The translations under genes were made by a program, and so were the position numbers. The notes below the pieces were generated by a model. That model saw only the letters and a list, made by a program, of their open reading frames with translations. It ran no database searches and had not been told where the DNA came from. From contig CAKRPQ010000001.1 in NCBI GenBank assembly GCA_934385225.1, forward strand, positions 4,876 to 68,875: a DNA stretch of 64,000 nucleotides, in the 5' to 3' direction. Position 1 is the first letter of the stretch; the number at the start of each line of letters is the position of its first letter. Shown here piece after piece: positions 1 to 64,000 of this stretch. Source of the stretch: an uncultured Eubacteriales bacterium. Lineage in GTDB: Bacteria; Bacillota; Clostridia; Oscillospirales; CAG-272.

Positions 1-648
1 GAAAATGTTATCCGAAAGTCTCTGCGCGCACTTTGCGTTCGTCGAATAAATTTTATATTCGGAAATGTCTTTTCCTTCTATTTTAATATTCTCAAAAGCA
101 TAGGTTTGCGCGTAAAGCAGACCTTTTTTATTCGGAACGGCTACTTTGCCGTCAAAGAGGAAGTTCTCCGTAAAATCATTGACCGCATTTTCAAGTGCCT
201 CGTCGCTTCCGCCCGCGATAACGATCTTGAAGCCGTCGAGCTTTATTATGTAGTCGTTTACACCGAGCATTGAGAGCGCGTTTTTGCTCTCCTCGCGGGT
301 CGTCTCGCCGATAAGGATCTCCATTTTTTCCGAGGACATAGCGTCGGTACTTATTTTGAGATTTTTGCCCGTGTAGTCCGAGAGAACCGTGCGCACCCTG
401 CTCGCAAGTTCCTTCACCTTGTCCTTTGCCGTGTCGGAACGCACTACGGTGAAGTCGCCGATAGCGCTCGAAACGTCCGTAGTGTGGATAACGGGAAGCC
501 CGTCTCCGTCCTTCGGCAAATCGCTTACCGTCAGACGATTATTCGTTATGTCCGTCTCTTTTTTTTCGCCGCACGAGCACGCAGACGCGCAGACAAGCGC
601 GATCAGAGCCGCACATAAAAGAATTTTTGCAATCGTTTTGCTTTTCAT
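1..648 (-). CDS. putative lipoprotein, first 216 codons only (gene continues past the left edge)
   Basis: ATG at 648..646 on the minus strand. Translation MKSKTIAKILLCAALIALVCASACSCGEKK... gives a signal peptide with a lipobox-like ASAC. The frame stays open to base 1, so it is absent from the ORF track (no stop in window). The listed 389..697 + ORF is its antisense shadow. Confidence 0.6.
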   Translation of the reverse strand, partial: MKSKTIAKILLCAALIALVCASACSCGEKKETDITNNRLTVSDLPKDGDGLPVIHTTDVSSAIGDFTVVRSDTAKDKVKELASRVRTVLSDYTGKNLKISTDAMSSEKMEILIGETTREESKNALSMLGVNDYIIKLDGFKIVIAGGSDEALENAVNDFTENFLFDGKVAVPNKKGLLYAQTYAFENIKIEGKDISEYKIYSTNAKCAQRLSDNIF

Positions 649-958
649 TTTTCTCTTCTCCCTCTTCCGTGTAAAGTACATTTTACACTTGTTTTAATTC
701 GTCTCGGATTTCATTATAACATTTGTAACAAAAAAAACGGGCTGTATATTCCCTGTTTTGTATCCTTTTTATAACGACCTGTTTCTTTTTTATAATAATT
801 TCCTCATTTGGCACAATTTTTTTGTCTAATATAATTATACGCATTTTTCAATATTTGTCAAGTGCTGTTTACAAAAAAAGAGAAATTTTCACCTTTTTTC
901 ACGTGTGCCTACGCAAATTACGGTTCGCATGCCGCAGAATATATTTTTCCCCGCCCAC

Positions 959-987
959 TTGACATTTTACCGATTATATTATATAAT
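959..987 (+). promoter_or_regulatory. sigma-A type promoter upstream of proS (exact consensus hexamers)
   Basis: TTGACA (959-964), 17-nt spacer, TATAAT (982-987), about 60 nt upstream of the proS ATG. Confidence 0.6.
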
Positions 988-1047
988 AGACTGTATATTT
1001 ATCGTCACGCGGAATCTGCGGGCGAAAGGCAAACGAGGTTTAAGGTT

Positions 1048-2484
1048 ATGGCAAACGATAAAAAAACCGTTGAGCAGATCACAAATATGGACGTTGACTT
1101 TGCGAAATGGTACACAGACATCTGCAAAAAAGCGGATCTCATCGACTATTCGAGCGTAAAGGGCTGCATGGTAATCCGCCCTTACGGCTACGCTATCTGG
1201 GAGAACATTCAGAAAATTCTCGACACGCGCTTCAAGGAGCTGGGTCACGAGAACGTTTATATGCCGATGTTCATTCCCGAATCTCTTCTCAATAAGGAAA
1301 AGGATCACGTCGAAGGCTTTGCGCCCGAAGTTGCGTGGGTAACACAGGGCGGCAGCGAAAAACTCACCGAACGCCTCTGCGTCAGACCGACGTCGGAAAC
1401 GCTCTTCTGCGAGCATTACGCAAATATAATCCGTTCTTACAGAGACCTCCCGAAGCTCTACAACCAGTGGTGCTCCGTTGTCAGATGGGAAAAGACGACA
1501 AGACCGTTCCTGCGCAGCCGTGAATTCCTCTGGCAGGAAGGTCACACAATGCACGAAACGCCCGAAGAGGCAGTCGCAGAGACGGTCCGTATGCTGAACG
1601 TCTACGCCGACTTCCACGAAAAGGATCTTGCGATCCCCGTAATAAAGGGACGTAAAACCCCGTCCGACAAGTTCGCGGGCGCGGAGGACACATACGCGAT
1701 AGAAGCGCTTATGCACGACGGAAAGTCGCTGCAAGCCGCAACGTCGCACTACTTCGGCGACGGCTTCGCGAAGGCTTTTGACATCACATACACAACACGC
1801 GACAACAAGCTCGCGCACCCGTATCAGACGTCGTGGGGTTCGACCACCCGTATGATAGGCGGCATAATCATGACGCACGGCGACGACAACGGTCTCGTAC
1901 TCCCTCCCGCCGTCGCGCCCGTTCAGGTAGTCATTATCCCCGTTGCGGCTCACAAAGAGGGCGTTATCGAAAAGGCGACGGAGCTTTATACGGCACTGAA
2001 AGACAAGTTCAGAGTAAAACTTGACGCAAGCGACAACTCGCCCGGCTGGAAGTACGCCGAATACGAGATGAAAGGCGTTCCGCTCCGCATTGAGATAGGT
2101 CCGCGCGACATTGAGGCGGGTCAGTGCGTTATCATGACGCGTCACAACCTCGAAAAAGAGACCGTTTCGCTCGAAAATCTCGCGGACACCGTCGAAAAGA
2201 AGCTCACGGAGGTCAGAGAAGGTATGTATGCAAAAGCTCTCGCAAACAGAGAGAGAAGAACATACACCTGCAAAACGCTCGACGAGATAAACAAAGTTCT
2301 TGAAAACGGCGACGGCTTTGTCAAGGCGATGTGGTGCGGCGACGAGGCCTGCGAGGACGAAGTAAAAGCAAAAACGGGTGTCGGCTCGCGCTGTATCCCG
2401 CTTGAAGAAGAACATATTTCAGACGTCTGCGTCTGCTGCGGCAAACCCGCAAAGCATATGGTCGTCTGGGCGAGGGCATATTGA
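1048..2484 (+). CDS. proS: prolyl-tRNA synthetase (class II, archaeal/eukaryote-like short form)
   Basis: Lies in ORF 862..2484. The conserved protein starts at [24 protein letters not shown] (ATG 1048, GAGG 9 nt upstream, downstream of the promoter). Typical ProRS blocks are present ([25 protein letters not shown]) with a Cys-rich C-terminus ending in Y. Confidence 0.93.
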
Positions 2485-2530
2485 TTTCGGTATTTATATC
2501 AGTTAAGCCGAACAGGCTTTGACCCTCCCG

Positions 2531-2577
2531 AAAAGCGACTGTTTCACTCGGCATTGCACTGTGTGACGGTCGCTTTT
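2531..2577 (+). terminator. putative terminator hairpin after proS
   Basis: AAAAGCGAC (2531-2539) pairs with GTCGCTTTT (2569-2577). The loop is large with some internal pairing, and the U-tract is weak. Confidence 0.4.
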
Positions 2578-2621
2578 GGCTCTTATTTACAAAATTCGGA
2601 AAAGGCAGGAAAGGAGACGCC

Positions 2622-3749
2622 GTGGTACGTTCATTCAGCATAACAAAAGGGCAGAGAATGCGCATGATCGACCCTGTGCTTCTCGTCTGCACGCTCGTTC
2701 TCACCGCTTGCAGCCTGCTCACGCTCACAGGCACTCTCGGTAATGTGGAAAAGCTCACAAAATCGGGCTACTGCGTTCAGATCGGTGCCGTCGTCGTCGG
2801 TCTTGCCGCCATGGTAGTCCTTACCGTCATCGACTACGAGGAGCTTGTAAACAAATTCTGGCTTTTCTTCTTCATCGCGTCGATCGGACTTCTCGGCGTG
2901 ACGCTCGTTTTCGGAACAAGTCAGGGTACAAACCGCAGTTACCTGCGTTTCGGCTCTGTCGGAATACAACCGTCCGAATTTGTTAAGGCTTCGTATATTA
3001 TCACATTTTCAAAACACCTCGAATACGCAAAAGAGCGGATAAATTCTCCGAAAGCTCTGCTCGGCATCGGCGCGCACGCGGGAGTCGTCATCGGACTTGT
3101 GCTTGCCTCGGGCGACCTCGGCGTTGCGCTCGTCTACATAGGCCTCACCGCCGTTATGCTCTTCTGCGCGGGTGTCAGCATATGGTATTTTCTCGGCGCG
3201 GGCACTCTGCTTACGGTAGCATTCCCATATCTGTGGCCGAGGCTCAAAGACTACCAGCAAAAGCGTATTCTCGTCGGGTTCGACCCCGAAAAAGACCCTC
3301 TCGGCAAGGGTATGCAGCCGCTTCAAAGCCGCCAGGCGATAGCAAACGGCGGTATCTACGGTCAGGGACTCTACGGCGGTCACTACTACAAAACTCTTTA
3401 CGCGTCGCATACAGACTTCATTTTCGCCACGTTTTGCGAAAAATTCGGCTTCGTCGGCGGGCTTATCGTCATAACGGCGCTCGTTACAATGGTCATTCGC
3501 ATACTTATGATAGCGCGCAAAGCCGAAAAACCGTGCGGACGTTTCATCTGCATAGGCGCGGCGGCACTTATAATTCTTCAAACGCTCGAAAATCTCGGAA
3601 TGTGCATGGCTTTTCTACCCGTCATCGGTATCACGCTGCCTTTTATGAGCTACGGCGGCTCGTCAATGCTCTCAATGTACATAATAATCGGTCTTGTCCA
3701 GAGCGTCAGGGCACACGGCGGCAAGTATTTCTTTGAAGTGAACGAATAG
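2622..3749 (+). CDS. SEDS-family peptidoglycan glycosyltransferase (FtsW/RodA/SpoVE)
   Basis: 375-aa polytopic membrane protein with the GIQPSEFVK motif and a PFMSYGGSS block typical of FtsW/RodA. GTG 2622 has AAAGGAG 5 nt upstream. An alternative ATG lies at 2658. Confidence 0.9.
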   Translation: MVRSFSITKGQRMRMIDPVLLVCTLVLTACSLLTLTGTLGNVEKLTKSGYCVQIGAVVVGLAAMVVLTVIDYEELVNKFWLFFFIASIGLLGVTLVFGTSQGTNRSYLRFGSVGIQPSEFVKASYIITFSKHLEYAKERINSPKALLGIGAHAGVVIGLVLASGDLGVALVYIGLTAVMLFCAGVSIWYFLGAGTLLTVAFPYLWPRLKDYQQKRILVGFDPEKDPLGKGMQPLQSRQAIANGGIYGQGLYGGHYYKTLYASHTDFIFATFCEKFGFVGGLIVITALVTMVIRILMIARKAEKPCGRFICIGAAALIILQTLENLGMCMAFLPVIGITLPFMSYGGSSMLSMYIIIGLVQSVRAHGGKYFFEVNE

Positions 3750-3762
3750 ATAGTATAATAAA

Positions 3763-4470
3763 ATGGAAAACAATAATTTCAAAATGGGTCTGCGCGACGG
3801 ACTGGCGATAGGTCTCGGATACCTTTCCGTCTCCTTTGCGTTCGGTCTTTTCGCCGTCAAAAGCGGACTCTCGATAATAGAAACGCTCCTTATTTCAATG
3901 ACGAACCTCACCTCTGCGGGTCAGCTCGCGTCCGTCCCGATAATTGCGGGTGGCGGAACGTTTATAGAGCTTGCCGTGTCGCAGCTTTTCATAAATCTGC
4001 GCTACTCTCTCATGTCCGTTTCTCTCTCGCAACGGCTCGGCAAGAGCGTAAAACTGCGCCACCGATTTCTCATCGCGTTCGGGAACACGGACGAAATCTT
4101 CGCCGTCTCGATGTCAAAGGGCGAAAACCTCGGAAAAAAATATTTCTACGGCATTATGATCTGCCCCTACGTCGGCTGGTCGCTCGGAACTCTCCTCGGT
4201 GCGGCGGCGGGAAATCTTCTCCCCGAAATCATCATATCCGCGCTCGGCATCGCCATTTACGGAATGTTCGTCGCGATAATAATTCCCGAGGCAAAAAAAC
4301 GCATGGCGACGGCACTTTGCGTGCTTTCAAGCATTGCGCTCGGCTGTGCCTTTAAGTACATACCCTTCCTTTCCGCCGTTCCGAGCGGATTTGTGATAAT
4401 TCTTTCGGCGGTGCCGATAAGTCTGCTCTTCGCCGTGATCGCGCCCATTAAGGAGGAACAGGAAAAATGA
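3763..4470 (+). CDS. azlC: AzlC-family branched-chain amino acid exporter subunit
   Basis: 235-aa membrane protein with an AzlC-like N-terminus (GLRDGLAIGLGYLSVSFAFG ... SAGQLA). It overlaps azlD by 4 nt (ATGA). Confidence 0.85.
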   Translation: MENNNFKMGLRDGLAIGLGYLSVSFAFGLFAVKSGLSIIETLLISMTNLTSAGQLASVPIIAGGGTFIELAVSQLFINLRYSLMSVSLSQRLGKSVKLRHRFLIAFGNTDEIFAVSMSKGENLGKKYFYGIMICPYVGWSLGTLLGAAAGNLLPEIIISALGIAIYGMFVAIIIPEAKKRMATALCVLSSIALGCAFKYIPFLSAVPSGFVIILSAVPISLLFAVIAPIKEEQEK

Positions 4471-4787
4471 TACCTTTTACAGACTTTCTTCCCTATCTTC
4501 TCGTCATGGCGGGCGTTACATATCTCGTGCGTATGCTTCCGCTCGTGCTTGTAAAGGGAAAGTTTGAAAACAAAACGGTCAGATCCTTTCTTTACTATAT
4601 TCCCTATGCCGTTCTCGGCGTTATGACCCTGCCCGGCGCGCTCTACTCGACGTCCTCTATGCTCTCCGCGGCGATAGGACTTGCCGCAGCCGTTATCACG
4701 GCTTATTTCGGCAGAGGACTGCTGACGGTTGCCGCGGTATCCGTTCTCGCGGTTCTTCTCACCGAGATAATTATTCCGATTTTTTAA
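4467..4787 (+). CDS. azlD: AzlD-family branched-chain amino acid transport protein
   Basis: 106-aa hydrophobic protein (YLVRMLPLVLV motif), translationally coupled to azlC. Confidence 0.8.
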   Translation: MIPFTDFLPYLLVMAGVTYLVRMLPLVLVKGKFENKTVRSFLYYIPYAVLGVMTLPGALYSTSSMLSAAIGLAAAVITAYFGRGLLTVAAVSVLAVLLTEIIIPIF

Positions 4788-4797
4788 GAGGCTTCCA

Positions 4798-5985
4798 ATG
4801 AAAAACGATACGTATAAGCTATATTCAAGTCTGCCGATATACAGCCGCCACAAAACGTGGGCGGAGATAGACCTCGATGCCCTAAGGCACAATTACAGGC
4901 TGCTCGGCAGCAAGGTAAAAGGCGAAAAAAACCCGCGCATAATCTGCATTATGAAAGCGGACTCCTACGGTCACGGTGCGGACAGCTGCGCAAGAGCGCT
5001 CCTTGAAGAGGGCTGCGACTTTTTCGCCGTCTCCTGCATAGAAGAGGCTGTCGCACTCCGCAAGGTCTGCATCGAACTCGGAAAATACGCCGATATTCTT
5101 ATTCTCGGCTACACGCTCCCTTACTCTGCGGGCGAGCTTTCCGCAAACAACATAATCCAGACGGTATTTTCGCCCGAATACGCGCGTGCGCTCGGCGACG
5201 AAGCAAAGCGCCAGAGGTGCCATGTGCGCGTTCACGTCAAGCTCGACACGGGTATGAACCGAATCGGGTTTGTCGCGCAGAGCGAGGAAAGCATTGAAAG
5301 GTCCGCGTGCGACATCGCAAAGGTGTGCCGCGACGGCGCTCTCATTGCGGAGGGAATGTTCACTCATTTTGCAAAAGCGGACGAGGCGGACGACTCCATG
5401 ACAAGGCTTCAATACGAGCGTTTCATCGCCGTTAAAGACGCGCTCGCCGAAAAGGGAGTAAAGATCCCGTTCCTGCATGCCTCGAACAGTGCTTCGTCCG
5501 TGCGTCACCCCGAATTTGCGCTTGACGGCGTCCGCGAAGGAATCCTCCTCTACGGCGCGCGCGCGTCAAAATTTGCGGACCTTGACGGTCTGCGCCCCGT
5601 TATGAGCCTTAAAAGCGTCATCTCGCACATTCATACGCTCGTGCCGGGCGAAACGGTCAGCTACGGCGGAAAATATTCGTCGGATACCGAAAAAACTCTC
5701 GCAACCATTCCGATAGGCTACGCCGACGGCTTTATCCGCGCTTACAGCGGCGCGTCGGTTTCTGTCGCGGCAAAGGGCGGAAACATCGAAGCTCCCATCG
5801 TCGGCAGAATATGTATGGATCAGTGTATGGTTGATATCACGGGAACGGAGGCGGGCGTCGGCGACGTTGTCACCCTCTTCGGCGACGATCCGAAAAGGCT
5901 TTACCGCCTTGCGGAGCTTGCGGGGACTATCGACTACGAATGTCTGTGCCTCATTTCGGGCAGAGTTCCGAGAATATACAAATAA
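4798..5985 (+). CDS. alr: alanine racemase
   Basis: PLP-lysine motif IMKADSYGHGA near the N-terminus. C-terminal blocks VSYGG and GYADG are present. AAGAGG lies 6 nt upstream. Confidence 0.93.
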   Translation: MKNDTYKLYSSLPIYSRHKTWAEIDLDALRHNYRLLGSKVKGEKNPRIICIMKADSYGHGADSCARALLEEGCDFFAVSCIEEAVALRKVCIELGKYADILILGYTLPYSAGELSANNIIQTVFSPEYARALGDEAKRQRCHVRVHVKLDTGMNRIGFVAQSEESIERSACDIAKVCRDGALIAEGMFTHFAKADEADDSMTRLQYERFIAVKDALAEKGVKIPFLHASNSASSVRHPEFALDGVREGILLYGARASKFADLDGLRPVMSLKSVISHIHTLVPGETVSYGGKYSSDTEKTLATIPIGYADGFIRAYSGASVSVAAKGGNIEAPIVGRICMDQCMVDITGTEAGVGDVVTLFGDDPKRLYRLAELAGTIDYECLCLISGRVPRIYK

Positions 5986-6006
5986 AATGAAAAACTGATG
6001 TAAATT

Positions 6007-7434
6007 ATGAAGAAAAAAATTGTTAAAACACCTGTAATCACGCTTTTGCTTTTGTTTGCCGTCCTCCTTTCCTCATGCGGTGCGCGTGATGCGCACGAGG
6101 ACAGACCCGAGCTTTCGCTCTCCGACCTCGGTGTCGAAACGGGAAGCACGTCGGCACTTCTACCCGAACCGAACGCGAGCGGCGAAAAGACCGAATTTTT
6201 CGTCCTTTGCGAAAACGGCGCGGAGAGTTCGTTCGTTCCCTCAGGCGAGAGCGAAAGCGAGCTTGACAGAAAAGCCTTTGAGCGCAACGCCCGCATTGCG
6301 GACGAATACGGCATAATAATTCGCGAAATAAGCACGGGCGACATTGTGACAAAGGTCAAAAACGACGTTTTGTCGGGCAAAACCGACTACGACGCGATAG
6401 TTATGCGCGCAAAAAACGCGTCTCCGCTTATAACATCATTCAGTCTCGCAGATCTTGCGTTGCTCGGCTTTTCCCCGTCGGCAAAGGGCTATAACGAGAG
6501 CGTCATAAATTCCCTCTCGATCGCAAAAAAGCAGTATCTTGCCGTCGGTAACGCCACGCCGAGCCTGCTTCTCTCGTCTTACTGCGTCGCGCTCAACACG
6601 GAGATGTGCAAAAAAACGGGCGAAAGCGCGGAAAGCATCATTGCGGACGCCGAAAACGGGAAGTTCGATGCGGATACGATGTACCGTCTTTCCTCCGCGC
6701 TTGCGTCATCGGACGCGGGCGAGGAAATCACCAAAAGCGAGGGCGCACGCTATATAAGCGTCTCCGCGGACGATGCCTACGCGCTTTTTAACGCGGGCGG
6801 ACTTGATTTTTACTCTGCGGATCCCGTCACGGACGAGTTCAGACCGCTCGAAACGAGCGAGACGACGGACGCTCTTTATGACGCTATGCTTCTCCTCTAC
6901 GGCATCGACCACTCCTCCGAAAAATTCGACTGGGAAACCGCAAAATCGGGCGTGACGCCTCTCTTCTCCGTAATGACGGTGAATGAGCTCGGCAGTCTCG
7001 TCTCCGAGGGTGCGCCTTACGTCGCGCTTCCTATGCCGAAAATGACCGCAGGGCAGGAAAATTACCGCTCGACGGCGGATACGGACACCTTTGCCTGCAC
7101 AGCCGTACCCGCGGCGGCAGAGGACGGCGCGTATGCCGTAAAGGTCATGAACCTCATATACTCCCTGTCGGACGACATTTATTCTACCGTTCGCAAGTCC
7201 GTCGCGGGAAACGAAAGAGATGCCCGCGTTTTTGACATCATAGCAAACAACACTTATGCGAGCGCGCTTGAAATTTTCGGCTGGGGAGATCTGCCGTCCT
7301 TTATGACGTCGGCGATAAACGAACACCTAAAAACAAGCGTGTTCTCGCTCCGCGCCGCGGAAAGAATAAACGCCTCCGTCGCCGCGCTCGCAATATCCTC
7401 CGAATCCGTGAAAAACGGCACAAAGCCCGAATAA
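6007..7434 (+). CDS. lipoprotein of unknown function (possibly solute-binding-protein-like)
   Basis: MKKKIVKTPVITLLLLFAVLLSSCG gives a signal peptide plus lipobox LLSSC. The 475-aa soluble domain has no motif I can name. Confidence 0.7.
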   Translation: MKKKIVKTPVITLLLLFAVLLSSCGARDAHEDRPELSLSDLGVETGSTSALLPEPNASGEKTEFFVLCENGAESSFVPSGESESELDRKAFERNARIADEYGIIIREISTGDIVTKVKNDVLSGKTDYDAIVMRAKNASPLITSFSLADLALLGFSPSAKGYNESVINSLSIAKKQYLAVGNATPSLLLSSYCVALNTEMCKKTGESAESIIADAENGKFDADTMYRLSSALASSDAGEEITKSEGARYISVSADDAYALFNAGGLDFYSADPVTDEFRPLETSETTDALYDAMLLLYGIDHSSEKFDWETAKSGVTPLFSVMTVNELGSLVSEGAPYVALPMPKMTAGQENYRSTADTDTFACTAVPAAAEDGAYAVKVMNLIYSLSDDIYSTVRKSVAGNERDARVFDIIANNTYASALEIFGWGDLPSFMTSAINEHLKTSVFSLRAAERINASVAALAISSESVKNGTKPE

Positions 7435-7446
7435 GAAAGGAATCCG

Positions 7447-8226
7447 ATGAAAATACTCGCAATCGGCGACGTGGTCGGACGCGCCGCACTCGATTATATA
7501 AAAAGAGAACTCCCGAACATAAGAAGCACCCTTAGCGCCGATTTTGTCGTCTGCAACGGCGAAAACGTCTGCGACATACGCGGCCTTACGCCCGCCGATG
7601 CCGACACTCTGCTTTCTTCGGGCATCGATCTTATAACGACGGGAAATCACGTTTACGGACAGAGATCGATCTACGACAGGCTCGACGACGACGAGCGCAT
7701 TATCCGTCCCTGCAACTACCCCGCCGAGGCGAGAGGAACCGGCTATACCATACTCGACGCGCTCGGTTACAGGCTTCTCTGCATAAACGCGCTCGGAACG
7801 GTCTTTCTCGACTCGCTCGACAATCCGTTCTGCGCCGTCGAAAAAATTCTTGCGCGTGAAGAGGGCAGATACGACTTTTCGCTGCTCGATTTTCACGCCG
7901 AGGCGACGTCCGAAAAGCTCGCGATGGCTTACTTTCTCGACGGCAGAGTGAACATCGTTTTCGGAACGCACACGCACGTTCAGACGGCGGACGAAACAGT
8001 TCTGTCCCGCGGTACGGGGTACATTACCGATCTCGGAATGACGGGTCCCGACGAAAGCATTCTCGGAACGGTGCCCGAACCCGTTATAGAGCGTTTCAGG
8101 ACGCATATGCCGCACCGCTTTGCCGTTGCCGAGGGCAGAATCACACTCTGCGGTGCGCTTTTCGACCTTGACACGGGCACGGGTCGCGTCAAGACCGTTT
8201 CAAGAGTACGGTACTCCGACAAATAA
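7447..8226 (+). CDS. ymdB: YmdB-type metallophosphoesterase (2',3'-cyclic-nucleotide phosphodiesterase family, TIGR00282-like)
   Basis: MKILAIGDVVGR ... CNGEN ... TTGNH ... FGTHTHVQTADE are calcineurin-like metal-binding blocks in the YmdB arrangement. AAAGGAA RBS. Confidence 0.85.
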   Translation: MKILAIGDVVGRAALDYIKRELPNIRSTLSADFVVCNGENVCDIRGLTPADADTLLSSGIDLITTGNHVYGQRSIYDRLDDDERIIRPCNYPAEARGTGYTILDALGYRLLCINALGTVFLDSLDNPFCAVEKILAREEGRYDFSLLDFHAEATSEKLAMAYFLDGRVNIVFGTHTHVQTADETVLSRGTGYITDLGMTGPDESILGTVPEPVIERFRTHMPHRFAVAEGRITLCGALFDLDTGTGRVKTVSRVRYSDK

Positions 8227-8247
8227 ACCCGACAAGAGGTTTTATTT

Positions 8248-9594
8248 ATGAAAAAGGAAAAAACCGAATTTTCGGGGGTAAAAGAGTCCCCGAAAAAGAA
8301 AATAATATATCTCTTTTCCGTCGCCGCATGTATCGCCGTTCTCGTTCTGACCTACTTCGTCATCACCAAAGGAAACGGCTTTACGGACACGCTCGACACC
8401 GAATATTTGCGCGCACGCGTTACGGAGATTACGGGGCACTACGAGGACGTGGGCGAAAACGGCGAGGTACTCTCCTCCGACGTATTTTTCGAAGCGAAAA
8501 TCGGAAGCGGCGCGAAAAAAGGAACGATTGTCGAAGCGTCGCAGAATTACAGCTCATACACGCCTCTCAATCCGCGCGAGGTGAAGGAAGGCGATAAGGT
8601 TGTGCTTGCGCGTTTTGCGGGAACGGACAACTGGGTCTTTATCGACTATCTGCGCTCGGACGCTCTGCTCGCTCTGCTTGCCCTGTTTTCACTTCTCATA
8701 CTCGTCTACGGGCGCGTAAAAGGCTTGAAAACACTCCTATCGTTAACACTCACCGTGGCGGCAGTCGCGTTTGTATTCTTCCCCGCGGTTCTTGACGGCA
8801 GAAACGTCAGCCTCTGGGCTGTTCTCGTATGCCTTTACATAATCGTTATGACGCTCGTTATCGTCAACGGTCTTTCGAAAATGAGTATCGCCGCCTCATG
8901 CGGCTGTATCGGCGGCGTTCTCATCTCGCTCGGTCTTACCGCACTCACCGACAGCTTCATAAAACTGTCGGGAAACTCGGACGCACATTCGATTTTCCTG
9001 CTCTACATCGGCAAAAACGGCATCGACCTGCGCTCTCTCATCTACGCGTCGATAATAATCGGTTCTGTCGGTGCTGTCATGGACGTTGCGGTCGATATTT
9101 CCGCCGCACTAAAAGAAATTTCTCAAAAGATAGGCGAGCCGACGCCGGGCGAGCTTTTCCGTTCGGGTCTCAACATCGGGCGCGACGTTATCGGAACTAT
9201 GTCTAACACGCTCGTTCTTGCCTACATCGGCGGCTCGATGGGAACGCTCATTCTCTACATCTACAACAACGGCGCAAGCCCGCTTTACCTTTTCAATATT
9301 GAGGCTATCGTCGTCGAAATTCTCAACACCCTCGTCGGCAGTATCGGTATTCTTATGACGCTTCCGCTGACGGCGGCGATATGCTCGGTGCTTTACACGC
9401 ACCCGTCGGTGAGAAAACGTCTGCGCGCCGAAAAAAAGGTGAAACGCGCACTTGAAGCGGCGAAAAAAAGAGCAAAAAAAGAGGCGGCAGTCTCGCCCGA
9501 CGACTTTTCGGACACTCTCGACGGCGTCGGCGCGTTCGGCGGCTCGGAACAGGAAAAGGACAGCGGCGGAAAGGACGACGGTAATGGAATCTGA
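8248..9594 (+). CDS. YibE/F-family membrane protein
   Basis: N-terminal TM and extracytoplasmic domain followed by multiple TMs, with YibE/F-like blocks (IIGSVGAVMDVAVDISAAL, GRDVIGTMSNTLVLAYIGGS). The C-terminal tail is K/E-rich. Confidence 0.8.
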   Translation: MKKEKTEFSGVKESPKKKIIYLFSVAACIAVLVLTYFVITKGNGFTDTLDTEYLRARVTEITGHYEDVGENGEVLSSDVFFEAKIGSGAKKGTIVEASQNYSSYTPLNPREVKEGDKVVLARFAGTDNWVFIDYLRSDALLALLALFSLLILVYGRVKGLKTLLSLTLTVAAVAFVFFPAVLDGRNVSLWAVLVCLYIIVMTLVIVNGLSKMSIAASCGCIGGVLISLGLTALTDSFIKLSGNSDAHSIFLLYIGKNGIDLRSLIYASIIIGSVGAVMDVAVDISAALKEISQKIGEPTPGELFRSGLNIGRDVIGTMSNTLVLAYIGGSMGTLILYIYNNGASPLYLFNIEAIVVEILNTLVGSIGILMTLPLTAAICSVLYTHPSVRKRLRAEKKVKRALEAAKKRAKKEAAVSPDDFSDTLDGVGAFGGSEQEKDSGGKDDGNGI

Positions 9595-10195
9595 CAAAAA
9601 AGGACGGCTTGCCGCCGTCATATCGGACGACGAATCCTTTCGAAGAATGCTCTCGCACGAGCTTACGCGGCTCGGCTTTGAAGTGACGGGAGAGGAAAGC
9701 GACACAGCCGCGAAAAAAGCGGATTTTATATTCACCGACTCGGAGGAGCCGGCGAAAAGTCCGGAATATGCCGAAAAGACCCTGCTCTTCACCGACAGCG
9801 CACGCGTTTTTCACTGCTTTGACGTGTTCCCGAAAACGTTTTCGCTCTCCGACCTTGATTTTCTCGCGGAGCTTCATTCGGGCGGCGTTCACCCCGTCCG
9901 CGAAAACACAAGGACACCCGTGATAAAGAACGACCGTGTCAGGATCGGCAAAACGGAAATAAAGCTCAGCCCCGACGAGGCGACAGTCCTTAAAGCCCTC
10001 TCGAAAGCCGAGGGGTATGTGTCGCGCGATGACCTTAACCGCCTGCTCGGACACGAGGAAAAATGCGGAAATCTTGTCGATGTTTATATCTGCCGACTGC
10101 GCAAAAAGCTCGAAAAAGCGCTCGGATACCGCGTCATATCGACCGTCCGCGGCGTCGGCTATAAATCGGAAAGGAAATTTGAATATGAAAAATGA
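9584..10195 (+). CDS. OmpR/PhoB-type winged-helix DNA-binding protein with a short atypical receiver-like N-terminus
   Basis: Re-called start at MESDKKGRLAAVISDDES (ATG 9584, overlapping the YibE/F stop). The C-terminus LSPDEATVLKAL...VDVYICRLRKKLE...ISTVRGVGYK matches Trans_reg_C. The 9452 start in the track lies inside the upstream gene. Confidence 0.7.
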   Translation: MESDKKGRLAAVISDDESFRRMLSHELTRLGFEVTGEESDTAAKKADFIFTDSEEPAKSPEYAEKTLLFTDSARVFHCFDVFPKTFSLSDLDFLAELHSGGVHPVRENTRTPVIKNDRVRIGKTEIKLSPDEATVLKALSKAEGYVSRDDLNRLLGHEEKCGNLVDVYICRLRKKLEKALGYRVISTVRGVGYKSERKFEYEK

Positions 10196-10388
10196 ATTTG
10201 AATTTACGCTTCGTATGAATGAGGAAATGATAAAAAAATTTCTTTTCATCTCCGAAAAAGAGGGCAGAACGCCGAATAATCAGTTTCTCTTCATGCTCCG
10301 AAACAACATAGCGTACTACGAAAAGACGAAGGGCAAATTGAAGCCGTCCGATCTTGCCGAAATCGACGTTTCGGAATTTGAAAAATAA
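10185..10388 (+). CDS. Arc/ribbon-helix-helix-like small DNA-binding protein
   Basis: ATG 10185 (GGAAAGGAAA RBS) overlaps the previous gene by 11 nt. The 67-aa protein FTLRMNEEMIKKFLFISEKEGRTPNNQFLFMLRNNI shows an RHH beta-alpha-alpha pattern. Confidence 0.6.
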   Translation: MKNEFEFTLRMNEEMIKKFLFISEKEGRTPNNQFLFMLRNNIAYYEKTKGKLKPSDLAEIDVSEFEK

Positions 10389-10396
10389 ATGAATAG

Positions 10397-10451
10397 ATCT
10401 CCTTTTCAAGGGCAAAAATTATCCTGTAAACAAAGAAAAGGAGATTTTTTT
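10397..10451 (+). promoter_or_regulatory. hairpin plus T-run whose 3' arm contains the RBS of the CotF-like gene
   Basis: ATCTCCTTTTC (10397-10407) pairs with GAAAAGGAGAT (10435-10445), followed by a T-run at 10445-10451 and the ATG at 10453. Confidence 0.4.
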
Positions 10452-10452
10452 C

Positions 10453-10911
10453 ATGAATACACTCACAACAAAAGAAAACGGACTTCTTAAAGACCTCAAA
10501 ATGCAGGAACAGCTCTGCATAGACAAGTACACAAAATACGCGTCCGAGGCAAAGTCCGCGGAGCTTTCCGCCCTCTTCACTTCGATTGCAAAGACGGAAT
10601 GCGAGCATCTCAAAACGATAAACGAAATAATGGACGGCAAAGTCCCCGTAATGCCCGCGACGATAGGCAATTCGAACAATGAGCATACTTCCGCCTGCAA
10701 GTATGAGAGCGAAGAGGATAAAAAGCACGACGCATTTATGTGCAACGATATGCTCTCGACAGAAAAGCATGCGTCGAGCGTCTATGACGTCAGCGTTTTT
10801 GAGTTTATAAACCCCGAAAACAGACGTACCCTTAACCATATCCAGGCGGAAGAACAGCAGCACGGCGAACAGCTCTATAAGTATATGTCAAATAATAATA
10901 TGCAGTCGTAA
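10453..10911 (+). CDS. spore coat protein F (Coat_F) family protein
   Basis: LLKDLKMQEQLCIDKYTKYASEAKSAELSALFTSIAKTECEHLKTINEIM is a ferritin-like four-helix CotF pattern. Confidence 0.75.
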   Translation: MNTLTTKENGLLKDLKMQEQLCIDKYTKYASEAKSAELSALFTSIAKTECEHLKTINEIMDGKVPVMPATIGNSNNEHTSACKYESEEDKKHDAFMCNDMLSTEKHASSVYDVSVFEFINPENRRTLNHIQAEEQQHGEQLYKYMSNNNMQS

Positions 10912-10935
10912 ATCGCAGCCGCCTAAAATATTGAT

Positions 10936-10974
10936 TCTCCGCACAGCCGAAAAGAGGGTGTGCGGAGATTTTTT
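10936..10974 (+). terminator. rho-independent terminator after the CotF-like gene
   Basis: TCTCCGCACA (10936-10945) pairs with TGTGCGGAGA (10959-10968), followed by TTTTTT. Confidence 0.6.
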
Positions 10975-11004
10975 CTTCGTAACATATTCGTTTTTCGTGG
11001 ATTT

Positions 11005-11289
11005 TCATTTCTCGTCCTCTTTCATCTTTTCTTCAAGCTCCGCAAAATCAATGCCGTACCGTTTCTCAATGTATTCGAGCGCGCAAATGATCCCTTTGCC
11101 GACAAAAAGCTCGTTCGAGCCGAGTATGTATTTCATATTCCGCACGGTGAACGGCGTTAGTAACTTTGATCTTGAAAAGTTGTCCTCGTTCAATTTTGTT
11201 CTGATTTTGTAGGAATTGCCCTTTTCTTTTTCCGCTCCGTCCGTCCGTGTACGGTGTCGTTTTGCTCCTACTTTCGCTCTCGCGCGCAT
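11005..11289 (-). CDS. hypothetical protein / possible gene remnant in AT-rich DNA
   Basis: 94-aa ORF with no convincing RBS. Only the C-terminal half (NMKYILGSNELFVGKGIICALEYIEKRYGIDFAELEEKMKEDEK) looks protein-like. Confidence 0.25.
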   Translation of the reverse strand: MRARAKVGAKRHRTRTDGAEKEKGNSYKIRTKLNEDNFSRSKLLTPFTVRNMKYILGSNELFVGKGIICALEYIEKRYGIDFAELEEKMKEDEK

Positions 11290-11513
11290 ATATATAGTGT
11301 CGGCGTACGGTGGTAACGCACATTTTTATCCGACCTAATCTTATTTTGTAGTGTAACAATATACATTTTTAAATGAACGAAAGAATTTTTTCGCTATTTA
11401 TATAGCGGTTTATATATTTTAAAGCGAAATAAATGTAAAATTTCTATGAACAAATCGTGTTTTCCGATTTCAGAACAAAAAAAAATCGTAACATTCGTTT
11501 CCGATTTTTACTC

Positions 11514-11542
11514 TTGACATACGCACAAAAAAATGCTATAAT
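11514..11542 (+). promoter_or_regulatory. sigma-A promoter with extended -10, upstream of the tRNA-Pro locus
   Basis: TTGACA (11514-11519), 17 nt, TGcTATAAT (-10 at 11537-11542). Confidence 0.6.
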
Positions 11543-11564
11543 ATGTAAATGCAATATGTCATAT

Positions 11565-11602
11565 CGGGGTGTGGCGCAGCTGGTAGCGCGCGAAGTTTGG
11601 GA
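11565..11602 (+). pseudogene. 5'-half copy of tRNA-Pro (acceptor 5' arm, D arm, anticodon loop); no 3' half
   Basis: 11563-11593 is identical to 11780-11810 of the intact gene. One mismatch follows, then GTTTGGGA is again identical. Downstream sequence cannot form the anticodon stem or a T arm. Confidence 0.6.
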
Positions 11603-11700
11603 GCGTGTGACCGCCTCGTGAGCCGACCGCCGAAAGCTCGCAAAATCTCCGTTTTTCTCGCGTTTCCTCGCTTTTCCGCCGCCGTGTGTTTCGGAAAAAA

Positions 11701-11742
11701 CTTTTGACCACAGATAAAACTTTTGACCACAGATTTGACCAC
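11701..11742 (+). repeat. direct repeats CTTTTGACCACAGAT x2 plus TTGACCAC (arm-site-like)
   Basis: Copies at 11701-11715 and 11720-11734, with a partial copy at 11735-11742. A related TTTTGACCGCA lies at 11868-11878, just 3' of the tRNA. Confidence 0.7.
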
Positions 11743-11781
11743 TTACGGATTAGACCGCAAAAACCGAATATTTTCACCAAT

Positions 11782-11857
11782 CGGGGTGTGGCGCAGCTGG
11801 TAGCGCGCGACGTTTGGGACGTCGATGCCGTCGGTTCGAATCCGGCCACTCCGACCA
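11782..11857 (+). tRNA. tRNA-Pro (anticodon UGG), CCA encoded
   Basis: Manual cloverleaf. Acceptor CGGGGTG/CACTCCG. D arm GCGC-AGCTGGTA-GCGC. Anticodon arm CGACG-TTTGGGA-CGTCG (UGG, G37). T arm GTCGG-TTCGAAT-CCGGC. Discriminator A followed by CCA. Total 76 nt. Confidence 0.93.
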
Positions 11858-11880
11858 AAAAACGCGGTTTTGACCGCATG

Positions 11881-11914
11881 AAAGCCGCAAAGTTGGGTTA
11901 CTTTGCGGCTTTTT
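11881..11914 (+). terminator. rho-independent terminator after tRNA-Pro
   Basis: AAAGCCGCAAAG (11881-11892) pairs with CTTTGCGGCTTT (11901-11912), followed by a T-run. Confidence 0.65.
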
Positions 11915-11938
11915 ATCACATCAAGAAAGGATTATGCA

Positions 11939-13042
11939 ATGATTATTTTAAGACAAGGCAAGGCTAAAAGGATTTTGGATGGGTCCATAAATAGCGCCCT
12001 AACCGCCGTTGAAACATATAATCGCCCTCGTACTTTGTTTAGAATCGAAAATTATATAGTCCTTATGATTATTGCTTGGACAAAATTATTTCATGCCTTC
12101 TTTCAAAGCGAAATTGGCGAAAGGTATTTTTACAAAGAAAAAAATGGGCGCTATAAAAAAATTGATGGTGAAAAGAAAGCTTGGGAGTTAACTGAGTGCA
12201 TTAGAGAATATCAGAAATTAAGAAAATCCTATTCCAATCTGTCAGAAGCAACCGTTGCTAATTTAAACTTTTTCATTGGGTTGCGTAATAAAATTGAACA
12301 TCGATATTGGGACGGATCATCATTGGATATTCTTCTTTTTGGTGAATGTCAAGCACTATTGTTTAATTACGAAACCTTGATGGTAACGTTATTTGGCGAT
12401 GATTATTCAATAAACACATGTCTTGCGTATGCTCTTCAATTTTCACACTTACGTGCCCAAGAGCAAATAAAAGCGCAAAGAGATTTATTGTCAAAAGATA
12501 TGCAAGACATAAAAAAATACATTGACAAATATAAAACCGATTTGCCACAAGAAATTTTTGACAGTCAAGAGTACAGCATAAAACTATTACAAATCCCTAA
12601 AATAAGTAACGCCAATCGCCACGATTTGTCTGTCGAGTTCGTCAATTGGAATACTTTGAATGATGAAGATAGAGAAAACTACAACAGAATTAGTACAATT
12701 ATTAAAGACAAAGTGATTGTTCAAAGGGTATCAAATGCAAGTTTGATGCGCCCTTGCGATGTTATCAATGCCGTGAAACAGCAATCCGGGGTTAACCTAT
12801 CATACAACGACCATACACTTCTTTGGAAGTGCTTTAAGGTTCGTCCACAAACAAATAGTGGTGCGAAATTTGATACGATTCCCAGATACTGTATCTACGA
12901 CGAACCACACAACGATTATCTTTACTCGGAAGATTGGGTGAGCATTATTGTTCAATTGCTTCGTGAGAGAATTATTACTAAAGAAACCATTCGTGAGTTT
13001 TGCGCTCAATCCCGAGCTATTTCCGAGTACGAATCACGTTAA
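11939..13042 (+). CDS. DUF3644-like protein (unknown function) in an AT-rich islet
   Basis: ATG 11939 with AAAGGA 8 nt upstream; the track's TTG 11903 lies inside the terminator. The N-terminus SINSALTAVETYNRPRTLFRIENYIVLMIIAWTKLFHAFF resembles the DUF3644 signature as I remember it. The gene is clearly more AT-rich than its flanks. Confidence 0.8.
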   Translation: MIILRQGKAKRILDGSINSALTAVETYNRPRTLFRIENYIVLMIIAWTKLFHAFFQSEIGERYFYKEKNGRYKKIDGEKKAWELTECIREYQKLRKSYSNLSEATVANLNFFIGLRNKIEHRYWDGSSLDILLFGECQALLFNYETLMVTLFGDDYSINTCLAYALQFSHLRAQEQIKAQRDLLSKDMQDIKKYIDKYKTDLPQEIFDSQEYSIKLLQIPKISNANRHDLSVEFVNWNTLNDEDRENYNRISTIIKDKVIVQRVSNASLMRPCDVINAVKQQSGVNLSYNDHTLLWKCFKVRPQTNSGAKFDTIPRYCIYDEPHNDYLYSEDWVSIIVQLLRERIITKETIREFCAQSRAISEYESR

Positions 13043-13114
13043 TTATTTGCGTATTTTTTCTTTGTCTACCGCAACCCCAATATTGAAGGGCGACCGTTCG
13101 TGGTCGCCCCTTTG

Positions 13115-13562
13115 CTATGCCTGTTTTGCCTTTTTCTTTTCGGTTGCAATTTCCGCTTTCATCGTTTTTATCAGCTCTGCCAGCTTCTCCTCGCACTCCT
13201 CCCGCGTGGTGGCGCAGGTCGTGAAACCGCACCCGCTTGCAGTTTGCGCGTTCCAGTATCTTCTGAAACCGATGATAGACCGCCGAAGGGTGTCGCGGTT
13301 GCGTGAGGTCAAGCGGGGACGGGAAAATCCATTCACTGTCGGTTCGCGTTTTCAGTTCTGCCATCAGTTCGAGCATTTCGGACGGCAACAGAATCATGCG
13401 GTTGGAGGATTTCGTTTTCGGTGTGGAGATCAGCACCTTTCCGTTGACCTTCAGCACCTGCCGCGAGATGTGCAGCTCACCTGTTTTCAGATTCAGATCC
13501 CGCCATTTCAGCGCGAGAATTTCGCCTGTCTTTGCAACAGCGGCGGGCTGTCTCTTATCCAT
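13115..13562 (-). pseudogene. scrambled tyrosine-recombinase (integrase) remnant
   Basis: ORF 13017..13562 carries GEILALKWRDLNL...TPKTKSSNRMILLP...RVRFHDLRHH (box II HxxR). It lacks the box I Arg context and the catalytic Tyr region. After HDLRHH only a shifted frame (ORF 13115..13336) makes sense, reading REECEEKLAELIKTMKAEIATEKKKAK, which is an integrase N-terminal-linker-like segment. Confidence 0.7.
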
Positions 13563-13612
13563 TTCCCGTATGTCGTGGAGGACGTTTTAGCCGAATAAAG
13601 CGTCAAAAAGAA

Positions 13613-13657
13613 GCAGCCCAAAAACCAAAAATGCGTTTTGGGGCTGCCCCTTTTTTT
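13613..13657. terminator. bidirectional terminator between the islet and the glycoside hydrolase gene
   Basis: GCAGCCCAAAA (13613-13623) pairs with TTTTGGGGCTGC (13636-13647). A T-run follows on the plus strand (13651-13657), and TTCTTTTT follows on the minus strand. Confidence 0.65.
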
Positions 13658-13679
13658 AATATTTTCCGTTCTTTATCCC

Positions 13680-16600
13680 TTATCCCTTATCCGTCAGAAG
13701 CGTCACGGTCGGTGCGCCGAGCAGTCCCGACGGGCGCAGACGGTAACATTCCGTCCACGAGTCGCCCGTCGTTCTCCATGCGCCCGGATCTATCCAGTCT
13801 GTTTTTGCGTCGGCAAGGTGGAGCGGAGACAGGCAATTATAACGCGGAATATACGCGTTTATTTCGAGCATATGTTCGCCTTTTTTCACCCCGCCAAGCT
13901 CCGCCGTGTACGGAGAGTACGCGATTACGCTCTTCTTTTCGCCGTCAAGCGTTACGGTCATGACGTGCGCCGAGAAATGTGGGGCATGAATTTTGAGCGT
14001 GCCGTTTTCGGGAAGAGTGACGGGAATTTTATATGTAAGCACTCCGCCGAAATGCGCAAGTCCCTGCACCGCCACGTCGTCAAAGCCGACTTTTTCTTCG
14101 GTTTTGACTATAACGCGTTCCTCGCCCGCGATCTTCACGCCGAAATTGCCGAGAAGATAGCAATATTCGAGGTCTGTACTTTCGCCAAACGGCAGCGTGA
14201 CCGTGATGACGTTCTCGCCAATGTCAAGAGGCGGAAGCGCGACTTTTCTTATCGAGCGGTCGATATAATAGCCGCAGTCCGTGTTCGGAACGGCCTCACC
14301 GTTACAGGTTATCTCGGCAACGTCCGCGTCTTCGAGCGCAAGAAGCGGCGCGGCGATGGGTGTTTCGCAAATGACTGTGAATTTCATCGTCGCCTTATGC
14401 GTGACCTCTCTGTTTTTGACGGCGTAGGGTTGCAGCACGTTCCAGCTTCTCCTCGGAATACCGAGCGCGTCGCGGAGCTCGTTATCGCCGCGCAGTATCT
14501 CGGTTTCGGGCGAAAATTCGCCGCCGTCAAGCGCCATGCACGCCTTATCGAGCAGGTAGACATTCGGCTCGGAGAGCGTATAAGCGACTTTTTTCGGCAC
14601 GGAAACGGAAATTTCGCGTCCGTACCGCTTTTCTTTTTCTTCCTTTTCGGGCAGCCCCGCGTCGTCATTGCCATCGGCATCGTCATCGGCAAAGAAAATA
14701 AGCGCGCTGTCGTAGTCGAAAAGGTCGAGCGTCATATATGTAAAGCCGTCCGCGCGTTTCGACGCTTTGCCGTAGACTTTACCCGTCTGCGTGTCCCATA
14801 TCTGCGGGAAATACGTTCCGCGAAGGCGCAGATTTATCGTCTCTTTTCTCGGAATATTTCGGTTATAGGGGTCTTTGCAGTGCGAGAGGAAGAGCCATAT
14901 GCCGTCGGTATCGCGGCGAAGGCAATGAAGAATATTATCCGTGTACGAGCCGTCCTTCCCGCGCAGTTCGAGCGTTCTGAACGGTTCGAGAGCGGAAACG
15001 AGAGGCTCTCGCTGAAATTCGATATTTTCGGCAAGACGCGAAAGTTTCTTTCCGCGTTCTGTCGGCAAAGCGTTTTCGTATTTCGGCGCGTCGCCGAGAA
15101 TTATGAGCTTTCCGCCGTCTTTTGCGAACGCTTCGAGGCGTTCGTATGTGGTCGGACGGAGCGTTTCGCACGCGGGAACGATTATGACGTCGTACTTCAT
15201 CTCGCCGACACAGAGAGGCGACGTGCCTTTCTCGCAGACGGACGGCAGAAGTGCCTCGGAAATGAAGTCAAAATCAAGTCCGCCGTAGAGAAGCCACTCG
15301 GTTATATTCTTGAAATTTTCGTCGAGCTGTGCGCGCAGAAATCCCGTTCTGTCGTTCGGTCCGTAGTGGAGCCAATAGCTCTCTATCGGGTGAATGACGC
15401 CGATGCGCACCATTGCCTTTCCGCGTGTAAGCGCGGTATTAACGCGCGCAAAGTGGTCTTCGACGTAGCCGAATTCGGGATAGTAGGGCGACTGATAGGA
15501 AATAGAGCCGGGGTAATCGCGCTTCGCCTCGCCCTTCATCGAAACCCACGAAAGGTGCGGTACGCGGACGGTCACGCCGAGTGCCGCCTGCCAGTCGCCG
15601 TAGAGCTTGAAGCCGCGGAAGTCGAAATCCCAGTTCGTAACGCCGTAAAGCTCGCTCGTCATTCCCGCTTTGCCGTACTGGCGCACGACGGACTGCGTCT
15701 GTTTTGCCGTCGTCAGTTCGCGGTTTGCGACAAGCATATCTATGCCGGGAATACCGAAAGCGGGATAGGAGCGCATTGCCTCGCCTATGGCGGAGGTCTG
15801 GTTGAAGAGCGTATCCTCACCGAAGAGGTGTCCCGTCATAAGAATTCCGTGCTTTTCGCACCACGCGCCGTATCTGCCCGCAAATGTCTCCGAAAAACGG
15901 TCGCAGACGTGGTCGTGAAAGCGGTATCGTATGACGGACGGCACGCCGTCCGCTTTTTCAAAGAAAAGTTCGGGAAGATGTTCAAGGAGCGACACGCCGT
16001 ACTTTTCGCGGAAAGAGGCGTCAAGGTCGTCCGTCCACGGGATACGCGCTTCCCTGCTCTCTTTTGCAAATGTAAGCGGGCGGTCGGCATTAAACTGCGG
16101 CTCGTCCGTAAAAATCGCGGGAACTGTGCCGCCGAAAAGATCGCCGACTTTTTCGTAATATTTTTCGTGCGTCACTTCAAGGAAGCGATCAACAGCCCTC
16201 GGATTCATCGCGTCGATATAGGTCTGCCCGTTATGCCACGGCTCGGACGGTTCGAGCGTGCGGTAGGCATACAGGAGCGTGCCCTCCGCCTCATCTTTTT
16301 CGCTGTCGTCAAGCATTCTGTAAGAAACGAGGTCGCCCTTATCATTGAGCTTCACGTCGTAACGCGCGAGAAGAACGGGGTCTGTATCGGCGTCGTAATC
16401 GAGCCTGTCGCGCCTGAAAAGCACGCGTCTGCCGCGGAGACTGCGATCCCTTGTGACGATACCGCCCGCGGGTCCCGACGCATAGCGATCCTCATCGTAG
16501 AGCCATGCGAGCATATTGTTTTCCCGCGCATGAAGCACGCAGTCGCGGACGAGATCCATAAATTCGTCGCCGAGATACGGCGTTGCGAGTCCCGTGCGGA

Positions 16601-16778
16601 CGTGCATATGGAATCCGCCGAATCCCATCTCGCGGAAAATGTCGATCTGGCGCAGAAGCTCATCGTGTTCAAGGCGGCAGTTCCATGCCCAGAACGGTGC
16701 GGCGCGGTACTCCGACGTCGGCTTTTCAAAAAGTGATCTGTTAAGGCTTTTTTCGGAGCGGTTTTTTTCGTATATCAT
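13680..16778 (-). CDS. large glycoside-hydrolase-like protein (N-terminal PFWAWN/GFGGFHMH TIM-barrel type; family not resolved)
   Basis: Start re-called to MIYEKNRSEK (ATG 16778, GAGGGAG RBS). The N-terminus AAPFWAWNCRLEHDELLRQIDIFREMGFGGFHMHVRTGLATPYLGDEF is typical of about 1000-aa clostridial glycosyl hydrolases. The 1032-aa + ORF at 13638..16736 is its shadow. Confidence 0.85.
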   Translation of the reverse strand: MIYEKNRSEKSLNRSLFEKPTSEYRAAPFWAWNCRLEHDELLRQIDIFREMGFGGFHMHVRTGLATPYLGDEFMDLVRDCVLHARENNMLAWLYDEDRYASGPAGGIVTRDRSLRGRRVLFRRDRLDYDADTDPVLLARYDVKLNDKGDLVSYRMLDDSEKDEAEGTLLYAYRTLEPSEPWHNGQTYIDAMNPRAVDRFLEVTHEKYYEKVGDLFGGTVPAIFTDEPQFNADRPLTFAKESREARIPWTDDLDASFREKYGVSLLEHLPELFFEKADGVPSVIRYRFHDHVCDRFSETFAGRYGAWCEKHGILMTGHLFGEDTLFNQTSAIGEAMRSYPAFGIPGIDMLVANRELTTAKQTQSVVRQYGKAGMTSELYGVTNWDFDFRGFKLYGDWQAALGVTVRVPHLSWVSMKGEAKRDYPGSISYQSPYYPEFGYVEDHFARVNTALTRGKAMVRIGVIHPIESYWLHYGPNDRTGFLRAQLDENFKNITEWLLYGGLDFDFISEALLPSVCEKGTSPLCVGEMKYDVIIVPACETLRPTTYERLEAFAKDGGKLIILGDAPKYENALPTERGKKLSRLAENIEFQREPLVSALEPFRTLELRGKDGSYTDNILHCLRRDTDGIWLFLSHCKDPYNRNIPRKETINLRLRGTYFPQIWDTQTGKVYGKASKRADGFTYMTLDLFDYDSALIFFADDDADGNDDAGLPEKEEKEKRYGREISVSVPKKVAYTLSEPNVYLLDKACMALDGGEFSPETEILRGDNELRDALGIPRRSWNVLQPYAVKNREVTHKATMKFTVICETPIAAPLLALEDADVAEITCNGEAVPNTDCGYYIDRSIRKVALPPLDIGENVITVTLPFGESTDLEYCYLLGNFGVKIAGEERVIVKTEEKVGFDDVAVQGLAHFGGVLTYKIPVTLPENGTLKIHAPHFSAHVMTVTLDGEKKSVIAYSPYTAELGGVKKGEHMLEINAYIPRYNCLSPLHLADAKTDWIDPGAWRTTGDSWTECYRLRPSGLLGAPTVTLLTDKG

Positions 16779-16923
16779 ATTTCTCCCTCTCTTGAAATAA
16801 ATAATATCGGTTAAATTATAACATAACAAAACACCGGTTTCAATGGATTTTTGCACAATCTTTTTGTGTTTTTTGGATTTTTGTTGTCTTTCACGGTAAA
16901 TTATTAAAAAATCCTGAAAACCG

Positions 16924-16952
16924 TTGAAAAATCAAACGAGCCGTGCTATACT
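16924..16952 (+). promoter_or_regulatory. putative sigma-A promoter for the alpha/beta hydrolase gene
   Basis: TTGAAA (16924-16929), 17 nt, TGcTATACT (-10 at 16947-16952). Confidence 0.5.
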
Positions 16953-16987
16953 AATGTTGGCAAATACCGCTTGACGGAGGTATCAAA

Positions 16988-17593
16988 ATGAAAAAACTTG
17001 TTATATACATACACGGAAAAGGCGGAAGCGCCTCAGAGGCAAAGCACTACGAACCGCTTTTCGCGGACTGCGACGTTATCGGGTTTGACTACACGTCGGA
17101 GACACCGTGGCAGGCGAAAGAGGAATTTACGCGCTTTTTCGACAAAAAGCGGGATGAATACGGCGATATTACTCTTATCGCGAACAGCATCGGAGCGTTC
17201 TTTTCGCTGTGTTCCCTCTCGGAAAAGCAGATAGACAGAGCATTTCTCATCTCTCCCGTTGCAGACATGGAAAAGCTGATCTCGGATATGCTCATGTGGG
17301 CGGGCAAGAGCGAGGACGAGCTTCGCGAGCGCGGCGAAATTCCGACCGATTTCGGCGAAACGCTCTCGTGGGACTATCTCCGCTACGTTCGCGAAAATCC
17401 GATAAAGATAAAATGGGGCGCGAAAACAAAAATCCTCTACGGCGACGGCGACAATCTGACGTCGCCCGAAACAATAAAAGCCTTTGCCGAGCGCACGGGC
17501 GCTTCTCTCACCGTTATGCACGGCGGCGAGCACTGGTTTCACACGGAGGAGCAGATGAAATTTCTTGACAACTGGATTCTCTCGAAAAAATAA
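16988..17593 (+). CDS. alpha/beta-fold serine hydrolase (small esterase type)
   Basis: LVIYIHGKGGS oxyanion-type start, nucleophile elbow LIANSIGAF, and a C-terminal GGEHWF His block. GGAGG RBS. Confidence 0.8.
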   Translation: MKKLVIYIHGKGGSASEAKHYEPLFADCDVIGFDYTSETPWQAKEEFTRFFDKKRDEYGDITLIANSIGAFFSLCSLSEKQIDRAFLISPVADMEKLISDMLMWAGKSEDELRERGEIPTDFGETLSWDYLRYVRENPIKIKWGAKTKILYGDGDNLTSPETIKAFAERTGASLTVMHGGEHWFHTEEQMKFLDNWILSKK

Positions 17594-17636
17594 GATCGGC
17601 CTGCCCCAAAACGCAAGAAAAGGAGAAAACACGGCT

Positions 17637-18029
17637 ATGACTATGTCACGGGAATCCTTTCTCGAATACTGCAAAGAACGTTTCGGAACATCGCCCGACT
17701 ATCCATTTGAGGATAACGCAGACGCGGCTGTTCTGCGACACGGTGACAACCGCAAATGGTACGCGCTTCTTATTCGTGTTCCGCGGCGGAAATTCGGTCT
17801 TGACGATGGCGGAACGGCAGACGTTGTCAACCTGAAACTGCCAGCCGAAATGTTCGGTTCGTTTGGCATAGCGGACGGCGTTTATCCCGCATATCACATG
17901 AACAAACTTCACTGGGTATCGGTGCTGCTCGCGGACGCTTCGGACGAGACCGTCCGTTTTCTCACAAACGCAAGCTACGAGGCGACAAAAAGCCGAAAAG
18001 GCTTAAAACGCGGCTCGCGTCCCCGCTAA
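17637..18029 (+). CDS. MmcQ/YjbR-family protein
   Basis: Start re-called to MTMSRESFLEYC (ATG 17637). The motifs YPFEDNADAAVLRHGDNRKWYALL...YHMNKLHWVSVLL are typical of YjbR/MmcQ. Confidence 0.8.
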   Translation: MTMSRESFLEYCKERFGTSPDYPFEDNADAAVLRHGDNRKWYALLIRVPRRKFGLDDGGTADVVNLKLPAEMFGSFGIADGVYPAYHMNKLHWVSVLLADASDETVRFLTNASYEATKSRKGLKRGSRPR

Positions 18030-18148
18030 GAGCGGAATTCTTCTCCCGACGCATAGCACAATAGTTCTCTTTTTCGGCACAATACTGTCTTTACTTTTGT
18101 GAAATTCGGGGTTATAATTATTACAAATAAAATTCGGAGGTAACACAA

Positions 18149-19135
18149 ATGAAAGCGATACTTGTCGGAAAAAACAAGGAACTCACATGGAGCGACGTAC
18201 CGAATCCCATTATGGGCGATGAGGACGTTCTCGTCGAAATACACTACGCCGCGATTAATCGCGCGGATCTTATGCAGAGAGACGGCGACTATCCGCCTCC
18301 TCCCGGCTGCCCCGATTGGATGGGTCTTGAAATTTCGGGAATCATTAAGGAAATGGGCAAAGCCGCAAAAGAAAAGAGCAATTTCAAGGTAGGCGATGCC
18401 GTCTGCGCGCTTCTCGGCGGCGGCGGATACGCGGAATACGTAAACGTGAAATACGATATGCTTATGCCCGTCCCCGAAGGCTGCTCTCTCCTTGAAGCCG
18501 CCGCAATGCCCGAAGCCTTTGCCACCTCGTACCTGAACCTCTTTATCGAGGGCAAAATCGAGCGCGGAAACACGCTCCTTATGCACGCGGGCGCAAGCGG
18601 ACTCGCAAGCGTTCTTATCCCCATGGCAAGAGCGTTCGGCGTAAGAGTAATTTCGACGGTCATAAACGACGAATATATAGAAAAGGTCAAAAAACTCGGC
18701 GCGGAAATCGTCGTAAATACAAAAAAAGAGGACATTGCGGAAGTTCTCAAAAAGCAGCTTGACGAGGGACACCCCGTCGACGTTGCGATCGACTGCCTCG
18801 GCGGCGAGATGATGGGCAGATGCCTGCCGTATATGCAGAGAGGCGGAAGATGGATCATGCTCGCGACGCTCGCGGGCGATATGACAGAGGTCAATCTCAA
18901 AAACATCTACGTCCGCAACATTCGCATAATCGGCAGCACGCTCCGTTCGAGAACGCCCGCGGTAAAGGCGCAAATCCTTTCCGAGCTGGTTAAAAACATC
19001 TGGCCGAAGGTGACAAGCGGCGAAGTTCGCGCGACCGTTCACGCGACCTACCCGATAACGGAAGCAGAAGAAGGTCAGAGGCAGCTCTCCGAAGGCAAGA
19101 GCGTCGGCAAAGTCGTGCTTGTAGTAAAGGAATAA
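18149..19135 (+). CDS. NAD(P)H:quinone oxidoreductase (MDR/zeta-crystallin family)
   Basis: VEIHYAAINRADLMQRDGDYPPPPG ... HAGASGLASVLIPMAR (Rossmann AxxGxxG) ... GKVVLVV. GGAGG RBS. Confidence 0.88.
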   Translation: MKAILVGKNKELTWSDVPNPIMGDEDVLVEIHYAAINRADLMQRDGDYPPPPGCPDWMGLEISGIIKEMGKAAKEKSNFKVGDAVCALLGGGGYAEYVNVKYDMLMPVPEGCSLLEAAAMPEAFATSYLNLFIEGKIERGNTLLMHAGASGLASVLIPMARAFGVRVISTVINDEYIEKVKKLGAEIVVNTKKEDIAEVLKKQLDEGHPVDVAIDCLGGEMMGRCLPYMQRGGRWIMLATLAGDMTEVNLKNIYVRNIRIIGSTLRSRTPAVKAQILSELVKNIWPKVTSGEVRATVHATYPITEAEEGQRQLSEGKSVGKVVLVVKE

Positions 19136-19148
19136 TAAGTCGAAAATA

Positions 19149-19191
19149 AAGGGCAGCCGCAAAACATTGAGTTATGCGGCTGCCCTTCTTT
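19149..19191. terminator. bidirectional terminator between convergent qor-like and holA genes
   Basis: AAGGGCAGCCGC (19149-19160) pairs with GCGGCTGCCCTT (19176-19187). A/T runs lie on both sides. Confidence 0.65.
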
Positions 19192-20221
19192 ACTCCGAGC
19201 AGATGAACATTTCTATTGCGCCGTACCCCTGCGGAGAGAGTTTAAGGCGTCTGTCCGTCTCGGCGCAAAGTTCTATTCGCCGATAAAGCGTTTTGTAGTC
19301 TGTCTTTTGCGCCGCGCGCGCGTAAATTTTCGCGCGGTATTCGTTCATTATCTTCGCTTTTCCTATATCGGCGCATGTCATTCCGTCGTCGATCAGGCGT
19401 TTTATCGTCAGAATATCGCATATCGTCCGCGAAATATCGCCGAAAATTATCAGCGGATCGACTCGTCTGAATTTGAGGAAATCAAGAATTTCAAGTGCGT
19501 CGCCGTTTCGTCCCTCCATAACGGCATTTGCAAATGCAAAGCTGTCAAAATCTGTCTCCGAAACGCAGACGTTCCGTATATCCGCCTCGGTTACGCTGTC
19601 GCGCCCGTTCCACAGCACATACGCGCAGAGCTTTTCAGCCTCGCCCGACAGGCGGAACATATCGCCGCCGCAGTAATCGACAAAGAAACGCGCCGTTTTC
19701 TCGTCCGCTTTCACACCGCCGTGTTCAAAATGCTTTATCGCCCAGCCGCAAAGGCGCGCGGGCGAGACTTTTTCAAATCGGACAAGCGACAGGTATTCGC
19801 CGAGTTTTGTCAGGAGCGCCGACGGCTTCTGCGCGGAATACCCTTCGTCGATAAGCCCCGCCGCGACGTTTATTATAAGCACGTTGTAGTCGTATTCGGG
19901 AAGCACGGCAAGAACTTCGCAGATATCCGCAATATCGCTCTGCCTCATCGCCGTGAAATCAAGTCCCGAAACCGTCACGAGCTTTTTCTCGCTCGACATC
20001 GGCGGCGGCATAAGCGCGTCAAGGAGCTTTGCGGGCGTAAAATCGAGCGCGTCGATGCGTATATCGTTGAAAAAGGCGAAACTTTCATCAGTCGAAACGG
20101 CGGCGCGCGCGGTTCTTAAAGCGTTCGCCTTCATATAGTCCTCGTCGCCGTAGAAAAGATAGCCCGTCGCGGGTCTTACCTTCACTTCTTTTCTGAATTC
20201 CGACTCTGTCATTATCTTCAT
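19190..20221 (-). CDS. holA: DNA polymerase III delta subunit
   Basis: 343 aa. The N-terminus ATGYLFYGDEDYMKANAL and overall length match HolA. It overlaps the upstream gene by 4 nt. Confidence 0.88.
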   Translation of the reverse strand: MKIMTESEFRKEVKVRPATGYLFYGDEDYMKANALRTARAAVSTDESFAFFNDIRIDALDFTPAKLLDALMPPPMSSEKKLVTVSGLDFTAMRQSDIADICEVLAVLPEYDYNVLIINVAAGLIDEGYSAQKPSALLTKLGEYLSLVRFEKVSPARLCGWAIKHFEHGGVKADEKTARFFVDYCGGDMFRLSGEAEKLCAYVLWNGRDSVTEADIRNVCVSETDFDSFAFANAVMEGRNGDALEILDFLKFRRVDPLIIFGDISRTICDILTIKRLIDDGMTCADIGKAKIMNEYRAKIYARAAQKTDYKTLYRRIELCAETDRRLKLSPQGYGAIEMFICSE

Positions 20222-21513
20222 CTCTGTTCACCCGCGATAACGCCTTTGCCCGTCGCTTTTATTTCGTCCGATGCCGTCACGACCGAGAACGGCGCTCCAT
20301 AGAATGTCATTGCCGTCTGCACGGAGGTGTCAGAAACATCGCCGCCAAGAAAAGCGACGAGATTTGCGTAGAGAACGTCTACGGGATCGCCCGTTTCATA
20401 ATCGAGCGCGAGCGAGCTTGCGATATTCTCCGTGCCGTTCTCGCCCGTCGCCGCGTTTATGTTCGGTGAGCGGTGAACGCCGCCCGCCTCATAGTACATA
20501 ATTTCGCCCTCGTAGAGCGGGAACGAGCGCAGGAGGCTCGCCGAGCTTCCGCGTTTTACCGCCGCCGACGCAATGATTTCAGGCGAATAGCCCTCGTTAT
20601 AGCCGTACATACAGTATTCGCCGCCCTCGTGTTCGGAAAGAGACACGGTAAGACCGCTCGCGGTATAGGCGTAGCCGTTTTTGTAGCCGTTTTCTTCGAG
20701 TGCAGAGCAGATTATGCGCAGTCTGTATGCGTCCGCGAGCAGATTCGGGTCAAGAATACACGTCCCGTACTCGTTTTCGCGCAGAAAGTCAAGATATTCG
20801 TCCGCGACGGTGAACTTCACCGTATATTTTTCGTCGTCAAGAAACTCAATGTCAAAATAATCGGGGTTTGATGTCATTTCGGCAAGACGCGCGATGCGCT
20901 CCGCCGTTTTTTCGTTTACGGACGGATCAAATTCGGTTGCCTCCTCCGCTTCGAGCGACAGTATTGCGTTCCATTCTTCAAAAAGCGCGCCCGCAAAAAG
21001 GTTATAGCCCGTCCCAGCCGCGCCCTCGCGCGTTTTTTTCGCAGCGTCGGCAAGGATTCCGTAAAGCTCTTTTCCGACGCTCACTTCTTCCCCGACCGAC
21101 GCGTTGAGCGTCGCGATATTGGAATATCCGTCATAAGTATTCTTCGCGTCAAGCAGCTTATAGGAGCGCAGGAGCGCCTGCGAATAGACGTCGCCGAGCT
21201 GTTTTATGCCGTTCCTTATTTCCGCGCTTTCGCCCGTGAAGTAATATTTCAGGTGAAAACCGACCGAATACATCGGCGTTTCCTGATTTTTTTCGGCGGA
21301 TATATCGTAGTAGCCCTCGTCGCGGTGAATGACGCGCGAAACGCCGTAGGAAAAGGCGACAATGGCGACGGTAAACGCGACGATAAAGAGCGCAAGCCGC
21401 AAGCCGACGTGCTTTTCGCTCACCTCTATATTGTCCTTATCGCCTTTTTCCTTTTTCTCTTTTATTTTTTTCGGATCGGCGGTGCTGTTTTCGTCTTTTT
21501 TTCCGAATTTCAC
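20218..21513 (-). CDS. membrane-anchored protein, possibly ApbE-like (tentative)
   Basis: Start re-called to GTG 21513 (AAGAGG 7 nt upstream), because the track's start at 21720 lies inside oppF. A K/E-rich N-terminus is followed by one TM (LALFIVAFTVAIVAFSY) and a soluble domain whose block order loosely recalls ApbE. Confidence 0.6.
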   Translation of the reverse strand: MKFGKKDENSTADPKKIKEKKEKGDKDNIEVSEKHVGLRLALFIVAFTVAIVAFSYGVSRVIHRDEGYYDISAEKNQETPMYSVGFHLKYYFTGESAEIRNGIKQLGDVYSQALLRSYKLLDAKNTYDGYSNIATLNASVGEEVSVGKELYGILADAAKKTREGAAGTGYNLFAGALFEEWNAILSLEAEEATEFDPSVNEKTAERIARLAEMTSNPDYFDIEFLDDEKYTVKFTVADEYLDFLRENEYGTCILDPNLLADAYRLRIICSALEENGYKNGYAYTASGLTVSLSEHEGGEYCMYGYNEGYSPEIIASAAVKRGSSASLLRSFPLYEGEIMYYEAGGVHRSPNINAATGENGTENIASSLALDYETGDPVDVLYANLVAFLGGDVSDTSVQTAMTFYGAPFSVVTASDEIKATGKGVIAGEQR

Positions 21514-21598
21514 TTTTTTACCTCTTGTTTCTTGTTTTTCGGCGGATAGTAAAATATCGTCCCAAAGCAAAGAAAGGGACGATATTTTCTGCTCGGTT

Positions 21599-22546
21599 TT
21601 ATCCGAATCTGACCTGTTTATAATGCTCTGTCTCCTCCGCGTTTCCGAACACCATATGACCGTTTCCGATATCGACAAGGCTCGGCTTTTCGGTCTCGTA
21701 ATGATGTATCGACGGGTCATAGACGAACAGTTTCTTGTTCTTCTCTATGATCGGGTCCGGAACGGGTATTGCGGACATAAGCGACTTTGTATAGGGGTGA
21801 AGCGGGTACTTGAAGAGTTCCTCCGTCTCGGCGATCTCCATAATGCGTCCCTTATAAATAACGACGATACGGTCGCTTATAAAGCGGACTATCGAGAGGT
21901 CGTGCGCGATGAAGAGGTAGGTAAGTCCTCTTTCCTTCTGGAACTTTTTGAGAAGGTTAAGCACCTGCGCGCGTATCGACACGTCGAGTGCGGAAATAGG
22001 CTCGTCCGCAACGATAAATTCAGGCTCCATTACGAGCGAACGCGCAAGACCGACACGCTGACGCTGACCGCCCGAAAACTCGTGCGGGTAACGTGTGAGG
22101 TGTTCGGGAAGAAGTCCGACCTCGCGCGTGATGTTCTCTATTTTCGCCATTCTGTCCTTCTCGTCCTTGTAAAGGTGGAAGTTGTAAAGTCCCTCGGAAA
22201 TGATATATTCTATCGTCGCGCGCTCGTTAAGAGAAGCGGCGGGATCCTGGAATATCATCTGAATTTTTCTGATCACTTCGCGGTCGTCCTTGCGGGAGAG
22301 TTTACCCGAAATCTTTTTACCGTCGTAGTAGATCGCGCCCGCGGAGCAGGGGTTGATACGGACGATTGCTCTGCCTATCGTCGTTTTGCCCGAACCCGAC
22401 TCGCCGACAAGAGAAAGCGTTTCGCCCTTGTAGATATCGAAGCTGACGTTGTCAACCGCCTTGAACGACTTCCTGCCGCGTCCGAAAACGACGTCAAGAT
22501 TCTGTATAGACAGGATCGGTTTCTTCTCGCTCTTATTGCTATCCAT
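21599..22546 (-). CDS. oppF: oligopeptide ABC transporter ATP-binding protein
   Basis: Walker [10 protein letters not shown], signature FSGGQRQR, Walker B FIVADEP, and a C-terminal oligopeptide-type extension. AGGAGG RBS. Confidence 0.9.
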
Positions 22547-22557
22547 AACGCTCCTCC

Positions 22558-24363
22558 TTATGACTCGAAATCGACATGAGCTTTAAGCATTTTCTCATGC
22601 AGATTTCTGATATTTTCGGGAATTTCCGTTTTCGGTGCTCTCGGATCGAGAAGCCACGTTTTTGCGTAGTGCGTCTCGCTGACCTTGAACATCGGCGGTT
22701 CTTCCACAAGGTCTATCGCCATGGCATAGCTGTTTCTCGGCGCAAAAGCGTCTCCGATAATCTTGTTGTAAAGCGACGGAGGCGTTCCGGGTATGGAGAA
22801 CAGATCCGTTCCCTTTTCCGCGATCTGCGGAAGCGAGGATAGAAGAGCCCATGTGTACGGGTGACGCGGGTCGTAGAATATCTCCTCTACCGAACCGACT
22901 TCGACTATCTGACCGCCGTAGAGAACGGCAACGCGTTCCGCAACGTTCGCAACGACACCGAGGTCGTGCGTGATATAAATGGTAGTGAAGCCGAGTTCCT
23001 TTTGAAGATCCTTTATAAGTCTTATGATCTGCGCCTGTATCGTAACGTCAAGTGCCGTCGTCGGCTCGTCGCAGATGAGTATCTTCGGCTGGCAGGAAAG
23101 CGCTATCGCGATAACGATACGCTGTCTCATACCGCCCGAATATTCAAACGGGTAGTCGTTGAAACGCTTTTCGGGGTCGGGGATACCGACTTTCGCCATA
23201 ATGTCGAGAGTACGCTTTTTCGCCTCCGCATTCGAGCATTTCTGGTGTTTCAGAATGACCGTCATTATCTGTTTTCCGATGGTTATGACGGGGTTAAGCG
23301 ACGTCATAGGATCCTGGAAGACAGTCGCAATGCGGCGGCCTCTTATCTGCTGCCAGTCCTTTGCGTACTTGACCTTCGCGCAGTCGAGAATGACGTAGCC
23401 GTGAAGAATGTTTTTCTCCTCGTCGATCGAGCGGAACTCAACGCGGAACGCAACAACCTCAAAAATTCTGTTGAGAACTTCGGGGTCTGTCAGATCCTCG
23501 CCGACGCTCATCGCCATGGCGAACGCCTTGTTCAGCTTGTGCATGAACATTATCTGCGATCTCCTCGGGTATCTTCCGATAGAGAGAAGAACTTCGTAGC
23601 CGATTATTTTGTTTCTTTCTATAACCTTATCCGAAAGCCCGTAGGGGTTGTTTTCGTTATCGGGAACAAGAATTTTGCGTTTTCTCTCGGCGAGCAGCTT
23701 TGCAAGCTCCGCACTGTCTGTTTTCTGTGCGTCTCCGTGCGCATATTCGGCTTTATGCTTCTTTACGAGCGCCTTGTAGTCGTCCGCAGCCTTCTTCATC
23801 TTTGCCGAAAGCTCTGCGATATTCTTTTTTGTAGCCTCTATCTCGCGGCGGTCATTTTCGTTTTTCTTATCGAGCGTTTGGAGATAGTTATTAAGATCGA
23901 CGATGTTATCTTTAAGTTCTTTCATCGTCTTTTTATAGGCGCGTGCTTCATCAACGGACGCCGTTTTCGCAAATTTTACCGAATTTTTCTTTTCGAGGTA
24001 CGCGCGATACTCCGCAGCGCCTCTTTCAAGGCGGGAATTGCGGTTAAGCATATCCGTGATACGCGAAAGAAGTCTGCGGTTATAGGACGTGAGCGCAACG
24101 TCTGTCTTTGAGATCTCGTCGTCCGAGAAAATTATGCTTCCGTTTGAAACAAAACCGTTGGATTCGAGCATTCCGGCAAAAGTTTTTGTAAGAACGCTCT
24201 TTCCCGAACCGGATTCGCCGACGATGGCGAGCGATTCGTTTTCGTATATATCGAGCGAGACATTGCGTATCGCCGACAGAACTCTGCCTCTGACGTTGAA
24301 CTTTACGTCAACGTTTTTAAGGGAAAGAAGAACCTTTTTTTCGTTATTGTTGTTTTCTGCCAT
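22558..24363 (-). CDS. oppD: oligopeptide ABC transporter ATP-binding protein with a ~250-aa insertion
   Basis: Walker A GESGSGKS (aa 49-56), but the Q-loop IATVFQDP appears only at aa 345-352. Signature YSGGMRQR and Walker B ILICDEP follow normally. GGGAGG RBS. Confidence 0.88.
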
Positions 24364-24376
24364 TACGCTTCCTCCC

Positions 24377-25357
24377 TTACATATGCGTTCTCGGGTCGGA
24401 CGCGTCTGCGAGGTTCTGACCGAGGACGTAGAGAATTATCGTGATAAGGGACGCGATGGCAACGGGCGGCCAGAATTCCCACGGGAAAACGAGGAACGAG
24501 GACTGCGCCTGCTGGATCATACGTCCGAGGGACGGAACGCTTGCGCTAAGACCAACTCCGATATAGGAGAGGAACACTTCCATCGAGATGTACGAGGGAA
24601 GCTCGGTTGCAAGCACCGTAACGATGACGGAGGTGAGGAACGGGAGAATATTCTTCGAAACCATACGCGGTATCGGCGTTCCGAGACATCTTGAAGCGAG
24701 CGAATACTCACGGTCGCGGATAACCATAACCTGCGTTCTGAAAAAGTACGCGATAGAGAGCCAGCCTGTGACCGTAAGCGAGAAAATGAAGCTCCAAAAG
24801 CCCGAACCGATGATATAAACGAGCACGGAAACGAGAAGAATATAAGGAACGTTTGCAATGATGTTGTAAATGACCATCATAATAGAGTCAAGGGTCTTGG
24901 AGTAACCCCAGACTGCGCCCATAATAATACCGACGAACATATTTATTGCCGCGCAGATCGTTGCAAGGAGCAGCGATGTACGGGCCGACGCGATGATACC
25001 GTAGAGAATGGAGTTACCCATTGCGCCCGAACCGAACAGCCACTTAAACGAGAAGCCGCCCGTTTTTGCCATAGCCTTTGCGGGGCTGAGGTTGAACATT
25101 GAGGTATCTGTGACATTCTCCATCGGGTCGTACTGCCAGAAGATAGGCATAATGAACGACACGAGAATGATCGTCGCGAACACAATGAGGAGAAAAATGT
25201 TTATCTTCTTGCGGAAGAACACTCTGAACACGGACTGCCAGTAGGAATAACGCGGAGCGATAATCCTCTCGGAGTCGATAGCGTCGTTGTTTATGAAGCG
25301 GAACAGATCGTCCTTATTTTCGTTTTTGAGGTCTTTTTCGAGATCCTTATCCATCAT
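24377..25357 (-). CDS. oppC: oligopeptide ABC transporter permease
   Basis: 326 aa. BPD_transp_1-type core with the EAA-like block SLASRCLGTPIPRMVSKNILP. It overlaps oppB by 4 nt. Confidence 0.9.
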   Translation of the reverse strand: MMDKDLEKDLKNENKDDLFRFINNDAIDSERIIAPRYSYWQSVFRVFFRKKINIFLLIVFATIILVSFIMPIFWQYDPMENVTDTSMFNLSPAKAMAKTGGFSFKWLFGSGAMGNSILYGIIASARTSLLLATICAAINMFVGIIMGAVWGYSKTLDSIMMVIYNIIANVPYILLVSVLVYIIGSGFWSFIFSLTVTGWLSIAYFFRTQVMVIRDREYSLASRCLGTPIPRMVSKNILPFLTSVIVTVLATELPSYISMEVFLSYIGVGLSASVPSLGRMIQQAQSSFLVFPWEFWPPVAIASLITIILYVLGQNLADASDPRTHM

Positions 25358-26934
25358 CTTCCGCCTCCTTTCTCCTTGGACAGTGAAATTCTCGGGTCAT
25401 ATTTGGCAAGAAGAAGGTCGCCGAGAATGACCGAAATAATTGAGAGTGTTGTATAGAACACGGTACAGGCTACGATTACGCCGTTATCGTGTGTATTGAT
25501 CGCGACGGTGAGCAGGTTTCCGACGCCGGGAACGGCATAAACGCGCTCGGTAATGATTGCGCCGGTAAGACAGCCGAGAATACTTGCGGGGATACCGTGA
25601 ACGAGGTAAATTAGAGCGTTCTTCGAAATGTGAATTTTATAAATTTCCTTTTCGGAGAGCCCCTCGGCGCGCGCGAACTTAACGTAGTCGGAGTTCATCT
25701 GGTCTATCATATAACGTCTCATCCACTTCATAAGGCTGCCGATCTGCGGAAGTGCGAGAGAAATGGTCGGGAGAACGTAAGCAAGCACTTTTACGTTTGC
25801 GTTCGCGAACTTATAGGGCAGTCCGAAGAGGGACGTACCGACTGCGGCGAACATAAAGATATACGCAAGCGACGGAACAGCCATAATGAAGATGATGTAG
25901 GCGTTACCGATTTTGTCGGCGAGCTTGTCCTTGCGTCTCGCCATAAGAATACCGAGCGGCAGACCGAGCATATATGCGATTATAGTCGCGATAAGACCGA
26001 TAACGAAGGAGTTTTCGAGAATTGAAAGTCCTTCCATATGGAAATCGGAGACGGTATATCTGTCGGGGTAGTTCTTTACATCGGTTTCGCTGAGCGTACC
26101 GTAGTTGTAGCGGAGCGAATGGAAGTCTATCGCCGTTTCCGAATACTCGTCGGTGCCGAGCTGGTTCGGGAACTGCTGCTTAAACGGAGTTTTAAGGCTG
26201 CCCGCGGGCTTATTCATAACCGTCGTAATCTCCTGTCCGCGGTAAGTCGTGTAGGAGGTTCCGAGGTTTATATTTATAAAGTTCTGATGTATGAACGGGA
26301 AACGGCCGTCGAAATACAGCAGATATTTATGGAGCGTACCCGATCCGACAATGGCAAAAGGACCTCCGTAGGGGTCTTTCTCAAAGCGGACGTAGCGCTC
26401 GGTGAGGTTTTCGTCCTTTACATAATTCTTTGTGTCAAAGGAGATAAATCCTTTTACATAATCGACAAGGCGGAAGAATACGTTGCGTTCGTTTATGGCG
26501 ATGAGGTAGCCTTTTCCGCCGGGTTTTGCCGTGCCGTCGGAATAGTTTACGGGTTCAAGCCATTTTATGTCATAATTCTTGTATTTTTCCTTAAATTCAT
26601 TAACGGATTCGTTTGTTTCGTACTTATCCTTTTTCTGAATAGCGCGGAGATCGGCTTTGTAGTCGTCCTTTTCGGTGTAGCCGTCGCCGTAGATCGCCTG
26701 ATACTTCTCTTTAAGGAAGCTCGTATAGTTTACGAAGTTAAGGTAGCCGTACTTCTGGTACTGTGTGTACTCATAGTAAGCACGGTCGTTGTTCGACTTT
26801 TTGTTCCATGCGTCGTCCGTCTGGAAGATAACGTTTCTGTTGATACAGGTGTAGACAAGAAACATTACTGCCATTGTAACGACAAGCAGGGAAAAAATCG
26901 AGAAGAGGATTCGATTTAAGAGATATTTTTTCAT
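25354..26934 (-). CDS. oppB: oligopeptide ABC transporter permease with an enlarged extracytoplasmic loop
   Basis: The typical OppB N-terminus MKKYLLNRILFSIFSLLVV is followed by about 275 aa before the next TM. The permease core carries VKFARAEGLSEKEIYKIHISKNAL. Confidence 0.88.
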   Translation of the reverse strand: MKKYLLNRILFSIFSLLVVTMAVMFLVYTCINRNVIFQTDDAWNKKSNNDRAYYEYTQYQKYGYLNFVNYTSFLKEKYQAIYGDGYTEKDDYKADLRAIQKKDKYETNESVNEFKEKYKNYDIKWLEPVNYSDGTAKPGGKGYLIAINERNVFFRLVDYVKGFISFDTKNYVKDENLTERYVRFEKDPYGGPFAIVGSGTLHKYLLYFDGRFPFIHQNFININLGTSYTTYRGQEITTVMNKPAGSLKTPFKQQFPNQLGTDEYSETAIDFHSLRYNYGTLSETDVKNYPDRYTVSDFHMEGLSILENSFVIGLIATIIAYMLGLPLGILMARRKDKLADKIGNAYIIFIMAVPSLAYIFMFAAVGTSLFGLPYKFANANVKVLAYVLPTISLALPQIGSLMKWMRRYMIDQMNSDYVKFARAEGLSEKEIYKIHISKNALIYLVHGIPASILGCLTGAIITERVYAVPGVGNLLTVAINTHDNGVIVACTVFYTTLSIISVILGDLLLAKYDPRISLSKEKGGGR

Positions 26935-26963
26935 GACACGAACGCTATAATTAAGTTTTTCAT
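26931..26963 (-). CDS. 10-codon upstream ORF (MKNLIIAFVS) overlapping the oppB start (ATGA)
   Basis: AAGGAAAAGGAG lies 10 nt upstream of ATG 26963. Its TGA (26933-26931) overlaps the oppB ATG (26934-26932). oppB itself has no purine-rich RBS. Confidence 0.3.
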   Translation of the reverse strand: MKNLIIAFVS

Positions 26964-27341
26964 TAACTATATTCTCCTTTTCCTTGACTTTCCGTCTTTA
27001 TTACAGGTATTTTTCACTTTCGCTTGAAAACAAAAAAAAGCCGACTTCTCCATTCACGACCGTCCGAGGTCCCTGAACAAAGAACTTAGCTTTTTCTGCC
27101 GTACTTTACACAAGTCTGGGCGCCGGTCTTTAATAAAAATCGTACCCGAACGCGCGAAACACGCCGTTATCAGCTTTATTTTGAGCCAACCGCAGCGGGT
27201 TCCGCGTGTCCGAGACGAAAATTTATGATTTAGGAAATCATTACGTCGGTGTGACCGCCGCGCGAGCCGTCTGCCGCCTGTGCATTTCTGCCGTCGGGAC
27301 GCCTCTGCGCGGTAAAATCACGCCTTAAAGTTATCCGGTTA

Positions 27342-29456
27342 TCAGAACAGACCGATGACCTTTGTCATGTAGCCTGCGCCCTTGCCCTTGAATGTGTCAA
27401 GGTAGGAGCAAGGATCACCGAAGTCAGGACCCCAACCCGAACCCCAGAACATATCGAAGTTACCTGCTTCGCCGTTAGCTGCGCGGTAACCGCATGCGTA
27501 GTAGTCTTCGGGAGTAGTAGCCTCAATGAGGTTGACCTGAACCTTGTCTGCGCCGAGAGTTTCCTCGGTTGTCTTCTTATAAGCCTGAGCCTGAGCGGAT
27601 TGGAGATCGCTTGCGGAATAGTAAACAACGTCGATCTGGATCGGGTATGTTACAGTATCGCCGAGTTCTTCAACAGCCTTTGCGAGGTGATCCTTAGCGG
27701 ATTCGGGGTTGAACCAACCGTCAACACCGTCCTGAACCTTGATACCTACGCCGAGCTTGTCGCAGTAGTACTGAACCATTTCACCGTACATAGTACCTGC
27801 GATGAAGGTGTGTCCGTCTGCGTCTGTTGTGTCAGCCGTAAGAGAAACGAACTCAGGGTGCGTGTACATATTTCTGAGGTTTGTTGTTGCAAGCTCGCCA
27901 CGGGAAACAGCGTTCATCGTAGTCTTATCGAATGCGAAGAGGACTGCCTTACGGAAGTTCTTGTTCTGCATAGCTGTGTGTGTGGAAATCTTAGCTGCAT
28001 CGTCTGCGGGAGTAGCGCAAGCGCCGCTTTCGAGAGCGAACGTACCGCGGTTGAGGTTAAGACCGCCGAAGTAGGTTGTGGAAGTCGTATCCGAGATGAA
28101 GGAGTACTTCTCGAAGTTACCGTCAGCGTCAGCGAGCTTACGGGTTGTCTCGTTGGAAACGCTGATACCTGCGTATGTGCCGTCAACAGTGCTGTTGTAA
28201 AGTGCTGTGAGGTCTTCGCCGTTATCGTATACCCACTTGATGGAGTCGAGCATTACCTTGTCGTTATTGTAGTAGTTCTTGTTACGAACGAGGTATATCT
28301 CAGAGTCCTTCTGGAGCTTCTGAACAAGGAACGGACCGCAGTAAACCTGAGATGCAACGTTTGTGGAAGCACCGAAGGTGTAGCTTTCGGTTGCGGTAGC
28401 CTCAGCGTATTCGTCTACGCCGTAAACACCGCCGTTAGCCTGGTAGAAACTGTCGCAGATAGGAAGGAAGCAGGAGTAGGTAAGCATTGTAAGGAAGTAA
28501 GAAGTAGGCTTTTCGAGAGTAATTTCGAGAGTGTACTTATCAACTGCCTTGTAACCTACGTTATCCCAGCTGCCGCCGTTTGCGTAATAGTCGGTTGCTC
28601 CTACAACGATGCCGTCAACGAGCCATTCAAGACCTGCCTTAGCATCGAGCATGTGACGGAAACCTGCAACGAAGTCGCTCGCCGTTACTTCTGCGTACTG
28701 AGTACCCTCAGCGGTGTACCAGTAAGCGCCCTGACGGAGAGTGAATGTGTAAACAGTGCCGTCCTCGGAAACTTCCCACTTTTCGGCGAGTGCGGGCTGC
28801 ATTTCGCCCATGTCATCGTACTCAACGAGACCGTCAACGCAGTTTACCGTGATTTCGGTATCGGACTGAGAGCTTGTGTTAAGCCAGTCGAGAGTTACGG
28901 GAGCTGTCTGGAAAGTTGTCGTGTAGTTTTTTTGGAGGGTGTGACCCTTGCCTGTAAGATAAGCAGCGGGATCGTATGTGCCCTCGCCGATCTTAGCCTT
29001 TGCCCACTGATCGAGAAGGTCGGCGCGCTCTTCCTTTGTAAGGAATTCGTCGGAGATAACGAGACCTTTAAGACGGTCATCGTCGTTACCCCACTGAACG
29101 TAAGGAATTGTTCTGGGTGCTACGCGAGAAATCGTGTAAGCACCGTTCTGTGTGGTGTTAGGGATCATTACAGCTGCATCGAGAAGAGCTGCTTCCGCCT
29201 GAGCGAAGAGTACGAAACGAGCGTTTACGTCCTCGAGAGCTTCTGCTTCGTCAAGGAGCTTAGCGTATTCGCCAAGAGCCGCATCATAGATCTGCTCATC
29301 ATCGCCGCGGACATACTCACCGGTAGAAGGTGTAACAACGTCTCCACCCTTATTATCGGTATTTGTGTCCTTGGTGTCGTCGCCGGTCTTACCGCAGGCA
29401 ACTACCATAGGCAGTACCATGAGAAGAGCCAGCACAAGTGCCAAAAACTTTTTCAT
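27342..29456 (-). CDS. oppA: peptide ABC transporter substrate-binding lipoprotein (family 5), enlarged (704 aa)
   Basis: Start re-called to MKKFLALVLALLMVLPMVVACG (ATG 29456, AGGAGG RBS; lipobox VVAC). SBP_bac_5-like blocks are present throughout. Confidence 0.88.
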   Translation of the reverse strand: MKKFLALVLALLMVLPMVVACGKTGDDTKDTNTDNKGGDVVTPSTGEYVRGDDEQIYDAALGEYAKLLDEAEALEDVNARFVLFAQAEAALLDAAVMIPNTTQNGAYTISRVAPRTIPYVQWGNDDDRLKGLVISDEFLTKEERADLLDQWAKAKIGEGTYDPAAYLTGKGHTLQKNYTTTFQTAPVTLDWLNTSSQSDTEITVNCVDGLVEYDDMGEMQPALAEKWEVSEDGTVYTFTLRQGAYWYTAEGTQYAEVTASDFVAGFRHMLDAKAGLEWLVDGIVVGATDYYANGGSWDNVGYKAVDKYTLEITLEKPTSYFLTMLTYSCFLPICDSFYQANGGVYGVDEYAEATATESYTFGASTNVASQVYCGPFLVQKLQKDSEIYLVRNKNYYNNDKVMLDSIKWVYDNGEDLTALYNSTVDGTYAGISVSNETTRKLADADGNFEKYSFISDTTSTTYFGGLNLNRGTFALESGACATPADDAAKISTHTAMQNKNFRKAVLFAFDKTTMNAVSRGELATTNLRNMYTHPEFVSLTADTTDADGHTFIAGTMYGEMVQYYCDKLGVGIKVQDGVDGWFNPESAKDHLAKAVEELGDTVTYPIQIDVVYYSASDLQSAQAQAYKKTTEETLGADKVQVNLIEATTPEDYYACGYRAANGEAGNFDMFWGSGWGPDFGDPCSYLDTFKGKGAGYMTKVIGLF

Positions 29457-29530
29457 TTTCTTTCCTCCTGAAAAGGTTAAAAATATATTGAACAAGAGCT
29501 GTTCGCTCAAGCCCGCAAAAGTTAAATATT

Positions 29531-29556
29531 TGACGGAATGCGACATCATTCCGTCA
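29531..29556. promoter_or_regulatory. perfect 10-bp inverted repeat in the oppA leader
   Basis: TGACGGAATG (29531-29540), 6 nt, CATTCCGTCA (29547-29556), 75-100 nt upstream of the oppA ATG. Confidence 0.35.
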
Positions 29557-29642
29557 CAAAAGTGTGATACGGACGTGTTTTTCGGTGGAAAAAGGCGTTT
29601 TAACGCTTCAATCAGCTGCTACGCCTTCAAATAGTTTGATAC

Positions 29643-29671
29643 ATTATACCATAACGGAAAAACAATTACAA
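29643..29671 (-). promoter_or_regulatory. putative sigma-A promoter of the opp operon
   Basis: On the minus strand: TTGTAA (29671-29666), 17 nt, TATAAT (29648-29643). Confidence 0.4.
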
Positions 29672-29820
29672 TGGGCATTATGCACAATATTTAATATCCG
29701 TCTTTGTGAACTTTTCACCAAAACGAGAGAAAAAGGGGCAAAAAAGGAACACAAAATGGCGATTTTGTGAACATAAAGTGTGCATTTAATGTACGAAGCG
29801 GAAAATTCGCGAGATTTTTT

Positions 29821-30220
29821 TATAGTCGGGGCGGTTGTGCTTGGATTATCGCAAACGACACCCCCGACTTTGCCTCCCCTGTGTACAAGGGGAGGCGGCG
29901 GAGGAGCGCAAGCCCTCCGACGGAAGGGTTGTCCGTCTATCTGCTGACGTGTGGTCTTGCAGTCTCAATCGACGCCCTTTCTTTTGACGTAGCAGGCGCA
30001 AAAGAAAGGGCTTAGCCCAAAGAAAAGCGCCGAGAACATTTCGCCTCTCCATCGTGCTTCGGGAAGAACCGTAGGTTCTTCATAGTCGGGGCGGTTGAAC
30101 TTGGACTAAATCGGACTTCACCCCCGACTTTGCCGTCTGCGGACGGCGACAAGGGCTATGCGCCCTTGACCGCACCGCCTTTTGCAAAAGGCGGGCGAAA
30201 ACTCTCAATCAAAGGCTGGA
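29821..30220. repeat. hairpin-module array A
   Basis: Module order is b'-c-d-e-f-g-a-b'-h-i-j-k (see findings). Examples: AGTCGGGG...CCCCGACT at 29824-29869 and again at about 30084-30130; GCCGTCTGCGGACGGC at 30132-30147. Confidence 0.85.
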
Positions 30221-30226
30221 GGTCAC

Positions 30227-30958
30227 TTAATCAGAGTCCGTTCCCCAGCCGTCAACATTCGCGTTCTTCATCGCCGTGAAAACGCGATGCCGAAGCCCTT
30301 TATGCTCTCTGTCAAGTCCGTCAAGCAATTTTTTCATCTCCTCGCGTTCGGTATTCCCGTTCGCGGGACACGCCGATTTTATCACGGGCAGGTCATTTTT
30401 CGCGGCAAAATACCGCACGTCCTTTTCGGGCATATAACAGAGAGGTCTTATGAGTTTTATCCCCGTTCTCGACAGGTACGACACGGGCGAAAAGCACCCG
30501 ACGCGTCCCTCAAAAAACAAATTCAGCATAAACGTTTCCACGGCGTCGTCAAAATGATGTCCGAGCGCGACGGAAGTACAGCCGATTTCCTTTGCCGCCG
30601 AATGAAGTGCTCCGCGTCTCATTTTTGCGCAGAGAGAGCACGGGTTTTCCTCGTGTCTCACCTCAAAAACGATCTTATAGATCTCCGTCGGGACGATTTT
30701 ATATTCAACGTCAAGCTCGTCGCAAAGTCGTTTTATCGGCGAAAAATCCGTCCCGCCGTCAAAGCCCATATCGACCGTTATCGCGACAAGTTCAAACCTT
30801 TTCGGGTAGAATTTCCGCAAAGTCGCAAGGGCGCAGAGAAGCGTCAGCGAGTCTTTACCCGCAGAGACGCCGACGGCGACCTTATCGCCGTCCTCTATCA
30901 TCTTATAGTCGTCGACCGCGCGGCGGACGAAGCTCATCGGTCTTTTGGTTTCTTCCAT
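30227..30958 (-). CDS. ttcA: PP-loop ATPase, tRNA 2-thiocytidine synthase TtcA-like
   Basis: PP-loop VGVSAGKDS, plus the CSLCAKMRRG and GHHFDD blocks typical of TtcA. Confidence 0.85.
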   Translation of the reverse strand: MEETKRPMSFVRRAVDDYKMIEDGDKVAVGVSAGKDSLTLLCALATLRKFYPKRFELVAITVDMGFDGGTDFSPIKRLCDELDVEYKIVPTEIYKIVFEVRHEENPCSLCAKMRRGALHSAAKEIGCTSVALGHHFDDAVETFMLNLFFEGRVGCFSPVSYLSRTGIKLIRPLCYMPEKDVRYFAAKNDLPVIKSACPANGNTEREEMKKLLDGLDREHKGLRHRVFTAMKNANVDGWGTDSD

Positions 30959-30977
30959 ATTATATACCGTCCTTTCG

Positions 30978-31748
30978 TCAGAATGCGCAGTCCTCGTAAA
31001 TTTTTTTGAATCTGTCCGTTTCGGTCAGGTGCGACGCTTCCGAATAGACGAGCAAGGCAGGTGTTACGGAAAGCCCCGCGGCACCGCCTTTTTTTGCTTC
31101 GACGAGCACCATCGACGGAGGTGCCGCCGCGTCGGCGCAGACGAAAGTCATTTTTTTCGGTTCAAGTTTATTTTCGCGCATGGCAGATATCAGATCCGAA
31201 AGTCTGTCGGGGCGATAGACACAGTAAAAAAGTCCTCCGTAGCGCAGAAGTCTGTTCGCGGCGGCGCAGAAATCGCCGATATTTCCGCAGACCTCGTGCC
31301 GCGCGATATATTTGCCGTCGTTTTCGTTGCGTCTGCCCGCGTTCGTCTTCATATACGGCGGGTTCGTGAACACGACATCGACCTCACCGTCCGTATCCGT
31401 GCTTTTCACGTCTCTTACGTCGGCGCAGACGGCTTTTATTCTGTCCGCAAAGCCGTTTAGCGCGGCGTTACGCGATGTCAGAGCAGCAAAATCTTCCTGC
31501 ACCTCGAAAGCGTATATCCTCGCGAGTTTTCCCTTTTCGGCGCAAAGCATCGAAACGATGCCGCTTCCCGACCCCAGTTCCGCACCGCGCGCGTTCTTTG
31601 CGCCTCTCATATAAGCGGCGAGAAGATAAGCGTCCGTACCGAAAGTCAGTCCGTCCGTCTTTTGAATAAGTTTTAGATTTTCGTTCACGCCGTCAAGGCG
31701 TTCGCCGTCGAATATTTCCATTCGTTTCCTTTCGGGCGTGAGCGGCAT
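30978..31748 (-). CDS. tRNA (adenine-N6)-methyltransferase (TrmN6/YfiC-like)
   Basis: SAM motif ELGSGSGIVS and catalytic NPPY (FTNPPYM). An alternative start is MEIFDG at 31721, with AAAGGAA upstream. Confidence 0.85.
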   Translation of the reverse strand: MPLTPERKRMEIFDGERLDGVNENLKLIQKTDGLTFGTDAYLLAAYMRGAKNARGAELGSGSGIVSMLCAEKGKLARIYAFEVQEDFAALTSRNAALNGFADRIKAVCADVRDVKSTDTDGEVDVVFTNPPYMKTNAGRRNENDGKYIARHEVCGNIGDFCAAANRLLRYGGLFYCVYRPDRLSDLISAMRENKLEPKKMTFVCADAAAPPSMVLVEAKKGGAAGLSVTPALLVYSEASHLTETDRFKKIYEDCAF

Positions 31749-31759
31749 TTCGCCTGTCC

Positions 31760-32722
31760 TTACGACTTTTCCCCGACCTCGCGCAGAATATCGAGTGCGG
31801 GTGCGGGGATTCTTCCGAGCCAGTCGGGACCTACGTTCACAAGGTAGTTCACGCCTCTTTCGTTCAGTTGTTTGCGGTGATTTATGACAGTTTCGGCATC
31901 TTTCCAGTTAGTGTCATAGTATTTGAAGCCCCATGTATCATTAAGCGTTGTCGGTGCTTCGCAGAGGCGTCCGTCGCGACCCGCCATCGAAAACTCGTTA
32001 TCCTCTCCCGAAACGTAATCGCCGAGACCGTTTCCGATACGGGAGTTTACAAGGCAATCGGGCTGATAATGCTTTATCATATCGTAAAGCTCGCGGCTCT
32101 GCGCGTCGCTTATCGTCTGCGGGGTGTCGCACCAGACAAGGAAAAGATCTCCGTATTTTGTGAGAATTTCTTTCATCTGCGTTTTGATCTTGCCCTCAAA
32201 ACACTCCGTATAGTTCTTTTTGTCGTTATCGGGATAATCCCAGTCGTTCGTCCAGCTCATATAGCCGCAGTTAGTGTGACCCGTTCTGTAACCGCCGCCG
32301 TTCGGCTCGTGCCAGTCAAGATCCTGCGAGTAGTAAAGACCGAGCTTCATTCCGTGCTTACAGCAAGCCTCTGCAAGCTCCGCGATAATGTCGCGGCCAA
32401 ACGGCGTGCCGTTTTTCGAATTGAAGTTGTCCCATTCGGATTCAAAGAGCGCAAAGCCCTCGTGATGCTTCGACGTGACGACGATATATTTCATTCCCGC
32501 CGACTTTGCCGCGAGAACCCACTCCTCGGCGTTAAAATACACGGGATTAAAGACATCCGCGAGCTTTTCGTACTCCGCGTTCGGGATTCTGAAATGAGAC
32601 TGCGCCCATTCGCCGATCACGTCCATTCTTTTGCCTCTCCACTCGCCGCCGAGAACGGAATAAAGTCCGAAATGAACCATCATTCCGAAGCCCGCCTCTT
32701 TGAAAAATTCCTTGTTGTTCAT
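31760..32722 (-). CDS. alpha-L-fucosidase (GH29 catalytic domain)
   Basis: Start re-called to MNNKEFFKEAGFGMMVHFGLYS (ATG 32722, AAGGAGG RBS). Contains TSKHHEGFALF and YYSQDLDWHE blocks. Confidence 0.85.
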   Translation of the reverse strand: MNNKEFFKEAGFGMMVHFGLYSVLGGEWRGKRMDVIGEWAQSHFRIPNAEYEKLADVFNPVYFNAEEWVLAAKSAGMKYIVVTSKHHEGFALFESEWDNFNSKNGTPFGRDIIAELAEACCKHGMKLGLYYSQDLDWHEPNGGGYRTGHTNCGYMSWTNDWDYPDNDKKNYTECFEGKIKTQMKEILTKYGDLFLVWCDTPQTISDAQSRELYDMIKHYQPDCLVNSRIGNGLGDYVSGEDNEFSMAGRDGRLCEAPTTLNDTWGFKYYDTNWKDAETVINHRKQLNERGVNYLVNVGPDWLGRIPAPALDILREVGEKS

Positions 32723-32791
32723 AATTTCCTCCTTGAAATTGCCGTAATATTGATTTACACTTTTATTATAGCTGTTTCGGGAGGAAAGTAA

Positions 32792-33580
32792 ATGACGGTT
32801 TTTGGCTTTTTGTTGTTCAAAATCGTCTTTTGCGGCGGTGTACAAATGAAAATAACAGAACTTTATACCTACGGCAGGAAAACGGTCACGGGGACATGGC
32901 ATATTTCACACGCCACGACAGTAAGCAGGCTCTATTTCCCGCACACGGGCGGAGCATATTACATTTCGGGCGGCGTGAAAACCTTCTTCGAGCCGGGGAA
33001 AGTGTATCTTTTGACGTCCTCCGAGCATTATACGCTCGGTCTTTGCGACGGTGCGTCGTTCGACCACACCTATTTTGACTTCGACATCATTCCGCCGCTC
33101 TCGTCCCCGCTGATTCTGCCCGCCGCAGGGGTTCTGTCGCACGCGTGCAGATACTGCGACGAATTGATTTCGGAATTTCGGGAACGTCCCGACTGGCTCG
33201 CCGATTTTATGACGGCGGAGCTTGACAACATACTCCTTTTCATCGAAAAAACAGAATACCCGCAGAGGGTTTCGGACGCACGCATTGAAGAAGCGATGAG
33301 CTTCATACGCGAAAATTTCTCGCGACCGATAACGGTAAGCGACATAGCGGCTCGCGTTCATCTTGAAAAAACGTATCTTATCGAGCTGTTCAAAAGGACG
33401 GTGCGCATGACGCCGCACGTCTATCTGCGCGCGTATCGCCTCGACCGTGCGGAGGCGATGTTAAGATCGGGAATATCCGTCGGTGACGCCGCGCTTCTTT
33501 GCGGTTTTGAGAGTACCTCGTCCTTTTCGCACACTTTCAAAAAATCGCGCGGATACCCGCCCGCGGAATTTCGCCGATAG
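32792..33580 (+). CDS. AraC-family transcriptional regulator, divergent from the fucosidase
   Basis: C-terminal double HTH (ITVSDIAARVHLEKTYLIELFKR...GFESTSSFSHTFKK). ATG 32792 has GGGAGG 7 nt upstream. An alternative start is MKITELY at 32846. Confidence 0.85.
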   Translation: MTVFGFLLFKIVFCGGVQMKITELYTYGRKTVTGTWHISHATTVSRLYFPHTGGAYYISGGVKTFFEPGKVYLLTSSEHYTLGLCDGASFDHTYFDFDIIPPLSSPLILPAAGVLSHACRYCDELISEFRERPDWLADFMTAELDNILLFIEKTEYPQRVSDARIEEAMSFIRENFSRPITVSDIAARVHLEKTYLIELFKRTVRMTPHVYLRAYRLDRAEAMLRSGISVGDAALLCGFESTSSFSHTFKKSRGYPPAEFRR

Positions 33581-33651
33581 AGGCAAGGCAATACCGAAAA
33601 ACGGTGCTGCCGCTTTCGTGACAACACCGCTTCCATATGTACCTTTCGGAA

Positions 33652-33825
33652 TCAGTCTTCCTTGGGTGCGCCTACGGGACAGACACCTGCGCAAGCACCG
33701 CACTCGATGCACTTTTCGGGATCGATAACGTACTTACCGCCGTCCTCGGAAATAGCTTCTACGGGGCACTCGCTCGCGCAAGCTCCGCAGCCGAGGCATT
33801 CTTCTTCGTTAATCTTATAAGCCAT
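33652..33825 (-). CDS. 2x[4Fe-4S] ferredoxin (57 aa; below the ORF-track cutoff)
   Basis: MAYKINEEECLGCGACASECPVEAISEDGGKYVIDPEKCIECGACAGVCPVGAPKED contains two CxxCxxCxxxCP motifs. GGAGG RBS. Confidence 0.85.
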   Translation of the reverse strand: MAYKINEEECLGCGACASECPVEAISEDGGKYVIDPEKCIECGACAGVCPVGAPKED

Positions 33826-33946
33826 GGTTTTACACCTCCAAAATATTTATGATGTTAATATTGTACCACATTTATCGTAAATTGCAATAGTTTTGCGTAA
33901 AAAATTTATTACCAATTCTTAAAATATGCGTTTTTTCGCGCGTAAA

Positions 33947-35257
33947 TCAGCTCTCCGCGTCGGGTTCTTCCGTCAGATCTGTCTGCATATCGTCTGTTTT
34001 ATTCGGCATTTTCAGAACCTTGACCGTATCTCTCTTGTAATATTTGGGTGCGGCGTCCGCCTTTTCGTTGAGTTTTACGCGCACAAGACCCGCTATCGGG
34101 TTTATCTCGGTGACGTTGCCCACGCCGTCCTCTGTTCTGACGAGCGCACCGACGGGCGGCGTTACGCGCAGCTCCGCCCGGTACGACTCATGCTCGTAGC
34201 GCAGGCAACACATAAGTCTGCCGCAATTGCCCGATATTTTTGCGGAATTGAGCGAAAGTCCCTGCTCCTTTGCCATTTTTATCGACACCTGAACGAAATC
34301 CGAGAGAAATCTCGCGCAGCACAGCGGTCTGCCGCACGCGCCGAGACCTCCCATCAGCTTCGATTCGTCTCTTATGCCTATCTGGCGCAGCTCTATGCGC
34401 GTTCTGAACACGGACGCAAGGTCCTTTACAAGCTCTCTGAAATCCACTCTGCCCGCGCTTGTGAAGTAGAAGAGGAGCTTGCTGTTATCGAACGTATATT
34501 CAACATCGACGAGCTTCATATCAAGCCCGTGCGCCTCAATCTTGCGTAAACCGATAACGAAAGCCTCTTTTTCCTTCTTCTTGTTCTCCTCGGCGCATTT
34601 TTTATCCTCCTCCGTCGCCTGTCTTATGACGGGACGAAGCGGCTTTACTATATCGCTCTCGCGAACGCTCTTGTTTCCCGCCGCGACGCAGCCGTATTCA
34701 ATGCCGCGCGCGGTTTCGACGACGGCATATGCGCCCGTCTTTATTTTAAGCTCGCCGGGGTCAAAATAATACACCTTTCCCGACGGCTTGAAGCGCACAC
34801 CTATAACGGTGACAAGCGACGCGGGATCGGTTTCCTCTTCCCGCGGCATGGTATTTTCGGGAGTGACGCCGAATGCGGCACCGTCCTCGCGGAGATTTTC
34901 GTTTATGCTTATATTTATGTTTTCCCCGAAAGCGGAAATTTCGGGCGCGAAAGCGGGAGCATTTTCTTTTTCGCTTTCATTTTCGTTTGCGCCTGTGTTT
35001 ACGTTTTCGGCGCGTTTTTCCCTGCGCTGAAAATCGCGGTCGCCGAAATTGCGGTTTTTTCTCGGTCTGAAATCGGTGTCGCCGTTCTGCGCGCCGTCGT
35101 TTCTTCTGCGTTCCGCGCCGTTCTGCGCGCCATTCGGCTCACCGTCCTTTTTCGGGCGGCAGTACGGGCGCTTTCTGCCGTAATGCGCGCTTCTGCCCTC
35201 TCCGCTTTTGTTTCTGTCCTGTGCGCCGTCGGCGCGTGTGTTCTTTTCGCTGTCCAT
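33947..35257 (-). CDS. ricT: PSP1-domain protein RicT/YaaT with a ~147-aa basic low-complexity N-terminal extension
   Basis: The PSP1 core is VRFKPSGKVYYFD...DVEYTFDNSKLLFYFTSAGRVDFRELVKDL...CGRPLCCARFL...CGRLMCCLRYE. It lies directly downstream of holB, as in Bacillus. Confidence 0.85.
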   Translation of the reverse strand: MDSEKNTRADGAQDRNKSGEGRSAHYGRKRPYCRPKKDGEPNGAQNGAERRRNDGAQNGDTDFRPRKNRNFGDRDFQRREKRAENVNTGANENESEKENAPAFAPEISAFGENINISINENLREDGAAFGVTPENTMPREEETDPASLVTVIGVRFKPSGKVYYFDPGELKIKTGAYAVVETARGIEYGCVAAGNKSVRESDIVKPLRPVIRQATEEDKKCAEENKKKEKEAFVIGLRKIEAHGLDMKLVDVEYTFDNSKLLFYFTSAGRVDFRELVKDLASVFRTRIELRQIGIRDESKLMGGLGACGRPLCCARFLSDFVQVSIKMAKEQGLSLNSAKISGNCGRLMCCLRYEHESYRAELRVTPPVGALVRTEDGVGNVTEINPIAGLVRVKLNEKADAAPKYYKRDTVKVLKMPNKTDDMQTDLTEEPDAES

Positions 35258-35288
35258 ATATGTAATATCCTTTTCTATTCAATAAGAC

Positions 35289-36320
35289 TCAGATAAGTCC
35301 GCATTCCGCGGCAAACGCGCACACCGTCAGTCTCACGTTCGCGTTGTAAAGAAGTCTGCTTTTCGCCCTTTCCGCGGCTTCGACAATGCCGAAAAGAGTC
35401 TCGGATTTATAGCCGAAAGCAAGTTCTGTCGCTTCATGCGCTTCACTCGGCGTAAAGAAGCAGAGCGGAGCGGCGTCGGCTTTTTTGAGTGCGAGCAGGT
35501 CTCTCGCGGCAAGCTCTATATCGTCGAATCTGTCCGAAAGCTCGTCGCGTTTCTGCGGAAAAGAGCCGATAAGAAATATCGCTTCTCTGCCCTTTCGTTT
35601 TCCCACGGCAAGCCGCAGAACCTCCGCGGCGTCGCGTCTGCTTTTAAGCAGCGGCTCTCGTTTTCCCTTGTCGAGAAGGTCAAGCGCGCGTCCTATGCTT
35701 CCGCACGCGAGCTTTACGGTCTCGTCGAACTCCGTTTCGCTTTCGCGGAGCAGTTTTGCGCCGTCCGCGTTTTTCGCAAGCGCGTTTTTAACGTCCGTGT
35801 CGGGCAGTGCCGAAAGTCTTATCACGGGTGCGCGGCTTCGAACGGTTTCGAGCAATGCGCCCGCGTCCTCGCAAAGGAGCAGAAACACAACGTATTCGGG
35901 CGGCTCTTCGAGCGTGAGCAGAAAAGCGTTCTGCGCCTGAACATTCATCGTATGCGCGTCCTCTATTATGTATGTTTTGACGTCAAGATCGTTCGGCGCG
36001 AAGAAAACGTCCTCACGCAGACGGCGTATAACGTCAACTCCGAGCTGTGCCTTGCCGTCCTCGCGTCCGATCGTTATCACGTCGGGCGACACGCCCGAAA
36101 AAATCTTTCTGCAAGACGGGCAGACGCCGCACGGCATATTCTGCTCGCCTCTTTCCCTGCCCGTGCAGGAAAACGATGCGGCGATCTCGCGCGCGAGCGT
36201 ATGTTTGCCGCTCCCGTAGGGCGCTTCTATAATGTAAGCGTGCGTGAGCGTTCCGCGCATAATGTCGGATTCAAGGCGTTTTTTTAGTTTTTCGTTTCCT
36301 AAAAGGTGCGGAAAAATCAT
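35289..36320 (-). CDS. holB: DNA polymerase III delta' subunit
   Basis: Start re-called to MIFPHLLGNEKLKKRL (ATG 36320, AGGAGG RBS). Contains THAYIIEAPYGSGKHTLA, the Zn module CGVCPSC, and LLTLEEPP. Confidence 0.85.
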   Translation of the reverse strand: MIFPHLLGNEKLKKRLESDIMRGTLTHAYIIEAPYGSGKHTLAREIAASFSCTGRERGEQNMPCGVCPSCRKIFSGVSPDVITIGREDGKAQLGVDVIRRLREDVFFAPNDLDVKTYIIEDAHTMNVQAQNAFLLTLEEPPEYVVFLLLCEDAGALLETVRSRAPVIRLSALPDTDVKNALAKNADGAKLLRESETEFDETVKLACGSIGRALDLLDKGKREPLLKSRRDAAEVLRLAVGKRKGREAIFLIGSFPQKRDELSDRFDDIELAARDLLALKKADAAPLCFFTPSEAHEATELAFGYKSETLFGIVEAAERAKSRLLYNANVRLTVCAFAAECGLI

Positions 36321-36361
36321 TTTCGCCCGTCCTCCTTTTTTCGCTCTCGTTAAATTATAGC

Positions 36362-36398
36362 AAAAAAAATTCCCGATGTCAAGTGGTAACATCGGGAA
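36362..36398 (-). terminator. rho-independent terminator after the U32 peptidase gene
   Basis: TTCCCGATGT (36370-36379) pairs with ACATCGGGAA (36389-36398). The minus strand then reads TTTTTTTT (36369-36362). Confidence 0.6.
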
Positions 36399-36418
36399 TA
36401 GGTATGTCGGAATTATAT

Positions 36419-37675
36419 TCACTCGCCTGCGCGCATAATATCTCCCTCTTTTACGTCAAACGGCACGCGCGCATAAAATTTCATTGCGGGGTGCGGCGCG
36501 CTTTCTATCCTCTCGCCGTCCTCCGAATAAAGCTCGGAAACGCGGAAAGCGCGTCCCGTTTTTCCGGGTGTTATCATCTCGGCGGAGTCGCCCTCTTTCA
36601 CCTTATTTCTCTGCACGAACGGGTAAAGAGTGCCGTCCGCCGTCTCTTTTATGCCCGCGAGCCGTTCGGGCATTGATTCCGCGCCGCAGAGCGCCGTCGC
36701 AAAGTACGCCTTGTCTCTTATATAGCCGTTCATCGTTCCGAGGTTTGCCTCATCGAGCGGGTGACCGAAGTAGTATCCCGTGCAGTATTCTCTGTGGCTG
36801 ACGCTTTCAAGCTCGCGCAGAAGCGCGGGGTCGTTTTTATACGCCGCGCCGTCTTTTTCGTACGCGTCCATCGCCATTCTGTAAGCGTTCGTGACGACGG
36901 CGGTGTAGTACGCGCTCTTCATTCGTCCCTCTATCTTGAAGCTGTCGATACCGCTCTCCGTAAGTTCGGGAATGTGTTCGATCATACACATATCCTTCGA
37001 GCCGAAAACGAACGTCCCGTCCTGCGTCTGTTCTATCGGCAGAGGCACGTCGGGTCTTTTCTCTTCGACGAGGGCATAATTCCAGCGGCAGGGCTGCGTG
37101 CAGGCGCCGCGGTTTGCATCCCTGCCCGTCAGATAGTTCGAGAGCGTGCAGCGGCCGCTGAACGAGACGCACATCGAGCCGTGAATGAACGCTTCGAGTT
37201 CGAGACCGCGCGGAATGTCGGCTTTTATCTCCTTTATTTCGGCGAGGCTCACCTCTCTCGCGAGAACGACGCGCTTTGCGCCGAGGTTGTGGAACGCGCG
37301 GCAGACGGGAGCGCTGACGACGCCCGCCTGTGTCGAAATATGCACCTCCATATCGGGAATAATGCTTTTAACCGTATCAAGCACGCCGAGATCCGCGATT
37401 ATCATAGCGTCGATACCGATGTCCTTTATTTCGTCAAGAAATCTGCGGAGCGCGGGGTATTCGTAGCCGCGCGGCATTGTATTCACCGTAAGATAAATTT
37501 TCTTCCCGCGCCCGTGCGCGTACAAAACGGCGTTTTTAAGTTCCTCCGTCGTGAAGTTATCGGCGGCGGAGCGCATACCGAACATATTTCCGGCAAGATA
37601 CACCGCGTCCGCGCCGTAGAGGAACGCCGCTTTCATTTTTTCAAAATTTCCCGCAGGGGATAAAAGTTCGGGCAT
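36419..37675 (-). CDS. U32-family peptidase
   Basis: MPELLSPAGNFEKMKAAFLYGADAVYLAG ... the E-x-F-x-H-G-x-M-C block (EAFIHGSMCVSFSGRC) is the typical U32 signature. Confidence 0.9.
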   Translation of the reverse strand: MPELLSPAGNFEKMKAAFLYGADAVYLAGNMFGMRSAADNFTTEELKNAVLYAHGRGKKIYLTVNTMPRGYEYPALRRFLDEIKDIGIDAMIIADLGVLDTVKSIIPDMEVHISTQAGVVSAPVCRAFHNLGAKRVVLAREVSLAEIKEIKADIPRGLELEAFIHGSMCVSFSGRCTLSNYLTGRDANRGACTQPCRWNYALVEEKRPDVPLPIEQTQDGTFVFGSKDMCMIEHIPELTESGIDSFKIEGRMKSAYYTAVVTNAYRMAMDAYEKDGAAYKNDPALLRELESVSHREYCTGYYFGHPLDEANLGTMNGYIRDKAYFATALCGAESMPERLAGIKETADGTLYPFVQRNKVKEGDSAEMITPGKTGRAFRVSELYSEDGERIESAPHPAMKFYARVPFDVKEGDIMRAGE

Positions 37676-37774
37676 ATTTTTTCCTTTCAGAGAGGTTTTC
37701 GAGTTGTTGAAAATTCTTTTTCAAAGCAATTTGTCATTTTGTTTAATCAAATGAAGCCGACTCCCGCTTTTTCT

Positions 37775-38056
37775 CCCATGCGACAGGCGCTCTCTCTTTT
37801 TAGCCTCCCTTGTGTAAAGGGAGGTGGATTGCCACGAAGTGGCAAGACGGAGGGATTGTTTCTACACCGCCGTGAAGATATGCAGTCCCGTTTTCCACTT
37901 TTTCTTTGACACCACAGGCGCAAAGATAAAAGCATAGATGCCTTCGGCATCTCACAAAAAGAAACGCCGAGAACATTTCGCCGTCTGCGGACGGCGACAA
38001 AAGGCTCTGCCTTTTGAATCCGCAAGCCTTTGAAAAGGCTTGACCTAAACTTTATA
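37775..38056. repeat. hairpin-module array B
   Basis: Contains GCCTCCCTTGTGTAAAGGGAGG, GCCGTCTGCGGACGGC (37980-37995), AAAAGGCTCTGCCTTTT (within 37996-38020) and CAAGCCTTTGAAAAGGCTTG (38023-38042). It lies downstream of the radical SAM gene. Confidence 0.85.
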
Positions 38057-38071
38057 ATCGTTTTTTGCCTG

Positions 38072-38932
38072 CTATTTCCTTTTCGCGGCAAAGCCGCAGG
38101 ACGCGCAGAGAGGTTCGCGGAAAATGCGGTGTTCAAGGTCGTACCGCAAAGTTCTCGCGCGAGCCGACAGGAGAATTTCGCCGAGCGTATTTTCGTATAT
38201 ATTTCCGAGCGGAATCCTGCCGTTCCTGTCAAGGCAGCATGGCACGACAGTTCCGTCCGCGAGGACAGCCGTCTGCGTCAGAAGTCCGTGGCAGAGCGCG
38301 TTTTTTCCGCAGTCGCGGGGCTTGTCCGTCTCTTTCGCGTCGGGCCAGTCGAATTTTTCTCCGTATTCGACAAAAACGTGCGTCGCGATGCGCACTCCGC
38401 GATGATTTTCGACCCACTCCTCCCTTTCGGGCGGAAAATTTTTACGCGCGCGGGCGAGAATTTTTTCGTTAAGTGTGTTTTTTCCGCCCTCGCCGTCGTT
38501 CCAGAGGCGCAGAACGGCAAATTTACCGTTTTCGGCGAGCGTTTTCGCCGCGGAAAAGCAGTTTTCGAGATATTCGTCGAAATCCCCGCCGTCCGCGTTC
38601 GCCTCAAACGAGTGGAGCGAAACGCAGACCGTTTTAAGCCTTTCGCTTCCGAGAAGAGTCGGCAGTTTTTCGCGGAGGAGCGTTCCGTTCGTCGTTATCT
38701 TGACAGAGGACGGAAATTCGTCCGCAATTTTGAGTATTTTATCAAGTTCGGGGTGCAGAAGCGGCTCGCCCATAACGTGCAGAAAGATATTTTCGGGCTT
38801 TTCGCCCGAAACCGCCCTCATCGCCGCGCGGAATTCCGCGGGCGACATAAAGCGCGCTTCCCTCTCGTGTCCGGGGCAGAACGAACAGGCAAGATTGCAG
38901 ACATTCGTAATTTCAATATAAATATTCTTCAT
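38072..38932 (-). CDS. radical SAM protein with a C-terminal SPASM/twitch-like Cys cluster
   Basis: The CNLACSFC (CxxxCxxC) motif is at aa 12-19. C-terminal cysteines are ...CHGLL...VVPCCLD...CASCG. Confidence 0.85.
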   Translation of the reverse strand: MKNIYIEITNVCNLACSFCPGHEREARFMSPAEFRAAMRAVSGEKPENIFLHVMGEPLLHPELDKILKIADEFPSSVKITTNGTLLREKLPTLLGSERLKTVCVSLHSFEANADGGDFDEYLENCFSAAKTLAENGKFAVLRLWNDGEGGKNTLNEKILARARKNFPPEREEWVENHRGVRIATHVFVEYGEKFDWPDAKETDKPRDCGKNALCHGLLTQTAVLADGTVVPCCLDRNGRIPLGNIYENTLGEILLSARARTLRYDLEHRIFREPLCASCGFAAKRK

Positions 38933-38965
38933 AGGAAAAAGCGCGGATATCGCGGGCGCAGAGTA

Positions 38966-39595
38966 TTACTCCCCGTCCTTTACGGCGATAAGTTCTCCCG
39001 CAAACGGGAGCGACATTATCCAGTCGCAGAACGTATGCCACTCCGCCAGTTTATGCGTGCGGCGCGCGTAGTAGATATTTACAAGGTTCTCGTAGTTGAG
39101 CGTAACCGTTCTCATCTGATTATAGCTTGACGGGAGAATCTGTATCATATTGTGCCAGTGGCTTCTGTCGTCCTTGTCCGCGATAAACTGCCGTCTCTCC
39201 TCTTCAAGGAAATCTATTATCGAATCGAGCATTTTAAGTCCCTCGTCCGTCAGGCGGTCGCAGCTGAAATCCTCGCGCGAGAACGGCTTTGAGTGAATTT
39301 TGTGCATTGTGGAGCAGGAATTTGCCGTCGTGCCGACCTTATATGTGTCGAACTCTTTCCACCAGTAGAGCGGAGCCGTTATATCGACGGAAACGATTAT
39401 CTGGCGGAGAAATTTTCTGTGATCGCTGCCCGCCTTCGCGAGTCTTGTCGCAAGCGAAAGATCGTTTTCGCCGAAAACGAAATTGCCGTCCGCATCGGTA
39501 AAGCTGTCCATTCTCTCCCAGCTGTTCATCGGGTTTCTCGCGCCGCGGATCGCGTTCTCAAAGTTCATGACCGAAGTTCTTTCTGTCTTTATCAT
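38966..39595 (-). CDS. ThyX-fold (flavin-dependent thymidylate synthase-like) protein lacking the RHR motif
   Basis: The block order parallels ThyX: SDHRKFLRQIIVSVDITAPLYWWKEFDTYKVGTTANSCSTMH, then ILPSSYNQMRTVTLNYENLVNIYYARRTHKLAEWHTF. The position of RHR-x7-S reads TYK-x7-C-S. Confidence 0.7.
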   Translation of the reverse strand: MIKTERTSVMNFENAIRGARNPMNSWERMDSFTDADGNFVFGENDLSLATRLAKAGSDHRKFLRQIIVSVDITAPLYWWKEFDTYKVGTTANSCSTMHKIHSKPFSREDFSCDRLTDEGLKMLDSIIDFLEEERRQFIADKDDRSHWHNMIQILPSSYNQMRTVTLNYENLVNIYYARRTHKLAEWHTFCDWIMSLPFAGELIAVKDGE

Positions 39596-39655
39596 TTCAC
39601 TACCTCCGTTTTATAAAATATTAACATATCCGCGCGCATAAGTCAAGAGAAAATC

Positions 39656-39684
39656 TTGACAAAAACGAAAAGAGGTTATATAAT
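39656..39684 (+). promoter_or_regulatory. sigma-A promoter for pepF (exact consensus)
   Basis: TTGACA (39656-39661), 17 nt, TATAAT (39679-39684). Confidence 0.6.
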
Positions 39685-39717
39685 AACCTTAAAATATATT
39701 ATAAAAGGAGAATGAAA

Positions 39718-41520
39718 ATGACCGACGTAAGAGCCGACATACCGGCAAAATACAAATGGGATCTTTCCGCAATATACGAAAACATCGAAGCGTTCAACGC
39801 CGACTACGAAAAGGCGAAGAAGCTGATCGAAGCGTTCCCGCGCCACGCGGAGACGATGACAAAGAGCCCCGAAGCACTGTACGAAGCACTCGAAGAAGAC
39901 ACGCAGATTTCGCGTCTGCTCGAAAAGCTCTATTCCTACGCGTTCCTTAACTCCGACCTTGACAAGTCCGACAACTTCTACCTCTCGCTTTCGGGCAAGA
40001 TACAGAATCTCTGGTGCGACGCGGGTTCGGCGAGCTTCTTTATGCGTCCGAAGATGCTTTCGATAAGCAAGAAAACGACAGAAAAATGGTACGAAGAATT
40101 TCCGAAGCTGCTCGAATACAAGAGAGCGATAGAGGGCGTTCAGAGATACCGTCCGCACACGCTTTCGGACGAGGGTGAAAAGCTCCTTGCGGATCTTTCG
40201 CCCGCAATGGGAACTCACTCCGACATCAGAAGCATTTTCGCGAACGCGGATCTCCGTTTCGGCAAGATAAACGACGAGGACAGAAAAAAGGTTGAGCTTA
40301 CCGAGGCGACATACGTTCTCCGCCTTATGAGCGAGGACAGAAACGTCCGCCGCGCGGCATTCAAAAAGCTCTACGAGACCTACGACGGCTTCGGCAACAC
40401 CCTCTCGTCGCTTATGAACGCGTGCGTAAAGGAAAGAACCACGCTCGCAAAGGTCAGAAAATACAAGGACAGCATTACGGCGTCTACTTTCTCGGACGAG
40501 GTAACGCCCGAAATCTACAACAACCTTATAAACACCGTCAGCGAGAACTTTGCACCGCTCTTCAAGTATTACGACATCAAGCGCGAGGTACTGGGACTTT
40601 CGAAAATGCATATGTACGACGTTTACACGCCTCTCATCTCCTCCTGCACGAAGGAATACGACTTTGAAGAGGCTGTTTCCGAGGTACTCGACACCGTAAA
40701 GGTATTCGGCGACGAATATCTGAACACTCTTAAAAACGGTATCGAAAAGGAAAAATGGGTTGACGTTTACCCGACGAAGGGCAAGAGAGGCGGCGCATAC
40801 AGCGCAGGCTGCTACGATACACAGCCTTATATACTTCTCAACTACACGGGCAAGCTCGACGACGTTTCGACCCTTGCGCACGAGGCGGGACATTCGATGC
40901 ACTCCTACTTCTCGCGAGGGGCGAACACACCGCAGGAATCAGACTACACTATCTTTGTCGCCGAGGTTGCGTCGACTGTAAACGAGCTTCTTTTCTGCCA
41001 CAGAAAGCTCCGCGAATCGAAGAGCAACGAAGAAAAGCTCGCAATAATGAACCAGCTGATGGAGACGTACAAGGGAACGCTCTACCGCCAGACGATGTTT
41101 GCGGAATTTGAGCGCGAAATGCACGCACTCTGTGAGGCGGGCGAAACGCTCACAAAAGAGCTTCTCTGCGACGTTTACTACAAGATCGTGAAGAAATATT
41201 TCGGGAATCACGTCGTCTGCGACAAGGAGATCGCGCTCGAATGGATGAGAATACCGCATTTTTACAGCTGTTTCTACGTCTACAAATATGCGACCTGCAT
41301 TTCGGCTGCGTCGTCGATCGTTCACAAGATAGAGACCGAGGGCGAGGCGTATATAGGAAAGTATCTCGACTTCCTCAAATGCGGCGGTTCGAAGAGTCCG
41401 CTTGACAGCCTCAAAGTTGCGGGCATTGATATGACGAAACCCGAAGTCGTTCGCGACGCCATTGCCGACTTTGCCGAGACTGTTGACGCTTTCGAAAAGC
41501 TCTATAACGAGACGAAGTAA
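39718..41520 (+). CDS. pepF: oligoendopeptidase F (M3B)
   Basis: Zinc motif HEAGHSMH. The PepF N-terminus is IPAKYKWDLSAIY. Start placed at the second ATG (39718), because AAGGAG is only 1 nt from ATG 39712. Confidence 0.93.
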   Translation: MTDVRADIPAKYKWDLSAIYENIEAFNADYEKAKKLIEAFPRHAETMTKSPEALYEALEEDTQISRLLEKLYSYAFLNSDLDKSDNFYLSLSGKIQNLWCDAGSASFFMRPKMLSISKKTTEKWYEEFPKLLEYKRAIEGVQRYRPHTLSDEGEKLLADLSPAMGTHSDIRSIFANADLRFGKINDEDRKKVELTEATYVLRLMSEDRNVRRAAFKKLYETYDGFGNTLSSLMNACVKERTTLAKVRKYKDSITASTFSDEVTPEIYNNLINTVSENFAPLFKYYDIKREVLGLSKMHMYDVYTPLISSCTKEYDFEEAVSEVLDTVKVFGDEYLNTLKNGIEKEKWVDVYPTKGKRGGAYSAGCYDTQPYILLNYTGKLDDVSTLAHEAGHSMHSYFSRGANTPQESDYTIFVAEVASTVNELLFCHRKLRESKSNEEKLAIMNQLMETYKGTLYRQTMFAEFEREMHALCEAGETLTKELLCDVYYKIVKKYFGNHVVCDKEIALEWMRIPHFYSCFYVYKYATCISAASSIVHKIETEGEAYIGKYLDFLKCGGSKSPLDSLKVAGIDMTKPEVVRDAIADFAETVDAFEKLYNETK

Positions 41521-41541
41521 TTTGGGTTAAAGATACAAAAA

Positions 41542-41576
41542 GAAAACAGGGATTTTACGATCCCTGTTTTCTTTTT
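41542..41576 (+). terminator. rho-independent terminator after pepF
   Basis: GAAAACAGGGA (41542-41552) pairs with TCCCTGTTTTC (41561-41571), followed by TTTTT. Confidence 0.7.
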
Positions 41577-41599
41577 GTTTTCGGAGAGCGGGAGGGAAA

Positions 41600-42275
41600 T
41601 TCGGGCTTCACCGCGACTTCGCCTTTTGTGCTGTATGTCGGGAAGAATCCGCAAGGATTCTTCATAGGTGGAGCAGTTTATACTTGGATTTTATTAGACT
41701 TCACCTCCACCTTCGCCTTTTGTGCTGTATGTCGGGAAGAATCCGCAAGGATTCTTCATAGGTGGAGCAGTTTATACTTGGATTTTATTAGACTTCACCT
41801 CCACCTTCGCCTTCCCCGGTGGCGGGAAGAGACTTTCCATAAAGGAAAGTCAGACCGCGATAGCGGTGGATGAGGTGTTGCGAACACTTTTAGCGGAACT
41901 TCACGTCGTGTTTAGGCTCCCTTGTGTAAAGGGAGCTGTCACCGCAGGTGACTGAGGGATTGTCTATCCGCCGAGGTGCAGTCGTGCAGCACCATTTAAC
42001 GCCTTTTCTTTTGGTGTTGCAGGCACAAAAGAAAAGGCTTTGCGAAAAGAAAAGTGCCGCAAGAGGGTTTCGCTCTCTGCGGAGAGCGACAAGGGCTATG
42101 CGCCCTTGACCGCACTCGCCTTTTGAAAAAGGCGAGACCCAAAACTTTCGACAAAGGCGAGGTGAAAACTTTCAACAAAGGCTTGACCTAAACTTTCACT
42201 AACTTTTTTGCCTCCCCTTTATTCTTTGATAAAGGGGAGGTGGCACGAGCGCAGCGAGTGACGGTAGGGTTCTCC
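41600..42275. repeat. hairpin-module array C
   Basis: Module order is (a-b)x2, c, d/e, f (42001-42038), g, h' (42072-42087), i (42088-42110), j (42115-42136), k, plus an extra CCTCCCCTTTAT...ATAAAGGGGAGG hairpin at about 42211-42240. It lies between convergent pepF and spoIIE. Confidence 0.85.
41617..41814 (+). repeat. 94-bp tandem duplication inside array C
   Basis: 41617-41710 and 41711-41804 are identical when read base by base. The first ~10 nt of a third unit follow. The duplication produces twin ORFs at 41628 and 41722. Confidence 0.9.
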
Positions 42276-42282
42276 TTCCCCG

Positions 42283-44796
42283 TCACGACGCCTTTCTCGC
42301 GCTGACGCGCACAAGCGCCGCCGATATATCGTCTCTGCTTCCGTTTTCCGCGGCAGTCGTGACTATCTTTTTCGCAAATTCGCCGAGATCCGCGTGTGTT
42401 ATATCCTCGCCGAGAAGCTCCATTACGGGAACGCACTCCTCAGGCGACTGCGAAACGCCGTCGCTCATCATTATTATCACGTCGCCGTCCTCAATATCAA
42501 AGCAGACCTGCTCCGCGTCGATTATCTTCATTATCCCGATAGGCGCTGTACTCGACGACAGTTTATAGAGTTTATCCCGCCTCTTTATGAACGATGAGAC
42601 CGCTCCGCTCTTGACAAACGACGCTTTTCCGCGCACAGGGTCAAGTTCCGCAAGGTCCACCGTCGCCGACGTCTCGTCTCCTCTCGCGCGCAGAAGCGTA
42701 TTGAGCATTTTCAGCGACGTATCCTTTCTGTTCCCGCCTTCAAGCATTTTCGAAAGGAACATTCCGCATATCTCCGAGGCAAAAGCCGCCCTCTCGCCCG
42801 TTCCCATTCCGTCGCTTATAAGCGAATAGAACTTCCCCGACGGCGTATCAAACTGCTTCACGCAGTCCCCGCAGACTTCGTCCTCGCGCGGAGAAAGCGA
42901 ATACGCGCCGTCCTCGAAATCAAAGCGTTTTGCCGCCTCTGTACTCATCGCAACCTTGCCGTTTTTAAGCTCGAACACAAGGTCGCGCAAGGGAAAACCA
43001 CACGCCTTTTCAAGCGCTGCTTTAAGATCCGCCGAGCCTATCTTCTCCGCCTTTTTCCCTATGCACGCCGAGTAGATTTTTTTCATGCCGTCGCCCGTTC
43101 CGAACACTTTGATATCGCAGATTCCTGTCTCCGCATATATCCCGCGGCGAACCTTTTCGGTAAGCTCCGTGTCGATCTCGCTGTCCCGTCTGTTCTCCTC
43201 GACAGTCTCTTTCAGAATGTGCGACACCGCGTCGTAATCAAGTGCGAAAAGCTCCGTTTTCTCGCCCTTTATGCCGTCTCTGACAAGCTCCGCGAACTCC
43301 GTATTCACCTCGACTATGACGTCGGGAAGATACAGGCAGTCCGCGCCCGCGTGTTTCGGAAGTTCCTCCGCTTCGACCCTGCCGTTCCTTGCGAGAAGCT
43401 CGCCGAGCTTCGATATAAGTTCCAGTCTGTCCCCGAATCGCTCGGAATAACATTCGCCGTTTCTGACGCACCCGCGGCAGCGGCTTTCAAGCGAATGTTT
43501 GCAGATTGCGTTTATCTCGGCGCCGCTCGGCGACTTCATACGTTCGGAAATGCGGTAGAGAGAATCTGCAAGCGCACCGAACGTCTCGCCGAGCTTTGTG
43601 ATGCGTTCCTCGTATGCCGTACCGAGTTCCGCTTTGTCCGCGGAAAGGCACAGGGAGCGAACGTCGCTTATGCCCTTATCCGCGACCGCGCCGAGAGCAA
43701 TGACGAGCACCGACGCGCAAAGGAACGGCGGCACGAAAAGCGTAAGAGCCGAAAGTCCGCCGATATAGGCGCACCAGAGCGCGGACACCGTAAACGCAAG
43801 GCAAGCCGACGCATATTCGGAGCGTCCGCGCATAACGAAGCTCGCTATGGCGGCGAGAACGAACGCGGGCGACCATGCGGAATTTACCGCAAGTCCCGCG
43901 GCAAGACCCGCGGCGGCGGCTGTAACGGCATTTTTTCTGCGTCCGAGGTAAAGAACGGCGGCGCAGGCGAGAAAAACGGCTGCGTTCGCACCGAAAAATT
44001 CGGTATTTTTAAGCGACAGAACGGTGACAAACGAAAATCCGACGGTAAAAATTCCGCTCATCGCCTTTCCGACGCGCGTCTCCGTCTCCGAGCCGCAGCA
44101 CGAGAAAACGAACGCGAAAACGGGCGCGGAGACCATGCCGAACATCGCCGAAAAGAGGTCATAGAACCTATACCCGCCCGCGCTCATCGAATATAGACCG
44201 ACAAGGAACGCCGCGGCGCACGCGCTCGCCATTCGGAGGAACACATTCTCGCCGAAAAGACCGCCGTACAGCATTTTCCATGCCTTTCCCTTCTCCGTGC
44301 CGACAAGAGTGCTCGCCCTCATACCGTCGGGCGGGTCGATGAACACCCGCGCAAGCGTCCTGACTGCCGTTATCGTCAGATAGGCGGCAAGATAAACGTA
44401 GGGCGAGAACAAAACCTCGCTCCCGATCTCTTTCGGAACGGCGAAAGCCGAAAGGACGGTGCCGACAAGCACATATATGTAAAATTTCTTTTTTGACACG
44501 GCGGTGAGAAGCGCGATGCCGAGCGGATATGTGTCAAGCAGAAGCGGCGTCTTTCCGACAAAGAACGAAATCGCAAGAACGAGCGCGCGTATAAATATTC
44601 CCGTCGCCATCGTGCGCGGGTCCGTTAAAGCGTACGTCCTTATCCGCCTGCACGCCTCGCGGAAAAAGCCCGTTCCGTCTGCGGCTGTTCCCTTGGCGGC
44701 TGTTCCCGCGGAGGTAGTCTCCGCCGCTGCCGCCGTGACCTTTGCGGGTCTTGCGCCCGCGTTCTCTTTTACTCTCTTTTTTCTTCCCGTTTTCAT
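42283..44796 (-). CDS. spoIIE: stage II sporulation protein E (PP2C phosphatase with polytopic N-terminal membrane domain)
   Basis: About 10 TMs followed by a PP2C domain (ISDGMGTGERAAFAS...TVDLAELD...IIMMSDGV). The start is tentatively MKTGRKKR (ATG 44796) and the RBS is weak. The track's start at 44934 has none. Confidence 0.85.
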   Translation of the reverse strand: MKTGRKKRVKENAGARPAKVTAAAAETTSAGTAAKGTAADGTGFFREACRRIRTYALTDPRTMATGIFIRALVLAISFFVGKTPLLLDTYPLGIALLTAVSKKKFYIYVLVGTVLSAFAVPKEIGSEVLFSPYVYLAAYLTITAVRTLARVFIDPPDGMRASTLVGTEKGKAWKMLYGGLFGENVFLRMASACAAAFLVGLYSMSAGGYRFYDLFSAMFGMVSAPVFAFVFSCCGSETETRVGKAMSGIFTVGFSFVTVLSLKNTEFFGANAAVFLACAAVLYLGRRKNAVTAAAAGLAAGLAVNSAWSPAFVLAAIASFVMRGRSEYASACLAFTVSALWCAYIGGLSALTLFVPPFLCASVLVIALGAVADKGISDVRSLCLSADKAELGTAYEERITKLGETFGALADSLYRISERMKSPSGAEINAICKHSLESRCRGCVRNGECYSERFGDRLELISKLGELLARNGRVEAEELPKHAGADCLYLPDVIVEVNTEFAELVRDGIKGEKTELFALDYDAVSHILKETVEENRRDSEIDTELTEKVRRGIYAETGICDIKVFGTGDGMKKIYSACIGKKAEKIGSADLKAALEKACGFPLRDLVFELKNGKVAMSTEAAKRFDFEDGAYSLSPREDEVCGDCVKQFDTPSGKFYSLISDGMGTGERAAFASEICGMFLSKMLEGGNRKDTSLKMLNTLLRARGDETSATVDLAELDPVRGKASFVKSGAVSSFIKRRDKLYKLSSSTAPIGIMKIIDAEQVCFDIEDGDVIIMMSDGVSQSPEECVPVMELLGEDITHADLGEFAKKIVTTAAENGSRDDISAALVRVSARKAS

Positions 44797-45002
44797 TTTG
44801 TGACCCTGCCTTTTCTTCTCCCGGCGGGTCGCTGCCGCGAAAAAATCATACCCGCCGTTTTTTTGTGAGTACATTTTATAACACGGGTGCTTAAAATCGC
44901 GTCGGAATCGGTAGGCGTTTATTTTGCGCGGCAAAGGGCGGAAATTGCGGCGATTGTCGGGGAAAAGCCGCTTATAAGCCTTTGCGCGGGCGGAAATGAC
45001 GG

Positions 45003-45039
45003 AAAAAAAGCGACGGGCAAAATACCTGTCGCTTTTTTT
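45003..45039. terminator. terminator downstream of spoVM (bidirectional architecture)
   Basis: A-run, then GCGACGGG (45010-45017) paired with CCTGTCGC (45025-45032), then a T-run (45033-45039). Confidence 0.6.
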
Positions 45040-45093
45040 CGAACGATTTTTTTAATATTTTTTTCCGCGGGGCATAGAATTAAAGGTTTATCC

Positions 45094-45165
45094 CTACTTC
45101 TTCTTTTTGATGCCTTTAAGTATTCCCGCGATAAACTTCGGCGGCCGCCAGACGTAGATTTTCAT
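45094..45165 (-). CDS. spoVM: stage V sporulation protein M (23 aa; below the ORF-track cutoff)
   Basis: MKIYVWRPPKFIAGILKGIKKKK compared with B. subtilis SpoVM MKFYTIKLPKFLGGIVRAMLGSFRKD (from memory). The shared pattern is MK-x-Y...PKF-x-x-GI. GGAGGTG RBS lies 6 nt upstream. Confidence 0.65.
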   Translation of the reverse strand: MKIYVWRPPKFIAGILKGIKKKK

Positions 45166-45222
45166 TATGTACACCTCCGAAAACGTCTTCACCGAAAGTA
45201 TATTCCGTCTTCACCGAAAGTG

Positions 45223-48200
45223 TTAAACGCTTTTTATGTCCGTCTCGATATCCACAGCCTCGCCGAGCGGAAGAGAGTAGATGCACACGCGCGACGGCTC
45301 CTCGCCGAAGATTTCGCGCACAGCCAGTCTGTAATACGAGAGCTGGGTTGCGTGCCTCTCGGTCAGCTTCTTTTTCGCGAGCCGAACGTTACGCTTTTCG
45401 GCTTCCGTCAGATAGTCGGTCTTATAGTCACAGAGGACGAGAGTGCCGTCCGCTTTGCGGAAAACGAGGTCGATAACGCCCTGAACAACGACTGTTTCGC
45501 CGCCGAGAAGTTTTTCACGCGCGGGGTTCTCCGTGAAAAGAGACGCGGCAAGGCGCAGATTGAACCGCTGTTCCCTGTAAATCTCGCGCGAGGCGGAAAG
45601 CTCCGCGAAAAAGCTGCTCGTAAAGAACCGCGAAAGCTGTTCCTCGTCGATAAGCTTCGCGATTTCGGGCGACAGGAAGCCGAGCGCGCAAAGTCGCTCT
45701 TTCTCCGCTCTGACACCGTGCTTTTTAGCGTTCTCAAAGTCGCAGAACTGCATAAACGTATGAGTCGCCGTTCCGTGCTCCGCTCCGCCCGCCCTTTCCT
45801 CCGTCGGGACAAGGAACGCGGGGAGCGTGCGGAGAGTTACCTCCTCTTTTTCTGTCGGAACTCCGTCCGCCTCGTCGTCAAGAACGCCGGGATACAGCTT
45901 CGACACCGACATTTTGGCGGGCAGCTCCGAAAGATATGAATACGGATACTCGAAATCAAAGCGTTTTTCAAGCTCCGCCGCAATCGCCGCCTCGCGCTCC
46001 GCGCTAGCGGCGTTCGTTTTGCCCGCCGCCTTTTTGCCGTCGTATTTCACTTCTTTCGGAATATCGCCCGCCTCCGCCGAGAAGAATTCGAAACAGTCGG
46101 ACGGGCGGTCGCAACCGTCACCGAGCGCGGTCAGAATGAATTTAAGGAAGCTGCGGCAGGACATAAATGTGTATATATCGGACTTCTCCGCGCCCTTTAC
46201 TATCGACTCGACCGTGTTTGCGCTCACGCCCGCGCTTATGTAGAGCCTTTCCCTTGCACGCGTCAGCGCAACGTAGAGGACGCGCATACGCTCCTCGACC
46301 TCGCTGTCGCGGTTTTTGCCGTCAATAATGTTCTTTATCGGATTTACGCGCTTTACAAAGCCGGTTTCCTCGCCGAATGACATTCCCACGCCTATATCGC
46401 GGTCAAACGAGACAAGCCCCGACGCGCCCTTCGGGAAGAAATCGCTTTCTGCGGACGCGATAAAGCATATCGGAAATTCAAGTCCCTTTGACGCGTGTAT
46501 AGTCATAACATCGACGGCGTTTTCGGCGCTTTCCGCGGCGGGCGGCTCTACCTTTCCGCCCGATTCGATTATCCCGTCGATGTAGTTTATAAAGCCGTAA
46601 AGGCCGCCCGCGCCCGTCTTTTCGTAAGTGCAGGCGTAATCGTAGAGCATAAGCAGATTTGCGCGTCTCGCCTCCGCGTTCGGTGCGGATTCCTCGTCGC
46701 CGCCCGCAAAAGACATCATTCTCGTGTCGGAATAGATAAAGTGCAGGAGCCTGTCCGTTCCGAGCCGTCTCGCCTCGCGGCGGTAAAGCGCGAGTTTTTC
46801 GGTAAAATACCCTATTTTGCTTCGCAGAGCCTCGGTCACGTTTTCGGGGTTCTCCGCTGTCGCAAGAAGATCGTCGTAGAGGGAAATTCCCGAATTTGCT
46901 CCCCGCAATCGCGCAAGGTCGTCGATATCAAAGCCGTAGAGCGGCGAGCGCAGCACGCCCGCGAGATAGACGTCCTTTCGCGGGTTGTCGATGACTTTGA
47001 TAAGCGAGAGCGCAAGAAGCACCTCGGCGTTCTCAAAATATCTGACGCTTGTGCGCGACACCGTCGGAATGCCCGCGTCGCGGAGGAATTTTGCGAAAAC
47101 GTCGGCTTTTTTGTTCGTTCCCGTAAGCACGGCAATATCCCGCGGCTCTATGCGGCGCATGACGCCGCCGTCCTCACATAGCTCGCGCCCGTCCGAAAGG
47201 AGTCTTATTATCTCGGACGCGATGTACCGCTCTTCAAGATTTTCGTTTATCTTTTTCGCCCGCGCCTTATCTTCCTCCGTGCCGTTTCTCGGCGCGGCGC
47301 ATTTTACGAGCGCGCCGAGTTTTACCTTTGTAAATTCGCCGTCCTTTTTTACCGTCCGCTTTCCGAAGCGGAGATCGTCCTCCGCCGTATAGCCGACGCT
47401 GTTTCTGCCGCCGCGGAAAAGCGCGCCGCAGACCCTGTTCGTAAAATCTATTATCGGCTTGTCGCACCTGAAATTGTGCGACATATAAATGCTCGCGTCG
47501 TAGCTTTTTCCCGCCTTATCGAGCGGCGGAAACGTATTTTTGTATCCCGCAAATGTCGACGGATTCGCGCCGCGGAAGCGGTATATGCTCTGCTTTATAT
47601 CGCCGACCATAAAACGCCCGCCCGCTCTCGCTATCGACGCGAATATCAGATCCTGAACGGCGTCGGTGTCCTGATATTCGTCAATGTATATCTCGTCGAA
47701 CCTGTTTGCGTACTCACGCGCGAGAGGCGTCGGAAAGCCGTCGCCGTCGACAAAAAGTTTCAGTGCAAAGTGCTTGCAATCGCTGAAATCGCACCCCATA
47801 ACCGCGAGTTTCGCCGCCGAAAAGCGCTCCCTGAACTCCGAAAGCACCTTATACGCCCATTCGACGTTCCGCGCGTTTTCGAGAAGAGCCGCGCGCATAC
47901 CGTCTTCGCGTGCGCGGAAGTATCCCTCGCGGAATTTTCCGTATTCGTCTTTCAGTTTGTTCCGCTCGCCCTCGTGATATTCGAGCAGCTCCGATTTTAC
48001 CCTTTCCCTGCCGACGGGCGGCACGGAAAAGTTCGAAAAGAGCCTCACCGCTTCGTTCATATCGTCTGCCGCTATCGCCTTTTTCACGTCCGTGAAGTGC
48101 TTATACAGATAGGCGTATGTGTTCTTGTACTTTTTCTGCTCCTTATCGCCGAGCGTTTCGATTATTCCGAGCGCGTCCCCGAAAACGGAGGCGAAATGTT

Positions 48201-48929
48201 CGACAAACGGCACCGTTATCTTTTTAAGCTCGCCGCCCGCCACGCCGCAAAGGAACGGTTTCTCCGCGTCCGCGCGCATATTTTTCGCGTTCTTCGCGAG
48301 AAATTCGGTGAAATCGGCGTACCCCGAGAGCCTGTCGTACAGCGAAAGAAGTTCCGCTGCGGCATAACTCTCCCCTCTCGAATCGAGAAAAATGTCCATA
48401 AACTCCCGAAACGAGCCGCCTCCGTTCTCATTGTCGTTGTCGTTTTCGTTTTCGTTTTCGCCGCCCCGATACTTTTCGTAAAAGTCCTCAATGACGCTCT
48501 CCATCGTCTTTTCGCGCATAGGAACGAGCAGGGTGTCGTCAAGCACGCGCAGAGACGGCGGAAGTCCGAGAACGTCGAAATTCTGCTTCACTGCGCCGTA
48601 GTAGAAAGAGTCTATCGTCGATATTGACGCGCTTCCGAGGCGCACCATCTGCTCGGCGAGGTGTCTGTTCGACGGATTTTCGGCAAGAGCCTTTCCGAGA
48701 GCCTTTGAAATCTTCTTTTTCAGATCCGCCGCCGATGCTTTTGTGAACGTGACCACGAGAAAACGGCTTATGTCGGCGGGATTTTCCTCGTCTGTCAGCC
48801 GCCTTATTATGCGCTCGGTAAGCGTTGCCGTTTTTCCCGACCCCGCCGCCGCGGAGACGAGAACGGTCTTTCCGCGCACGTCGATAGCGCTTCTCTGGGC
48901 GTCGGTCCATTTTGTTTCGCTTCCGCTCA

Positions 48930-48930
<1 letters not shown>
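45223..48930 (-). CDS. addA: ATP-dependent helicase/nuclease subunit A
   Basis: UvrD-type Walker A AAAGSGKT, helicase motifs throughout, and a C-terminal RecB-type nuclease (GVIDLVF...DYKTD). The ATG shares one base with the addB stop (TAATG). The AGGAGG RBS lies inside the addB tail. Confidence 0.93.
48430..48459 (-). repeat. hexanucleotide repeat encoding ENENENDNDNEN in AddA
   Basis: The plus strand reads ATTGTC GTTGTC GTTTTC GTTTTC GTTTTC. Confidence 0.9.
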
Positions 48931-52286
<3,356 letters not shown>

Positions 52287-52298
52287 ATCCCGTCCTCC

Positions 52299-53090
52299 TT
52301 AATAGATAAAAGTCAGGTCGTCCGCAACGTTTTTCGCGCCGAGAACGGTTCTGCGCAGAACGAAATAGTAGTTCCGCCGCACCATATAAACGCTTCCGTA
52401 TTCGTTCCGCTCGGTAAAGTATGCGCCCTTGCCGCCGAAACCGCTTTTTCTGAAAAAGTAGGGCGACACGACAAGGCAGACAGACCCTTCCGACGCAAAG
52501 GAACGAACGTTTTCATAAAAAAACGAACTCTCCGCGCCGTTCTTCTTCATCTGCCTGCGGTTGCCGAAAAAGACGTAGACTTTTTTTCCGTTTATAGCGT
52601 CGGCTATGCGTTCGTTCGCTTTTTTGCTCCCGAAAAGAGCGATGAGAAGCGACGCGATGAAAAGAACTCCCGTCACGGGGAGAACTATAAGAATGACGGC
52701 GGAAAAGGACACGATGAAAACCGCGCTCGTCTCTGCCCATATTACGATTTTGGTGAGAACCCTGAATATCGTCGAAAAAAGTCTGAAACGGCGAAAATAC
52801 GCAAGTATCCGCAGATATACGTTATACACCGACGTGCTTTTTATAAGCTCTATAAGGTATCTCGGATAGTATTTCACCGACATAAGGCGGCTCTGCCGCA
52901 CCTCTTTGTACCACTCGTGCGAAACGCTGTCGCCGCCCGTTTCCTCTCCTCTTTCGCTGCCCATGCGCGAGAGTTTTACTTCAAGCTCGTCTATTCTGTG
53001 GTAAAGTCCCTCGTTCTCGGCGCGAAGCCGTGTAAGCTCCGCCGAGAGGTCTGTTTCGTTTTCCTTTTTTATGTTCGTCCCGTCGTCCAA
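52299..53090 (-). CDS. hypothetical membrane protein with an N-terminal coiled coil
   Basis: 263 aa. LSAELTRLRAENEGLYHRIDELEVKL is followed by two TMs and a cytosolic domain. The start is TTG with a weak RBS. It is wedged between the queG-like gene and addB. Confidence 0.6.
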   Translation of the reverse strand: MDDGTNIKKENETDLSAELTRLRAENEGLYHRIDELEVKLSRMGSERGEETGGDSVSHEWYKEVRQSRLMSVKYYPRYLIELIKSTSVYNVYLRILAYFRRFRLFSTIFRVLTKIVIWAETSAVFIVSFSAVILIVLPVTGVLFIASLLIALFGSKKANERIADAINGKKVYVFFGNRRQMKKNGAESSFFYENVRSFASEGSVCLVVSPYFFRKSGFGGKGAYFTERNEYGSVYMVRRNYYFVLRRTVLGAKNVADDLTFIY

Positions 53091-53112
53091 GCTCTTTTAC
53101 GTCCCCTTTCGG

Positions 53113-53937
53113 TCATTTTTCGGTCGGTTCTTTTTCAAGATTTTCAAGATTGCGCGTTATGACCGCGCGTCCGCGCCACGAATAGGCGCGCTCGGCAAAT
53201 TCCACGTCCGTCATATTTTTCAAGTCCGACGACGTGAGAAAAGGCGTTAAGCTCTCGCGGAAAAACTTTATCTCCGTAAAATTGCCCTCCTTTATCGCAC
53301 GCTTTGTGTGCGGGCAGGCGAGCTGACAGATGTCGCAGCCCCACGCCGTGCCGTTCTCACGGAGCATTTTAAGCTCTTCCTCCGTAAGTTCGCCTTTCCT
53401 TTGCGATATTTCGGAAAGGCAGAATTCGAAATTCCCGTCCTTAAAGCCGGGACAGGCGCGAAGGCACGCTCCGCAGTCCTCACAGTGCTTTATTTCACCC
53501 GCGCGGCACTCAATCTTCATATCGGTAACGATTTCGCCGATAAACACGAGCGACGAATATTTCTCGGTTATGAGCAGTCCGTTCCTTCCGACAACGCCCA
53601 GACCCGCTTTCGCCGCCGCCTTTATCTCCGCTATCGGCGAATGGTCCGAAAAACCCGCGAATTTGTTATTCGGAAAAGCCTCCGCAAGATTTTTCGTCAC
53701 GCGCGCGAAAAAACCCTTAAAGAATATGTGGTAATCGCGCGGTGTCGCGTAGAGTGAAATGTTCCTCTTTTCGGGAAAAAAAGCGCAGTAAGGCACGGCA
53801 AGCATTATCGCCGTCCCGTCCGAAATGCCGGCGCGTTCGAGAAGATACGCGCGCTTTATCTCACAGTCGGAGAGCGGTATCGGCGCAAAATATTCGATCC
53901 CCTCCGCACGGATAGCGTTTTCTATAATTCCGTCCAT
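53113..53937 (-). CDS. epoxyqueuosine reductase (QueG)-like 4Fe-4S protein
   Basis: Contains the GLGVVGRNGLLIT block and two ferredoxin-type motifs, CEDCGACLRACP and CDICQLACP. It is shorter than canonical QueG. Confidence 0.7.
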   Translation of the reverse strand: MDGIIENAIRAEGIEYFAPIPLSDCEIKRAYLLERAGISDGTAIMLAVPYCAFFPEKRNISLYATPRDYHIFFKGFFARVTKNLAEAFPNNKFAGFSDHSPIAEIKAAAKAGLGVVGRNGLLITEKYSSLVFIGEIVTDMKIECRAGEIKHCEDCGACLRACPGFKDGNFEFCLSEISQRKGELTEEELKMLRENGTAWGCDICQLACPHTKRAIKEGNFTEIKFFRESLTPFLTSSDLKNMTDVEFAERAYSWRGRAVITRNLENLEKEPTEK

Positions 53938-55880
53938 CAGACGTCCGTTTCCTCGTATATTTCGAGAAGCCTGTTCTCTATTTCCGTTTTTCTCTCGTCC
54001 AGCTCTGCCGCGCGCATATAGTCGCTCGCCGCCTCGCCGTAAAGTTCTTCTTCAACCTTTTGAAGCTCCTCTTCGAGCTTTTTCGCCTCGTTTTTCAGCC
54101 GTTCGATGCGCTTCTGTTCGCGCCTTATGTCCGCCTGGCTCTGCTTTGCGGCAAGGTACTGCTCCCTCTCCGAGGTGTTCTTTTCCGCTCTGCTCTCCGT
54201 AACGCCCGCCTTTTCGCGTCTCGTCTCCCTGAACGCTCTGTATTCGTCGTAGGCGTGACCGTCCCCGCCGCACCTGAAATCGAGCAGCTCGTCCGCCAGT
54301 CCCGCGGGCTTTATCTCTATTATCCGCGTCGCCAGCTTGCTGATGAAATATCTGTCGTGCGAAACGGTGACAACAGTCCCGTCGTATTTTTCGAGCGCCT
54401 CTTCGAGCGCCTCGCGCGAGCCGATGTCAAGGTGGTTCGTCGGCTCGTCGAGAATGAGCAGATTCATTTTAGAGAGTATCAGCTTCGAGAGGGTGAGTCT
54501 TGCGCGCTCGCCGCCGCTCAGCACCGACACCGTCTTATAAATGTCGTCTCCGAAAAAGCGGAAGAGCGCGAGCGTGTTTCTTATCTCCGTCTCCGTCAGC
54601 GTCGGATAGGCGTTCCAAAGCTCGTCGAGTACCGTGTTTTCGGGAGTCAAATTCTGATTTTCCTGGTCGTAGTAGCCGATTTCGACGTTATACCCGATTT
54701 CGACGCTTCCGCCCGTCTGGCGGAGCTTGCCGAGCAGGATCTTTATGAGCGTGGACTTGCCGCACCCGTTCGCGCCGACGATAAACACCTTTTCGTTCTT
54801 CTTCACAAGGAACGAGAGGTCGTCAAAAAGTCTCTTTTCGCCGAACGCCATCGAAAGGTGCTTCACTTCAAGCACGTCGTTTCCGCTTTCGAGTCCTTTT
54901 TTGAACGTGATGCGTATATTTTTCGGGTCTTCCTGCGGTTTTTCGAATTTCACCATCTTGTCGAGGAGCTTCTGACGGCTCTCGGCGGCAATGATGTTCC
55001 TCTCGCGGTTCCACGCGCGCTGCTGTTCGATGTACGCTTCCTGTCTCGCTATCTCCTTCTGCTGGTTGCGGTAGCGTCTCTCCGCCGCCTCGCGGTCGGC
55101 TTTTCGCTTCTCCATACTCTCGGTGTAAGAGCCGCCGTAGAGCTTCGCCGTATGGAATTCGACGCAGAGCGTTTTGTTCGTCACGCGGTCAAGGAAATAG
55201 CGGTCGTGCGAGATGACGAGGACGTTCTTTTTGTACTGAACGAGAAAATCTTCGAGCCACGCGAGCGTGTCCGCGTCGAGGTGGTTCGTCGGCTCGTCGA
55301 GGAGGAGTATATCCGGCTCGCGGCAGAGAAGTCTTGCCAGCGCAAAACGCGTTTTCTGTCCTCCGCTGAGCGACGAGAGCGGTTTTTTCGCGTCCGCGTC
55401 GTCAAAGCCCATCTTTTTCAGTATCGACATCGCGCGGCTTTTATATTCCATACCGCCCGACGCGATAAATTTGGCGTAAAGCTCTGTATATTCGTTTGTT
55501 AAAATGCGGTATTCTTCGCTTTTCGAGTCGTGCGACTTTTCGCCGAGGAGCTTTTCAAGCTCCGCTATGCGTCTCTCGGCGCGCACAAGTTCGGGAAACG
55601 CCGCGTACATCTGCTCGCCGACGCTCCCGCCGCATATGTCCGACGTCTCAAACGCGCCGTCCTGCGTGAGAAGTCCGACGGTCTTGTCTTTTGATATATA
55701 AACAGAGCCGTGCTCCGGCTCGTATTCGCCCGTTATCAGCTTGAAAAGAGTCGATTTTCCAGACCCGTTCACGCCGATTATGCCGAGCTTGTCGCCCTCT
55801 TCAAGCGAAAAGGACACGTTATCGAGTATCACCTTCGTTCCGACGGAGAACCCAAGGTTTTCTACACTTATTGCAGTCAT
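53937..55880 (-). CDS. ABC-F family ATPase (Uup/YheS-like, no TM domain)
   Basis: Two ABC cassettes (GVNGSGKST / GANGCGKST; LSGGQKTR / LSGGERAR) with an inter-domain linker and a C-terminal coiled coil. Confidence 0.9.
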   Translation of the reverse strand: MTAISVENLGFSVGTKVILDNVSFSLEEGDKLGIIGVNGSGKSTLFKLITGEYEPEHGSVYISKDKTVGLLTQDGAFETSDICGGSVGEQMYAAFPELVRAERRIAELEKLLGEKSHDSKSEEYRILTNEYTELYAKFIASGGMEYKSRAMSILKKMGFDDADAKKPLSSLSGGQKTRFALARLLCREPDILLLDEPTNHLDADTLAWLEDFLVQYKKNVLVISHDRYFLDRVTNKTLCVEFHTAKLYGGSYTESMEKRKADREAAERRYRNQQKEIARQEAYIEQQRAWNRERNIIAAESRQKLLDKMVKFEKPQEDPKNIRITFKKGLESGNDVLEVKHLSMAFGEKRLFDDLSFLVKKNEKVFIVGANGCGKSTLIKILLGKLRQTGGSVEIGYNVEIGYYDQENQNLTPENTVLDELWNAYPTLTETEIRNTLALFRFFGDDIYKTVSVLSGGERARLTLSKLILSKMNLLILDEPTNHLDIGSREALEEALEKYDGTVVTVSHDRYFISKLATRIIEIKPAGLADELLDFRCGGDGHAYDEYRAFRETRREKAGVTESRAEKNTSEREQYLAAKQSQADIRREQKRIERLKNEAKKLEEELQKVEEELYGEAASDYMRAAELDERKTEIENRLLEIYEETDV

Positions 55881-55889
55881 ATCAGTTCC

Positions 55890-56528
55890 TTAAAATCTTA
55901 TCTTCATTTCTTTCGCGACGCCGAGAATGCGCGCGTCTCCGCACTCAAAATCTTCGGGCGTCAGCACTATCGGTTCGTAATCTTCGTTTTCGGGGACAAG
56001 GTATATGCGGCGGTTTTCGGTGTGGTATCTCTTGACCGTCGCGCTTTCGCCGTCGACAAGGCAGGCGACGATGTCGCCCTCCTCCGCGTACTGCTGCTTT
56101 CTGAAAAGAACGAGCGAGCCGTTCACCATACCGCAGTTCTTCATACTGTCGCCGAACACCGAGAGGTAGAAGTAGTCCCGCGGGTCTTCGCCGCGCGAAA
56201 TGTCCGCCGTCTCGTAGCCGATCAGCGTTTCGTTCGTGATTATAGGTTTTCCCGCTCTTATCTCGCCTATTATGGGTATCCGAATGTTTCCGCCGATCTC
56301 CTCTTCGTCCGTGAGCGAAATTTCCGAGAGATCGACGTCGTCGCCGACGAGTTTCGAGATGTCAACGCCGAAATAATCCGCGATGAGGCGCATCTTATCC
56401 GCCTTCGGCACACTCCTGCCGTTTTTCCAGTCGGAAAGCGTCGAGGGCGCAATTCCCGTAGCTTTTGCGACCTTATATGAGGTCGATTTTTTCATATTCA
56501 GCAGTTTTTCGTAATTCGAATAACTCAT
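55890..56528 (-). CDS. XRE-HTH + S24 peptidase repressor (LexA/CI-like, self-cleaving type)
   Basis: The N-terminal HTH is YKVAKATGIAPSTLSDWKNG. A candidate cleavage site is RAG-K. The Ser is in FGDSM and the Lys in TVKRY. AAGGAG RBS. Confidence 0.85.
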   Translation of the reverse strand: MSYSNYEKLLNMKKSTSYKVAKATGIAPSTLSDWKNGRSVPKADKMRLIADYFGVDISKLVGDDVDLSEISLTDEEEIGGNIRIPIIGEIRAGKPIITNETLIGYETADISRGEDPRDYFYLSVFGDSMKNCGMVNGSLVLFRKQQYAEEGDIVACLVDGESATVKRYHTENRRIYLVPENEDYEPIVLTPEDFECGDARILGVAKEMKIRF

Positions 56529-56581
56529 ATATAACCTGTCTCCTTTTTGTGCAAAACGACAAAACTTCCAAAATAGGAAAG

Positions 56582-56638
56582 ATTTCCGAAATATGCACTT
56601 GACAATAGTTCGGTTTTGCGATATAATAGTTCCGAAAT
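56582..56638. promoter_or_regulatory. two 11-bp palindromic candidate operators bracketing the divergent promoter
   Basis: ATTTCcGAAAT at 56582-56592 is a perfect palindrome. AGTTCcGAAAT at 56628-56638 has one mismatch. The motif AATAGTTC(C/G)G also occurs twice (about 56604-56613 and 56626-56635). Confidence 0.4.
56599..56627 (+). promoter_or_regulatory. sigma-A promoter (exact consensus) for the Zn-ribbon/sigma-like gene pair
   Basis: TTGACA (56599-56604), 17 nt, TATAAT (56622-56627). Confidence 0.6.
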
Positions 56639-56759
56639 GTGAACTACGCTGTCCGCTATCCGAAAAGCCCCGTTTTCGGTTTGCACGATTTACAGTTCAG
56701 TATATCACATTTCCCCTCAAAAGTCAACACATAAAAGCATTTAAGGAAAGGAACAATGA

Positions 56760-56993
56760 ATGACGAGAAACGAAAAAAATTATCTGAAAAGCTCTGAATG
56801 TGAAGGTGAAAAGCCGAGGTACTGCCGTGTTTGCGGCGAAATTATACCGAAAGGCTGTTACTATGTGAATTTCAGAGGAAAAAGCGTATGTTGCACCTGC
56901 ACATTCGAAATGAAGTCGGAGGAAATAATTCGGATTTGCGAACTCAAATCGCCCGAGAAAACGCCTGACAGGCACGGATTTACGCATGAATGA
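56760..56993 (+). CDS. small Cys-rich (zinc-ribbon-like) protein
   Basis: 77 aa with CRVCGEIIPKGC...CCTC. AAGGAAAGGA RBS. It overlaps the next gene by 8 nt. Confidence 0.5.
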   Translation: MTRNEKNYLKSSECEGEKPRYCRVCGEIIPKGCYYVNFRGKSVCCTCTFEMKSEEIIRICELKSPEKTPDRHGFTHE

Positions 56994-57390
56994 TTTCCTC
57001 GGGGTATCTGCCGTGCAAAAAGAAAAGACAAAGACCGTCGAATTTCTCGAAAGTTACAGAACGAACAAGCGAATGCTCGATATGATGCGCTACGAAAAGG
57101 ATTATTTTTCGGACAGAGAGCGCGGCACGGAGGCGGAAAAGGACGATTTTCTGCTGCTTCCGGGCGGCGACGAGGTTCTGCTGAAAAACAGAATGTACAC
57201 CGTGCGCCGCTTCATTATGAGCCTTGGCGACAGCGACCAGAAAACGCTGCTTTTTTACCACTACATAAAAGGATTTTCGGTTGAAAAGTGTGCGGAGCTG
57301 ATGAACATAGGCAGAACGAGCGCATTCCGCCTGAAAAAGAAGGCACTCGAATCGGCGAAGAACGTGTACGACGAGAAATTCACCGCATAA
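56986..57390 (+). CDS. sigma-70 region-4-like / ArpU-type small transcriptional activator
   Basis: 134 aa. The C-terminus QKTLLFYHYIKGFSVEKCAELMNIGRTSAFRLKKKALE is a region-4 HTH. The N-terminus LESYRTNKRMLDMMRYEK resembles phage/ICE late activators. Confidence 0.65.
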   Translation: MNDFLGVSAVQKEKTKTVEFLESYRTNKRMLDMMRYEKDYFSDRERGTEAEKDDFLLLPGGDEVLLKNRMYTVRRFIMSLGDSDQKTLLFYHYIKGFSVEKCAELMNIGRTSAFRLKKKALESAKNVYDEKFTA

Positions 57391-57402
57391 AAGAAAATAT
57401 AT

Positions 57403-57434
57403 AAAAAAACAGGGACGAAAGTCCCTGTTTTCTT
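57403..57434 (+). terminator. rho-independent terminator (GNRA tetraloop)
   Basis: A-run, then CAGGGAC (57410-57416), loop GAAA, GTCCCTG (57421-57427), then TTTTCTTGTT. Confidence 0.65.
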
Positions 57435-57454
57435 GTTAAACGACCGTGAGGTTG

Positions 57455-58135
57455 TTTTTTAGCCTCCCTTGCCATAAAAAGTCGGTAAAAGTTTTGGTCA
57501 ACCTTTTTCAAAAGGGTGCAGATTCAAAAGGCAGAGCCTTTTGTCGCTCTCCGCAGAGAGCTAAGTCGGGGGTGAAAAAAGCGATGACCTCAATTCTACC
57601 GCCCCGACTATGAAAACCCTACGGTTTTTCCCGAAGCACGATGTGGAGGAGAAATGTTCTCGGCGCTTTCTTTTTGTGAGATGCCGAAGGCATCTATACT
57701 TTTATCTTTGCGCCTGTCGCATCAAAAGAAAGGGCGTTATTGGATACTATGCAACCGCACGGCTACATTAGCCTCCCGTTGTACTTCGGGAAAAACCGTA
57801 GGGTTTTCATAGGTGGAGCAGTTTACACCCTCTATTATTGCAGACCTCACCTCCACCTTTGCCTCCCCTGTGTAAGGGGAGGTGGCGGAGGTGCGCAAGC
57901 CCTCCGACGGAAGGGTTGTCCGTCTGCGTGCCGCCGTGAAGTCGTGCAGCACTCATTAACGCTCTTTCTCTTGATGCGACAGGCGCAAGAGAAAGAGCTT
58001 CGCAGAAAGAGAAGCGCCGAGAATGTTTCGCCGTCTGCGGACGGCGACAAGGGCTATGCGCCCTTGACCGCACTCGCCTTTTGTAAAAGGCGAGACGAAA
58101 ACTTTCAGTCAACGGCGAAGCTAAACTTTCACCCG
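57455..58135. repeat. hairpin-module array D (two sub-arrays in inverted orientation)
   Basis: The left half (about 57480-57770) carries modules k,j,i,h,b',a,g,f as reverse complements. The right half (about 57785-58135) carries a,b,c,d,e,f,g,h,i,j,k forward. Confidence 0.85.
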
Positions 58136-58139
58136 TCCC

Positions 58140-58403
58140 TCATATCTGTTTATGAACGCTCTTATATTCATCATAATACTTATAATACGGGCAGCCTCTC
58201 ACGCTCCGCGAAACAAACGCAAGCATTTCGTCCTCATCAAGCGACATCATACAGCGATAGCAGTCCTCGTCCTCATCGTAATCGTAATATTCGCATTCCT
58301 CGCAGCAGGTACTTCTTTTCCGTGCGGACGGCAGCTCTTTTTCCTCTTTTTCGCGCTCCGACTTCGGCACATAATGCGTTTTATCCCATGCTCCGTCGCT
58401 CAT
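58140..58403 (-). CDS. small acidic Cys-rich protein (DUF6472-like, tentative)
   Basis: 87 aa with CCEECEYYDYDEDEDCYRC...LDEDE...CPYY. It overlaps the GtrA-like gene by 4 nt. Confidence 0.6.
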   Translation of the reverse strand: MSDGAWDKTHYVPKSEREKEEKELPSARKRSTCCEECEYYDYDEDEDCYRCMMSLDEDEMLAFVSRSVRGCPYYKYYDEYKSVHKQI

Positions 58404-58825
58404 TTTCCGCTCTTTCCTTTCCTGAAAACGATCAGTTTACTTATGAAATAGTTCAGAATGACCACAATGACGGACGCCGCGATCTTCACGGCGTATTTAT
58501 TATATTTGAGCCTATCGTAAAGTCCCCAGACGATTGCCTCCTGCAAGAGGAGCGTAAGAACTCTTCCGCCCGCGAACTCCGTTATCTCGCGCACGACGGG
58601 CAGAAAACCTCTCGCGCGGCTTTCAAAGACCCATATTTTATTCGTCACATACGCGAACGCGACGGCGGCGCACCATGCGGCAACGTCCGAAACGTGCACA
58701 TTCGTTTTCGTCCTGTAAAGGAGAAAACTGACGGCAAAATCGACGACGGTCGTAAGTCCGCCGAAAATGAGGTACATAAGCGCCTCGCGGTATTTAATGA
58801 CGAGATTTTTGATTTTTTCGAACAT
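58400..58825 (-). CDS. GtrA-family membrane protein
   Basis: 141 aa with 4 TMs. LMYLIFGGLTTVVDFAVSFLLY is a typical GtrA N-terminus. Confidence 0.8.
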   Translation of the reverse strand: MFEKIKNLVIKYREALMYLIFGGLTTVVDFAVSFLLYRTKTNVHVSDVAAWCAAVAFAYVTNKIWVFESRARGFLPVVREITEFAGGRVLTLLLQEAIVWGLYDRLKYNKYAVKIAASVIVVILNYFISKLIVFRKGKSGK

Positions 58826-58831
58826 TTACCT

Positions 58832-60256
58832 TTACCCACCGATTTTGTAGGTTGTTCCCTCGCGCGAATCGACGAGAGTTACGCCCTTATCCGAAAGATA
58901 CTTGCGTATTTCGTCCGCTCTCGCGAAATTCTTCGCCTTTTTCGCCTCTGCGCGCTCCGCAATAAGGCTTTCTATCTCCTTTGCAAAGTCCTCGTCGATT
59001 TCGGGCGTGCTCGGCTCTGCGTTTTTCAGTTTTTCGGCGTGCGCGACAAGGTCGAGCGACAGAACGCGGTCAAAATCGGCGACAAGCGCGAGCTTTGTCG
59101 CGTCACCCGCGCCCGATTTAAGCACGTCGTAGAGAGCGGTCACGGCGAGAGACGTATTGAGGTCGTTATCGAGTGCGTCGGTAAAGCCTTTTTTAAGCTC
59201 TGCGAACTTCGCCCCGTCGACTTCCCCGTCCTCTTTAAGCGTCGCGATCTTCTTTATGAGTTTATCGTATGCGACGGCGGCATTGTCGAGATTTTCGTAG
59301 CTGAAAACGAGCGACTTGCGGTAATGCGAGCCGAGGCAGAAGAAGCGGTACACCATCGGGTCGTATCCTTTTTCTTCGAGGAGAGAGACGGTGAGGAACT
59401 CGCCCTTTGACTTCGACATTTTGCCGTTTGTAGTGTTGAGGTGATGGACGTGGAACCAATAGTTGCACCACTTATGACCGAGATAAGCCTCGGACTGCGC
59501 GATCTCGTTCGTATGATGCGGGAAAGCGTTGTCGATGCCGCCGCAGTGAATATCGAGATATTCGCCGAGGTGTTTCATCGAGATGCAGGAACATTCGATG
59601 TGCCAGCCGGGGTAGCCGACGCCCCAGGGCGAATCCCATTTGAGCGCCTGGTCTTCGAACTTCGATTTTGTGAACCAGAGGACGAAATCGTTCTTGTTTT
59701 TCTTATTGTTATCGGCTTCGACGCCATCTCTGACGCCGACGGCAAGGTCTTCCTCGTCGATGTTGCCGAAAACGTAGTATTCTTTCAGCTTTGAGGTGTC
59801 GAAATAGACGTTTCCGCCCGCAATGTAGGCGTATCCCTTGTCGAGGAGCGCGGAAATGACCTTTATGAAGTCGTCAATGCAGTGTGTTGCGGGTTCAACG
59901 ACGTCGGGGCGCTTTATGCCGAGCTTTTCGCAGTCGGCGAAGAACGCGTCGGTGTAGAATTTTGCTATTTCCATAACGGTTTTGTGTTCGCGCTTTGCGC
60001 CTTTGAGCATTTTGTCCTCGCCCTCGTCGGCGTCGGAGGTCAGATGACCGACGTCGGTGATGTTCATAACGCGTTTAACGTCGTAACCGATGTAGCGGAG
60101 GTATTTTTCGAGTACGTCCTCCATGATGTAGGAGCGGAGGTTGCCTATGTGCGCGAAGTGATAGACAGTCGGACCGCAGGTGTACATTTTGACCTTGCCC
60201 GGCTCGCGCGGAATAAATTCTTCTCTTTTTCTTGAAAGTGAATTGTAGATGTACAT
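58832..60256 (-). CDS. cysS: cysteinyl-tRNA synthetase
   Basis: Start re-called to MYIYNSLSRKREEF (ATG 60256, AAGGAG RBS). HIGH is present as HFAHIGN and KMSKS is present. Confidence 0.93.
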   Translation of the reverse strand: MYIYNSLSRKREEFIPREPGKVKMYTCGPTVYHFAHIGNLRSYIMEDVLEKYLRYIGYDVKRVMNITDVGHLTSDADEGEDKMLKGAKREHKTVMEIAKFYTDAFFADCEKLGIKRPDVVEPATHCIDDFIKVISALLDKGYAYIAGGNVYFDTSKLKEYYVFGNIDEEDLAVGVRDGVEADNNKKNKNDFVLWFTKSKFEDQALKWDSPWGVGYPGWHIECSCISMKHLGEYLDIHCGGIDNAFPHHTNEIAQSEAYLGHKWCNYWFHVHHLNTTNGKMSKSKGEFLTVSLLEEKGYDPMVYRFFCLGSHYRKSLVFSYENLDNAAVAYDKLIKKIATLKEDGEVDGAKFAELKKGFTDALDNDLNTSLAVTALYDVLKSGAGDATKLALVADFDRVLSLDLVAHAEKLKNAEPSTPEIDEDFAKEIESLIAERAEAKKAKNFARADEIRKYLSDKGVTLVDSREGTTYKIGG

Positions 60257-60299
60257 TATATGTCTCCTTTGTTTTAAGAACGTTGTGTTGAGATTTGGG

Positions 60300-60855
60300 G
60301 TGCCGTTTGTTGAAAAGTGAACAACCCTTCCGTCGGAGGGCTTGCGCACCTCCGCCACCTCCCCTTACACATGGGAGGCTGAAAAACGGGGTGAAAGTTT
60401 CGCTCGCCGTTTATTAAAAGTTTTCGTCTCGCCTTTTTCAAAAGGCGAGTGCAGTCAAGGGCGCATAGCCCTTGTCGCCGCTCGCAAGCGGCGAAATGTT
60501 CTCGGCGTTTCTTTTTGTGAGATGCCGAAGGCATCTATGCTTTTATCTTTACGCCTGTCGCATCAAAGAAAAAGCGGAAAACGGGACTGCACGACTTCGC
60601 GTCAGCGGAAAAACAATCCCTCAGTCACCTATCTGCCGAGGTGAAGTCTTGCAGTGCCTATTAACGCCCTTTCTTTTGATGCGACAGGCGCAAAAGAAAG
60701 GGCTTTGCCCAAAGAAAAGCGCCGAAAAGAAGTTTCGCCGTCTGCGGACGGCGACCGCCGTCGTCGGCGGCTCACGCAAACTTTTGAAAAAGTTTGATCA
60801 AAACTTTTAACAAGCGGCGAGACGAAAACTTTTAACAAACGGCGAAACTTTCGTC
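60300..60855. repeat. hairpin-module array E, between cysE and cysS
   Basis: Reverse-orientation modules d,c then k,j (60428-60449), i (60454-60476), h'' (60477-60492), g,f,e,d. These are followed by forward e, f (60666-60703), g, h (60737-60752), an extra CCGCCGTCGTCGGCGG hairpin, and k-like AAAACTTTT repeats. Confidence 0.85.
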
Positions 60856-60858
60856 GTT

Positions 60859-61587
60859 TTACTTCCTTTCGAGCTTCGCTATCCGCTCTTCGAGCCGTTT
60901 TATCTCCGCCGCAACGGGGTCGGGTATGTGTATCTGGTCAAGATCGGCATTCTCGCCGACTTTCTTTCCGTATCTGCGCACGACTTTCGCGGGTATTCCC
61001 ACAGCCGTACTGTCGGGCGGTATCTCCGTCAGCACAACCGCGCCCGCCGCAACTTTTGAATTATCGCCTATCTTCATCGGTCCCAGCACTTTCGCGCCCG
61101 CGCCTATCATGACACCGTTTCCGAGCGTCGGGTGTCTCTTGCCGACGTCCTTACCCGTTCCGCCGAGCGTTACGCCCTGATATACCGTACAGTCGTCACC
61201 TATCTCAGTCGTCTCGCCTATGACAACAGCCGCGCCGTGGTCGATGAAAAACCGCTTCCCTATCGTCGCGCCCGGGTGTATCTCTATTCCCGTGAAAAAC
61301 TTCGCAAGCTGGCTTATCGCCCGCGCCCCGAAATAGTGTTTTCCGAGGTAGAGTTTATGCGAAACCCTATACGCAAGGATCGCGTGCAGTCCCGAATAGA
61401 GGAAAACCACCTCCGCGTCGCTCTTTGCGGCAGGGTCGCGCTCGCGAAAAGTCTTTACCTCCTCGCGCACGTCGTCAAACGGCTTCGACATTCTGTCACA
61501 CGCACGAACCGCGCGTTTCATTATTCTTTTTCCGACGGCTTTTGCGTCTCTCGCAAGCTCCGCGCCGTCAAACATTATTTTTTTCAT
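60859..61587 (-). CDS. cysE: serine O-acetyltransferase
   Basis: Start re-called to MKKIMFDG (ATG 61587). Hexapeptide-repeat core GIEIHPGATIGKRFFIDHG...VIGETTEIGDDCTVYQGVTLGG. The C-terminus is a coiled-coil tail. Confidence 0.9.
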   Translation of the reverse strand: MKKIMFDGAELARDAKAVGKRIMKRAVRACDRMSKPFDDVREEVKTFRERDPAAKSDAEVVFLYSGLHAILAYRVSHKLYLGKHYFGARAISQLAKFFTGIEIHPGATIGKRFFIDHGAAVVIGETTEIGDDCTVYQGVTLGGTGKDVGKRHPTLGNGVMIGAGAKVLGPMKIGDNSKVAAGAVVLTEIPPDSTAVGIPAKVVRRYGKKVGENADLDQIHIPDPVAAEIKRLEERIAKLERK

Positions 61588-61628
61588 AAAAAATTCCGTC
61601 CTTTCGCGAAAAATTCGGGATAGAAAAC

Positions 61629-61899
61629 AAAAAGCTCCGCACCGACGCACAAAAACATCGGTACAGAGGCGTATAGACATAAAAACGCTGTTCCACTCTG
61701 CTTCGCCGCCATATGGCGACCTCTCGTTCCCTTAACGCGGTTTTTTACGCCGCGCGATACTTGCCTTCTTCTTTACAGGCTTTCTCGTGCGGGTCTCGGC
61801 GGAGGCACAGCCCGACTTTCCGCCGCCGTCGCTCCCAGCCCACTGGCGACCGCTCTCTTTCGCGTTTTTTGTCGGATTCTTTCCGCTTCACTGACTTTA
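61629..61899 (-). ncRNA. T-box riboswitch leader upstream of cysE(-cysS)
   Basis: Read on the minus strand. AGAGAG and a GTGGG-containing distal loop lie in a stem-I-like region. A T-box-like sequence CAGAGTGGAACAGCG sits at 61699-61686. The terminator GCCTCTGTACCGATG / CGTCGGTGCGGAGC (61670-61634, with G-U pairs) is followed by TTTTT. Candidate Cys codon lies in GGGCUGUGCC. Confidence 0.6.
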
Positions 61900-61905
61900 C
61901 ACTAT

Positions 61906-61935
61906 ATTATATACGCTCCGCGTCGCATTTGTCAA
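61906..61935 (-). promoter_or_regulatory. putative sigma-A promoter for the T-box/cysE transcript
   Basis: On the minus strand: TTGACA (61935-61930), 18 nt, TATAAT (61911-61906). Confidence 0.45.
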
Positions 61936-61991
61936 GAGTTTTGAAAAATTTCGGGCAACATTTTTTGCGTTTTCGGCGCGGAATTTCTGTC

Positions 61992-62020
61992 TTGACTTTT
62001 TCGCCGCCGTATGGTATAGT
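61992..62020 (+). promoter_or_regulatory. putative sigma-A promoter for the GH5-like gene
   Basis: TTGACT (61992-61997), 17 nt, TGgTATAGT (-10 at 62015-62020). Confidence 0.5.
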
Positions 62021-62055
62021 ACCCTTAACGAAAAAACCGAGAGGGAGATAAAACT

Positions 62056-63168
62056 ATGGATACCCGGTCGAAAGAAAAAATATGGGACTGGTACGGCTCG
62101 CGTCCGTGGATACGCGGCTGCAACTTTATGAGCAGCGACTGCGCGAACCGCATAGACCAATGGCAGGAATACGGCTTTGAAAAGCGTCTTGAAACAGCCG
62201 ACAGAGAGCTTGCCGTCGCGGAGGAGATCGGCTACAATTCGATACGCATAATTCTCGAATTTGAAGTCTGGGACAGGCAGCACGACGGCTTTATGCGCCG
62301 ACTCGACAAGTACCTCGAAACAGCCTACAAACACGGCATTGACGCGATGGTAGTCCTTGCAAACGACTGCTGCGTTCCGAAGTCGCTCTACAAGCCCGTC
62401 GTTTTCGGCGAGCAGCACTACGACGTCGGCTATCACGGAGGCAGAAAGAGTTCGCCGCACGCGGCGTACGCTTCGGCGGACAACGAGGAGCGTTATCACC
62501 CGCTCGACGAGCCGGAGATCCGCGAGCGCTACTACAAAATGGTAAAAGAGATAATCACCGAATATGCGCACGACGAGAGAGTTCTCATCTGGAACCTCTT
62601 CAACGAGCCGGGCAACAACCGCGGTAACAAGAGCCTTCCCTACATCGAAAAATTCTTTGAGATTGCGCGGGCGATAAACCCGATGCAGCCTCTTTGCGCC
62701 GACACGTGGAACGGCGTCGACGAAAACGGCAGAGCGAAGAACCTCATCGAGCAGCGCGTCCTCGAACTCTCGGACATTGTTAGCTTCCACGGCTACGAGC
62801 CGTACAATGAAACCGTCGATATGATAGCGAACCTCAAAAAGACGGGCAAACCGATCTTCAACACCGAATGGCTTCACCGCATAGCGCACAACACCGTTCA
62901 GGAGATATTCCCGCTTATGTATCTTGAAAAGATCGCGTGCTACAACTGGGGCTTTGTCGCGGGCAAGTACCAGACGTACGAGCCTTGGGAATCGGTATGG
63001 CAGGAGTACGAAAAGAACCCGAAAGCGGACATAGACTTCACGAAATGGCAGCACGACCTTATCCGTCCGAGTCTGCGCCCCTACGACCCGCGCGAGATCG
63101 AAATAATCAAGAGATACTGCGACCGCGCCGACAGGGATTTTGAGCGAGAGAACGGAGAAAAAGGTTAA
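62056..63168 (+). CDS. clan GH-A glycoside hydrolase (GH5-like)
   Basis: IRGCNFMSSDCANRIDQWQ...GYNSIRIILEF...WNLFNEPGN (the NEP acid/base block). GGGAG RBS. The 451-aa minus ORF at 61897..63252 is a shadow. Confidence 0.8.
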   Translation: MDTRSKEKIWDWYGSRPWIRGCNFMSSDCANRIDQWQEYGFEKRLETADRELAVAEEIGYNSIRIILEFEVWDRQHDGFMRRLDKYLETAYKHGIDAMVVLANDCCVPKSLYKPVVFGEQHYDVGYHGGRKSSPHAAYASADNEERYHPLDEPEIRERYYKMVKEIITEYAHDERVLIWNLFNEPGNNRGNKSLPYIEKFFEIARAINPMQPLCADTWNGVDENGRAKNLIEQRVLELSDIVSFHGYEPYNETVDMIANLKKTGKPIFNTEWLHRIAHNTVQEIFPLMYLEKIACYNWGFVAGKYQTYEPWESVWQEYEKNPKADIDFTKWQHDLIRPSLRPYDPREIEIIKRYCDRADRDFERENGEKG

Positions 63169-63255
63169 TCCGACCGCCCCGCCGGGTCGAAAGACGTAAA
63201 AATGTGCTCTTTTCGTGACGAAATTCCGAATTTTAACGAAATCCCGCCGCAAGCC

Positions 63256-63284
63256 TTGACTTAGCGTCCGATAGGTGATAAAAT
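63256..63284 (+). promoter_or_regulatory. putative sigma-A promoter for the alarmone synthetase gene
   Basis: TTGACT (63256-63261), 17 nt, TGaTAAAAT (-10 at 63279-63284). Confidence 0.5.
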
Positions 63285-63312
63285 ATAACCGAAAGATAAA
63301 GCGAAAGGTTCG

Positions 63313-63972
63313 GTGCGGAAATTGGATCAGGGCGAAAACAGAATACCGTCAAACGCCATGGAGCTCTTCAAAAACTACAAAGAGATTATGGCGCTGCAAC
63401 ACCTCTACAATTCGGCAATAAAGGAGATCGAAACGAGGCTTGAAATTCTGAACGGCGAATTTAAGGTCATGTACGCGCGCAACCCCATTCATCACGTCGA
63501 GAGCCGTCTCAAAAGCTCGGAAAGCATGGTCAAAAAGCTGATAAAGCGCGGGTACGAGGTCAGTATCGAGTCGGCGAAGAGAAACCTCAACGATATTGCG
63601 GGCGTGCGGGTTGTCTGCTGTTACATCGACGACGTTTACAGCGTTGCCGAGATGCTTCTCCGCCAGACGGATCTGCATCTTGTGAAGCTGAAAGACTACA
63701 TAAAAGAGCCGAACTACAACGGTTACCGTTCGCTGCACCTTGACATTGAAGTGCCGATATTCCTCTCTGACCACACGGAGAACGTGACGGCGGAGGTACA
63801 GATACGGACGGTTGCGATGGACTTCTGGGCGAGCCTTGAACATGACCTCAGATACAAGAGCGACAAGGTAATTCCGCACGACATAAGCGATGATATGTAC
63901 CGCTGTGCCGACGAGATTGCGGAGATCGACCGCCGTATGCAGGAAATGTACAGGAAAATAAGAGAGCTGTAA
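63313..63972 (+). CDS. small alarmone synthetase (RelQ/RelP-type GTP pyrophosphokinase)
   Basis: RelA/SpoT synthetase core DIAGVRVVCCYIDDVY...GYRSLHLDIEV...AEVQIRTVAMDFWASLEHDLRYK. The start is GTG 63313 (AAAGG upstream) or ATG 63358. Confidence 0.88.
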   Translation: MRKLDQGENRIPSNAMELFKNYKEIMALQHLYNSAIKEIETRLEILNGEFKVMYARNPIHHVESRLKSSESMVKKLIKRGYEVSIESAKRNLNDIAGVRVVCCYIDDVYSVAEMLLRQTDLHLVKLKDYIKEPNYNGYRSLHLDIEVPIFLSDHTENVTAEVQIRTVAMDFWASLEHDLRYKSDKVIPHDISDDMYRCADEIAEIDRRMQEMYRKIREL

Positions 63973-64000
63973 ATGTAAAAAAATGCAAGAAAAAAGTGTC

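What the first reader, a model, noticed from the sequence alone, without database searches (positions are those of the whole stretch)
11514..11914. tRNA-Pro locus: a promoter-proximal 5'-half copy, arm-like direct repeats, then the intact gene
An exact-consensus extended -10 promoter (11514-11542) is followed about 20 nt later by a 39/40-nt copy of the 5' half of tRNA-Pro(UGG), running through the anticodon loop (11563-11602). This copy has no 3' half. The intact gene lies 217 nt downstream (11782-11857).

The intervening DNA carries CTTTTGACCACAGAT twice plus TTGACCAC (11701-11742). A related TTTTGACCGCA sits just 3' of the tRNA (11868-11878).

Integrative elements normally duplicate the 3' part of a tRNA. 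A duplicated 5' part ending in the anticodon loop is the opposite polarity. It suggests either an anticodon-loop att site used by an element that carried the 5' half, or a rearranged tandem tRNA pair. The repeats look like integrase arm sites.
Basis: partly seen in the sequence, partly recalled or inferred. Interest (0 to 1): 0.55.

Follow-up and report, generated by a model that had tools for sequence, protein, structure and literature searches.

The report
Split tRNA-Pro gene with mobile-element replacement
A mobile element cut the host's proline tRNA gene in two at the anticodon loop and, instead of repairing it, brought its own complete copy; this integration strategy, proven so far only in actinobacterial phages, turns out to be widespread in gut Clostridia.

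Summary
A consensus promoter (11514-11542) is followed by the first 38 nt of tRNA-Pro(UGG) (11565-11602), a 179-nt spacer with three TTGACCAC repeats, then an intact tRNA-Pro (11782-11857).

It is not a broken tandem pair. It is the left junction (attL) of an integrative element. Sister strains share the promoter and 5' half but vary from the base after the anticodon loop.

In viral contigs and at least 120 genome records, about 146 orphan 5' halves (66 distinct sequences) are cut at the same position and joined to related spacers. In two elements the orphan 5' half plus a displaced 3' half at the far end rebuild a perfect tRNA-Pro.

attP shares only TTTGGGA (7-10 bp) with the target, so no tRNA is rebuilt. 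The element supplies a whole tRNA-Pro just inside attL, probably read from the host promoter (inferred).

Downstream lie a candidate defence gene (DUF3644/PDC-S19) and a dead integrase, so the window holds a decayed remnant.

The principle matches 'tRNA-dependent lysogeny' (Guerrero-Bustamante & Hatfull 2024). New here are the phylum, the tRNA target, the tRNA built into the att arm, the defence-island or mobilisable hosts, and stacked orphan halves.

The parts
11514..11542 (+). Host sigma-70 promoter of the original tRNA-Pro gene (TTGACA-17-TATAAT with TG). It is the only good promoter upstream of the element-borne tRNA.
   Evidence: 12/12 matches, extended -10. It is conserved in all sister strains, including those without the module.
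11565..11602 (+). Orphaned 5' part (tRNA positions 1-38) of the host tRNA-Pro(UGG) gene. This is the host (B) side of attL.
   Evidence: In L003/L004 the same 38 nt continue into a 3' half to give one intact tRNA. ARAGORN finds no tRNA here in the window.
11596..11602 (.). Common core and crossover region: the anticodon loop TTTGGGA.
   Evidence: The same 7 nt are shared by attL, attR, attP-like and reconstructed attB junctions. About 146 orphan halves end here.
11603..11693 (+). Element-derived spacer 'Y': the core-proximal part of the P' arm, of the GCGTGTGACC family, containing the motif ACCGCCGAAAGC.
   Evidence: The same spacer family is joined to 16 different 5' halves in 28 loci. See also the alignments.
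11694..11758 (+). Arm-type repeat block 'X': TTGACCAC at 11704, 11723 and 11735, a degenerate TTAGACCGC at 11750-11758, and a 19-nt tandem duplication (11694-11712 / 11713-11731).
   Evidence: all 3 window copies lie here. One search shows conserved position and orientation in 122 spacers. One search shows a matching GACCAC pair in the R arm.
11782..11857 (+). Complete tRNA-Pro(UGG) with encoded CCA: the element-borne replacement gene (anticodon stem C29:G41, versus A29 in the orphan half).
   Evidence: The full tRNA follows the spacer in all related modules.
11864..11916 (+). Small hairpin (11864-11877) and intrinsic terminator (stem 11881-11912 plus a T run) of the element's tRNA unit.
   Evidence: inverted repeat I6, 13/13. 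One search shows the same double-hairpin design, with a compensatory change, after element tRNAs in L058, L130, L143 and L149.
11939..13042 (+). Cargo gene in the variable slot between the element tRNA and the integrase: DUF3644, a PADLOC candidate defence protein (PDC-S19).
   Evidence: PF12358, 8e-55; PDC-S19, 1.7e-136. Other strains and elements hold other genes in this slot.
13055..13072 (+). Cassette-boundary motif TTTTCTTTGTCTACCGC, which recurs at the edges of cargo genes in related elements.
   Evidence: 1 mismatch to the motif. The same motif is visible in L033, L021, L020, L001, L080 and L005.
13100..13562 (-). Tyrosine integrase pseudogene (IntA type). The N-terminal half is deleted at the junction with the host glycosidase-like gene (1058-aa ORF), and there is an internal deletion near the C-terminus.
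   Evidence: (PF00589), one search compared, and (56% identity to the L020 integrase). It is nearly identical to the 480-aa IntA of L083/L137.

Best explanation
The locus is the left junction (attL) and decayed remnant of an integrative element. The element uses a tyrosine integrase to recombine with the anticodon loop of the host tRNA-Pro(UGG) gene.

The element's attP shares only the loop sequence TTTGGGA (7-10 bp) with the target. Integration therefore splits the tRNA gene and rebuilds it at neither junction.
- The host promoter and tRNA positions 1-38 are stranded at attL (11514-11602).
- The host 3' half goes to the far end of the element (attR). It has since been deleted here.

The element compensates with its own complete tRNA-Pro(UGG) gene (11782-11857). 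This gene sits 179 nt inside attL, directly after the P' arm, which carries the arm-type sites TTGACCAC. There it is most likely transcribed from the captured host promoter and released by RNase P.

Downstream come the element's terminator, a swappable candidate defence gene (DUF3644/PDC-S19) and the integrase, now a pseudogene.

Shown:
- The anatomy.
- The site-specific junction.
- attL/attR pairs that rebuild a tRNA.
- The associated integrases.

Inferred:
- Read-through transcription from the host promoter.
- Essentiality of the element tRNA.
- Which of the two integrases acts.
- The exact order of events in this species.

On the last point, the module may date from the original integration. 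Alternatively it is the scar of a later integration whose body was lost by recombination between the two 3' halves.
For: 1. Sister strains (aligned) are identical from upstream through the anticodon loop and diverge from the next base.
- L003/L004 have a single intact tRNA.
- L005 has a 199-nt module with different downstream DNA.
- L001 has the host half, a spacer, the 5' half of a different tRNA-Pro, another spacer, then that tRNA complete.

By record title most are Oscillospiraceae, Ruminococcaceae, Acutalibacteraceae or unclassified Clostridia/Eubacteriales.
- About 146 orphan 5' halves (66 distinct sequences) all end after TTTGGGA and are followed by GC-starting spacers, then a full tRNA-Pro.
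- The window's own spacer family is joined to 16 different halves.

3. Right ends were found in L033, L157, L158, L160, L161 and L162: R arm, TTTGGGA, displaced 3' half. In L033 (3.1-kb element) and contig IMGVR_UViG_7000000040_000159 (about 16 kb), the attL 5' half plus the attR 3' half give a perfect tRNA-Pro by ARAGORN. The window's half plus its spacer gives none.

4. The R arm carries TGACCACATAACAGACCAC, the same GACCAC pair with 12-bp spacing as the X block. Arm sites cluster at +100 to +140 in one orientation.

5. An integrase homologue lies on the opposite strand, 1-3.8 kb downstream of the element tRNA, in 19 of 24 loci with enough sequence. The window fragment is 56% identical to the L020 integrase and near-identical to IntA of L083/L137.

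6. Promoters: 31 of 78 outermost orphan halves have a match of at least 10/12 upstream (20 are perfect), against 5 of 107 X arms. In the window there is no other promoter and no + strand terminator between 11542 and 11782.

7. The same principle is experimentally established in actinobacteriophages (PMC10865867).
Against: - No right end (R arm or displaced 3' half) survives in the window, so the element cannot be delimited here.
- No attP or attR was recovered for the window's own spacer family (GCGTGTGACC). The attR evidence comes from the sister GCATAGAC family, whose IntA is about 55-65% identical.
- L003/L004 share the tRNA 3' flank, DUF3644 and the integrase remnant at background divergence yet lack the module. 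The module therefore may not date from the event that brought the cargo.
- The window's tRNA differs from the orphan half and from the L003 tRNA by a compensated pair (C29:G41 versus A29:U41). Every simple history needs one extra step to explain this.
- Transcription from the host promoter is not shown. The minimum-free-energy fold pairs the orphan acceptor strand with the 3' end of the real tRNA, which could hamper processing.
- Many X arms contain a weak TTGACC-17/18-AAAAAT candidate promoter.
Confidence: 0.85

Rival explanations
1. Module-only mobile unit. The 217-nt block (spacer, arm sites, 5' half and loop) is a minimal attP-like circle. It would be produced by integrase-mediated recombination between two anticodon loops and re-inserted in trans into a resident tRNA-Pro gene, independently of any element body.
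For: - Window versus L003/L004 differ essentially by this block only, with the same tRNA flank and cargo.
- L021 versus L158 differ by one such block at an attR junction.
- Blocks stack up to four deep with a regular period of 186-206 nt.
Against: - No circular form was seen.
- The same footprints arise without a mobile mini-circle. An element integrates, and its body is then lost by homologous recombination between the element tRNA's 3' half and the displaced host 3' half.
- That route also explains the compensated C29:G41 pair in the window. Simple mini-circle insertion into an A29:U41 gene does not.
Confidence: 0.1
2. Mirror-image canonical island. The element's attP carries the 5' half of the tRNA, so the gene is rebuilt at the right junction from the element 5' half plus the host 3' half, and the host 5' half is the single displaced fragment.
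For: - Islands with a displaced 5' tDNA fragment exist: 159 of 3919 in Islander (PMC4383910).
- L021 shows an element 5' half joined to a foreign 3' half.
Against: - In complete elements the body (cargo, integrases) lies downstream of the full tRNA, not between the orphan half and the tRNA.
- A displaced 3' half sits at the far end next to a non-tRNA R arm.
- Only 179 nt separate the half from the gene.
- The hybrid in L021 has a non-pairing anticodon stem, and ARAGORN does not call it a tRNA.
Confidence: 0.05
3. Tandem tRNA-Pro duplication in which the first copy lost its 3' half by an ordinary deletion.
For: Two near-identical 5' halves lie 217 nt apart in direct orientation.
Against: - No relative shows two complete tandem genes.
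- The break point is the same nucleotide for 66 different 5' halves, including non-homologous tRNA-Pro types, and is always joined to related spacer families.
Confidence: 0.02
4. The insertion is an RNA element: an intron-like or regulatory leader within or upstream of the tRNA, processed at the RNA level.
For: The insertion sits exactly at an anticodon-loop boundary, where bacterial tRNA group I introns also lie (own knowledge). Removing the 217 nt would restore a tRNA.
Against: - No Rfam family matches at E up to 1 except the tRNA itself and two weak chance hits.
- The fold is no more stable than shuffled sequence, z = -0.56.
- The block contains protein-site-like direct repeats and a duplicated tRNA half, and it co-occurs with integrases.
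Confidence: 0.02

Closest known systems
tRNA-dependent lysogeny of actinobacteriophages such as Fionnbharth, LeBron, Gaia, Cain and BrutonGaster (Guerrero-Bustamante & Hatfull, mBio 2024, PMC10865867)
   Same: - A tyrosine integrase with arm-type sites acts on an attB inside a host tRNA gene.
- The common core is short (8-17 bp there, 7-10 bp here), so no functional tRNA is rebuilt.
[quoted passage not shown]
   Different: - Host phylum: Clostridia rather than Actinobacteria.
- Target: tRNA-Pro(UGG).
- Position of the replacement tRNA: here it lies inside the att arm, about 150-180 nt from the crossover, and is oriented to be read from the host tRNA promoter. In Fionnbharth it lies elsewhere with its own demonstrated promoter.
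- Carriers include defence islands and a MobL-relaxase element, not only phages.
- Intact elements have two tandem tyrosine recombinases.
- Orphan halves stack in arrays.
- Requirement of the tRNA for viability is not tested here.
Lj965 prophage of Lactobacillus johnsonii, as cited in PMC10865867
   Same: A Firmicutes prophage reported not to rebuild the tRNA at its junction and to carry a cognate tRNA.
   Different: Known to me only through that citation. Its att anatomy, the position of its tRNA and its integrase family were not compared here.
Canonical tRNA-gene islands with anticodon-loop crossover (Islander model, site A; PMC4383910)
   Same: Tyrosine integrase, crossover in the 7-nt anticodon loop flanked by the symmetric anticodon stem, an integrase gene near the tRNA-proximal end, and tandem accumulation at one tDNA.
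   Different: In canonical islands attP contains the tRNA segment from the crossover to the 3' end (or the 5' end in about 4%). One junction regenerates the gene and one fragment is displaced. Here neither junction regenerates it, both halves are displaced, and a third, complete gene is supplied. Algorithms based on the canonical signature would mis-map these elements.
Lambda-type attP organisation (own knowledge of lambda Int/attP)
   Same: A short overlap region is flanked by imperfect inverted core sites (ATGC-G-TTTGGGA-GCAT in attP). Arm-type sites lie about 100-150 bp away on both sides. The whole attP is about 250-300 bp.
   Different: The target is a tRNA anticodon stem-loop. One arm is fused to a functional tRNA gene.

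Membership tests
tRNA-dependent lysogeny / tRNA-dependent integration (PMC10865867) | The element encodes a tyrosine-family integrase with arm-type attP organisation. | tested here: met
   - The window holds a PF00589 pseudogene.
- Intact relatives have IntA/IntB with PF14659 plus PF00589.
- Integrase is present in 19 of 24 informative loci.
- Paired GACCAC sites occur in both arms.
tRNA-dependent lysogeny / tRNA-dependent integration (PMC10865867) | attB overlaps a host tRNA gene. | tested here: met
   The junction lies at the 3' edge of the anticodon loop of tRNA-Pro(UGG). The host flank and promoter are conserved in all strains.
tRNA-dependent lysogeny / tRNA-dependent integration (PMC10865867) | [quoted passage not shown] | tested here: met
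   The core is TTTGGGA plus 0-3 further bases. ARAGORN finds no tRNA at the half-plus-spacer junction. The R arm upstream of the displaced 3' half is not tRNA-like.
tRNA-dependent lysogeny / tRNA-dependent integration (PMC10865867) | The element carries a tRNA gene of the same isotype and anticodon as the disrupted one. | tested here: met
   tRNA-Pro(UGG) at 11782-11857. The same holds in essentially all modules (131 tRNA-Pro(tgg) calls; architectures).
tRNA-dependent lysogeny / tRNA-dependent integration (PMC10865867) | The element tRNA is required for survival of integrants (the host tRNA is otherwise essential or single-copy). | not testable with these tools
   This needs the whole genome's tRNA set and genetics. 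Only 64 kb is available, and it holds a single tRNA.
tRNA-dependent lysogeny / tRNA-dependent integration (PMC10865867) | The carrier is a temperate phage (lysogeny in the strict sense). | tested here: inconclusive
   - The window remnant has no phage genes.
- Relatives include a MobL-relaxase element and a defence island.
- 17 viral contigs show the order lysis genes, R arm, core, spacer.
Canonical tRNA-gene genomic island (Islander signature, PMC4383910) | The island's attP holds a tDNA fragment, so that integration regenerates the tRNA at a junction. | tested here: not met
   Neither junction regenerates the gene.
Canonical tRNA-gene genomic island (Islander signature, PMC4383910) | One displaced end fragment marks the far end, with the island lying between the full tDNA and the fragment. 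| tested here: not met
   Two fragments are displaced: the 5' half at attL and the 3' half at attR. The full tDNA is internal to the element, 179 nt from the 5' fragment.
Canonical tRNA-gene genomic island (Islander signature, PMC4383910) | Crossover at one of the preferred sublocations (anticodon loop, or T-loop/acceptor junction). | tested here: met
   Anticodon loop, in about 146 junctions.
Tandem tRNA duplication with truncation | Relatives retain two full tandem genes, and truncation end points are arbitrary. | tested here: not met
tRNA intron or structured RNA leader | A match to a known RNA family, or a thermodynamically or evolutionarily supported structure. | tested here: not met
   (no family). 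(z = -0.56).

The most novel reading that the evidence does not exclude
Essential-gene capture as an addiction ratchet.

The element destroys the host's tRNA-Pro(UGG) gene and places the only working copy under the host's own promoter. Its left end, and the adjacent defence-gene slot, then cannot be lost by any route except precise integrase-mediated excision.

Once the integrase or the right end decays, as in this window, the remnant is fixed. Each later invasion that is lost by recombination between 3' halves adds another orphan half. The arrays of up to four halves would then be a chronological scar record.

Over time the host's tRNA-Pro gene is overwritten horizontally across at least a hundred gut species.
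Probability: 0.35. Interest if true: 0.7.

Novelty: new variant of a known kind. Interest (0 to 1): 0.55.

Why it matters
- It extends tRNA-dependent integration from actinobacteriophages to a large group of human and animal gut Clostridia. The arm motif was found in at least 120 genome records, and 86 of the 120 loci analysed hold an orphan half.
- It extends the strategy beyond phages, to defence islands and mobilisable elements.
- It shows a compact design in which the replacement tRNA is part of the attachment arm and can use the captured host promoter.
- It explains orphan 5' tRNA fragments and their arrays. Canonical island-mapping rules (one regenerated gene plus one displaced fragment) would misread these.
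- It marks a hotspot where defence genes are swapped: PDC-S19, a retron RT-Toprim, a RES-domain protein, and AIPR/TIR.
- It suggests a way in which a decayed element becomes non-losable and an essential tRNA gene is replaced horizontally.
- The short core plus arm sites and the integrases could serve as an integration tool for poorly tractable gut anaerobes.

Tried and rejected
- Rfam at gathering and at permissive thresholds: only the tRNA. The intron/riboswitch idea was dropped.
- RNA fold of the promoter-to-terminator transcript: no better than shuffles. A structured leader was dropped.
- Exact 26-nt junction search in viral contigs: 0 hits, because the pattern was too strain-specific. The arm motif worked instead.
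- Metagenome scan with the host promoter plus half: 0 hits. No extra strains were gained from JGI data.
- The search for homologous proteins with the integrase fragment returned only short fragments and no full-length relatives. The search for related loci with a full IntA worked instead.
- GenBank phages: only unannotated gut contigs (MT839022, MT839295). MT839022 carries the module but has no terminal direct repeat, so it gives no sign of a circular form and no free attP was obtained. MT839295 shows no such junction.
- TTTTGACCGCA 3' of the tRNA as an arm site: rejected, because it belongs to a covarying hairpin.
- A search of the window for R-arm sequences and for a second 3' half found none.
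- An internal promoter in the window's X block: none by the scan.
- Tandem-duplication and mirror-image-island readings were rejected on comparative evidence.
- The order of events in this species (module original versus later scar) could not be resolved.
Full report
**Observation**

- A perfect extended -10 promoter lies at 11514-11542 (TTGACA-17-TATAAT with TG).
- It is followed by a 40-nt direct repeat, 11563-11602 versus 11780-11819, 39/40 identical.
- The first copy covers tRNA positions 1-38 and stops at the last base of the anticodon loop TTTGGGA. No tRNA is predicted there.
- The second copy is the start of a complete tRNA-Pro(UGG) at 11782-11857 (ARAGORN; Rfam 62 bits).
- All three TTGACCAC octamers of the 64-kb window lie at 11704-11742, against 0.74 expected.
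- Locus L002, from an independent assembly, is identical over all regions compared, so this is not an assembly artefact.

**Same-species comparison**

The spore-coat-like (Pfam Coat_F) gene upstream (10453-10911) was used to fetch contigs of the same species. All strains are identical from the promoter through the anticodon loop and become variable at the very next base.
- L003/L004 have a single intact tRNA: the same 5' half plus a 3' half with the matching stem, A29:U41.
- L005 has a 199-nt version of the module and different DNA after the tRNA.
- L001 has the host 5' half, a spacer, the 5' half of a different tRNA-Pro(UGG), a second spacer, and then that other tRNA complete.

Two unrelated tRNA-Pro types broken at the same nucleotide and joined to the same spacer cannot come from random deletion in a tandem pair.

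**A widespread architecture**

The arm motif TTGACCACAGATTTGACCAC found 28 viral contigs. By their record titles most are Oscillospiraceae, Ruminococcaceae, Acutalibacteraceae or unclassified Clostridia/Eubacteriales. They include the isolates Hominenteromicrobium mulieris and Acetivibrio sp. MSJd-27.

Every locus shows the same order: the 5' half of a tRNA-Pro(UGG) ending in TTTGGGA, a spacer beginning GC, a block of GACCAC repeats, then a full tRNA-Pro or another half followed by another spacer.
- About 146 orphan halves with 66 distinct sequences all break at this position.
- The window's spacer family (GCGTGTGACC) is joined to 16 different halves in 28 loci.
- 86 of 120 genome loci have at least one orphan half.
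- Arrays hold one (92 cases), two (22), three (2) or four (1) orphan halves.
- The loop-to-loop period is mostly 186-206 nt. The window's 217 nt reflects a 19-nt tandem duplication that adds one arm site.

**The other end of the element**

L033 contains a complete small element. Its order is:
- host 5' half;
- spacer and arm sites;
- full tRNA-Pro and terminator;
- a 212-aa cargo gene;
- an integrase on the opposite strand;
- an 'R' arm containing TGACCACATAACAGACCAC;
- TTTGGGA;
- the displaced 3' half of the host tRNA.

Searching with the R arm gave more right ends: L157, L158, L160, L161 and L162.

The attL 5' half plus the attR 3' half of L033 fold into a perfect tRNA-Pro(UGG). The same holds for contig IMGVR_UViG_7000000040_000159, where the two ends are about 16 kb apart. 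The window's half plus spacer, and a hybrid junction in L021, do not fold into a tRNA.

The reconstructed attP is R arm, ATGC-G-TTTGGGA-GCAT, then spacer. This is an imperfect inverted repeat around a 7-bp overlap, mimicking the anticodon stem-loop. Both arms hold GACCAC pairs with 12-bp spacing in one orientation. In the P' arm they sit at +100 to +140 from the crossover. This is a lambda-like attP (own knowledge of lambda).

Seventeen viral contigs show lysis genes followed by an R-type arm, TTTGGGA and a spacer, which is an attP-like configuration.

**Genes of the element**

A homologous integrase lies on the opposite strand, 1-3.8 kb after the element tRNA, in 19 of 24 loci with more than 4 kb of downstream sequence.

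Intact elements have two adjacent tyrosine recombinases, IntA (about 480 aa, with a C-terminal extension) and IntB (about 385-464 aa). Both carry PF14659 and PF00589. They are followed by one of two gene sets:
- a MobL relaxase in L075; or
- an HTH_36 protein and defence-type genes (AIPR, HATPase-TIR, Vsr, C5 methylase, DUF4420) in the 16-kb element.

The slot between the tRNA and IntA holds varying genes:
- in the window, DUF3644, a PADLOC candidate defence protein PDC-S19 (E = 1.7e-136);
- in L020, a retron-type RT-Toprim;
- in L075, a RES-domain protein.

The window's integrase (13100-13562, minus strand) is a pseudogene. It has lost its N-terminal half at the border with the host glycosidase-like gene, and it has an internal deletion (one search compared).

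No R arm and no second 3' half exist in the window. The window therefore holds attL plus a decayed left end.

**How it most likely works**

Integration exchanges strands within TTTGGGA. Because attP has no tRNA sequence beyond that, the host gene is split and not rebuilt. The element's own tRNA-Pro(UGG) replaces it.

In the window the only good promoter is the host one, and there is no + strand terminator between it and the tRNA. Across the family, 31 of 78 outermost orphan halves have a promoter match of at least 10/12 (20 are perfect), against 5 of 107 arm regions.

I therefore infer a read-through precursor: orphan half, spacer, then tRNA, from which RNase P releases the tRNA. This step is inferred, not shown. 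The fold prediction even suggests the orphan acceptor strand could compete for the tRNA's 3' end. Many arms also have a weak TTGACC-17/18-AAAAAT candidate promoter.

**History in this species**

Window and L003 differ by 1.1-1.7% in the flanks, in the tRNA 3' flank and in DUF3644 alike. The remnant therefore predates their split. Two histories are possible.
- The ancestor carried the module, and L003 lost it by recombination between the duplicated 5' halves.
- A later element integrated, and its body was lost by recombination between its tRNA's 3' half and the displaced 3' half, leaving only the module.

The second route accounts for the compensated C29:G41 pair of the window's tRNA and for module-only differences such as L021 versus L158. 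I cannot decide between them. Both are scars of the same integration mechanism.

The TTTTGACCGCA after the tRNA is the loop and stem of a small hairpin, GCGGT-TTTG-ACCGC. It recurs after element tRNAs elsewhere with a compensatory change, GCGGA...TCCGC. It is not an arm site.

The element does not carry 'a 5' half'. It carries a whole gene, and the promoter-proximal half is the host's.

**Comparison with what is known**

Canonical tRNA-gene islands regenerate the gene from a fragment in attP and displace one fragment. In Islander that fragment is a 3' fragment in 3760 of 3919 islands and a 5' fragment in 159 (PMC4383910). The present family fails that defining feature.

It matches 'tRNA-dependent lysogeny' (Guerrero-Bustamante & Hatfull 2024, PMC10865867). 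That system has a tyrosine integrase, an attB in a tRNA gene, a core of only 8-17 bp so that no tRNA is rebuilt, and a phage tRNA of the same isotype that complements the loss. The authors proved the requirement genetically in mycobacteriophages. They suggested it may occur elsewhere, citing the prophage Lj965.

Four of the five sequence-level criteria are met here. The phage criterion is inconclusive, and the genetic requirement cannot be tested with these tools.

The differences are:
- the phylum and the target tRNA;
- the replacement tRNA built into the att arm next to the crossover (in Fionnbharth it is elsewhere with its own promoter);
- two tandem recombinases;
- carriers that are defence islands or mobilisable elements as well as phages;
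- stacked orphan halves.

Full-text searches found no description of this tRNA-Pro system in gut Clostridia. That is absence of evidence only.

**Verdict**

I classify it as a new variant of a known kind, with interest 0.55.

Noticed in passing
window 11939-13042: The gene right after the element tRNA is DUF3644 and matches the PADLOC candidate defence family PDC-S19 (E = 1.7e-136). It lies in a low-GC kilobase (0.35). In other strains and elements the same slot holds other genes: an HTH regulator, a retron RT-Toprim, a RES-domain protein and a 212-aa unknown.
   Followed up: partly
window 13055-13072; also L033, L021, L020, L001, L080, L005: A conserved motif of about 30 nt (TTTTCTTTGTCTACYGC...CAAATTTTGAC) sits at the boundaries of the cargo genes in many elements. 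It may be a cassette-exchange site, or a shared terminator/promoter region.
   Followed up: partly
L075, L078, L083, L044, L137, L126, L130, L187: Intact elements carry two adjacent tyrosine recombinase genes, IntA (about 480 aa, with a C-terminal extension) and IntB (about 385-464 aa). The 377-aa integrase of L020 looks like a chimera of the IntB N-terminus and the IntA catalytic domain. Which recombinase acts on the tRNA-Pro site is unknown.
   Followed up: partly
L021 1190-3100 and L158: A large serine recombinase gene and a ParB-like gene lie immediately after the displaced tRNA-Pro 3' half. The flank TATCGAGTGTTC abuts the CCA end, and a similar flank follows the tRNA in L005. This may be a second kind of element using the 3' end of tRNA-Pro.
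   Followed up: no
L005 7655-7695: There is a stray 3' fragment of another tRNA (GGTTCAATCCCCACACCCCCACCA) inside the DNA downstream of the element tRNA. It is probably a relic of a further integration event.
   Followed up: no
L080 (CP091718.1, Oscillospiraceae MAG chromosome) 6560-6800, minus strand: At a different locus (after an AbrB-like gene), the element tRNA is identical to the single tRNA of L003. The orphan half in front of it has a mutated loop (TTTGGGGA) and a degenerate arm block upstream. This fits old, decaying scars and element-to-host tRNA identity.
   Followed up: partly
L020 2700-2960 and 16 other viral loci: In phage contigs the order is holin, R-type arm, TTTGGGA, a second spacer family with its own extended -10 promoter (TGTTATAAT), a tRNA-Pro 5' half, then the next module. 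Phage genomes thus carry nested modules, possibly picked up by excision from an upstream core.
   Followed up: partly
L167, L173, L174: More distant IntA relatives (57-63% identity) sit on loci with a different arrangement. L167 and L173 hold a single intact tRNA-Pro with no orphan half within the stretch held. L174 holds only a non-tRNA arm joined to a 3' half. These may be variants that do rebuild the tRNA, or simply the far side of an element.
   Followed up: no

Follow-up and report, generated by a model that had tools for sequence, protein, structure and literature searches.

Intergenic arrays of covarying hairpins in gut Oscillospiraceae: a possible counterpart of REP/BIME elements

Five intergenic arrays in the window, the 64,000-nucleotide stretch analyzed here of contig CAKRPQ010000001.1, from an uncultured Clostridia bacterium of the human gut, are built from copies of one collinear unit whose hairpins are maintained by a selection for Watson-Crick pairing that is symmetric between both strands; related copies are dispersed in gene-free gaps, mostly at gene ends. 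With roughly even confidence, we read these arrays as an undescribed non-coding and non-autonomous mosaic repeat family of DNA palindromes, the counterpart of REP/BIME in gut Oscillospiraceae. The initial annotation had proposed a BIME/BOX-like family of mosaic hairpins, and this reading is supported in every part. It had no name for the family; neither Rfam, plasmid and phage collections nor the literature yielded a match to the repeat.

Seven copies of one unit in five arrays

Self-BLAST of the window reveals five sizeable repeated regions (29868-30193, 37799-38053, 41535-42138, 57486-58134, and 60321-60845) and nothing comparable elsewhere in it, so that the mosaic arrays are real. The ten modules originally listed (a, b/b', c, d, f, g, h, i, j, and k) were all found again with few mismatches; their matches fall exclusively within the five arrays, and shuffled sequence gives 0-1.7 matches. 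All five arrays lie between genes, as first described, and amount to about 2.6 kb when counted from the initial coordinates. The segment 41535-41580, joined to array C by self-BLAST, is an ordinary-looking intrinsic terminator, and array C holds further hairpins, beyond the initial description, between the a+b cassettes and module c.

Alignment of the pieces shows that the modules are not independent and belong to seven copies of a single collinear unit of approximately 280-370 nt: A (+), B (+), C (+), D1 (-), D2 (+), E1 (-), and E2 (+). Exactly these seven copies are recovered in the window by a covariance model of the 3' core (R1), with E values of 2.7e-31 to 1.8e-21. The core, located at the unit end, comprises about 90 conserved nucleotides made of modules g to k and contains three hairpins, h (with a TGCG loop), i, and j, in the order TTTCGC-[stem-TGCG-stem]-GCGACAA-[stem-loop-stem]-TTGAC-[stem-loop-stem]-AAAACTTT. 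It is deeply conserved, and the hairpin modules on its 5' side are lineage-specific. One unit has a much stronger fold than its shuffled versions, with z = -6.7 as DNA (+ strand) and z = -7.2 as RNA (- strand).

Array A (29821-30226, +) consists of one unit in the order b' hairpin, c, d, f, g, a+b' cassette, h, i, j, and tail, the latter stopping 7 nt short of the stop codon of the gene at 30227-30958 (-); its core copy, comprising hairpins h, i, and j with an AAAACT tail (30115-30232, +), scores 79 bits against R1 (E=8.7e-25). Array B (37775-38071, +) is likewise one unit (c, d-like, f variant, g, h, i, j, tail) whose f variant carries an extra AGATGCCGAAGGCATCT hairpin; it abuts the stop codon of a radical-SAM gene (38072-38932, -), and its core copy lies at 37963-38080 (+; 97.7 bits, E=2.7e-31). 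Between the convergent genes pepF (+) and spoIIE (-), array C (41600-42282, +) contains two tandem a+b cassettes and four extra small hairpins, followed by one unit (c, d-like, f, g, h, i, j) with a threefold tail and a terminal GCCTCCCC...GGGGAGG hairpin (core copy 42055-42179, +; 93.5 bits, E=7.4e-30). The two remaining arrays are doublets. Array D (57455-58139), also flanked by convergent genes, is composed of D1 (core copy 57469-57578, -; 69.6 bits, E=1.8e-21) and D2 (core copy 58013-58132, +; 95.5 bits, E=1.6e-30), with heads facing, tails outward, and an a+b cassette in each; the D2 tail is 5 nt from the stop codon of a DUF6472 gene (58140-58403, -). Array E (60300-60858) lies between cysS (58832-60256, -) and cysE (60859-61587, -) and contains the heads-facing units E1 (core copy 60390-60509, -; 90.1 bits, E=1.2e-28), followed by inverted c and d modules, and E2 (core copy 60720-60839, +; 70.8 bits, E=6.4e-22), the tail of which abuts the cysE stop codon and the i hairpin of which is a different allele, CCGCCGTCGTCGGCGG.

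Pairing, distribution and turnover

When 136 copies are aligned to the core model, 95.4% of the stem cells are paired, 21 of the 25 pairs have changed on both sides, and 476 cells are compensatory; none of 500 shuffles came up to these values. Pairing drops to 44-52% if the 3' partners are shifted by 1-3 columns, and an independent MAFFT alignment gives 90.3% pairing with double changes in 17 of 25 pairs. This strong covariation confirms that the modules are hairpins, as had been proposed. The stem pairs comprise 3088 Watson-Crick pairs versus 24 G·T and 32 A·C; with G·T and A·C equally rare, the counts point to a constraint on DNA and not on one RNA strand.

The family is not confined to the window, being genome-wide and widespread: an exact-pattern scan located the core at no fewer than 113 further places, in at least 51 species-level gut MAGs that carry the labels Oscillospiraceae, Ruminococcus, or Clostridia, and the covariance model gave 140 matches in 643 kb. 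Throughout these species (at least 51), TTTCGC, TGCG, GCGACAA, TTGAC, and AAACTTT are constant and the stems only covary. Of 153 copies, 151 are intergenic; the genes beside them are unrelated housekeeping genes, and copy positions differ between species. Element-bearing gaps are tandem, convergent, and divergent in 50, 23, and 6 cases (background: 194, 62, and 65), the divergent, promoter-only gaps thus being avoided; the tail-side gene is convergent in 96 cases versus 45. No convincing signal for a promoter or terminator of its own was found in the unit. In adjacent pairs the heads usually face each other (12 of 15), an arrangement reported for REP dimers (PMC3733652). Their arms are separated by 23 to 666 nt, and most copies are solo. 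Relative to the inferred leading strand there is no clear orientation bias (48 vs. 38), unlike in the usual single-strand HUH elements, for which strand bias is the rule; this is a counterpoint to the explanation preferred here.

Cores are on average more alike within a genome (identity 0.815) than between genomes (0.689), and some genomes carry 99-100% identical copies at different loci. The window copies are not recent insertions, because their core identity is only 54-90%. Arrays C, D, and E vary in length and module alleles among strains with an identical flanking protein; the gap between genes measures 749, 400, 346, or 303 nt for array D and 602, 615, or 861 nt for array E. Array B is nearly invariant among strains (396 vs. 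377 nt). Loss, duplication, allelic replacement, and orientation, by which the arrays had been said to differ, are seen both within the window and between strains; such strain differences could also arise through recombination alone, without transposition.

In this species, modules a and b make up a cassette of their own (a+b, 83-94 nt), which is gained and lost independently of the unit. The a+b' cassette of array A (30046-30128, +) is inserted at the g/h junction between TTCGCC (30040-30045) and TTTGCC (30129-30134), and all six cassette copies in the window are bounded in this way; although the cassette occupies three different kinds of position, TT(N)GCC bounds it every time. In array C, copy 1 (41617-41710, +; 94 nt) begins with CTTCGCC and copy 2 (41711-41804, +; 94 nt) is followed by a third CTTCGCC. 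Copy 1 is missing from three strains (L151, L153, and L155; alignment A6). The 94-nt cassette occurs as one or two copies per strain, and all four combinations of this state with that of a second indel are seen.

Alternative explanations

Structured RNAs, either multi-copy small or medium ncRNAs or cis-acting 3'-UTR or intercistronic elements, selected as RNA for stability, processing, or termination and with the DNA repeats as nothing more than their genes, would account for the very strong covariation, the conserved unpaired linkers and h loop, the RNA fold z-score of -7.2, and the location of units directly past stop codons and inside the likely cysE-cysS operon. The h loop, c(UGCG)g in the unit's + orientation, is also compatible with the stable UNCG tetraloop class. 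We nevertheless judge this explanation unlikely: G·U makes up only 0.8% of stem cells, no more than A·C, whereas genuine RNA families accept many more G·U pairs, and on the transcribed strand only; units occur in both orientations relative to their neighbours (in tandem gaps, 34 are antisense and 22 are sense); no Rfam family matches; a convincing promoter or terminator signal is lacking; and genome-specific near-identical copies with strain-level module swapping are the behaviour of repeats, not of RNA genes. The strand-symmetric Watson-Crick constraint would also fit with sites for a conserved host DNA-binding protein, such as a nucleoid, topoisomerase, or chromosome-organisation factor, the core then being kept by host use and not by movement. 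Gyrase and IHF act on BIMEs, the five invariant motifs are constant in at least 51 species, and a mobilising gene was not found; conservation of the core in more than 50 species, broader than in a usual REP family, could likewise reflect a host function. On the other hand, copy positions are not conserved between species, array content varies between strains, copies are homogenised within genomes, and the free covariation of the stems fits hairpin or cruciform extrusion better than readout of a duplex sequence. We know of no candidate protein, and consider host binding sites a doubtful explanation.

It is quite improbable that the units are MITEs derived from a DDE-type IS, with core and tail as terminal inverted repeat and doublets as complete elements. 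The outward tails of inverted adjacent pairs (12 of 15), the greater likeness within than between genomes, and the breaking of contigs at arrays would agree with it, but the minimal doublet ends without target-site duplication, the two arms of a doublet bear different stem alleles, arm spacing is variable, the majority of copies are solo, no pair encloses a transposase gene, and the window copies, in which pairing is still kept, are far too diverged for recent bursts. Chimeric joins or collapsed repeats in metagenome contigs could be suspected since the family is seen only in MAGs and six contigs from other samples end inside array A. However, four independent assemblies, produced with different assemblers, agree on array A at 99.85-100% identity over 677 nt, several independent assemblies also contain arrays B, C, D, and E with intact flanks, and misassembly cannot produce covariation across at least 51 genomes; an assembly artefact is thus extremely unlikely.

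Candidate enzymes and relation to known repeats

The initial annotation noted that the window lacks transposase, RAYT, and Cas genes; none occurs among its Pfam-scanned proteins or in the precomputed Pfam lists of its other called genes, and an HMM of RAYT homologues had no match in its six frames. A related locus (L058) encodes a RAYT-like protein 1.45 kb from a core copy, the sole RAYT in about 1 Mb of retrieved DNA. At E<=1e-10 its homologues number 1545, and those few that bear a name are labelled as Oscillospiraceae, Ruminococcaceae, or Ruminococcus transposases, or as RayT. This RAYT and its homologues associate with GTAGGG-type REPs rather than with the core, and no core copy occurs in the 54 kb that surround RAYT homologues in two further species. 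Classical GTAGGGG REPs, each a single hairpin with a GTAG tag (e.g. GTAGGGGCGACCATTGGTCGCCC) associated with RAYT-like genes, differ in these respects from the core; they are absent from the window, but share intergenic arrays with the core in many related MAGs, being found within 500 nt of core copies in many loci, and about half of them lie within 500 nt of a core copy. That the candidate RAYTs are tied to these REPs, and that the core has no enzyme in the window, runs counter to the preferred explanation. No transposase gene separates the copies of any pair, and the minimal doublet has neither a terminal inverted repeat nor a target duplication at its ends.

The closest comparison is with the REP/BIME elements of Enterobacteria and Pseudomonas, with their REPIN doublets and RAYT. 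Both consist of short, GC-rich, imperfectly palindromic sequences bearing a conserved unpaired tag, present in tens to hundreds of copies, strictly extragenic, and mostly 3' of genes or inside operons; both are homogenised within the genome, form arrays that vary between strains, lack terminal inverted repeats and target duplications, and build mosaic clusters of alternating orientation in which heads-facing dimers predominate (PMC3733652). Firmicutes and Clostridia are nowhere mentioned in the 2013 catalogue of tagged REPs (PMC3733652). In contrast to the single hairpin of 20-40 nt in REPs, the core here has three different hairpins in fixed order over about 90 nt, within units of 280-370 nt that include lineage-specific extra hairpins; one core sequence is common to at least 51 species, the host is Gram-positive and anaerobic, and no RAYT is linked to the core, the RAYTs of the clade going with the separate GTAGGGG REPs. 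Its tag is TTTCGC and not the GTAG or CGTC of catalogued REPs, a further counterpoint to the preferred explanation.

BOX elements of Streptococcus pneumoniae (boxA-boxB-boxC) are modular Gram-positive intergenic repeats with a variable number of modules, a predicted stable stem-loop fold overall, and no transposase of their own, and by description the arrays resemble them in all these respects. No kinship in sequence was noticed, and BOX is built from three kinds of module, with boxB tandemly repeated, whereas the arrays here combine about ten kinds with a fixed core of three hairpins and with inverted doublets. PATEs, the non-autonomous derivatives of IS200/IS605, and other substrates of HUH enzymes share subterminal hairpins and the lack of terminal inverted repeats and target duplications, and the constant adjacency of the a+b cassette to TT(N)GCC resembles their insertion 3' of a fixed tetra- or pentanucleotide; they differ in that here TnpA/TnpB were not found, there is no lagging-strand template bias, and long mosaic arrays replace discrete left-end/right-end pairs.

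If the arrays are indeed a REP/BIME counterpart, the copies would be made and moved in trans by a hypothetical enzyme encoded elsewhere and recognising folded single-stranded DNA, our best guess being an HUH/Y1 enzyme of RAYT or IS200 type, and the arrays would afterwards be reshuffled via recombination and slippage between copies. Since the majority of copies closely follow a stop codon or lie within operons such as cysE-cysS, the copies are probably transcribed, and the folded RNA would have a secondary role in stabilising 3' ends or intercistronic regions, as is the case for REPs.

Repeat arrays and the conserved core

Self-comparison of the window with BLAST returns five repeat arrays, A to E (residues 29868–30193, 37799–38053, 41535–42138, 57486–58134, and 60321–60845), and no comparable repeats outside them, in agreement with the initial annotation, which had described five strings of short hairpin modules between genes. 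All the modules that it listed were recovered with few mismatches and exclusively inside the arrays, shuffled sequence giving 0–1.7 matches. These modules are parts of one unit rather than independent elements, because the aligned pieces of the arrays give seven collinear copies, five in the + orientation (A, B, C, D2, and E2) and two in the - orientation (D1 and E1). The unit is approximately 280–370 nt in length, with the modules in the sequence c, d, spacer, f, g, h, i, j, and tail (k), and a single one folds much better than its shuffles (z = -6.7 as DNA and, for the opposite strand as RNA, -7.2). The repeats account for approximately 4% of the 64-kb window and fill about half of the large gaps between its genes. 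That they were created by misassembly can practically be dismissed: six contigs from other samples do terminate within array A, but contig ends inside a genome-wide repeat are a usual effect on short-read assemblies, and array A is 99.85–100% identical across 677 nt in four independent assemblies.

A CRISPR array was considered and rejected, since the units are collinear multi-hairpin modules without repeat-spacer periodicity; CRISPR-like solo repeats, integron attC sites, and Spo0A, cre, and CodY boxes were compared by eye, and their defining motifs do not fit. The earlier statement that the window holds no Cas, transposase, or RAYT gene also stands, a scan of window proteins and, for the remainder, precomputed Pfam lists showing no such domain; the encoded proteins are of housekeeping, transport, and sporulation types only.

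The conserved 3' part of the unit, referred to here as the core, comprises modules g, h, i, j, and k and is approximately 90 nt in length. It starts with TTTCGC and hairpin h (TGCG loop; stem of 8 bp, counting the TCGC/GCGA flanks), continues with GCGACAA leading into hairpin i and with TTGAC(C) followed by hairpin j (runs of T and of A in the stem), and finishes with AC(N)AAAACTTT; the three hairpins measure 20–24 nt each. An exact-pattern scan of one genome per species (GTDB) yielded at least 117 stretches matching CTGCGGASRGCGACAARRGSY, 4 of which are chance matches in coding DNA of unrelated phyla. The others (at least 113) are spread, by our own count of the records, over at least 51 different MAGs, uncultured throughout and labeled Oscillospiraceae, Ruminococcus sp., Acutalibacteraceae, Huintestinicola, Eubacteriales, or Clostridia; the samples named in the titles are goat, sheep, deer, and Hadza human. 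A covariance model made from 108 core copies identifies exactly seven copies in the window (E = 2.7e-31 to 1.8e-21) and 140 copies in 643 kb of related loci. The core is the sole shared portion of the units, the 5' parts of which form at least eight subfamilies; several of these follow a looser plan consisting of two long hairpins, TTCACCC...GCG, a variable hairpin, GGGG(A/T), and the core. Long mosaic arrays occur in other MAGs too, with modules flanking the core on both sides.

Elsewhere in the window, a 40-nt direct copy (39/40) of the 5' half of tRNA-Pro is located at 11563–11602, 217 nt upstream of the intact gene (11782–11857). It adjoins a stretch of low GC content (0.43, approximately 10000–14000) encoding a DUF3644 protein (11903–13042), and the two together may represent an integration scar or a small island. 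The 1058-aa ORF at 13680–16856 (-) has weak, sub-cut-off Pfam matches (GH106 rhamnosidase and GLMA-like) and competes with an almost equally long ORF on the opposite strand (13638–16736). Immediately upstream of array D, at 55890–57390, two small genes (77 and 134 aa) are transcribed divergently from a gene for a LexA-like repressor (HTH_3 and Peptidase_S24, - strand). The 134-aa product matches DUF1492 just over the cut-off and sigma-70 region 4 weakly, under the cut-off, and the arrangement looks like a phage-type regulatory switch.

Pairing constraint on the core

The core hairpins are under selection for pairing. In a MAFFT alignment 90.3% of the stem cells are paired and 17 of the 25 pairs show two-sided changes; the model-guided alignment of 136 copies raises these values to 95.4% and 21 of 25, with 476 doubly changed cells. 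None of 500 shuffles reached the observed values of pairing and covariation, and sliding the 3' partners by 1–3 columns lowers the pairing to 44–52%. The structure is unchanged in 29 copies that lie outside the selection made by the search pattern, and in these the positions fixed by the pattern covary as well, for example GACAAGGG/CCCTTGAC, GACCAGGG/CCCTGGAC, and GACTTAGGGG/CCCCTAAG.

Among 3263 stem cells, 3088 are Watson-Crick, 24 are G·T, and 32 are A·C. As G·T and A·C are equally rare, the constraint is symmetric between the strands. In a structured RNA, G·U pairs are tolerated on the RNA strand and show as A·C on the other. Judged from what is known of RNA covariation, the symmetry would therefore be explained less well by a single RNA than by hairpins or cruciforms in DNA, or by hairpins required on each of the two strands. 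That the units constitute a family of structured RNAs thus appears improbable: the selected stems are matched by no tolerance of G·U on one strand, and on the elements no curated model of Rfam 15 reached its gathering threshold. We consider it equally improbable that the core consists of binding sites for a host protein. The probability is lower still, and in our view slight, that the units are MITEs of a DDE element, since the ends of a minimal doublet of units from another MAG (L100) lack a target-site duplication, its arms differ in their stem alleles, and the spacing is variable.

Placement and turnover of the copies

Genes were called with a codon-scored caller, whose calls agree with those recorded for the window contig. 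The core copies are dispersed and intergenic (151 of 153). Of the regions that hold them, 50 are tandem, 23 convergent, and 6 divergent, the corresponding background counts being 194, 62, and 65, so that gaps containing only promoters are avoided (a divergent share of 6/79 vs. 65/321). On the side of the tail, the neighboring gene is convergent 96 vs. 45 times, or 81 vs. 29 when those within 200 nt are counted, and in the window a - strand gene has its stop codon 0–16 nt from the end of each of the five arrays. The orientation is not fixed with respect to transcription, because tandem gaps hold 34 antisense and 22 sense units; with respect to the G-rich strand the copies number 48 vs. 38, which is no convincing replication-strand bias. 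Neighboring copies with no gene between them predominantly face each other with their heads (12 heads-facing, 2 tails-facing, 1 tandem), arrays D and E being such heads-facing doublets.

The genes that flank the core copies are housekeeping genes, mutually unrelated, and clustering of 632 predicted flanking proteins revealed no recurrent neighbor family beyond common housekeeping paralogues; pairs of cores have only ordinary genes between them. In two related MAGs core copies directly adjoin an L10 leader and a small SRP RNA gene (L015:6212–6370 and L023:2520–2619), so the elements settle next to RNA genes and leaders too. A promoter or terminator function of the core is not supported: some consensus matches occur in the arrays, none of them part of the conserved core, and a T-rich run follows the reverse complement of hairpin h in copy E2 alone. 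The + strand genes preceding arrays C and D end in near-alike intrinsic terminators (AAAACAGGGA...TCCCTGTTTTC; 41535–41580 and 57404–57436), the first of which self-BLAST merged with array C, and in other subfamilies the unit has a comparable hairpin (A run, stem, and T run) among its internal modules; terminators may thus be carried, or captured, by the elements.

Copies are homogenized within genomes, the mean core identity being 0.815 within and 0.689 between genomes, and in several MAGs copies at different loci are 99–100% identical. Divergence is greatest among the seven window copies (identity 0.54–0.90), all of which retain every stem. Array content turns over between strains: those with exactly the same flanking protein differ in it, with intergenic lengths of 749, 400, 346, and 303 nt at array D, 602, 615, and 861 nt at array E, and 668, 685, 762, and 779 nt at array C, array B being nearly constant (396 and 377 nt). 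The inverted D1 unit is missing from array D in some strains; at array E, other alleles substitute whole hairpins and one strain has an additional block of approximately 260 nt. These differences look like the swapping of whole modules more than like point mutation.

A smaller piece, the a+b cassette, is likewise variable. In array C this cassette (94 nt) is present once or twice depending on the strain, each copy opening with CTTCGCC, and all four combinations of cassette number with a second indel of 17 nt are seen. Among all the DNA fetched it is confined to the species of the window, where its six copies occupy three kinds of site (the g/h junction, before c, and the head of array C) and have TT(A/C/T)GCC at their bounds in every case. 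Hairpin b of this cassette is the only one preceded by ATAG, and the core carries TTTCGC and GCGACAA.

Relation to REP systems and the search for an enzyme

The initial annotation had proposed a BIME/BOX-like mosaic family of hairpin modules that it could not name, and the analysis supports this. As in REP/BIME systems, h, i, and j are short palindromes (about 20–40 nt) present in many copies per genome, they are extragenic and mainly downstream of genes or within operons, and they form mosaic clusters of alternating orientation, mostly as head-to-head dimers. BOX elements have the architecture boxA-boxB(n)-boxC and differ in taxon and module set. As to a name, nothing in Rfam 15 matched the arrays at the gathering score, tRNA-Pro being the sole match in the window; at E ≤ 10 array D gave noise of at most 20 bits, and the four matches obtained in 140 kb of related loci (T-box, tRNA, SRP RNA, and L10 leader) have zero overlap with the core. 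BLASTN of one unit against plasmid and phage collections gave no match, the core pattern has 0 matches in viral contigs, and full-text literature searches, whether by topic or for sequence strings, returned only general REP/RAYT papers, in which the family is undescribed.

We set the family beside REP/BIME and not within it because the defining tag is missing: the core has no unpaired GTAG or CGTC at a palindrome end and consists instead of three hairpins, spanning about 90 nt and common to more than 50 species. The predominance of head-to-head dimers is a reported property of REPs (PMC3733652). The catalog of tagged REPs never mentions Firmicutes or Clostridia, and for CGTC-type REPs the transposase is not known (PMC3733652); RAYT group 1 is reported from Clostridia as well (PMC5581495). 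IS200/IS605-type elements use a fixed short target without duplication and have a replication strand bias; on these two points the present family shows TT(N)GCC bounds at the a+b cassette and a ratio of only 48 vs. 38 for element strand against G-rich strand.

An HMM of RAYT homologues found no match in the six frames of the window. About 1 Mb of fetched DNA was searched in six frames, first with RayT and IS608 TnpA as queries and next with an HMM built on 120 homologues; beyond the loci fetched for it, the sole relevant gene is L058:1570–2073, from a MAG that also carries the core. It scores 55 bits (E = 7.6e-15) against NCBIfam REP_Tyr_transpos (NF047646), below the cut-off of 80, and 20.6 bits against Pfam Y1_Tnp. 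Homologues of its product number 1545 at E ≤ 1e-10, and those few with a name are labeled Oscillospiraceae/Ruminococcaceae/Ruminococcus transposase or RayT. A core copy lies 1.45 kb away with a cellulase gene in between. In a REPIN (REP-RAYT) system a single-copy RAYT gene is flanked by the REPs of that system. The repeats inside and beside the L058 gene are classical GTAGGG-tagged REPs; around two of its homologues such GTAGGG(G) REPs are found and no core copies. GTAGGGG REPs, distinct single-hairpin repeats (e.g., GTAGGGGCGACCATTGGTCGCCC and GTAGGGGCGCACAGTGTGCGCCC; L014:142–628, L019:1214, L046:1749–1967, L079:2885), are common in the related loci, approximately half of them at most 500 nt from a core copy in the same arrays, and are absent from the window. 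A REP-RAYT system is therefore present in the clade and shares arrays with the core; no tie between a RAYT and the core itself emerged from the DNA searched.

The RAYT-like ORFs of three Oscillospiraceae MAGs contain an inverted REP-like pair (GTAGGGCGGGGGCTTGCTCCCGCC) approximately 190 nt apart (L058:1681–1704 and 1857–1880; L157:3112 and 3305; L162:3121 and 3314), the position of which is conserved among homologues of 60–70% identity, so that a REP pair seems to be embedded within its own transposase gene. In one Oscillospiraceae MAG a RAYT-like gene, its start overlapping the end of cysE, lies between cysE and cysS (L162:2361–5034, also L163–L166); this is the junction occupied by array E in the window (58832–61587), where an HMM search found no RAYT remnant.

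The best reading, to which we give about an even chance as a package, is that the mosaic palindromic repeats form an undescribed family of REP/BIME-like type, copied in trans and reshuffled. A trans-acting enzyme reading folded single-stranded DNA would make the copies, the HUH/Y1 type being our best guess; recombination between copies together with slippage would assemble and reshuffle the arrays, and folded read-through transcripts may shield upstream mRNA, as with REPs. More tentatively, and on balance doubtfully, the core would be, beyond a selfish REP, the recognition substrate of a candidate trans-acting system common to gut Oscillospiraceae, which could be a domesticated single-strand DNA enzyme (not of GTAG-type RAYT) or a host factor acting on the chromosome or in RNA processing; a shared substrate would explain one 90-nt grammar in more than 50 species, the covariation of every stem, and the homogenization in each genome. 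If true, abundant uncultured gut bacteria would offer, in these arrays, a new partnership of repeat and enzyme that is tractable.

No such repeat family was found described for the clade. It extends the REP/BIME phenomenon, somewhat surprisingly, to Gram-positive gut anaerobes of the Clostridia, with a core over more than 50 species and purely Watson-Crick covariation. In practical terms, these repeats fragment the metagenome assemblies of abundant uncultured gut Clostridia, the covariance model is usable for masking or annotating the elements in MAG catalogs, and the strain-level variation beside housekeeping genes (cysE/cysS, pepF/spoIIE, tilS-like) has a possible use in typing. Finally, the family provides a concrete candidate substrate for the many RAYT-like genes of the clade and bears on the question whether tag-less palindromes have an enzyme of their own.

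Follow-up and report, generated by a model that had tools for sequence, protein, structure and literature searches.

In a stretch of 64,000 nucleotides of genomic DNA, called the window in the following, short hairpin modules recur between genes, and their stems differ from copy to copy. This raises the question of what is conserved in them, whether it is conserved in RNA or in DNA, and to which kind of element the modules belong. The initial annotation had distinguished the modules f, h, i and j, and the positions and letters that it quoted for them were all correct upon re-reading of the window.

A modular repeat in five intergenic regions

A word-7 blastn comparison of the repeat regions with the 64-kb window identified seven units of one repeat family, which are confined to five intergenic regions (29790-30225, 37757-38070, 41600-42260, 57440-58140 and about 60258-60858). 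None of the repeat regions is in a gene, and the density is 7 units per 64 kb, or about one unit per 9 kb. The genes of the window include those for SpoIIE, PepF, TtcA, CysE and CysS. The closest homologues of CysS are from MAGs designated 'Eubacteriales', 'Clostridia' or 'Ruminococcaceae/Oscillospiraceae bacterium', and proteins identical to window proteins are present in human-gut assemblies; the host is therefore a gut bacterium of the Clostridia, as yet uncultured.

The core of the unit has a length of about 83 nt and consists of the adjacent hairpins h, i and j, which are preceded by ..TTTCG and followed by the tail, ..AAAACTTT. Hairpin h has 8 bp and the loop TGCG, hairpin i has 7-8 bp and a loop of mostly 3 nt, and the top of hairpin j is CTTTTGAAAAAG. 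The module order in the seven aligned copies is optional 5' modules, f, GCGCCGAGAAnnTTTC, h, i, j and tail repeats (AAAACTTTY), of which each copy has one to three. The optional 5' modules are f, a CCTCCC hairpin, a GAAGAACC hairpin and an ATAG-tagged long hairpin. Two inserts are also optional, namely, a GATGCC-TTCG-GGCATC hairpin and a module of about 75 nt, in which the GAAGAACC hairpin is followed by the ATAG-tagged long hairpin. Hairpin h occurs with the stem GCCGTC/GACGGC and the loop TGCG at 30132-30147, 37980-37995, 58030-58045 and 60737-60752, with GCTCTC/GAGAGC at 42072-42087 and, reversed, at 57546-57561, and with GCCGCT/AGCGGC, reversed, at 60477-60492. The stem of hairpin i is AAGGGC/GCCCTT in four copies (about 30148-30170, 42088-42110, 58046-58068 and 60454-60476) and AAAAGGC/GCCTTTT in two (37996-38020 and 57521-57545). 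For hairpin j the stems CCGCC/GGCGG (30175-30194), CTCGCC/GGCGAG (42115-42136, 58073-58094 and 60428-60449) and CAAGCC/GGCTTG (38023-38042) are found. The f hairpins are located at 29974-30011, 42001-42038, 57961-57998 and 60666-60703.

The units are parts of larger arrays. Array E30 (29790..30225, + strand), delineated by blastn self-comparison and alignment, lies between oppA (start 29549) and the ttcA stop (30227). It is composed, in this order, of an ATAG-tagged long hairpin, a CCTCCCC hairpin, f, a second insert, of GAAGAACC and an ATAG-hairpin, h, i, j and the tail. The f hairpin of E30 (29974..30011, +) has the arms GCCCTTTCTTTTG / CAAAAGAAAGGGC, its core h-i-j unit (30125..30207, +), with i at 30150-30168, scored 81.6 bits with a covariance model of the family, and its tail side, with AAAACTCT at about 30200, points towards the stop codon of ttcA, 20 nt away. 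E30 is identical in ten contigs of the same species. Array E38 (37757..38070, +), between a trhP-like gene (start 37675) and the stop of a radical-SAM gene (38072), carries the optional GATGCC-TTCG-GGCATC hairpin at 37937-37951 and a core at 37973..38055 (+, 92.0 bits). Array E42 (41600..42260, +) is located between the convergent genes pepF (end 41520) and spoIIE (stop 42283) and contains a perfect tandem of 2 x 94 nt (41617-41804), the f hairpin at 42001-42038, a core at 42065..42150 (+, 73.3 bits) and three tail repeats at 42142-42197.

The remaining arrays form two head-to-head pairs. Array E57r (57440..57775, - strand) follows the gene at 56986-57390 and the canonical terminator of that gene (57403-57434), and its core is at 57486..57568 (-, 86.8 bits). 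Its partner E58 (57776..58140, +) has f at 57961-57998 and the core at 58023..58107 (+, 78.0 bits), and its tail comes to within 8 nt of the stop of a DUF6472 gene (58140-58403, - strand). The second pair, E60r (-) and E60f (+), occupies the 602 nt (60257..60858) that separate the cysE stop (60859-60861) from the true cysS start (60256). The core of E60r (60415..60499, -, 78.7 bits) has its tail facing the cysS 5' end, and the core of E60f (60730..60809, +, 75.5 bits) has the i variant CGCCGTC/GGCGGC and is followed by tail repeats that reach the cysE stop.

The family is not restricted to the window. A pattern scan of a genome collection, in which the four inner stem bases of each h arm were left free, retrieved nine copies from seven MAGs; eight of the nine were fully paired, and the h stems GCTCGT, GCTCGC, GCCCTC and GCGCTC were new, i.e., absent from the window. 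A scan of metagenomes for j plus the tail added further copies among the matches listed. Searches with nhmmer revealed that the core of about 83 nt (h, i, j and tail) is widespread and that the 5' modules differ by subgroup. The covariance model, R1, was built from a gapless alignment of 36 sequences. It matched 157 times in the family-positive loci, and a search of the metagenome and IMG/VR viral contigs that were left gave a further 44 matches. More than 190 copies beyond the window, from MAGs, gut metagenomes and IMG/VR contigs, have been found. Some variant copies lack i or h, and in others the loop of i or j contains additional hairpins. Many assemblies break within the repeat elements. 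A comparison with Rfam gave no match, whether at gathering score, for 45 kb of loci at E <= 1 or for an 801-nt element stretch at E <= 10, blastn of the core against plasmid and phage collections gave no match, and searching the literature by keyword and by literal sequence string turned up no description of the repeat family.

Stem pairing and the level of the constraint

The pairing of the stems is constrained, and the two arms co-vary. The initial annotation had claimed that both arms change together such that pairing is kept, and the evidence for this became stronger with more copies. The MAFFT alignment of 36 units is gapless, was made from sequence only and was not fitted to a structure. 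In this alignment 95.9% of the cells are paired (Watson-Crick or G:U) compared to 75.5% after shuffling, and the covariation score is 0.558, compared to 0.177 for shuffled and 0.05-0.14 for slid partners. For 150 model-aligned units the paired fraction is 91.2% versus 67.4% for shuffled cells, and the covariation score is 0.476 versus 0.140 for shuffled and 0.02-0.095 for slid partners; resolved by hairpin, 93% of the cells are paired in h, about 93% in i and 99% in j. Double-sided changes were observed at 20 of the 24 pairs of the gapless alignment, with up to five pair types per position, and they bear out the earlier view that neither a peptide nor a linear binding motif is conserved. Module f, with a pyrimidine/purine stem of 12-13 bp, covaries in all 26 full-length copies examined. 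The window also offers an internal control: it contains the pattern GC....TGCG....GC 15 times, and the arms are complementary in 7/7 cases inside the repeats and in 0/8 elsewhere. The f-h-i-j core of 57950-58125 is far more stable than its dinucleotide shuffles (z = -5.5 when folded as RNA of the + strand, z = -6.5 when folded as DNA of the - strand), and none of 200 shuffles folded equally well or better.

It had been considered that the paired changes might go back to two or three clonal subfamilies, or that many copies might carry single-arm changes. Neither is the case: the family has 52 distinct h stems (88 complete copies), 65 distinct i stems (113 copies) and 49 distinct j stems (143 copies), and single-arm (unpaired) changes make up only about 6% of the cells. 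The statement that the loop of h is always TGCG holds within the window but not across the family, in which 73 of the 88 complete h hairpins have it. The stems are less conserved than the loops and linkers, and the latter are conserved across genomes of very different G+C. Two further helices were dropped. A helix that would extend j (model positions 48-49 with 71-72) is paired in only 45% of the cells, and a closing pair between the head TTTCG and the tail CGAAA is at odds with the TCG/CGA base of h, which covaries; this pairing was rejected because CCG...CGG variants leave the tail unchanged.

The mismatches bear on the level at which the constraint acts. In structured RNAs and terminators, G:U pairs are normally far more frequent than A:C mismatches. 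The hairpins h, i and j of the 150 units contain 2913 Watson-Crick pairs, 44 G:T, 51 A:C and 92 other mismatches. The ratio of G:T to A:C is 38 to 36 after de-replication at 85% identity, and 10 to 11 on the MAFFT alignment. Since a position that reads A:C on one strand reads G:U on the opposite one, there is no wobble tolerance on either strand. The mismatch spectrum fits the expectation for unfiltered mutation with a transition/transversion ratio near 2. Wobble tolerance is absent from the family, and the mismatch statistics together with the loop sizes favour a perfect DNA inverted repeat as the constrained feature. The annotation had named RNA or single-stranded DNA; of these, the mismatch counts and the 3-nt loops favour a palindrome at the DNA level and do not represent the usual RNA signature.

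Arrays behind stop codons and the exchange of their modules

The arrays accumulate directly after stop codons, and their orientation is fixed relative to the upstream gene. Genes were called with a codon log-odds caller, which was checked against the NCBIfam-supported genes of the window. Within 30 nt of the tail, the 3' end of an opposite-strand gene was found in 36 of 40 neighbours, within 400 nt of the tail 87 gene 3' ends were counted versus 31, and only 3 of 150 units were inside gene calls. All six outward-facing tails in the window adjoin stop codons, namely, those of ttcA (30227), the radical-SAM gene (38072), spoIIE (42283), the gene ending at 57390, the DUF6472 gene (58140) and cysE (60859). 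Convergent genes each have their own unit, and therefore head-to-head pairs are frequent; for the same reason, orientation tracks the neighbouring gene and not the direction of replication. The 119 neighbouring proteins cover 187 Pfam families, none of which is enriched, and belong to unrelated housekeeping genes; the most frequent domains are generic ABC transporter domains with at most five members. There is no transposase among the 25 neighbour Pfam families listed (of 187, from 119 proteins), and neither a RAYT nor another candidate mobilising protein was found in the 64 kb of the genome and the flanks of the other loci.

Several simple roles at this position were considered and rejected. 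In reverse complement, 73% of the tails read TAA or TGA right after AAAACTT, but the tail does not supply stop codons as a rule, since an overlap of the real stop with the unit is found in only about 6 of 87 cases. A riboswitch-like leader for one gene family does not fit 119 neighbours that span 187 Pfam families. An intrinsic terminator was rejected as well, as what comes after h, i and j is C, AAnC and GAC/GCG and not a U-tract; a scan with the terminator consensus flags only occasional modules, such as h' of E60f and the GATGCC hairpin in gene sense.

The comparison with relatives revealed how the arrays arrived. The cysE-cysS gap, 602 nt long here, has a length of 1-8 nt in four relatives with 82-84% identical CysS, and therefore the arrays are insertions. 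No target-site duplication is recognisable at the cysE-cysS insertion, and the head AAAAGnnTTTCG and the tail CGAAAACTTTT resemble each other in inverted orientation only loosely, such that no clean terminal inverted repeats could be defined. In two of three relatives examined (L180 and L183), a canonical intrinsic terminator directly after the DUF6472 stop takes the place of E58; L180 has a diverged i/j-like copy further downstream of DUF6472. The covariance model detected no copy in 30 kb of these relatives. Filled and empty alleles within one species were not seen at the ttcA and DUF6472 loci.

Whole modules have been swapped between copies. At one orthologous locus (L031/L069) the divergence is 17.9% in the unit versus 1.9% in the flanks (p = 1e-9), and at another (L061/L125) it is 12.0% versus 1.7% (p = 1.6e-5). 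In both pairs every change keeps the pairing, loops and spacers have been replaced too, and the incoming i/j variant in L069 is known from other loci. Therefore, modules are exchanged between dispersed copies, which accounts for the mosaic pattern in the window. The initial reading of the paired changes as compensatory has to be modified in this respect: between close relatives they represent the replacement of whole modules rather than stepwise mutation, so that the pattern within the window has partly been inherited in blocks. The route is presumably recombination or gene conversion via the conserved linkers. One further locus, L187, switches locus at a module boundary, and it may be an assembly chimera.

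Nature of the family and comparison with known systems

The main rival explanation is a host-functional RNA element of mRNA 3' ends, with stems selected at the RNA level. The unit would be transcribed in reverse complement (AAAGUUUU, then j', i' and h') after the stop codon and would act as a barrier to 3'-exonucleases, as a U-tract-less or factor-dependent terminator, or as a platform for an RNA-binding protein. A strong gene-end orientation is a prediction of a host-selected 3'-UTR function, and the orientation to the upstream gene is indeed fixed, with the unit starting 0-30 nt past the stop codon and two convergent genes having one unit each. The very stable folding and the conservation of loops and linkers across very different G+C contents are also in agreement with such an element, as is the presence of an array behind ttcA, the radical-SAM gene and DUF6472 where two relatives have a canonical terminator. 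However, G:U is not in excess over A:C on either strand, hairpin i is dominated by 3-nt loops, most of the hairpins have no U-tract after them, about one quarter of the units face a 5' end, and one gene of the window already has a canonical terminator (57403-57434) before its array. In addition, arrays are absent from orthologous sites in relatives, so that the genes do not need them. An RNA element of this kind is therefore a possibility to be taken seriously, albeit an unlikely one.

If the constraint acts on DNA, the arrays could also be structural or protein-binding sites of the host chromosome, e.g., for gyrase, IHF or nucleoid proteins, a role that has been proposed for BIMEs, or insulators between transcription units, instead of selfish mobile DNA. 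Perfect palindromes that are strand-symmetric and have short loops are ideally suited to cruciform extrusion, and conserved sequence blocks and positions between transcription units, convergent ones especially, would suit such sites. Their patchy and lineage-specific distribution with one array inserted inside the cysE-cysS operon, the different module content of the copies, and the strong orientation bias, which is unexpected for a symmetric structural site, make this explanation improbable. Even less probable are multicopy sRNA genes in + orientation, with UNCG-like loops (C-UGCG-G and C-UUCG-G), that would be antisense to gene 3' ends. UNCG-type tetraloops do occur on the + strand only, and the -35-like hexamer TTGAAA in j could form an outward promoter together with the T/A-rich tail, as in TTGAAA-17-TATAAT at 38030-38058. 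However, about seven genes per 64 kb would be too dense, a consistent promoter and terminator around the unit is missing, the + strand is not enriched in G:U, the module composition is variable, and there is no Rfam relative. It has finally to be considered that the paired changes might reflect no constraint at all and might result from chance, from few clonal subfamilies or from template switching within hairpins (quasipalindrome correction) without a function. The replacement of modules in blocks between close relatives and a mismatch spectrum that resembles unfiltered mutation are compatible with this. It is largely refuted by about 50 or more distinct stems per hairpin, by the far lower values of the slid and shuffled controls, by the internal control (7/7 versus 0/8), and by loops and linkers that are more conserved than stems, which neutral palindrome correction does not explain, and hence we regard it as highly improbable.

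The best explanation, to which we would give about an even chance, is a new lineage-specific family of non-coding mosaic palindromic repeats, similar to REP, BIME and BOX elements, in uncultured gut Clostridia (Oscillospiraceae-like). An array is an assembly of small palindromic modules, most commonly the core of h, i, j and the AAAACTTT tail, and each module would be kept as a perfect inverted repeat that can fold as a hairpin or a cruciform. The stems are most likely under constraint in single-stranded or supercoiled DNA, and the conserved loops and linkers (TCGC..TGCG..GCGA, CTTTTGAAAAAG and AAAACTTT) may be the contacts of a putative trans-acting protein that would spread or maintain the elements. 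When transcribed as the upstream gene's 3' untranslated region, the hairpins probably have a second role as 3' barriers or stabilisers, as REPs do. A more specific and rather doubtful version is that the three-hairpin unit is the substrate of a putative new hairpin-specific DNA enzyme, which would read loops and linkers on folded single-stranded DNA, install modules beside stop codons in an orientation linked to transcription and swap single modules from copy to copy. Such an enzyme may be a functional analogue of RAYT/HUH proteins or of a structure-specific recombinase, and, if it existed, the family would constitute a cassette-like system with hypervariable stems that marks gene 3' ends.

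The repeat family is abundant and is found widely in metagenomes from the human gut and elsewhere, but it is neither in Rfam nor found in the literature searched, and it disrupts short-read assemblies of these MAG lineages. With more than 190 copies, about 50 or more stem variants per hairpin and pairing without G:U tolerance, it represents a clean natural dataset for telling structural constraint on DNA from that on RNA. Should a dedicated enzyme or a function at 3' ends be found, REP/RAYT-type biology, or a new analogue of it, would extend to Firmicutes, and it would be explained how operon junctions such as cysE-cysS tolerate hairpin insertions of 600 nt.

Like the attC sites of integrons, the arrays are located immediately 3' of ORFs in a fixed orientation, and their structure is conserved while the sequence varies. 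attC sites work as folded single-stranded DNA, and their pairs are Watson-Crick by construction. In contrast to attC, the repeat has no RYYYAAC / GTTRRRY core sites, it consists of three separate hairpins and not of one long bulged hairpin, and its neighbours are housekeeping genes and not cassettes, without an integrase context. Identity with attC was therefore rejected, as the repeat has neither R''/R' core sites nor a single bulged hairpin nor a cassette array by intI. Modular non-coding repeats between genes, with few box types in variable number, are also known from Streptococcus pneumoniae (BOX elements) and Neisseria (NIMEs). The family shares with them the modularity, the predicted stable stem-loops and the shuffling between copies, but shows no apparent sequence relationship to them, and the modules found here are perfect mini-palindromes with hypervariable stems. 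A Firmicute counterpart is bcr1, an intergenic MITE-like repeat of about 150 nt with a conserved secondary structure, which is transcribed and often near gene 3' ends, and which has defined ends and a TTTAT target duplication. The repeat described here is likewise a Firmicute intergenic repeat with conserved secondary structure near gene 3' ends; unlike bcr1, it is a mosaic, and neither a target duplication nor defined termini could be demonstrated. bcr1-type repeats of the Bacillus cereus group are listed in PMC3184786. A presence/absence polymorphism at orthologous sites, as in MITEs, was seen at cysE-cysS between relatives, but not within the species. A structured RNA of the Rfam type was rejected, as there is no model match, no G:U tolerance and no association with a single gene family, and so was a canonical intrinsic terminator, as the U-tract after the hairpin is mostly missing on the transcribed strand.

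REPs are intergenic, mostly downstream of ORFs, and the genes on their two sides are unidirectional or convergent (Di Nocera et al., 2013, PMC3733652). Firmicutes are not mentioned in that survey (PMC3733652), whereas the host here is a Firmicute, and the orientation to the upstream gene is much stricter than that of REPs. The hairpins h, i and j have no GTAG or CGTC tag, a related ATAG tag being present only on another module, and the conserved unit comprises three different hairpins with conserved loops and not one palindrome. In contrast to REPINs, the halves of the dimers are not mirror copies, since E57r/E58 and E60r/E60f differ in the stems of h, i and j, and, unlike in REPIN-RAYT systems, where RAYT transposases (Y1 HUH) mobilise the REPINs, no RAYT was found in the 64 kb and the flanks of other loci. 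In the strict sense the repeat, with no tag, no mirror dimers and no RAYT found, does not qualify as a REP, but it has much in common with the REP and BIME elements of Enterobacteria and Pseudomonas: it is composed of short G+C-rich palindromes in high copy number, is intergenic and mostly downstream of ORFs, is combined with other motifs into mosaics, frequently forms inverted dimers, and is plausibly transcribed as 3' hairpins.

Repeat insertions next to genes

In the region 60256-60358, the longest cysS open reading frame starts with a GTG at 60358 and extends into the repeat. The comparison with homologues places the true start at the ATG at 60256, which is preceded by AAAGGAGA. The tail following hairpin j of E60r, the minus-strand member of the head-to-head repeat pair between cysE and cysS, contains the motif TTGAAA-N17-TTTAAT, which is directed toward cysS. 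This motif could act as the promoter of cysS now that the insertion has split the operon. The minus-strand array E57r is separated from the gene ending at 57390 by a bidirectional intrinsic terminator of canonical form, AAAAAAACAGGGAC-GAAA-GTCCCTGTTTTCTT (57403-57434). At this site the repeat lies downstream of a normal terminator.

TTTTCG/GTTTTC hexamer runs are present at 34881-35012 and 48416-49002, within long minus-strand ORFs (33947-35257, 45223-48930, and 48930-52286). On the coding strand they read (GAAAAC)n and would encode Glu-Asn repeats.

Unit ends, further copies, and assembly breaks

The 3' end of the repeat unit, about 24 nt comprised of the right arm of j and AAAACTTTY, is present in two to four reiterations (42142-42197, 58099-58130, and 60778-60852 in the window), among which the j arm varies (GGCGAG, GGCTTG, GGCGAA). 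Such reiterated ends may be left over from earlier units or have arisen by slippage.

The family is also present on contigs classed as viral. On the IMG/VR contig L146, three units, each about 140 nt long, are arranged in tandem (700-1280); they contain only i and j, and adjacent units have different j stems. On L160 an i-j copy (4100-4198) lies between two co-directional genes, and the TAA of the upstream gene overlaps the tail. At two homologous metagenomic loci, a tRNA-Sec gene (68 bits) is situated between two outward-facing repeat units (L026, 1917-2009; L127, 5587-5679).

Many short-read contigs terminate within or directly beside repeats (contig ends: L001-L009, L134-L139, L188-L194), for example four Logan contigs that terminate 63 nt past the DUF6472 gene, and L187 switches to a different locus precisely at a module boundary. 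The family systematically breaks assemblies and possibly also produces chimeras.

The ATAG-tagged module

In the array between pepF and spoIIE, one 94-nt repeat module is perfectly duplicated in tandem (41617-41710 and 41711-41804). It is comprised of the hairpin GAAGAATCC-GCAA-GGATTCTTC, followed by ATAG and a long hairpin, GTGGAG...CTCCAC. Because both copies are 100% identical, their sequences imply that the duplication is very recent. The ATAG-tagged long-stem module is present in the window on the plus strand at 29822-29867, 30082-30127, 41664-41710, 41758-41804, and 57809-57856, and on the minus strand at 57566-57611. In these copies ATAG is invariant and lies immediately 5' of the long-range stem, which encloses about 30 nt and covaries among the copies (TCGGGG/CCCCGA versus GTGGAG/CTCCAC). 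The ATAG of this module is similar to GTAG, the tag found on classical REPs.

Follow-up and report, generated by a model that had tools for sequence, protein, structure and literature searches.

The 209-aa protein encoded at 38966..39595 of the window, by which we mean the whole 64-kb stretch of DNA analysed here, belongs to a large, strongly conserved ThyX-fold family that has hitherto gone without annotation (PHROG 6721; no Pfam or NCBIfam model). We put it at roughly an even chance that the protein is a divergent thymidylate-synthase-like member of this family, acting in deoxypyrimidine/thymidylate metabolism, and that the radical SAM gene beside it is unrelated. A sequence-only reading of this DNA had proposed that the two neighbours form a nucleotide or nucleic-acid modification pair. 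On that proposal our main finding is negative: the two genes are neighbours by accident of gene order.

The locus comprises the following features.

38966..39595, minus strand: gene of the ThyX-fold protein (209 aa), from its ORF, a phrog_6721 match, AlphaFold, Foldseek and the conservation table
38933..38965, minus strand: spacer of 33 nt between the two ORFs, from the sequence, with no terminator-like hairpin
38072..38932, minus strand: gene of a radical SAM / SPASM (twitch-type) protein (286 aa), from Pfam
39618..39646, minus strand: sigma-70-like promoter match (TTGACT, 17 nt, TAATAT, with TG), from a consensus scan and the sequence, a pattern match only
37700..38071, no strand assigned: insertion of ~373 nt of dispersed hairpin repeat units, from alignment with the related contigs L001 and L002
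36419..37675, minus strand: gene of a U32-family protein, TrhP-like, with a score below the TrhP cut-off

The two co-directional minus-strand ORFs, 33 nt apart, lie at the coordinates given by the sequence-only reading, and the shared transcript that it suggested is plausible in this strain: the spacer holds no terminator-like site, and the promoter-like site (39646..39618) precedes the start codon of the ThyX-like gene by ~20 nt and is followed by a GGAGGT ribosome-binding site. Four contigs with an identical 209-aa protein show the same arrangement. The ~373-nt repeat insertion beyond the radical SAM gene, which is the repeat array of the sequence-only reading, contains a terminator-like hairpin (37952..37936), and its hairpin repeat units have further copies elsewhere in the window. 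This insertion is strain-variable and is missing from the sister contig L001, where the end of the radical SAM gene is 24 nt from the U32 gene. After the U32-family gene, which carries the gene string on downstream, come holB and then ricT. An Rfam scan of 37.0-42.5 kb returned nothing credible, and no thyA, thyX or folA was found within the 64-kb window. The ThyX-like and radical SAM genes are probably co-transcribed in this species only through local gene order.

The fold of the 209-aa protein was assessed from an AlphaFold2 model. When the input alignment was shallow, its sequences sharing 76-90% identity with the query, pLDDT was 53; with a diverse 97-sequence alignment, the mean pLDDT rose to 95.1, with a pTM of 0.89. 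When this model was searched against the PDB with Foldseek, all 50 of the 50 matches listed were ThyX (3ah5, 1o26, 4gt9 and others), at E ~2e-9, TM 0.6-0.7 and 14-18% identity, and ThyA structures were absent from them. In a viral structure library, the top three matches were uncharacterised phage proteins of 30-47% identity, and the remaining matches listed were mostly annotated as ThyX or thymidylate synthases. The predicted structure (pLDDT 95) and these uniformly ThyX matches in the PDB list confirm the ThyX fold that had been claimed for the protein.

Sequence searches gave a sparser picture. The protein matched PHROG 6721 over its full length (E 7.6e-70; residues 1-204 on positions 7-216 of the 218-position profile), and had no match in Pfam, NCBIfam, PADLOC or PDB sequences. 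Nothing in Pfam or NCBIfam, Thy1 included, was reached even at E 0.1, a profile search of the PDB with the protein was also without a match, and tblastn with E. coli ThyA gave none at this gene. Among 47 diverse relatives, three matched Pfam Thy1, and one of these, P0200, exceeded the gathering score (29.3 vs 24.8 bits, residues 8-196). Local hhalign in permissive mode placed residues 2-205 colinear with residues 3-207 of T. maritima ThyX at a probability of about 1%, and an earlier local match of the family to a single ThyX sequence covered 33 columns; because this support is statistically weak, the residue equivalences to ThyX given below are approximate.

The 209-aa protein contains the blocks H59-R-K-F-L-R64, D83-TYKVGTTANSCSTMH98, ILPSSYNQMR, NYENL and LAEW, with T84-Y85-K86 in the position of RHR, the FAD-contacting motif of ThyX. 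The family signature runs from G-x-R-N-P-x-x-S-W ... H-x-K-x-x-R, through the block A-P-x-Y-W-W-K-E-x-D-T-Y-K-V-G-T-x-x-N-S-x-S-T-M-H, to R-x-x-H-K-L-x-E-W. Across 97 diverse members, the stretch that matches the ThyX signature (R-H-R-x7-8-S-x-R-Y) is an invariant D-T-Y-K-V-G-T-x-x-N-S-x-S-T-M-H, in which T84, Y85, K86, S93, S95, T96, M97 and H98 vary hardly or not at all, and no alignment register yields RHR or S-x-R-Y. The loss of this signature, with TYK in place of RHR, was thus correctly recognised from the single sequence and is borne out by the family. No cysteine nucleophile is invariant among the 97 members, position 94 being C or T.

In the approximate hhalign alignment, H59, N167 and R178 correspond to H53, N163 and R174 of T. 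maritima ThyX, and R178 is near-invariant in the family. R90 is replaced by M97 or T96, depending on the register, and R147 by I151, with the same weak statistical support, and two charges are flipped, E58 to R64 and R165 to E169. R90, R147 and R174 are the dUMP-binding arginines of T. maritima ThyX, and R90 and R147 hold the dUMP phosphate. The further statement that the catalytic residues of the scaffold had been lost goes too far. Some 40 polar or aromatic positions are near-invariant in the 97-member alignment, so that from sequence conservation the active site of the family looks remodelled rather than dead.

The family is a very large, uncharacterised and strongly constrained branch of the ThyX fold. 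It comprises 3,854 clusters at 50% identity, is spread over at least 596 GTDB species, and is found in gut Clostridia and their phages, being abundant in the latter. Its members are all publicly named 'hypothetical protein', and our literature searches found no published description, which does not imply unpublished status. Its conservation is roughly on a par with that of housekeeping enzymes, with a median identity of 78-86%, compared with 83% for TrpS, 90% for SerC, 62% for Dxs and 46% for NadE in the same genome pairs. Chromosomal copies occupy housekeeping contexts in hundreds of Clostridia species, and the phage and plasmid records that carry the family come mostly from anaerobes. Several members carry HNH homing-endonuclease insertions, which are typical of phage nucleotide-metabolism genes.

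The genes that recur beside the family gene indicate thymidylate / folate metabolism rather than radical chemistry. DHFR_1 is the commonest Pfam family in a set of 106 non-redundant downstream neighbours, followed by NAD synthase, guanylate kinase and others. DHFR lies within 6 kb of the family gene in 22 of 80 Lachnospiraceae-type metagenome loci; in 14 it is directly downstream, co-directional and 3-62 nt away, and in 8 more it is nearby. Since DHFR identity among these loci is only 50-71%, the adjacency survives divergence. In Catenibacillus-type genomes, the distance from the family gene to the DHFR gene after it is 12 nt. Only the Lachnospiraceae-type set shows the adjacency, with 0/80 in loci of the window's own lineage and 0/80 in viral loci. 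It is established that genomic coupling links DHFR to synthases of the ThyA type, and that these are anti-correlated with ThyX (PMC7824862).

Locus L205 reads B. subtilis-type ThyA, DHFR, family gene, second DHFR; with a genuine thyA beside it, the family gene has not simply displaced thyA there. In phages, the family gene keeps company with DNA-precursor genes, and modules that contain it include NT5C deoxynucleotidase, anaerobic ribonucleotide reductase and dUTPase. The phage-type locus L103 runs family gene, guanylate-kinase-like, NT5C, NrdD, dUTPase, and holds two C5 DNA methyltransferases next to its family-kinase-NT5C string. Guanylate-kinase-like kinases recur as neighbours, one family protein (P0257) is fused with a guanylate-kinase domain, and an NT5C-kinase fusion gene lies downstream in seven GTDB loci. 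A family gene with a kinase and a nucleotidase, as in this phage triad, is also reminiscent of modified-nucleotide modules. Viral loci have recurrent clusters that were judged by eye, from their sequences, to be MazG-like and HD-like.

Neither ThyA nor ThyX was found within 10 kb of the family gene in any of the 80 viral loci. Phage phiCTP1, which has NrdD and a replisome of its own, showed no ThyA, ThyX or DHFR over the 57.8 kb scanned of its 59.2 kb. In Monoglobus, the family gene follows gyrB in a dnaN-recF-gyrB string, and thyA and thyX searches returned no Monoglobus record among the 60 matches listed in either. Contigs of Monoglobus pectinilyticus are filed as 'plasmids'.

The neighbouring 286-aa protein is, as had been read from the sequence, a radical SAM enzyme with a SPASM domain. 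It matches Pfam Radical_SAM (59.9 bits, 4.6e-16, residues 6-125) and SPASM (48.5 bits, 1.1e-12, residues 214-279), both above cut-off, and has a radical SAM motif CNLACSFC near its N-terminus that fits CxxxCxxC. It reaches no NCBIfam equivalog cut-off for a named radical SAM family (MoaA, tungsten-cofactor maturase, viperin, anSME-like and others): its best match is TIGR04317, at 62.7 bits against a cut-off of 380, and all its NCBIfam matches cover the N-terminal core only. PADLOC pVip scored 45.8 bits over a partial region, and the closest solved relative in the PDB is BtrN (1.9e-10, N-terminal half only).

In a dedicated two-gene system for modifying nucleotides or nucleic acids, substrate binding would fall to the ThyX scaffold and the chemistry to the radical SAM/SPASM enzyme. 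The layout of the pair suits such a system, with co-directional genes 33 nt apart, no intervening terminator-like site, a promoter-like site upstream and the same order in the four contigs with the identical protein, as does the prevalence of anaerobes among the family-bearing phage and plasmid records, which radical SAM chemistry would predict. However, the adjacency is confined to this species. A radical SAM homologue flanked the ThyX-like gene in 0/80 other GTDB species and 0/80 metagenome loci, none was found near it in 80 viral contigs, and five annotated phage and plasmid regions with the family gene had no radical SAM gene. Nor does Radical_SAM figure among the Pfam families that recur downstream in genome, viral or metagenome loci. 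Conversely, two radical SAM orthologues in other genomes sit in unrelated contexts, next to nagB/nagA or FemAB genes, and in L001 it is the U32-holB-ricT string that the radical SAM gene adjoins. The two proteins also evolve at very different rates, with identities among top matches of ~77-80% for the ThyX-like protein and ~47-60% for the radical SAM protein. The gene-neighbourhood comparison that had been named beforehand as decisive for co-conservation thus went against the proposed pair. The two-gene modification system is largely refuted by the missing co-conservation, and we regard it as very improbable; the adjacency is a lineage-specific accident of gene order.

How might a thymidylate-synthase-like member of the ThyX fold work? 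The likeliest activity would be a folate-dependent one-carbon transfer to dUMP, the enzyme serving as a thymidylate-synthase analogue, with substrate, product and cofactor all inferred. The canonical FAD- and dUMP-phosphate-binding motifs of ThyX (RHR, S-x-R-Y and, in the approximate alignment, R147) are swapped for another invariant set, and its folate-stacking histidine and uracil-polarising arginine are apparently retained. ThyA yields dihydrofolate and ThyX releases tetrahydrofolate. The repeated placement of the family gene directly upstream of DHFR suggests that its reaction would yield dihydrofolate, as with ThyA and unlike ThyX, and the enzyme may be flavin-free. More tentatively, and with rather less confidence than in a general thymidylate-synthase-like role, the family could represent a third mechanistic solution to thymidylate synthesis, in which a flavin-free ThyX fold takes both methylene and hydride from methylene-tetrahydrofolate and releases dihydrofolate for the adjacent DHFR. 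Here the histidine and arginine would be kept and the hydride would come from folate, as in ThyA.

A remodelled active site could signify another reaction. The family may make a modified deoxypyrimidine (for instance 5-hydroxymethyl-dUMP or -dCMP, or 5-methyl-dCMP) and not dTMP, with the kinase phosphorylating the new nucleotide and NT5C removing the canonical one, as in phage DNA hypermodification. The abundance of the family in phages, the L103 string with its NrdD, dUTPase and two C5 DNA methyltransferases, and the MazG-like and HD-like clusters seen by eye in viral loci are in keeping with this. We nevertheless think it unlikely. Chromosomal copies are placed and conserved as housekeeping genes in hundreds of Clostridia species, which makes wholesale DNA hypermodification improbable there, and hydroxymethylases, because they release tetrahydrofolate, would not need DHFR, the commonest partner.

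The linkage to DHFR likewise bears on whether the family is an ordinary flavin-dependent ThyX, merely diverged, that would hold FAD through other residues, use NAD(P)H and release tetrahydrofolate. The fold is the same, one member exceeds the Thy1 cut-off, a strict RHR is also missing from some phage proteins that carry the ThyX annotation (KHQ, KHE), and K86 could, we infer, still contact a phosphate. However, both signature blocks are replaced by another invariant set, including R90 to M97/T96 and R147 to I151, the window protein has no match to Pfam Thy1 or to NCBIfam models, and so tight a linkage to DHFR is the reverse of what is known for ThyX (PMC7824862); we think this explanation unlikely. 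We would also give only a small chance to a non-synthase that travels with DNA-precursor genes, such as a nucleotide/folate-binding regulator or a hydrolase of dUMP, dTMP or folates. The canonical ThyX catalytic and ligand residues are mostly gone, nucleophile conservation was not seen in the 97 members, and a genuine thyA co-occurs in L205, as such a role would allow. Against it, the dense invariant polar set (R20, N21, S25, D30, D45, K61, R64, Y85, K86, S93, S95, T96, H98, R162, R178, H181 and E185) looks catalytic, and the family gene sits in the usual thymidylate-synthase slot, before DHFR, by dNMP kinase, dUTPase and NrdD, and behind gyrB.

Thymidylate synthesis has two known enzyme classes, ThyA and ThyX, both of them drug targets; ThyX was reportedly discovered through complementation of a thyA-null strain. 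If the present family makes dTMP, predictions of dTMP supply, folate dependence and antifolate/fluoropyrimidine sensitivity in abundant gut Clostridia and their phages would change, as would metabolic reconstructions from which that step may be missing and the view of which chemistry the ThyX scaffold supports without the flavin motif. Were the family truly a third solution to thymidylate synthesis, it could be a dTMP source in many gut Clostridia and phages that is invisible to current annotation, and genomes that carry it could be scored as lacking a thymidylate synthase. Even as a non-synthase, the family deserves a Pfam entry.

Among known systems, BtrN and anSME-type enzymes, which have a twitch or SPASM domain, share with the 286-aa neighbour a CxxxCxxC core, a C-terminal auxiliary Cys cluster and a small size, although only the N-terminal half of the neighbour aligns with BtrN (E 1.9e-10). 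ThyX (PF02511 Thy1; T. maritima TM0449 = 1O26, H. pylori 3AH5) shares with the 209-aa protein its fold and secondary-structure order (TM 0.6-0.7), and members of both families are of similar length (~210 aa). Counterparts of ThyX H53, N163 and R174 are found in the family in the approximate alignment, and both occur in phage DNA-precursor modules and are invaded by homing endonucleases. In contrast to ThyX, the family has neither RHR nor S-x-R-Y, does not keep R90 or R147, and has the charges of E58 and R165 flipped, again in an approximate alignment; the window protein fails to reach Pfam or NCBIfam models; and the family is linked to DHFR, whereas ThyX is not the DHFR-tracking type of synthase. 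Among phages, ThyX comes mostly from those of cyanobacteria, actinobacteria and proteobacteria, while the phage and plasmid records of the family are mostly from anaerobes.

PolB, a ThyX-like UMP C5-methylase of polyoxin biosynthesis, keeps flavin chemistry and the ThyX motifs and is encoded in an antibiotic gene cluster; PDB 4p5a turns up as a ThyX relative. PolB is a precedent for a ThyX-fold enzyme with changed substrate specificity, and it differs from the family, which lacks the ThyX motifs and lies in housekeeping or phage replication contexts. ThyA is unrelated in fold to the ThyX-like family and has a conserved catalytic cysteine that the family lacks, and L205 holds a real ThyA as well. 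In layout, however, the ThyA-folA (thyA-dfrA) operon of Firmicutes and td-frd of T4 likewise place a gene of ~200-300 codons directly upstream of a co-directional DHFR, beside dNMP kinase, dUTPase and ribonucleotide reductase genes. By analogy of gene order, this layout is the strongest functional parallel for the family.

The 209-aa ThyX-like protein and its radical SAM neighbour are encoded head to tail, separated by 33 nt:

38966..39595, reverse strand: ThyX-like ORF, 209 aa
38072..38932, reverse strand: radical SAM ORF, 286 aa

All strings quoted in the sequence-only reading were found in the sequence. In a pattern scan, the 209-aa ORF has a sigma-70-like site (TTGACT, 17 nt, TAATAT) on its 5' side, along with a ribosome-binding site (GGAGGT), and the 33-nt spacer shows no terminator-like hairpin. 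A U32-family gene, holB and ricT follow 3' on the same strand, and pepF lies upstream in divergent orientation. The U32-family protein (36419-37675, directly 5' of holB-ricT) scored 312 bits against the model for TrhP, a tRNA U34 hydroxylase, below the cut-off of 534 bits; in B. subtilis, tmk is found upstream of holB. From a 94-nt tandem unit just downstream of pepF (41606-41813; 2.2 copies, 97% matches) arise two ORFs, at 41628 and 41722, whose N-termini are the same.

The neighbour is indeed a radical SAM/SPASM enzyme, as first proposed (Pfam Radical_SAM, 59.9 bits; C-terminal SPASM/twitch, 48.5 bits). It reached none of the named NCBIfam families (best 62.7 bits, cut-off 380), and only its N-terminal half aligns with BtrN, its nearest solved relative. 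The further proposal, that the two genes form a modification system, did not hold up. With the 286-aa protein as tblastn query, none of 80 other GTDB species had a radical SAM homologue within 8 kb of its ThyX-like gene, and none of 80 metagenome loci had one within 6 kb; nor was there such a gene in the annotated phage and plasmid regions around the family gene. Radical_SAM was likewise not a recurrent Pfam family among 106 non-redundant downstream neighbours from genome, viral and metagenome loci. Outside the window, the same arrangement was seen only where a contig carries the 209-aa protein unchanged. Two orthologues of the radical SAM protein (60% and 47% identity) are encoded after nagB/nagA or beside FemAB, and neither has a ThyX-like gene nearby. 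Among top hits, identity is 47-60% for the radical SAM protein versus 77-80% for the 209-aa protein; the former is diverging much faster. With this lack of co-conservation across 80 GTDB and 80 metagenome loci, the radical SAM gene is not supported as a partner, and it is the ThyX-like gene alone that is worth following up.

The pair was also thought to share a transcript ending in a repeat array. In the window the array is an insertion of 373 nt, made up of dispersed hairpin repeats (about 37700-38071), between the radical SAM stop and the U32 start, but it is a strain-level feature: a second contig (L002) has it, whereas in a sister contig with an identical 209-aa protein (L001) it is missing and just 24 nt lie between the radical SAM and U32 genes. 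The hairpin units recur in the window at 57488-58050, 60355-60755, 30028-30152 and 41911-42196; they may belong to a dispersed, strain-variable family of REP- or MITE-like intergenic repeats.

Searches with the 209-aa protein, family profile included, gave no match in Pfam, NCBIfam, PADLOC or PDB sequences, and a full-length match to PHROG 6721, a phage family of unknown function (E 7.6e-70). An AlphaFold model from a shallow alignment had a pLDDT of 53, and one from a deeper alignment of 97 sequences (47-78% identity) a pLDDT of 95.1 and pTM of 0.89; its helix and strand order appears to follow that of ThyX. The 50 matches listed by Foldseek against the PDB were all to ThyX of H. pylori or T. 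maritima (E about 2e-9, TM 0.6-0.7, identity 14-18%). In a viral structure library, the top three matches were uncharacterised phage proteins (30-47% identity), and the remainder were mostly proteins annotated as thymidylate synthase or ThyX. Within the family, P0200, which shares 50% identity with the window protein, exceeds the Pfam Thy1 gathering score over residues 8-196. Given the model, the Foldseek matches and this Thy1 match, the ThyX resemblance first noticed in the sequence reflects genuine, yet remote, homology.

We then compared the family with T. maritima ThyX (identical to PDB 1kq4/1o26) and six phage ThyX from annotated records, using hhalign in local mode. The permissive alignment is colinear (family 2-205, ThyX 3-207) and statistically weak.

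ThyX residues and their family counterparts in the weak hhalign alignment
H53: H59, kept
N163: N167, kept
R174: R178, kept
R78-H79-R80: T84-Y85-K86 region, replaced
S88-x-R90-Y91: S95-T96-M97-H98 (or C94..M97), replaced
R147: I151, replaced
E58: R64, charge flipped
R165: E169, charge flipped

Neither RHR nor S-x-R-Y occurs in the family in any alignment register, which bears out part of the claim that catalytic residues had been lost. The replacements are not decay, however: little or no variation is seen across 97 members at R20, N21, S25, W26, D30, D45, K61, R64, T84, Y85, K86, S93, S95, T96, M97, H98, R162, R178, H181, E185 and W186. The active site thus appears remodelled, neither dead nor decayed. 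Strict RHR is not universal among annotated ThyX proteins, since Bacillus phage Glittering (L092), Yersinia phage PYps4T (L093) and Roseobacter phage CRP-1 (L094) encode annotated thymidylate synthase or ThyX with KYV...DHT, KHQ and KHE in its place, and S-R-R-Y retained.

The family is large. HMMER, run exhaustively over 1.84 billion cluster representatives, returned 3,854 clusters at E≤1e-3, with 919 left at E≤1e-30, and a pattern scan confirmed at least 596 loci among GTDB species representatives, the best 80 all from gut or rumen Clostridia assemblies. Every member is named 'hypothetical protein' at source, and no Pfam or NCBIfam model, informative name or paper was found in the literature searched, which does not prove unpublished status. 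In genome pairs sharing a housekeeping neighbour, median identity was 78-86% for the family versus 83% for TrpS, 90% for SerC, 62% for Dxs and 46% for NadE, so the family is about as conserved as its neighbours. Homologues in cultured phages and plasmids come mostly from anaerobes (Clostridium, Clostridioides, Enterocloster, Fusobacterium, Desulfovibrio, Selenomonas, Cetobacterium, Monoglobus), whereas the phages with canonical ThyX are mostly those of cyanobacteria, actinobacteria and proteobacteria. HNH/NUMOD4 homing endonucleases interrupt several members of the family; six of 400-478 aa (P0152, P0194, P0214, P0226, P0227, P0243) carry in-frame HNH_3/NUMOD4/HTH modules of about 170-200 aa, starting at about residue 120-150 of the host, in or next to a variable segment before a long helix.

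In the window's own lineage, the gene has shifting housekeeping neighbours (dxs, trpS, serC, nadE, pth, mfd). In Catenibacillus-type genomes, DHFR starts 12 nt 3' of it. Among 80 metagenome loci, from a scan seeded with this subtype, 22 have DHFR within 6 kb, 14 of them directly downstream and co-directional with gaps of 3-62 nt. Since these DHFR proteins are just 50-71% identical, the adjacency has survived substantial divergence. DHFR_1 was also the most frequent single Pfam family among the 106 downstream neighbours. Some Lachnospiraceae-type loci (L186, L192, L205, L209, L237 and others) continue with an NfnA/NfnB- or PyrK/GltD-like pair; this ferredoxin-NADP oxidoreductase-like pair could supply NADPH to DHFR or be mere lineage synteny. 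Phage copies lie among clamp loaders, polymerase, ligase and primase, and in Monoglobus the gene is next after gyrB. In one such locus (L265, M. pectinilyticus NZ_OY725739.1, 'plasmid 15'), 15 nt separate gyrB from the start of the family gene, in a dnaN-recF-remB-gyrB string; the record, 368 kb long and labelled a plasmid, looks like a chromosome fragment with the replication-origin gene cluster.

ThyA oxidises its folate to dihydrofolate and so needs DHFR downstream, whereas the reductant in ThyX is flavin, tetrahydrofolate is released and DHFR is not required. In phages, DHFR associates with ThyA, and ThyA and ThyX are anti-correlated (restated in PMC7824862). ThyA or canonical ThyX lay within 10 kb of the family gene in none of 80 viral loci; phage phiCTP1 encodes NrdD and a full replisome, and a scan of 57.8 of its 59.2 kb showed none of ThyA, ThyX and DHFR. 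Because the fold is that of ThyX, the flavin motif is replaced and the gene occupies the thyA slot of a thyA-folA-like operon, the simplest reading would be a thymidylate-synthase analogue yielding dihydrofolate. In one plausible mechanism, the retained R178 would polarise dUMP as in ThyX, the pterin would stack on H59 where flavin would otherwise be faced, and methylene transfer would be followed by hydride from the folate itself. The chances are roughly even that the family carries out a thymidylate-synthase-like reaction, with a one-carbon unit transferred to a deoxypyrimidine nucleotide; that it does so flavin-free and produces dihydrofolate is a more tentative and less likely suggestion.

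Nucleotide kinases and nucleotidases are further recurrent neighbours, and the triad that the phage gene forms with a kinase and a nucleotidase would equally suit a modified-nucleotide pathway. A guanylate-kinase-like gene is directly 3' in five viral loci, and one protein (P0257) fuses the family directly to a kinase domain. Seven GTDB loci (L017, L021, L030, L031, L037, L054, L057) have, directly downstream and after dxs, a gene of about 374 aa in which a deoxynucleotidase domain of NT5C type is joined to one like guanylate kinase; in a phage-type locus (L103) the two are separate genes after the family gene, then NrdD and dUTPase. Further weak points of the synthase reading are the absence of a conserved nucleophile in the family, a DHFR linkage seen in one lineage only, and a genuine B. 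subtilis-type thyA in one locus (L205: divergent thyA, DHFR, family gene, DHFR).

The 209-aa protein thus belongs to the ThyX superfamily by fold, but it does not qualify as ThyX by family HMM, signature motif or genomic relation to DHFR; of the dUMP-binding arginines R90, R147 and R174, only R174 has a counterpart in the weak alignment. In genomic behaviour the family resembles ThyA, and we infer that it may work like a thymidylate synthase.
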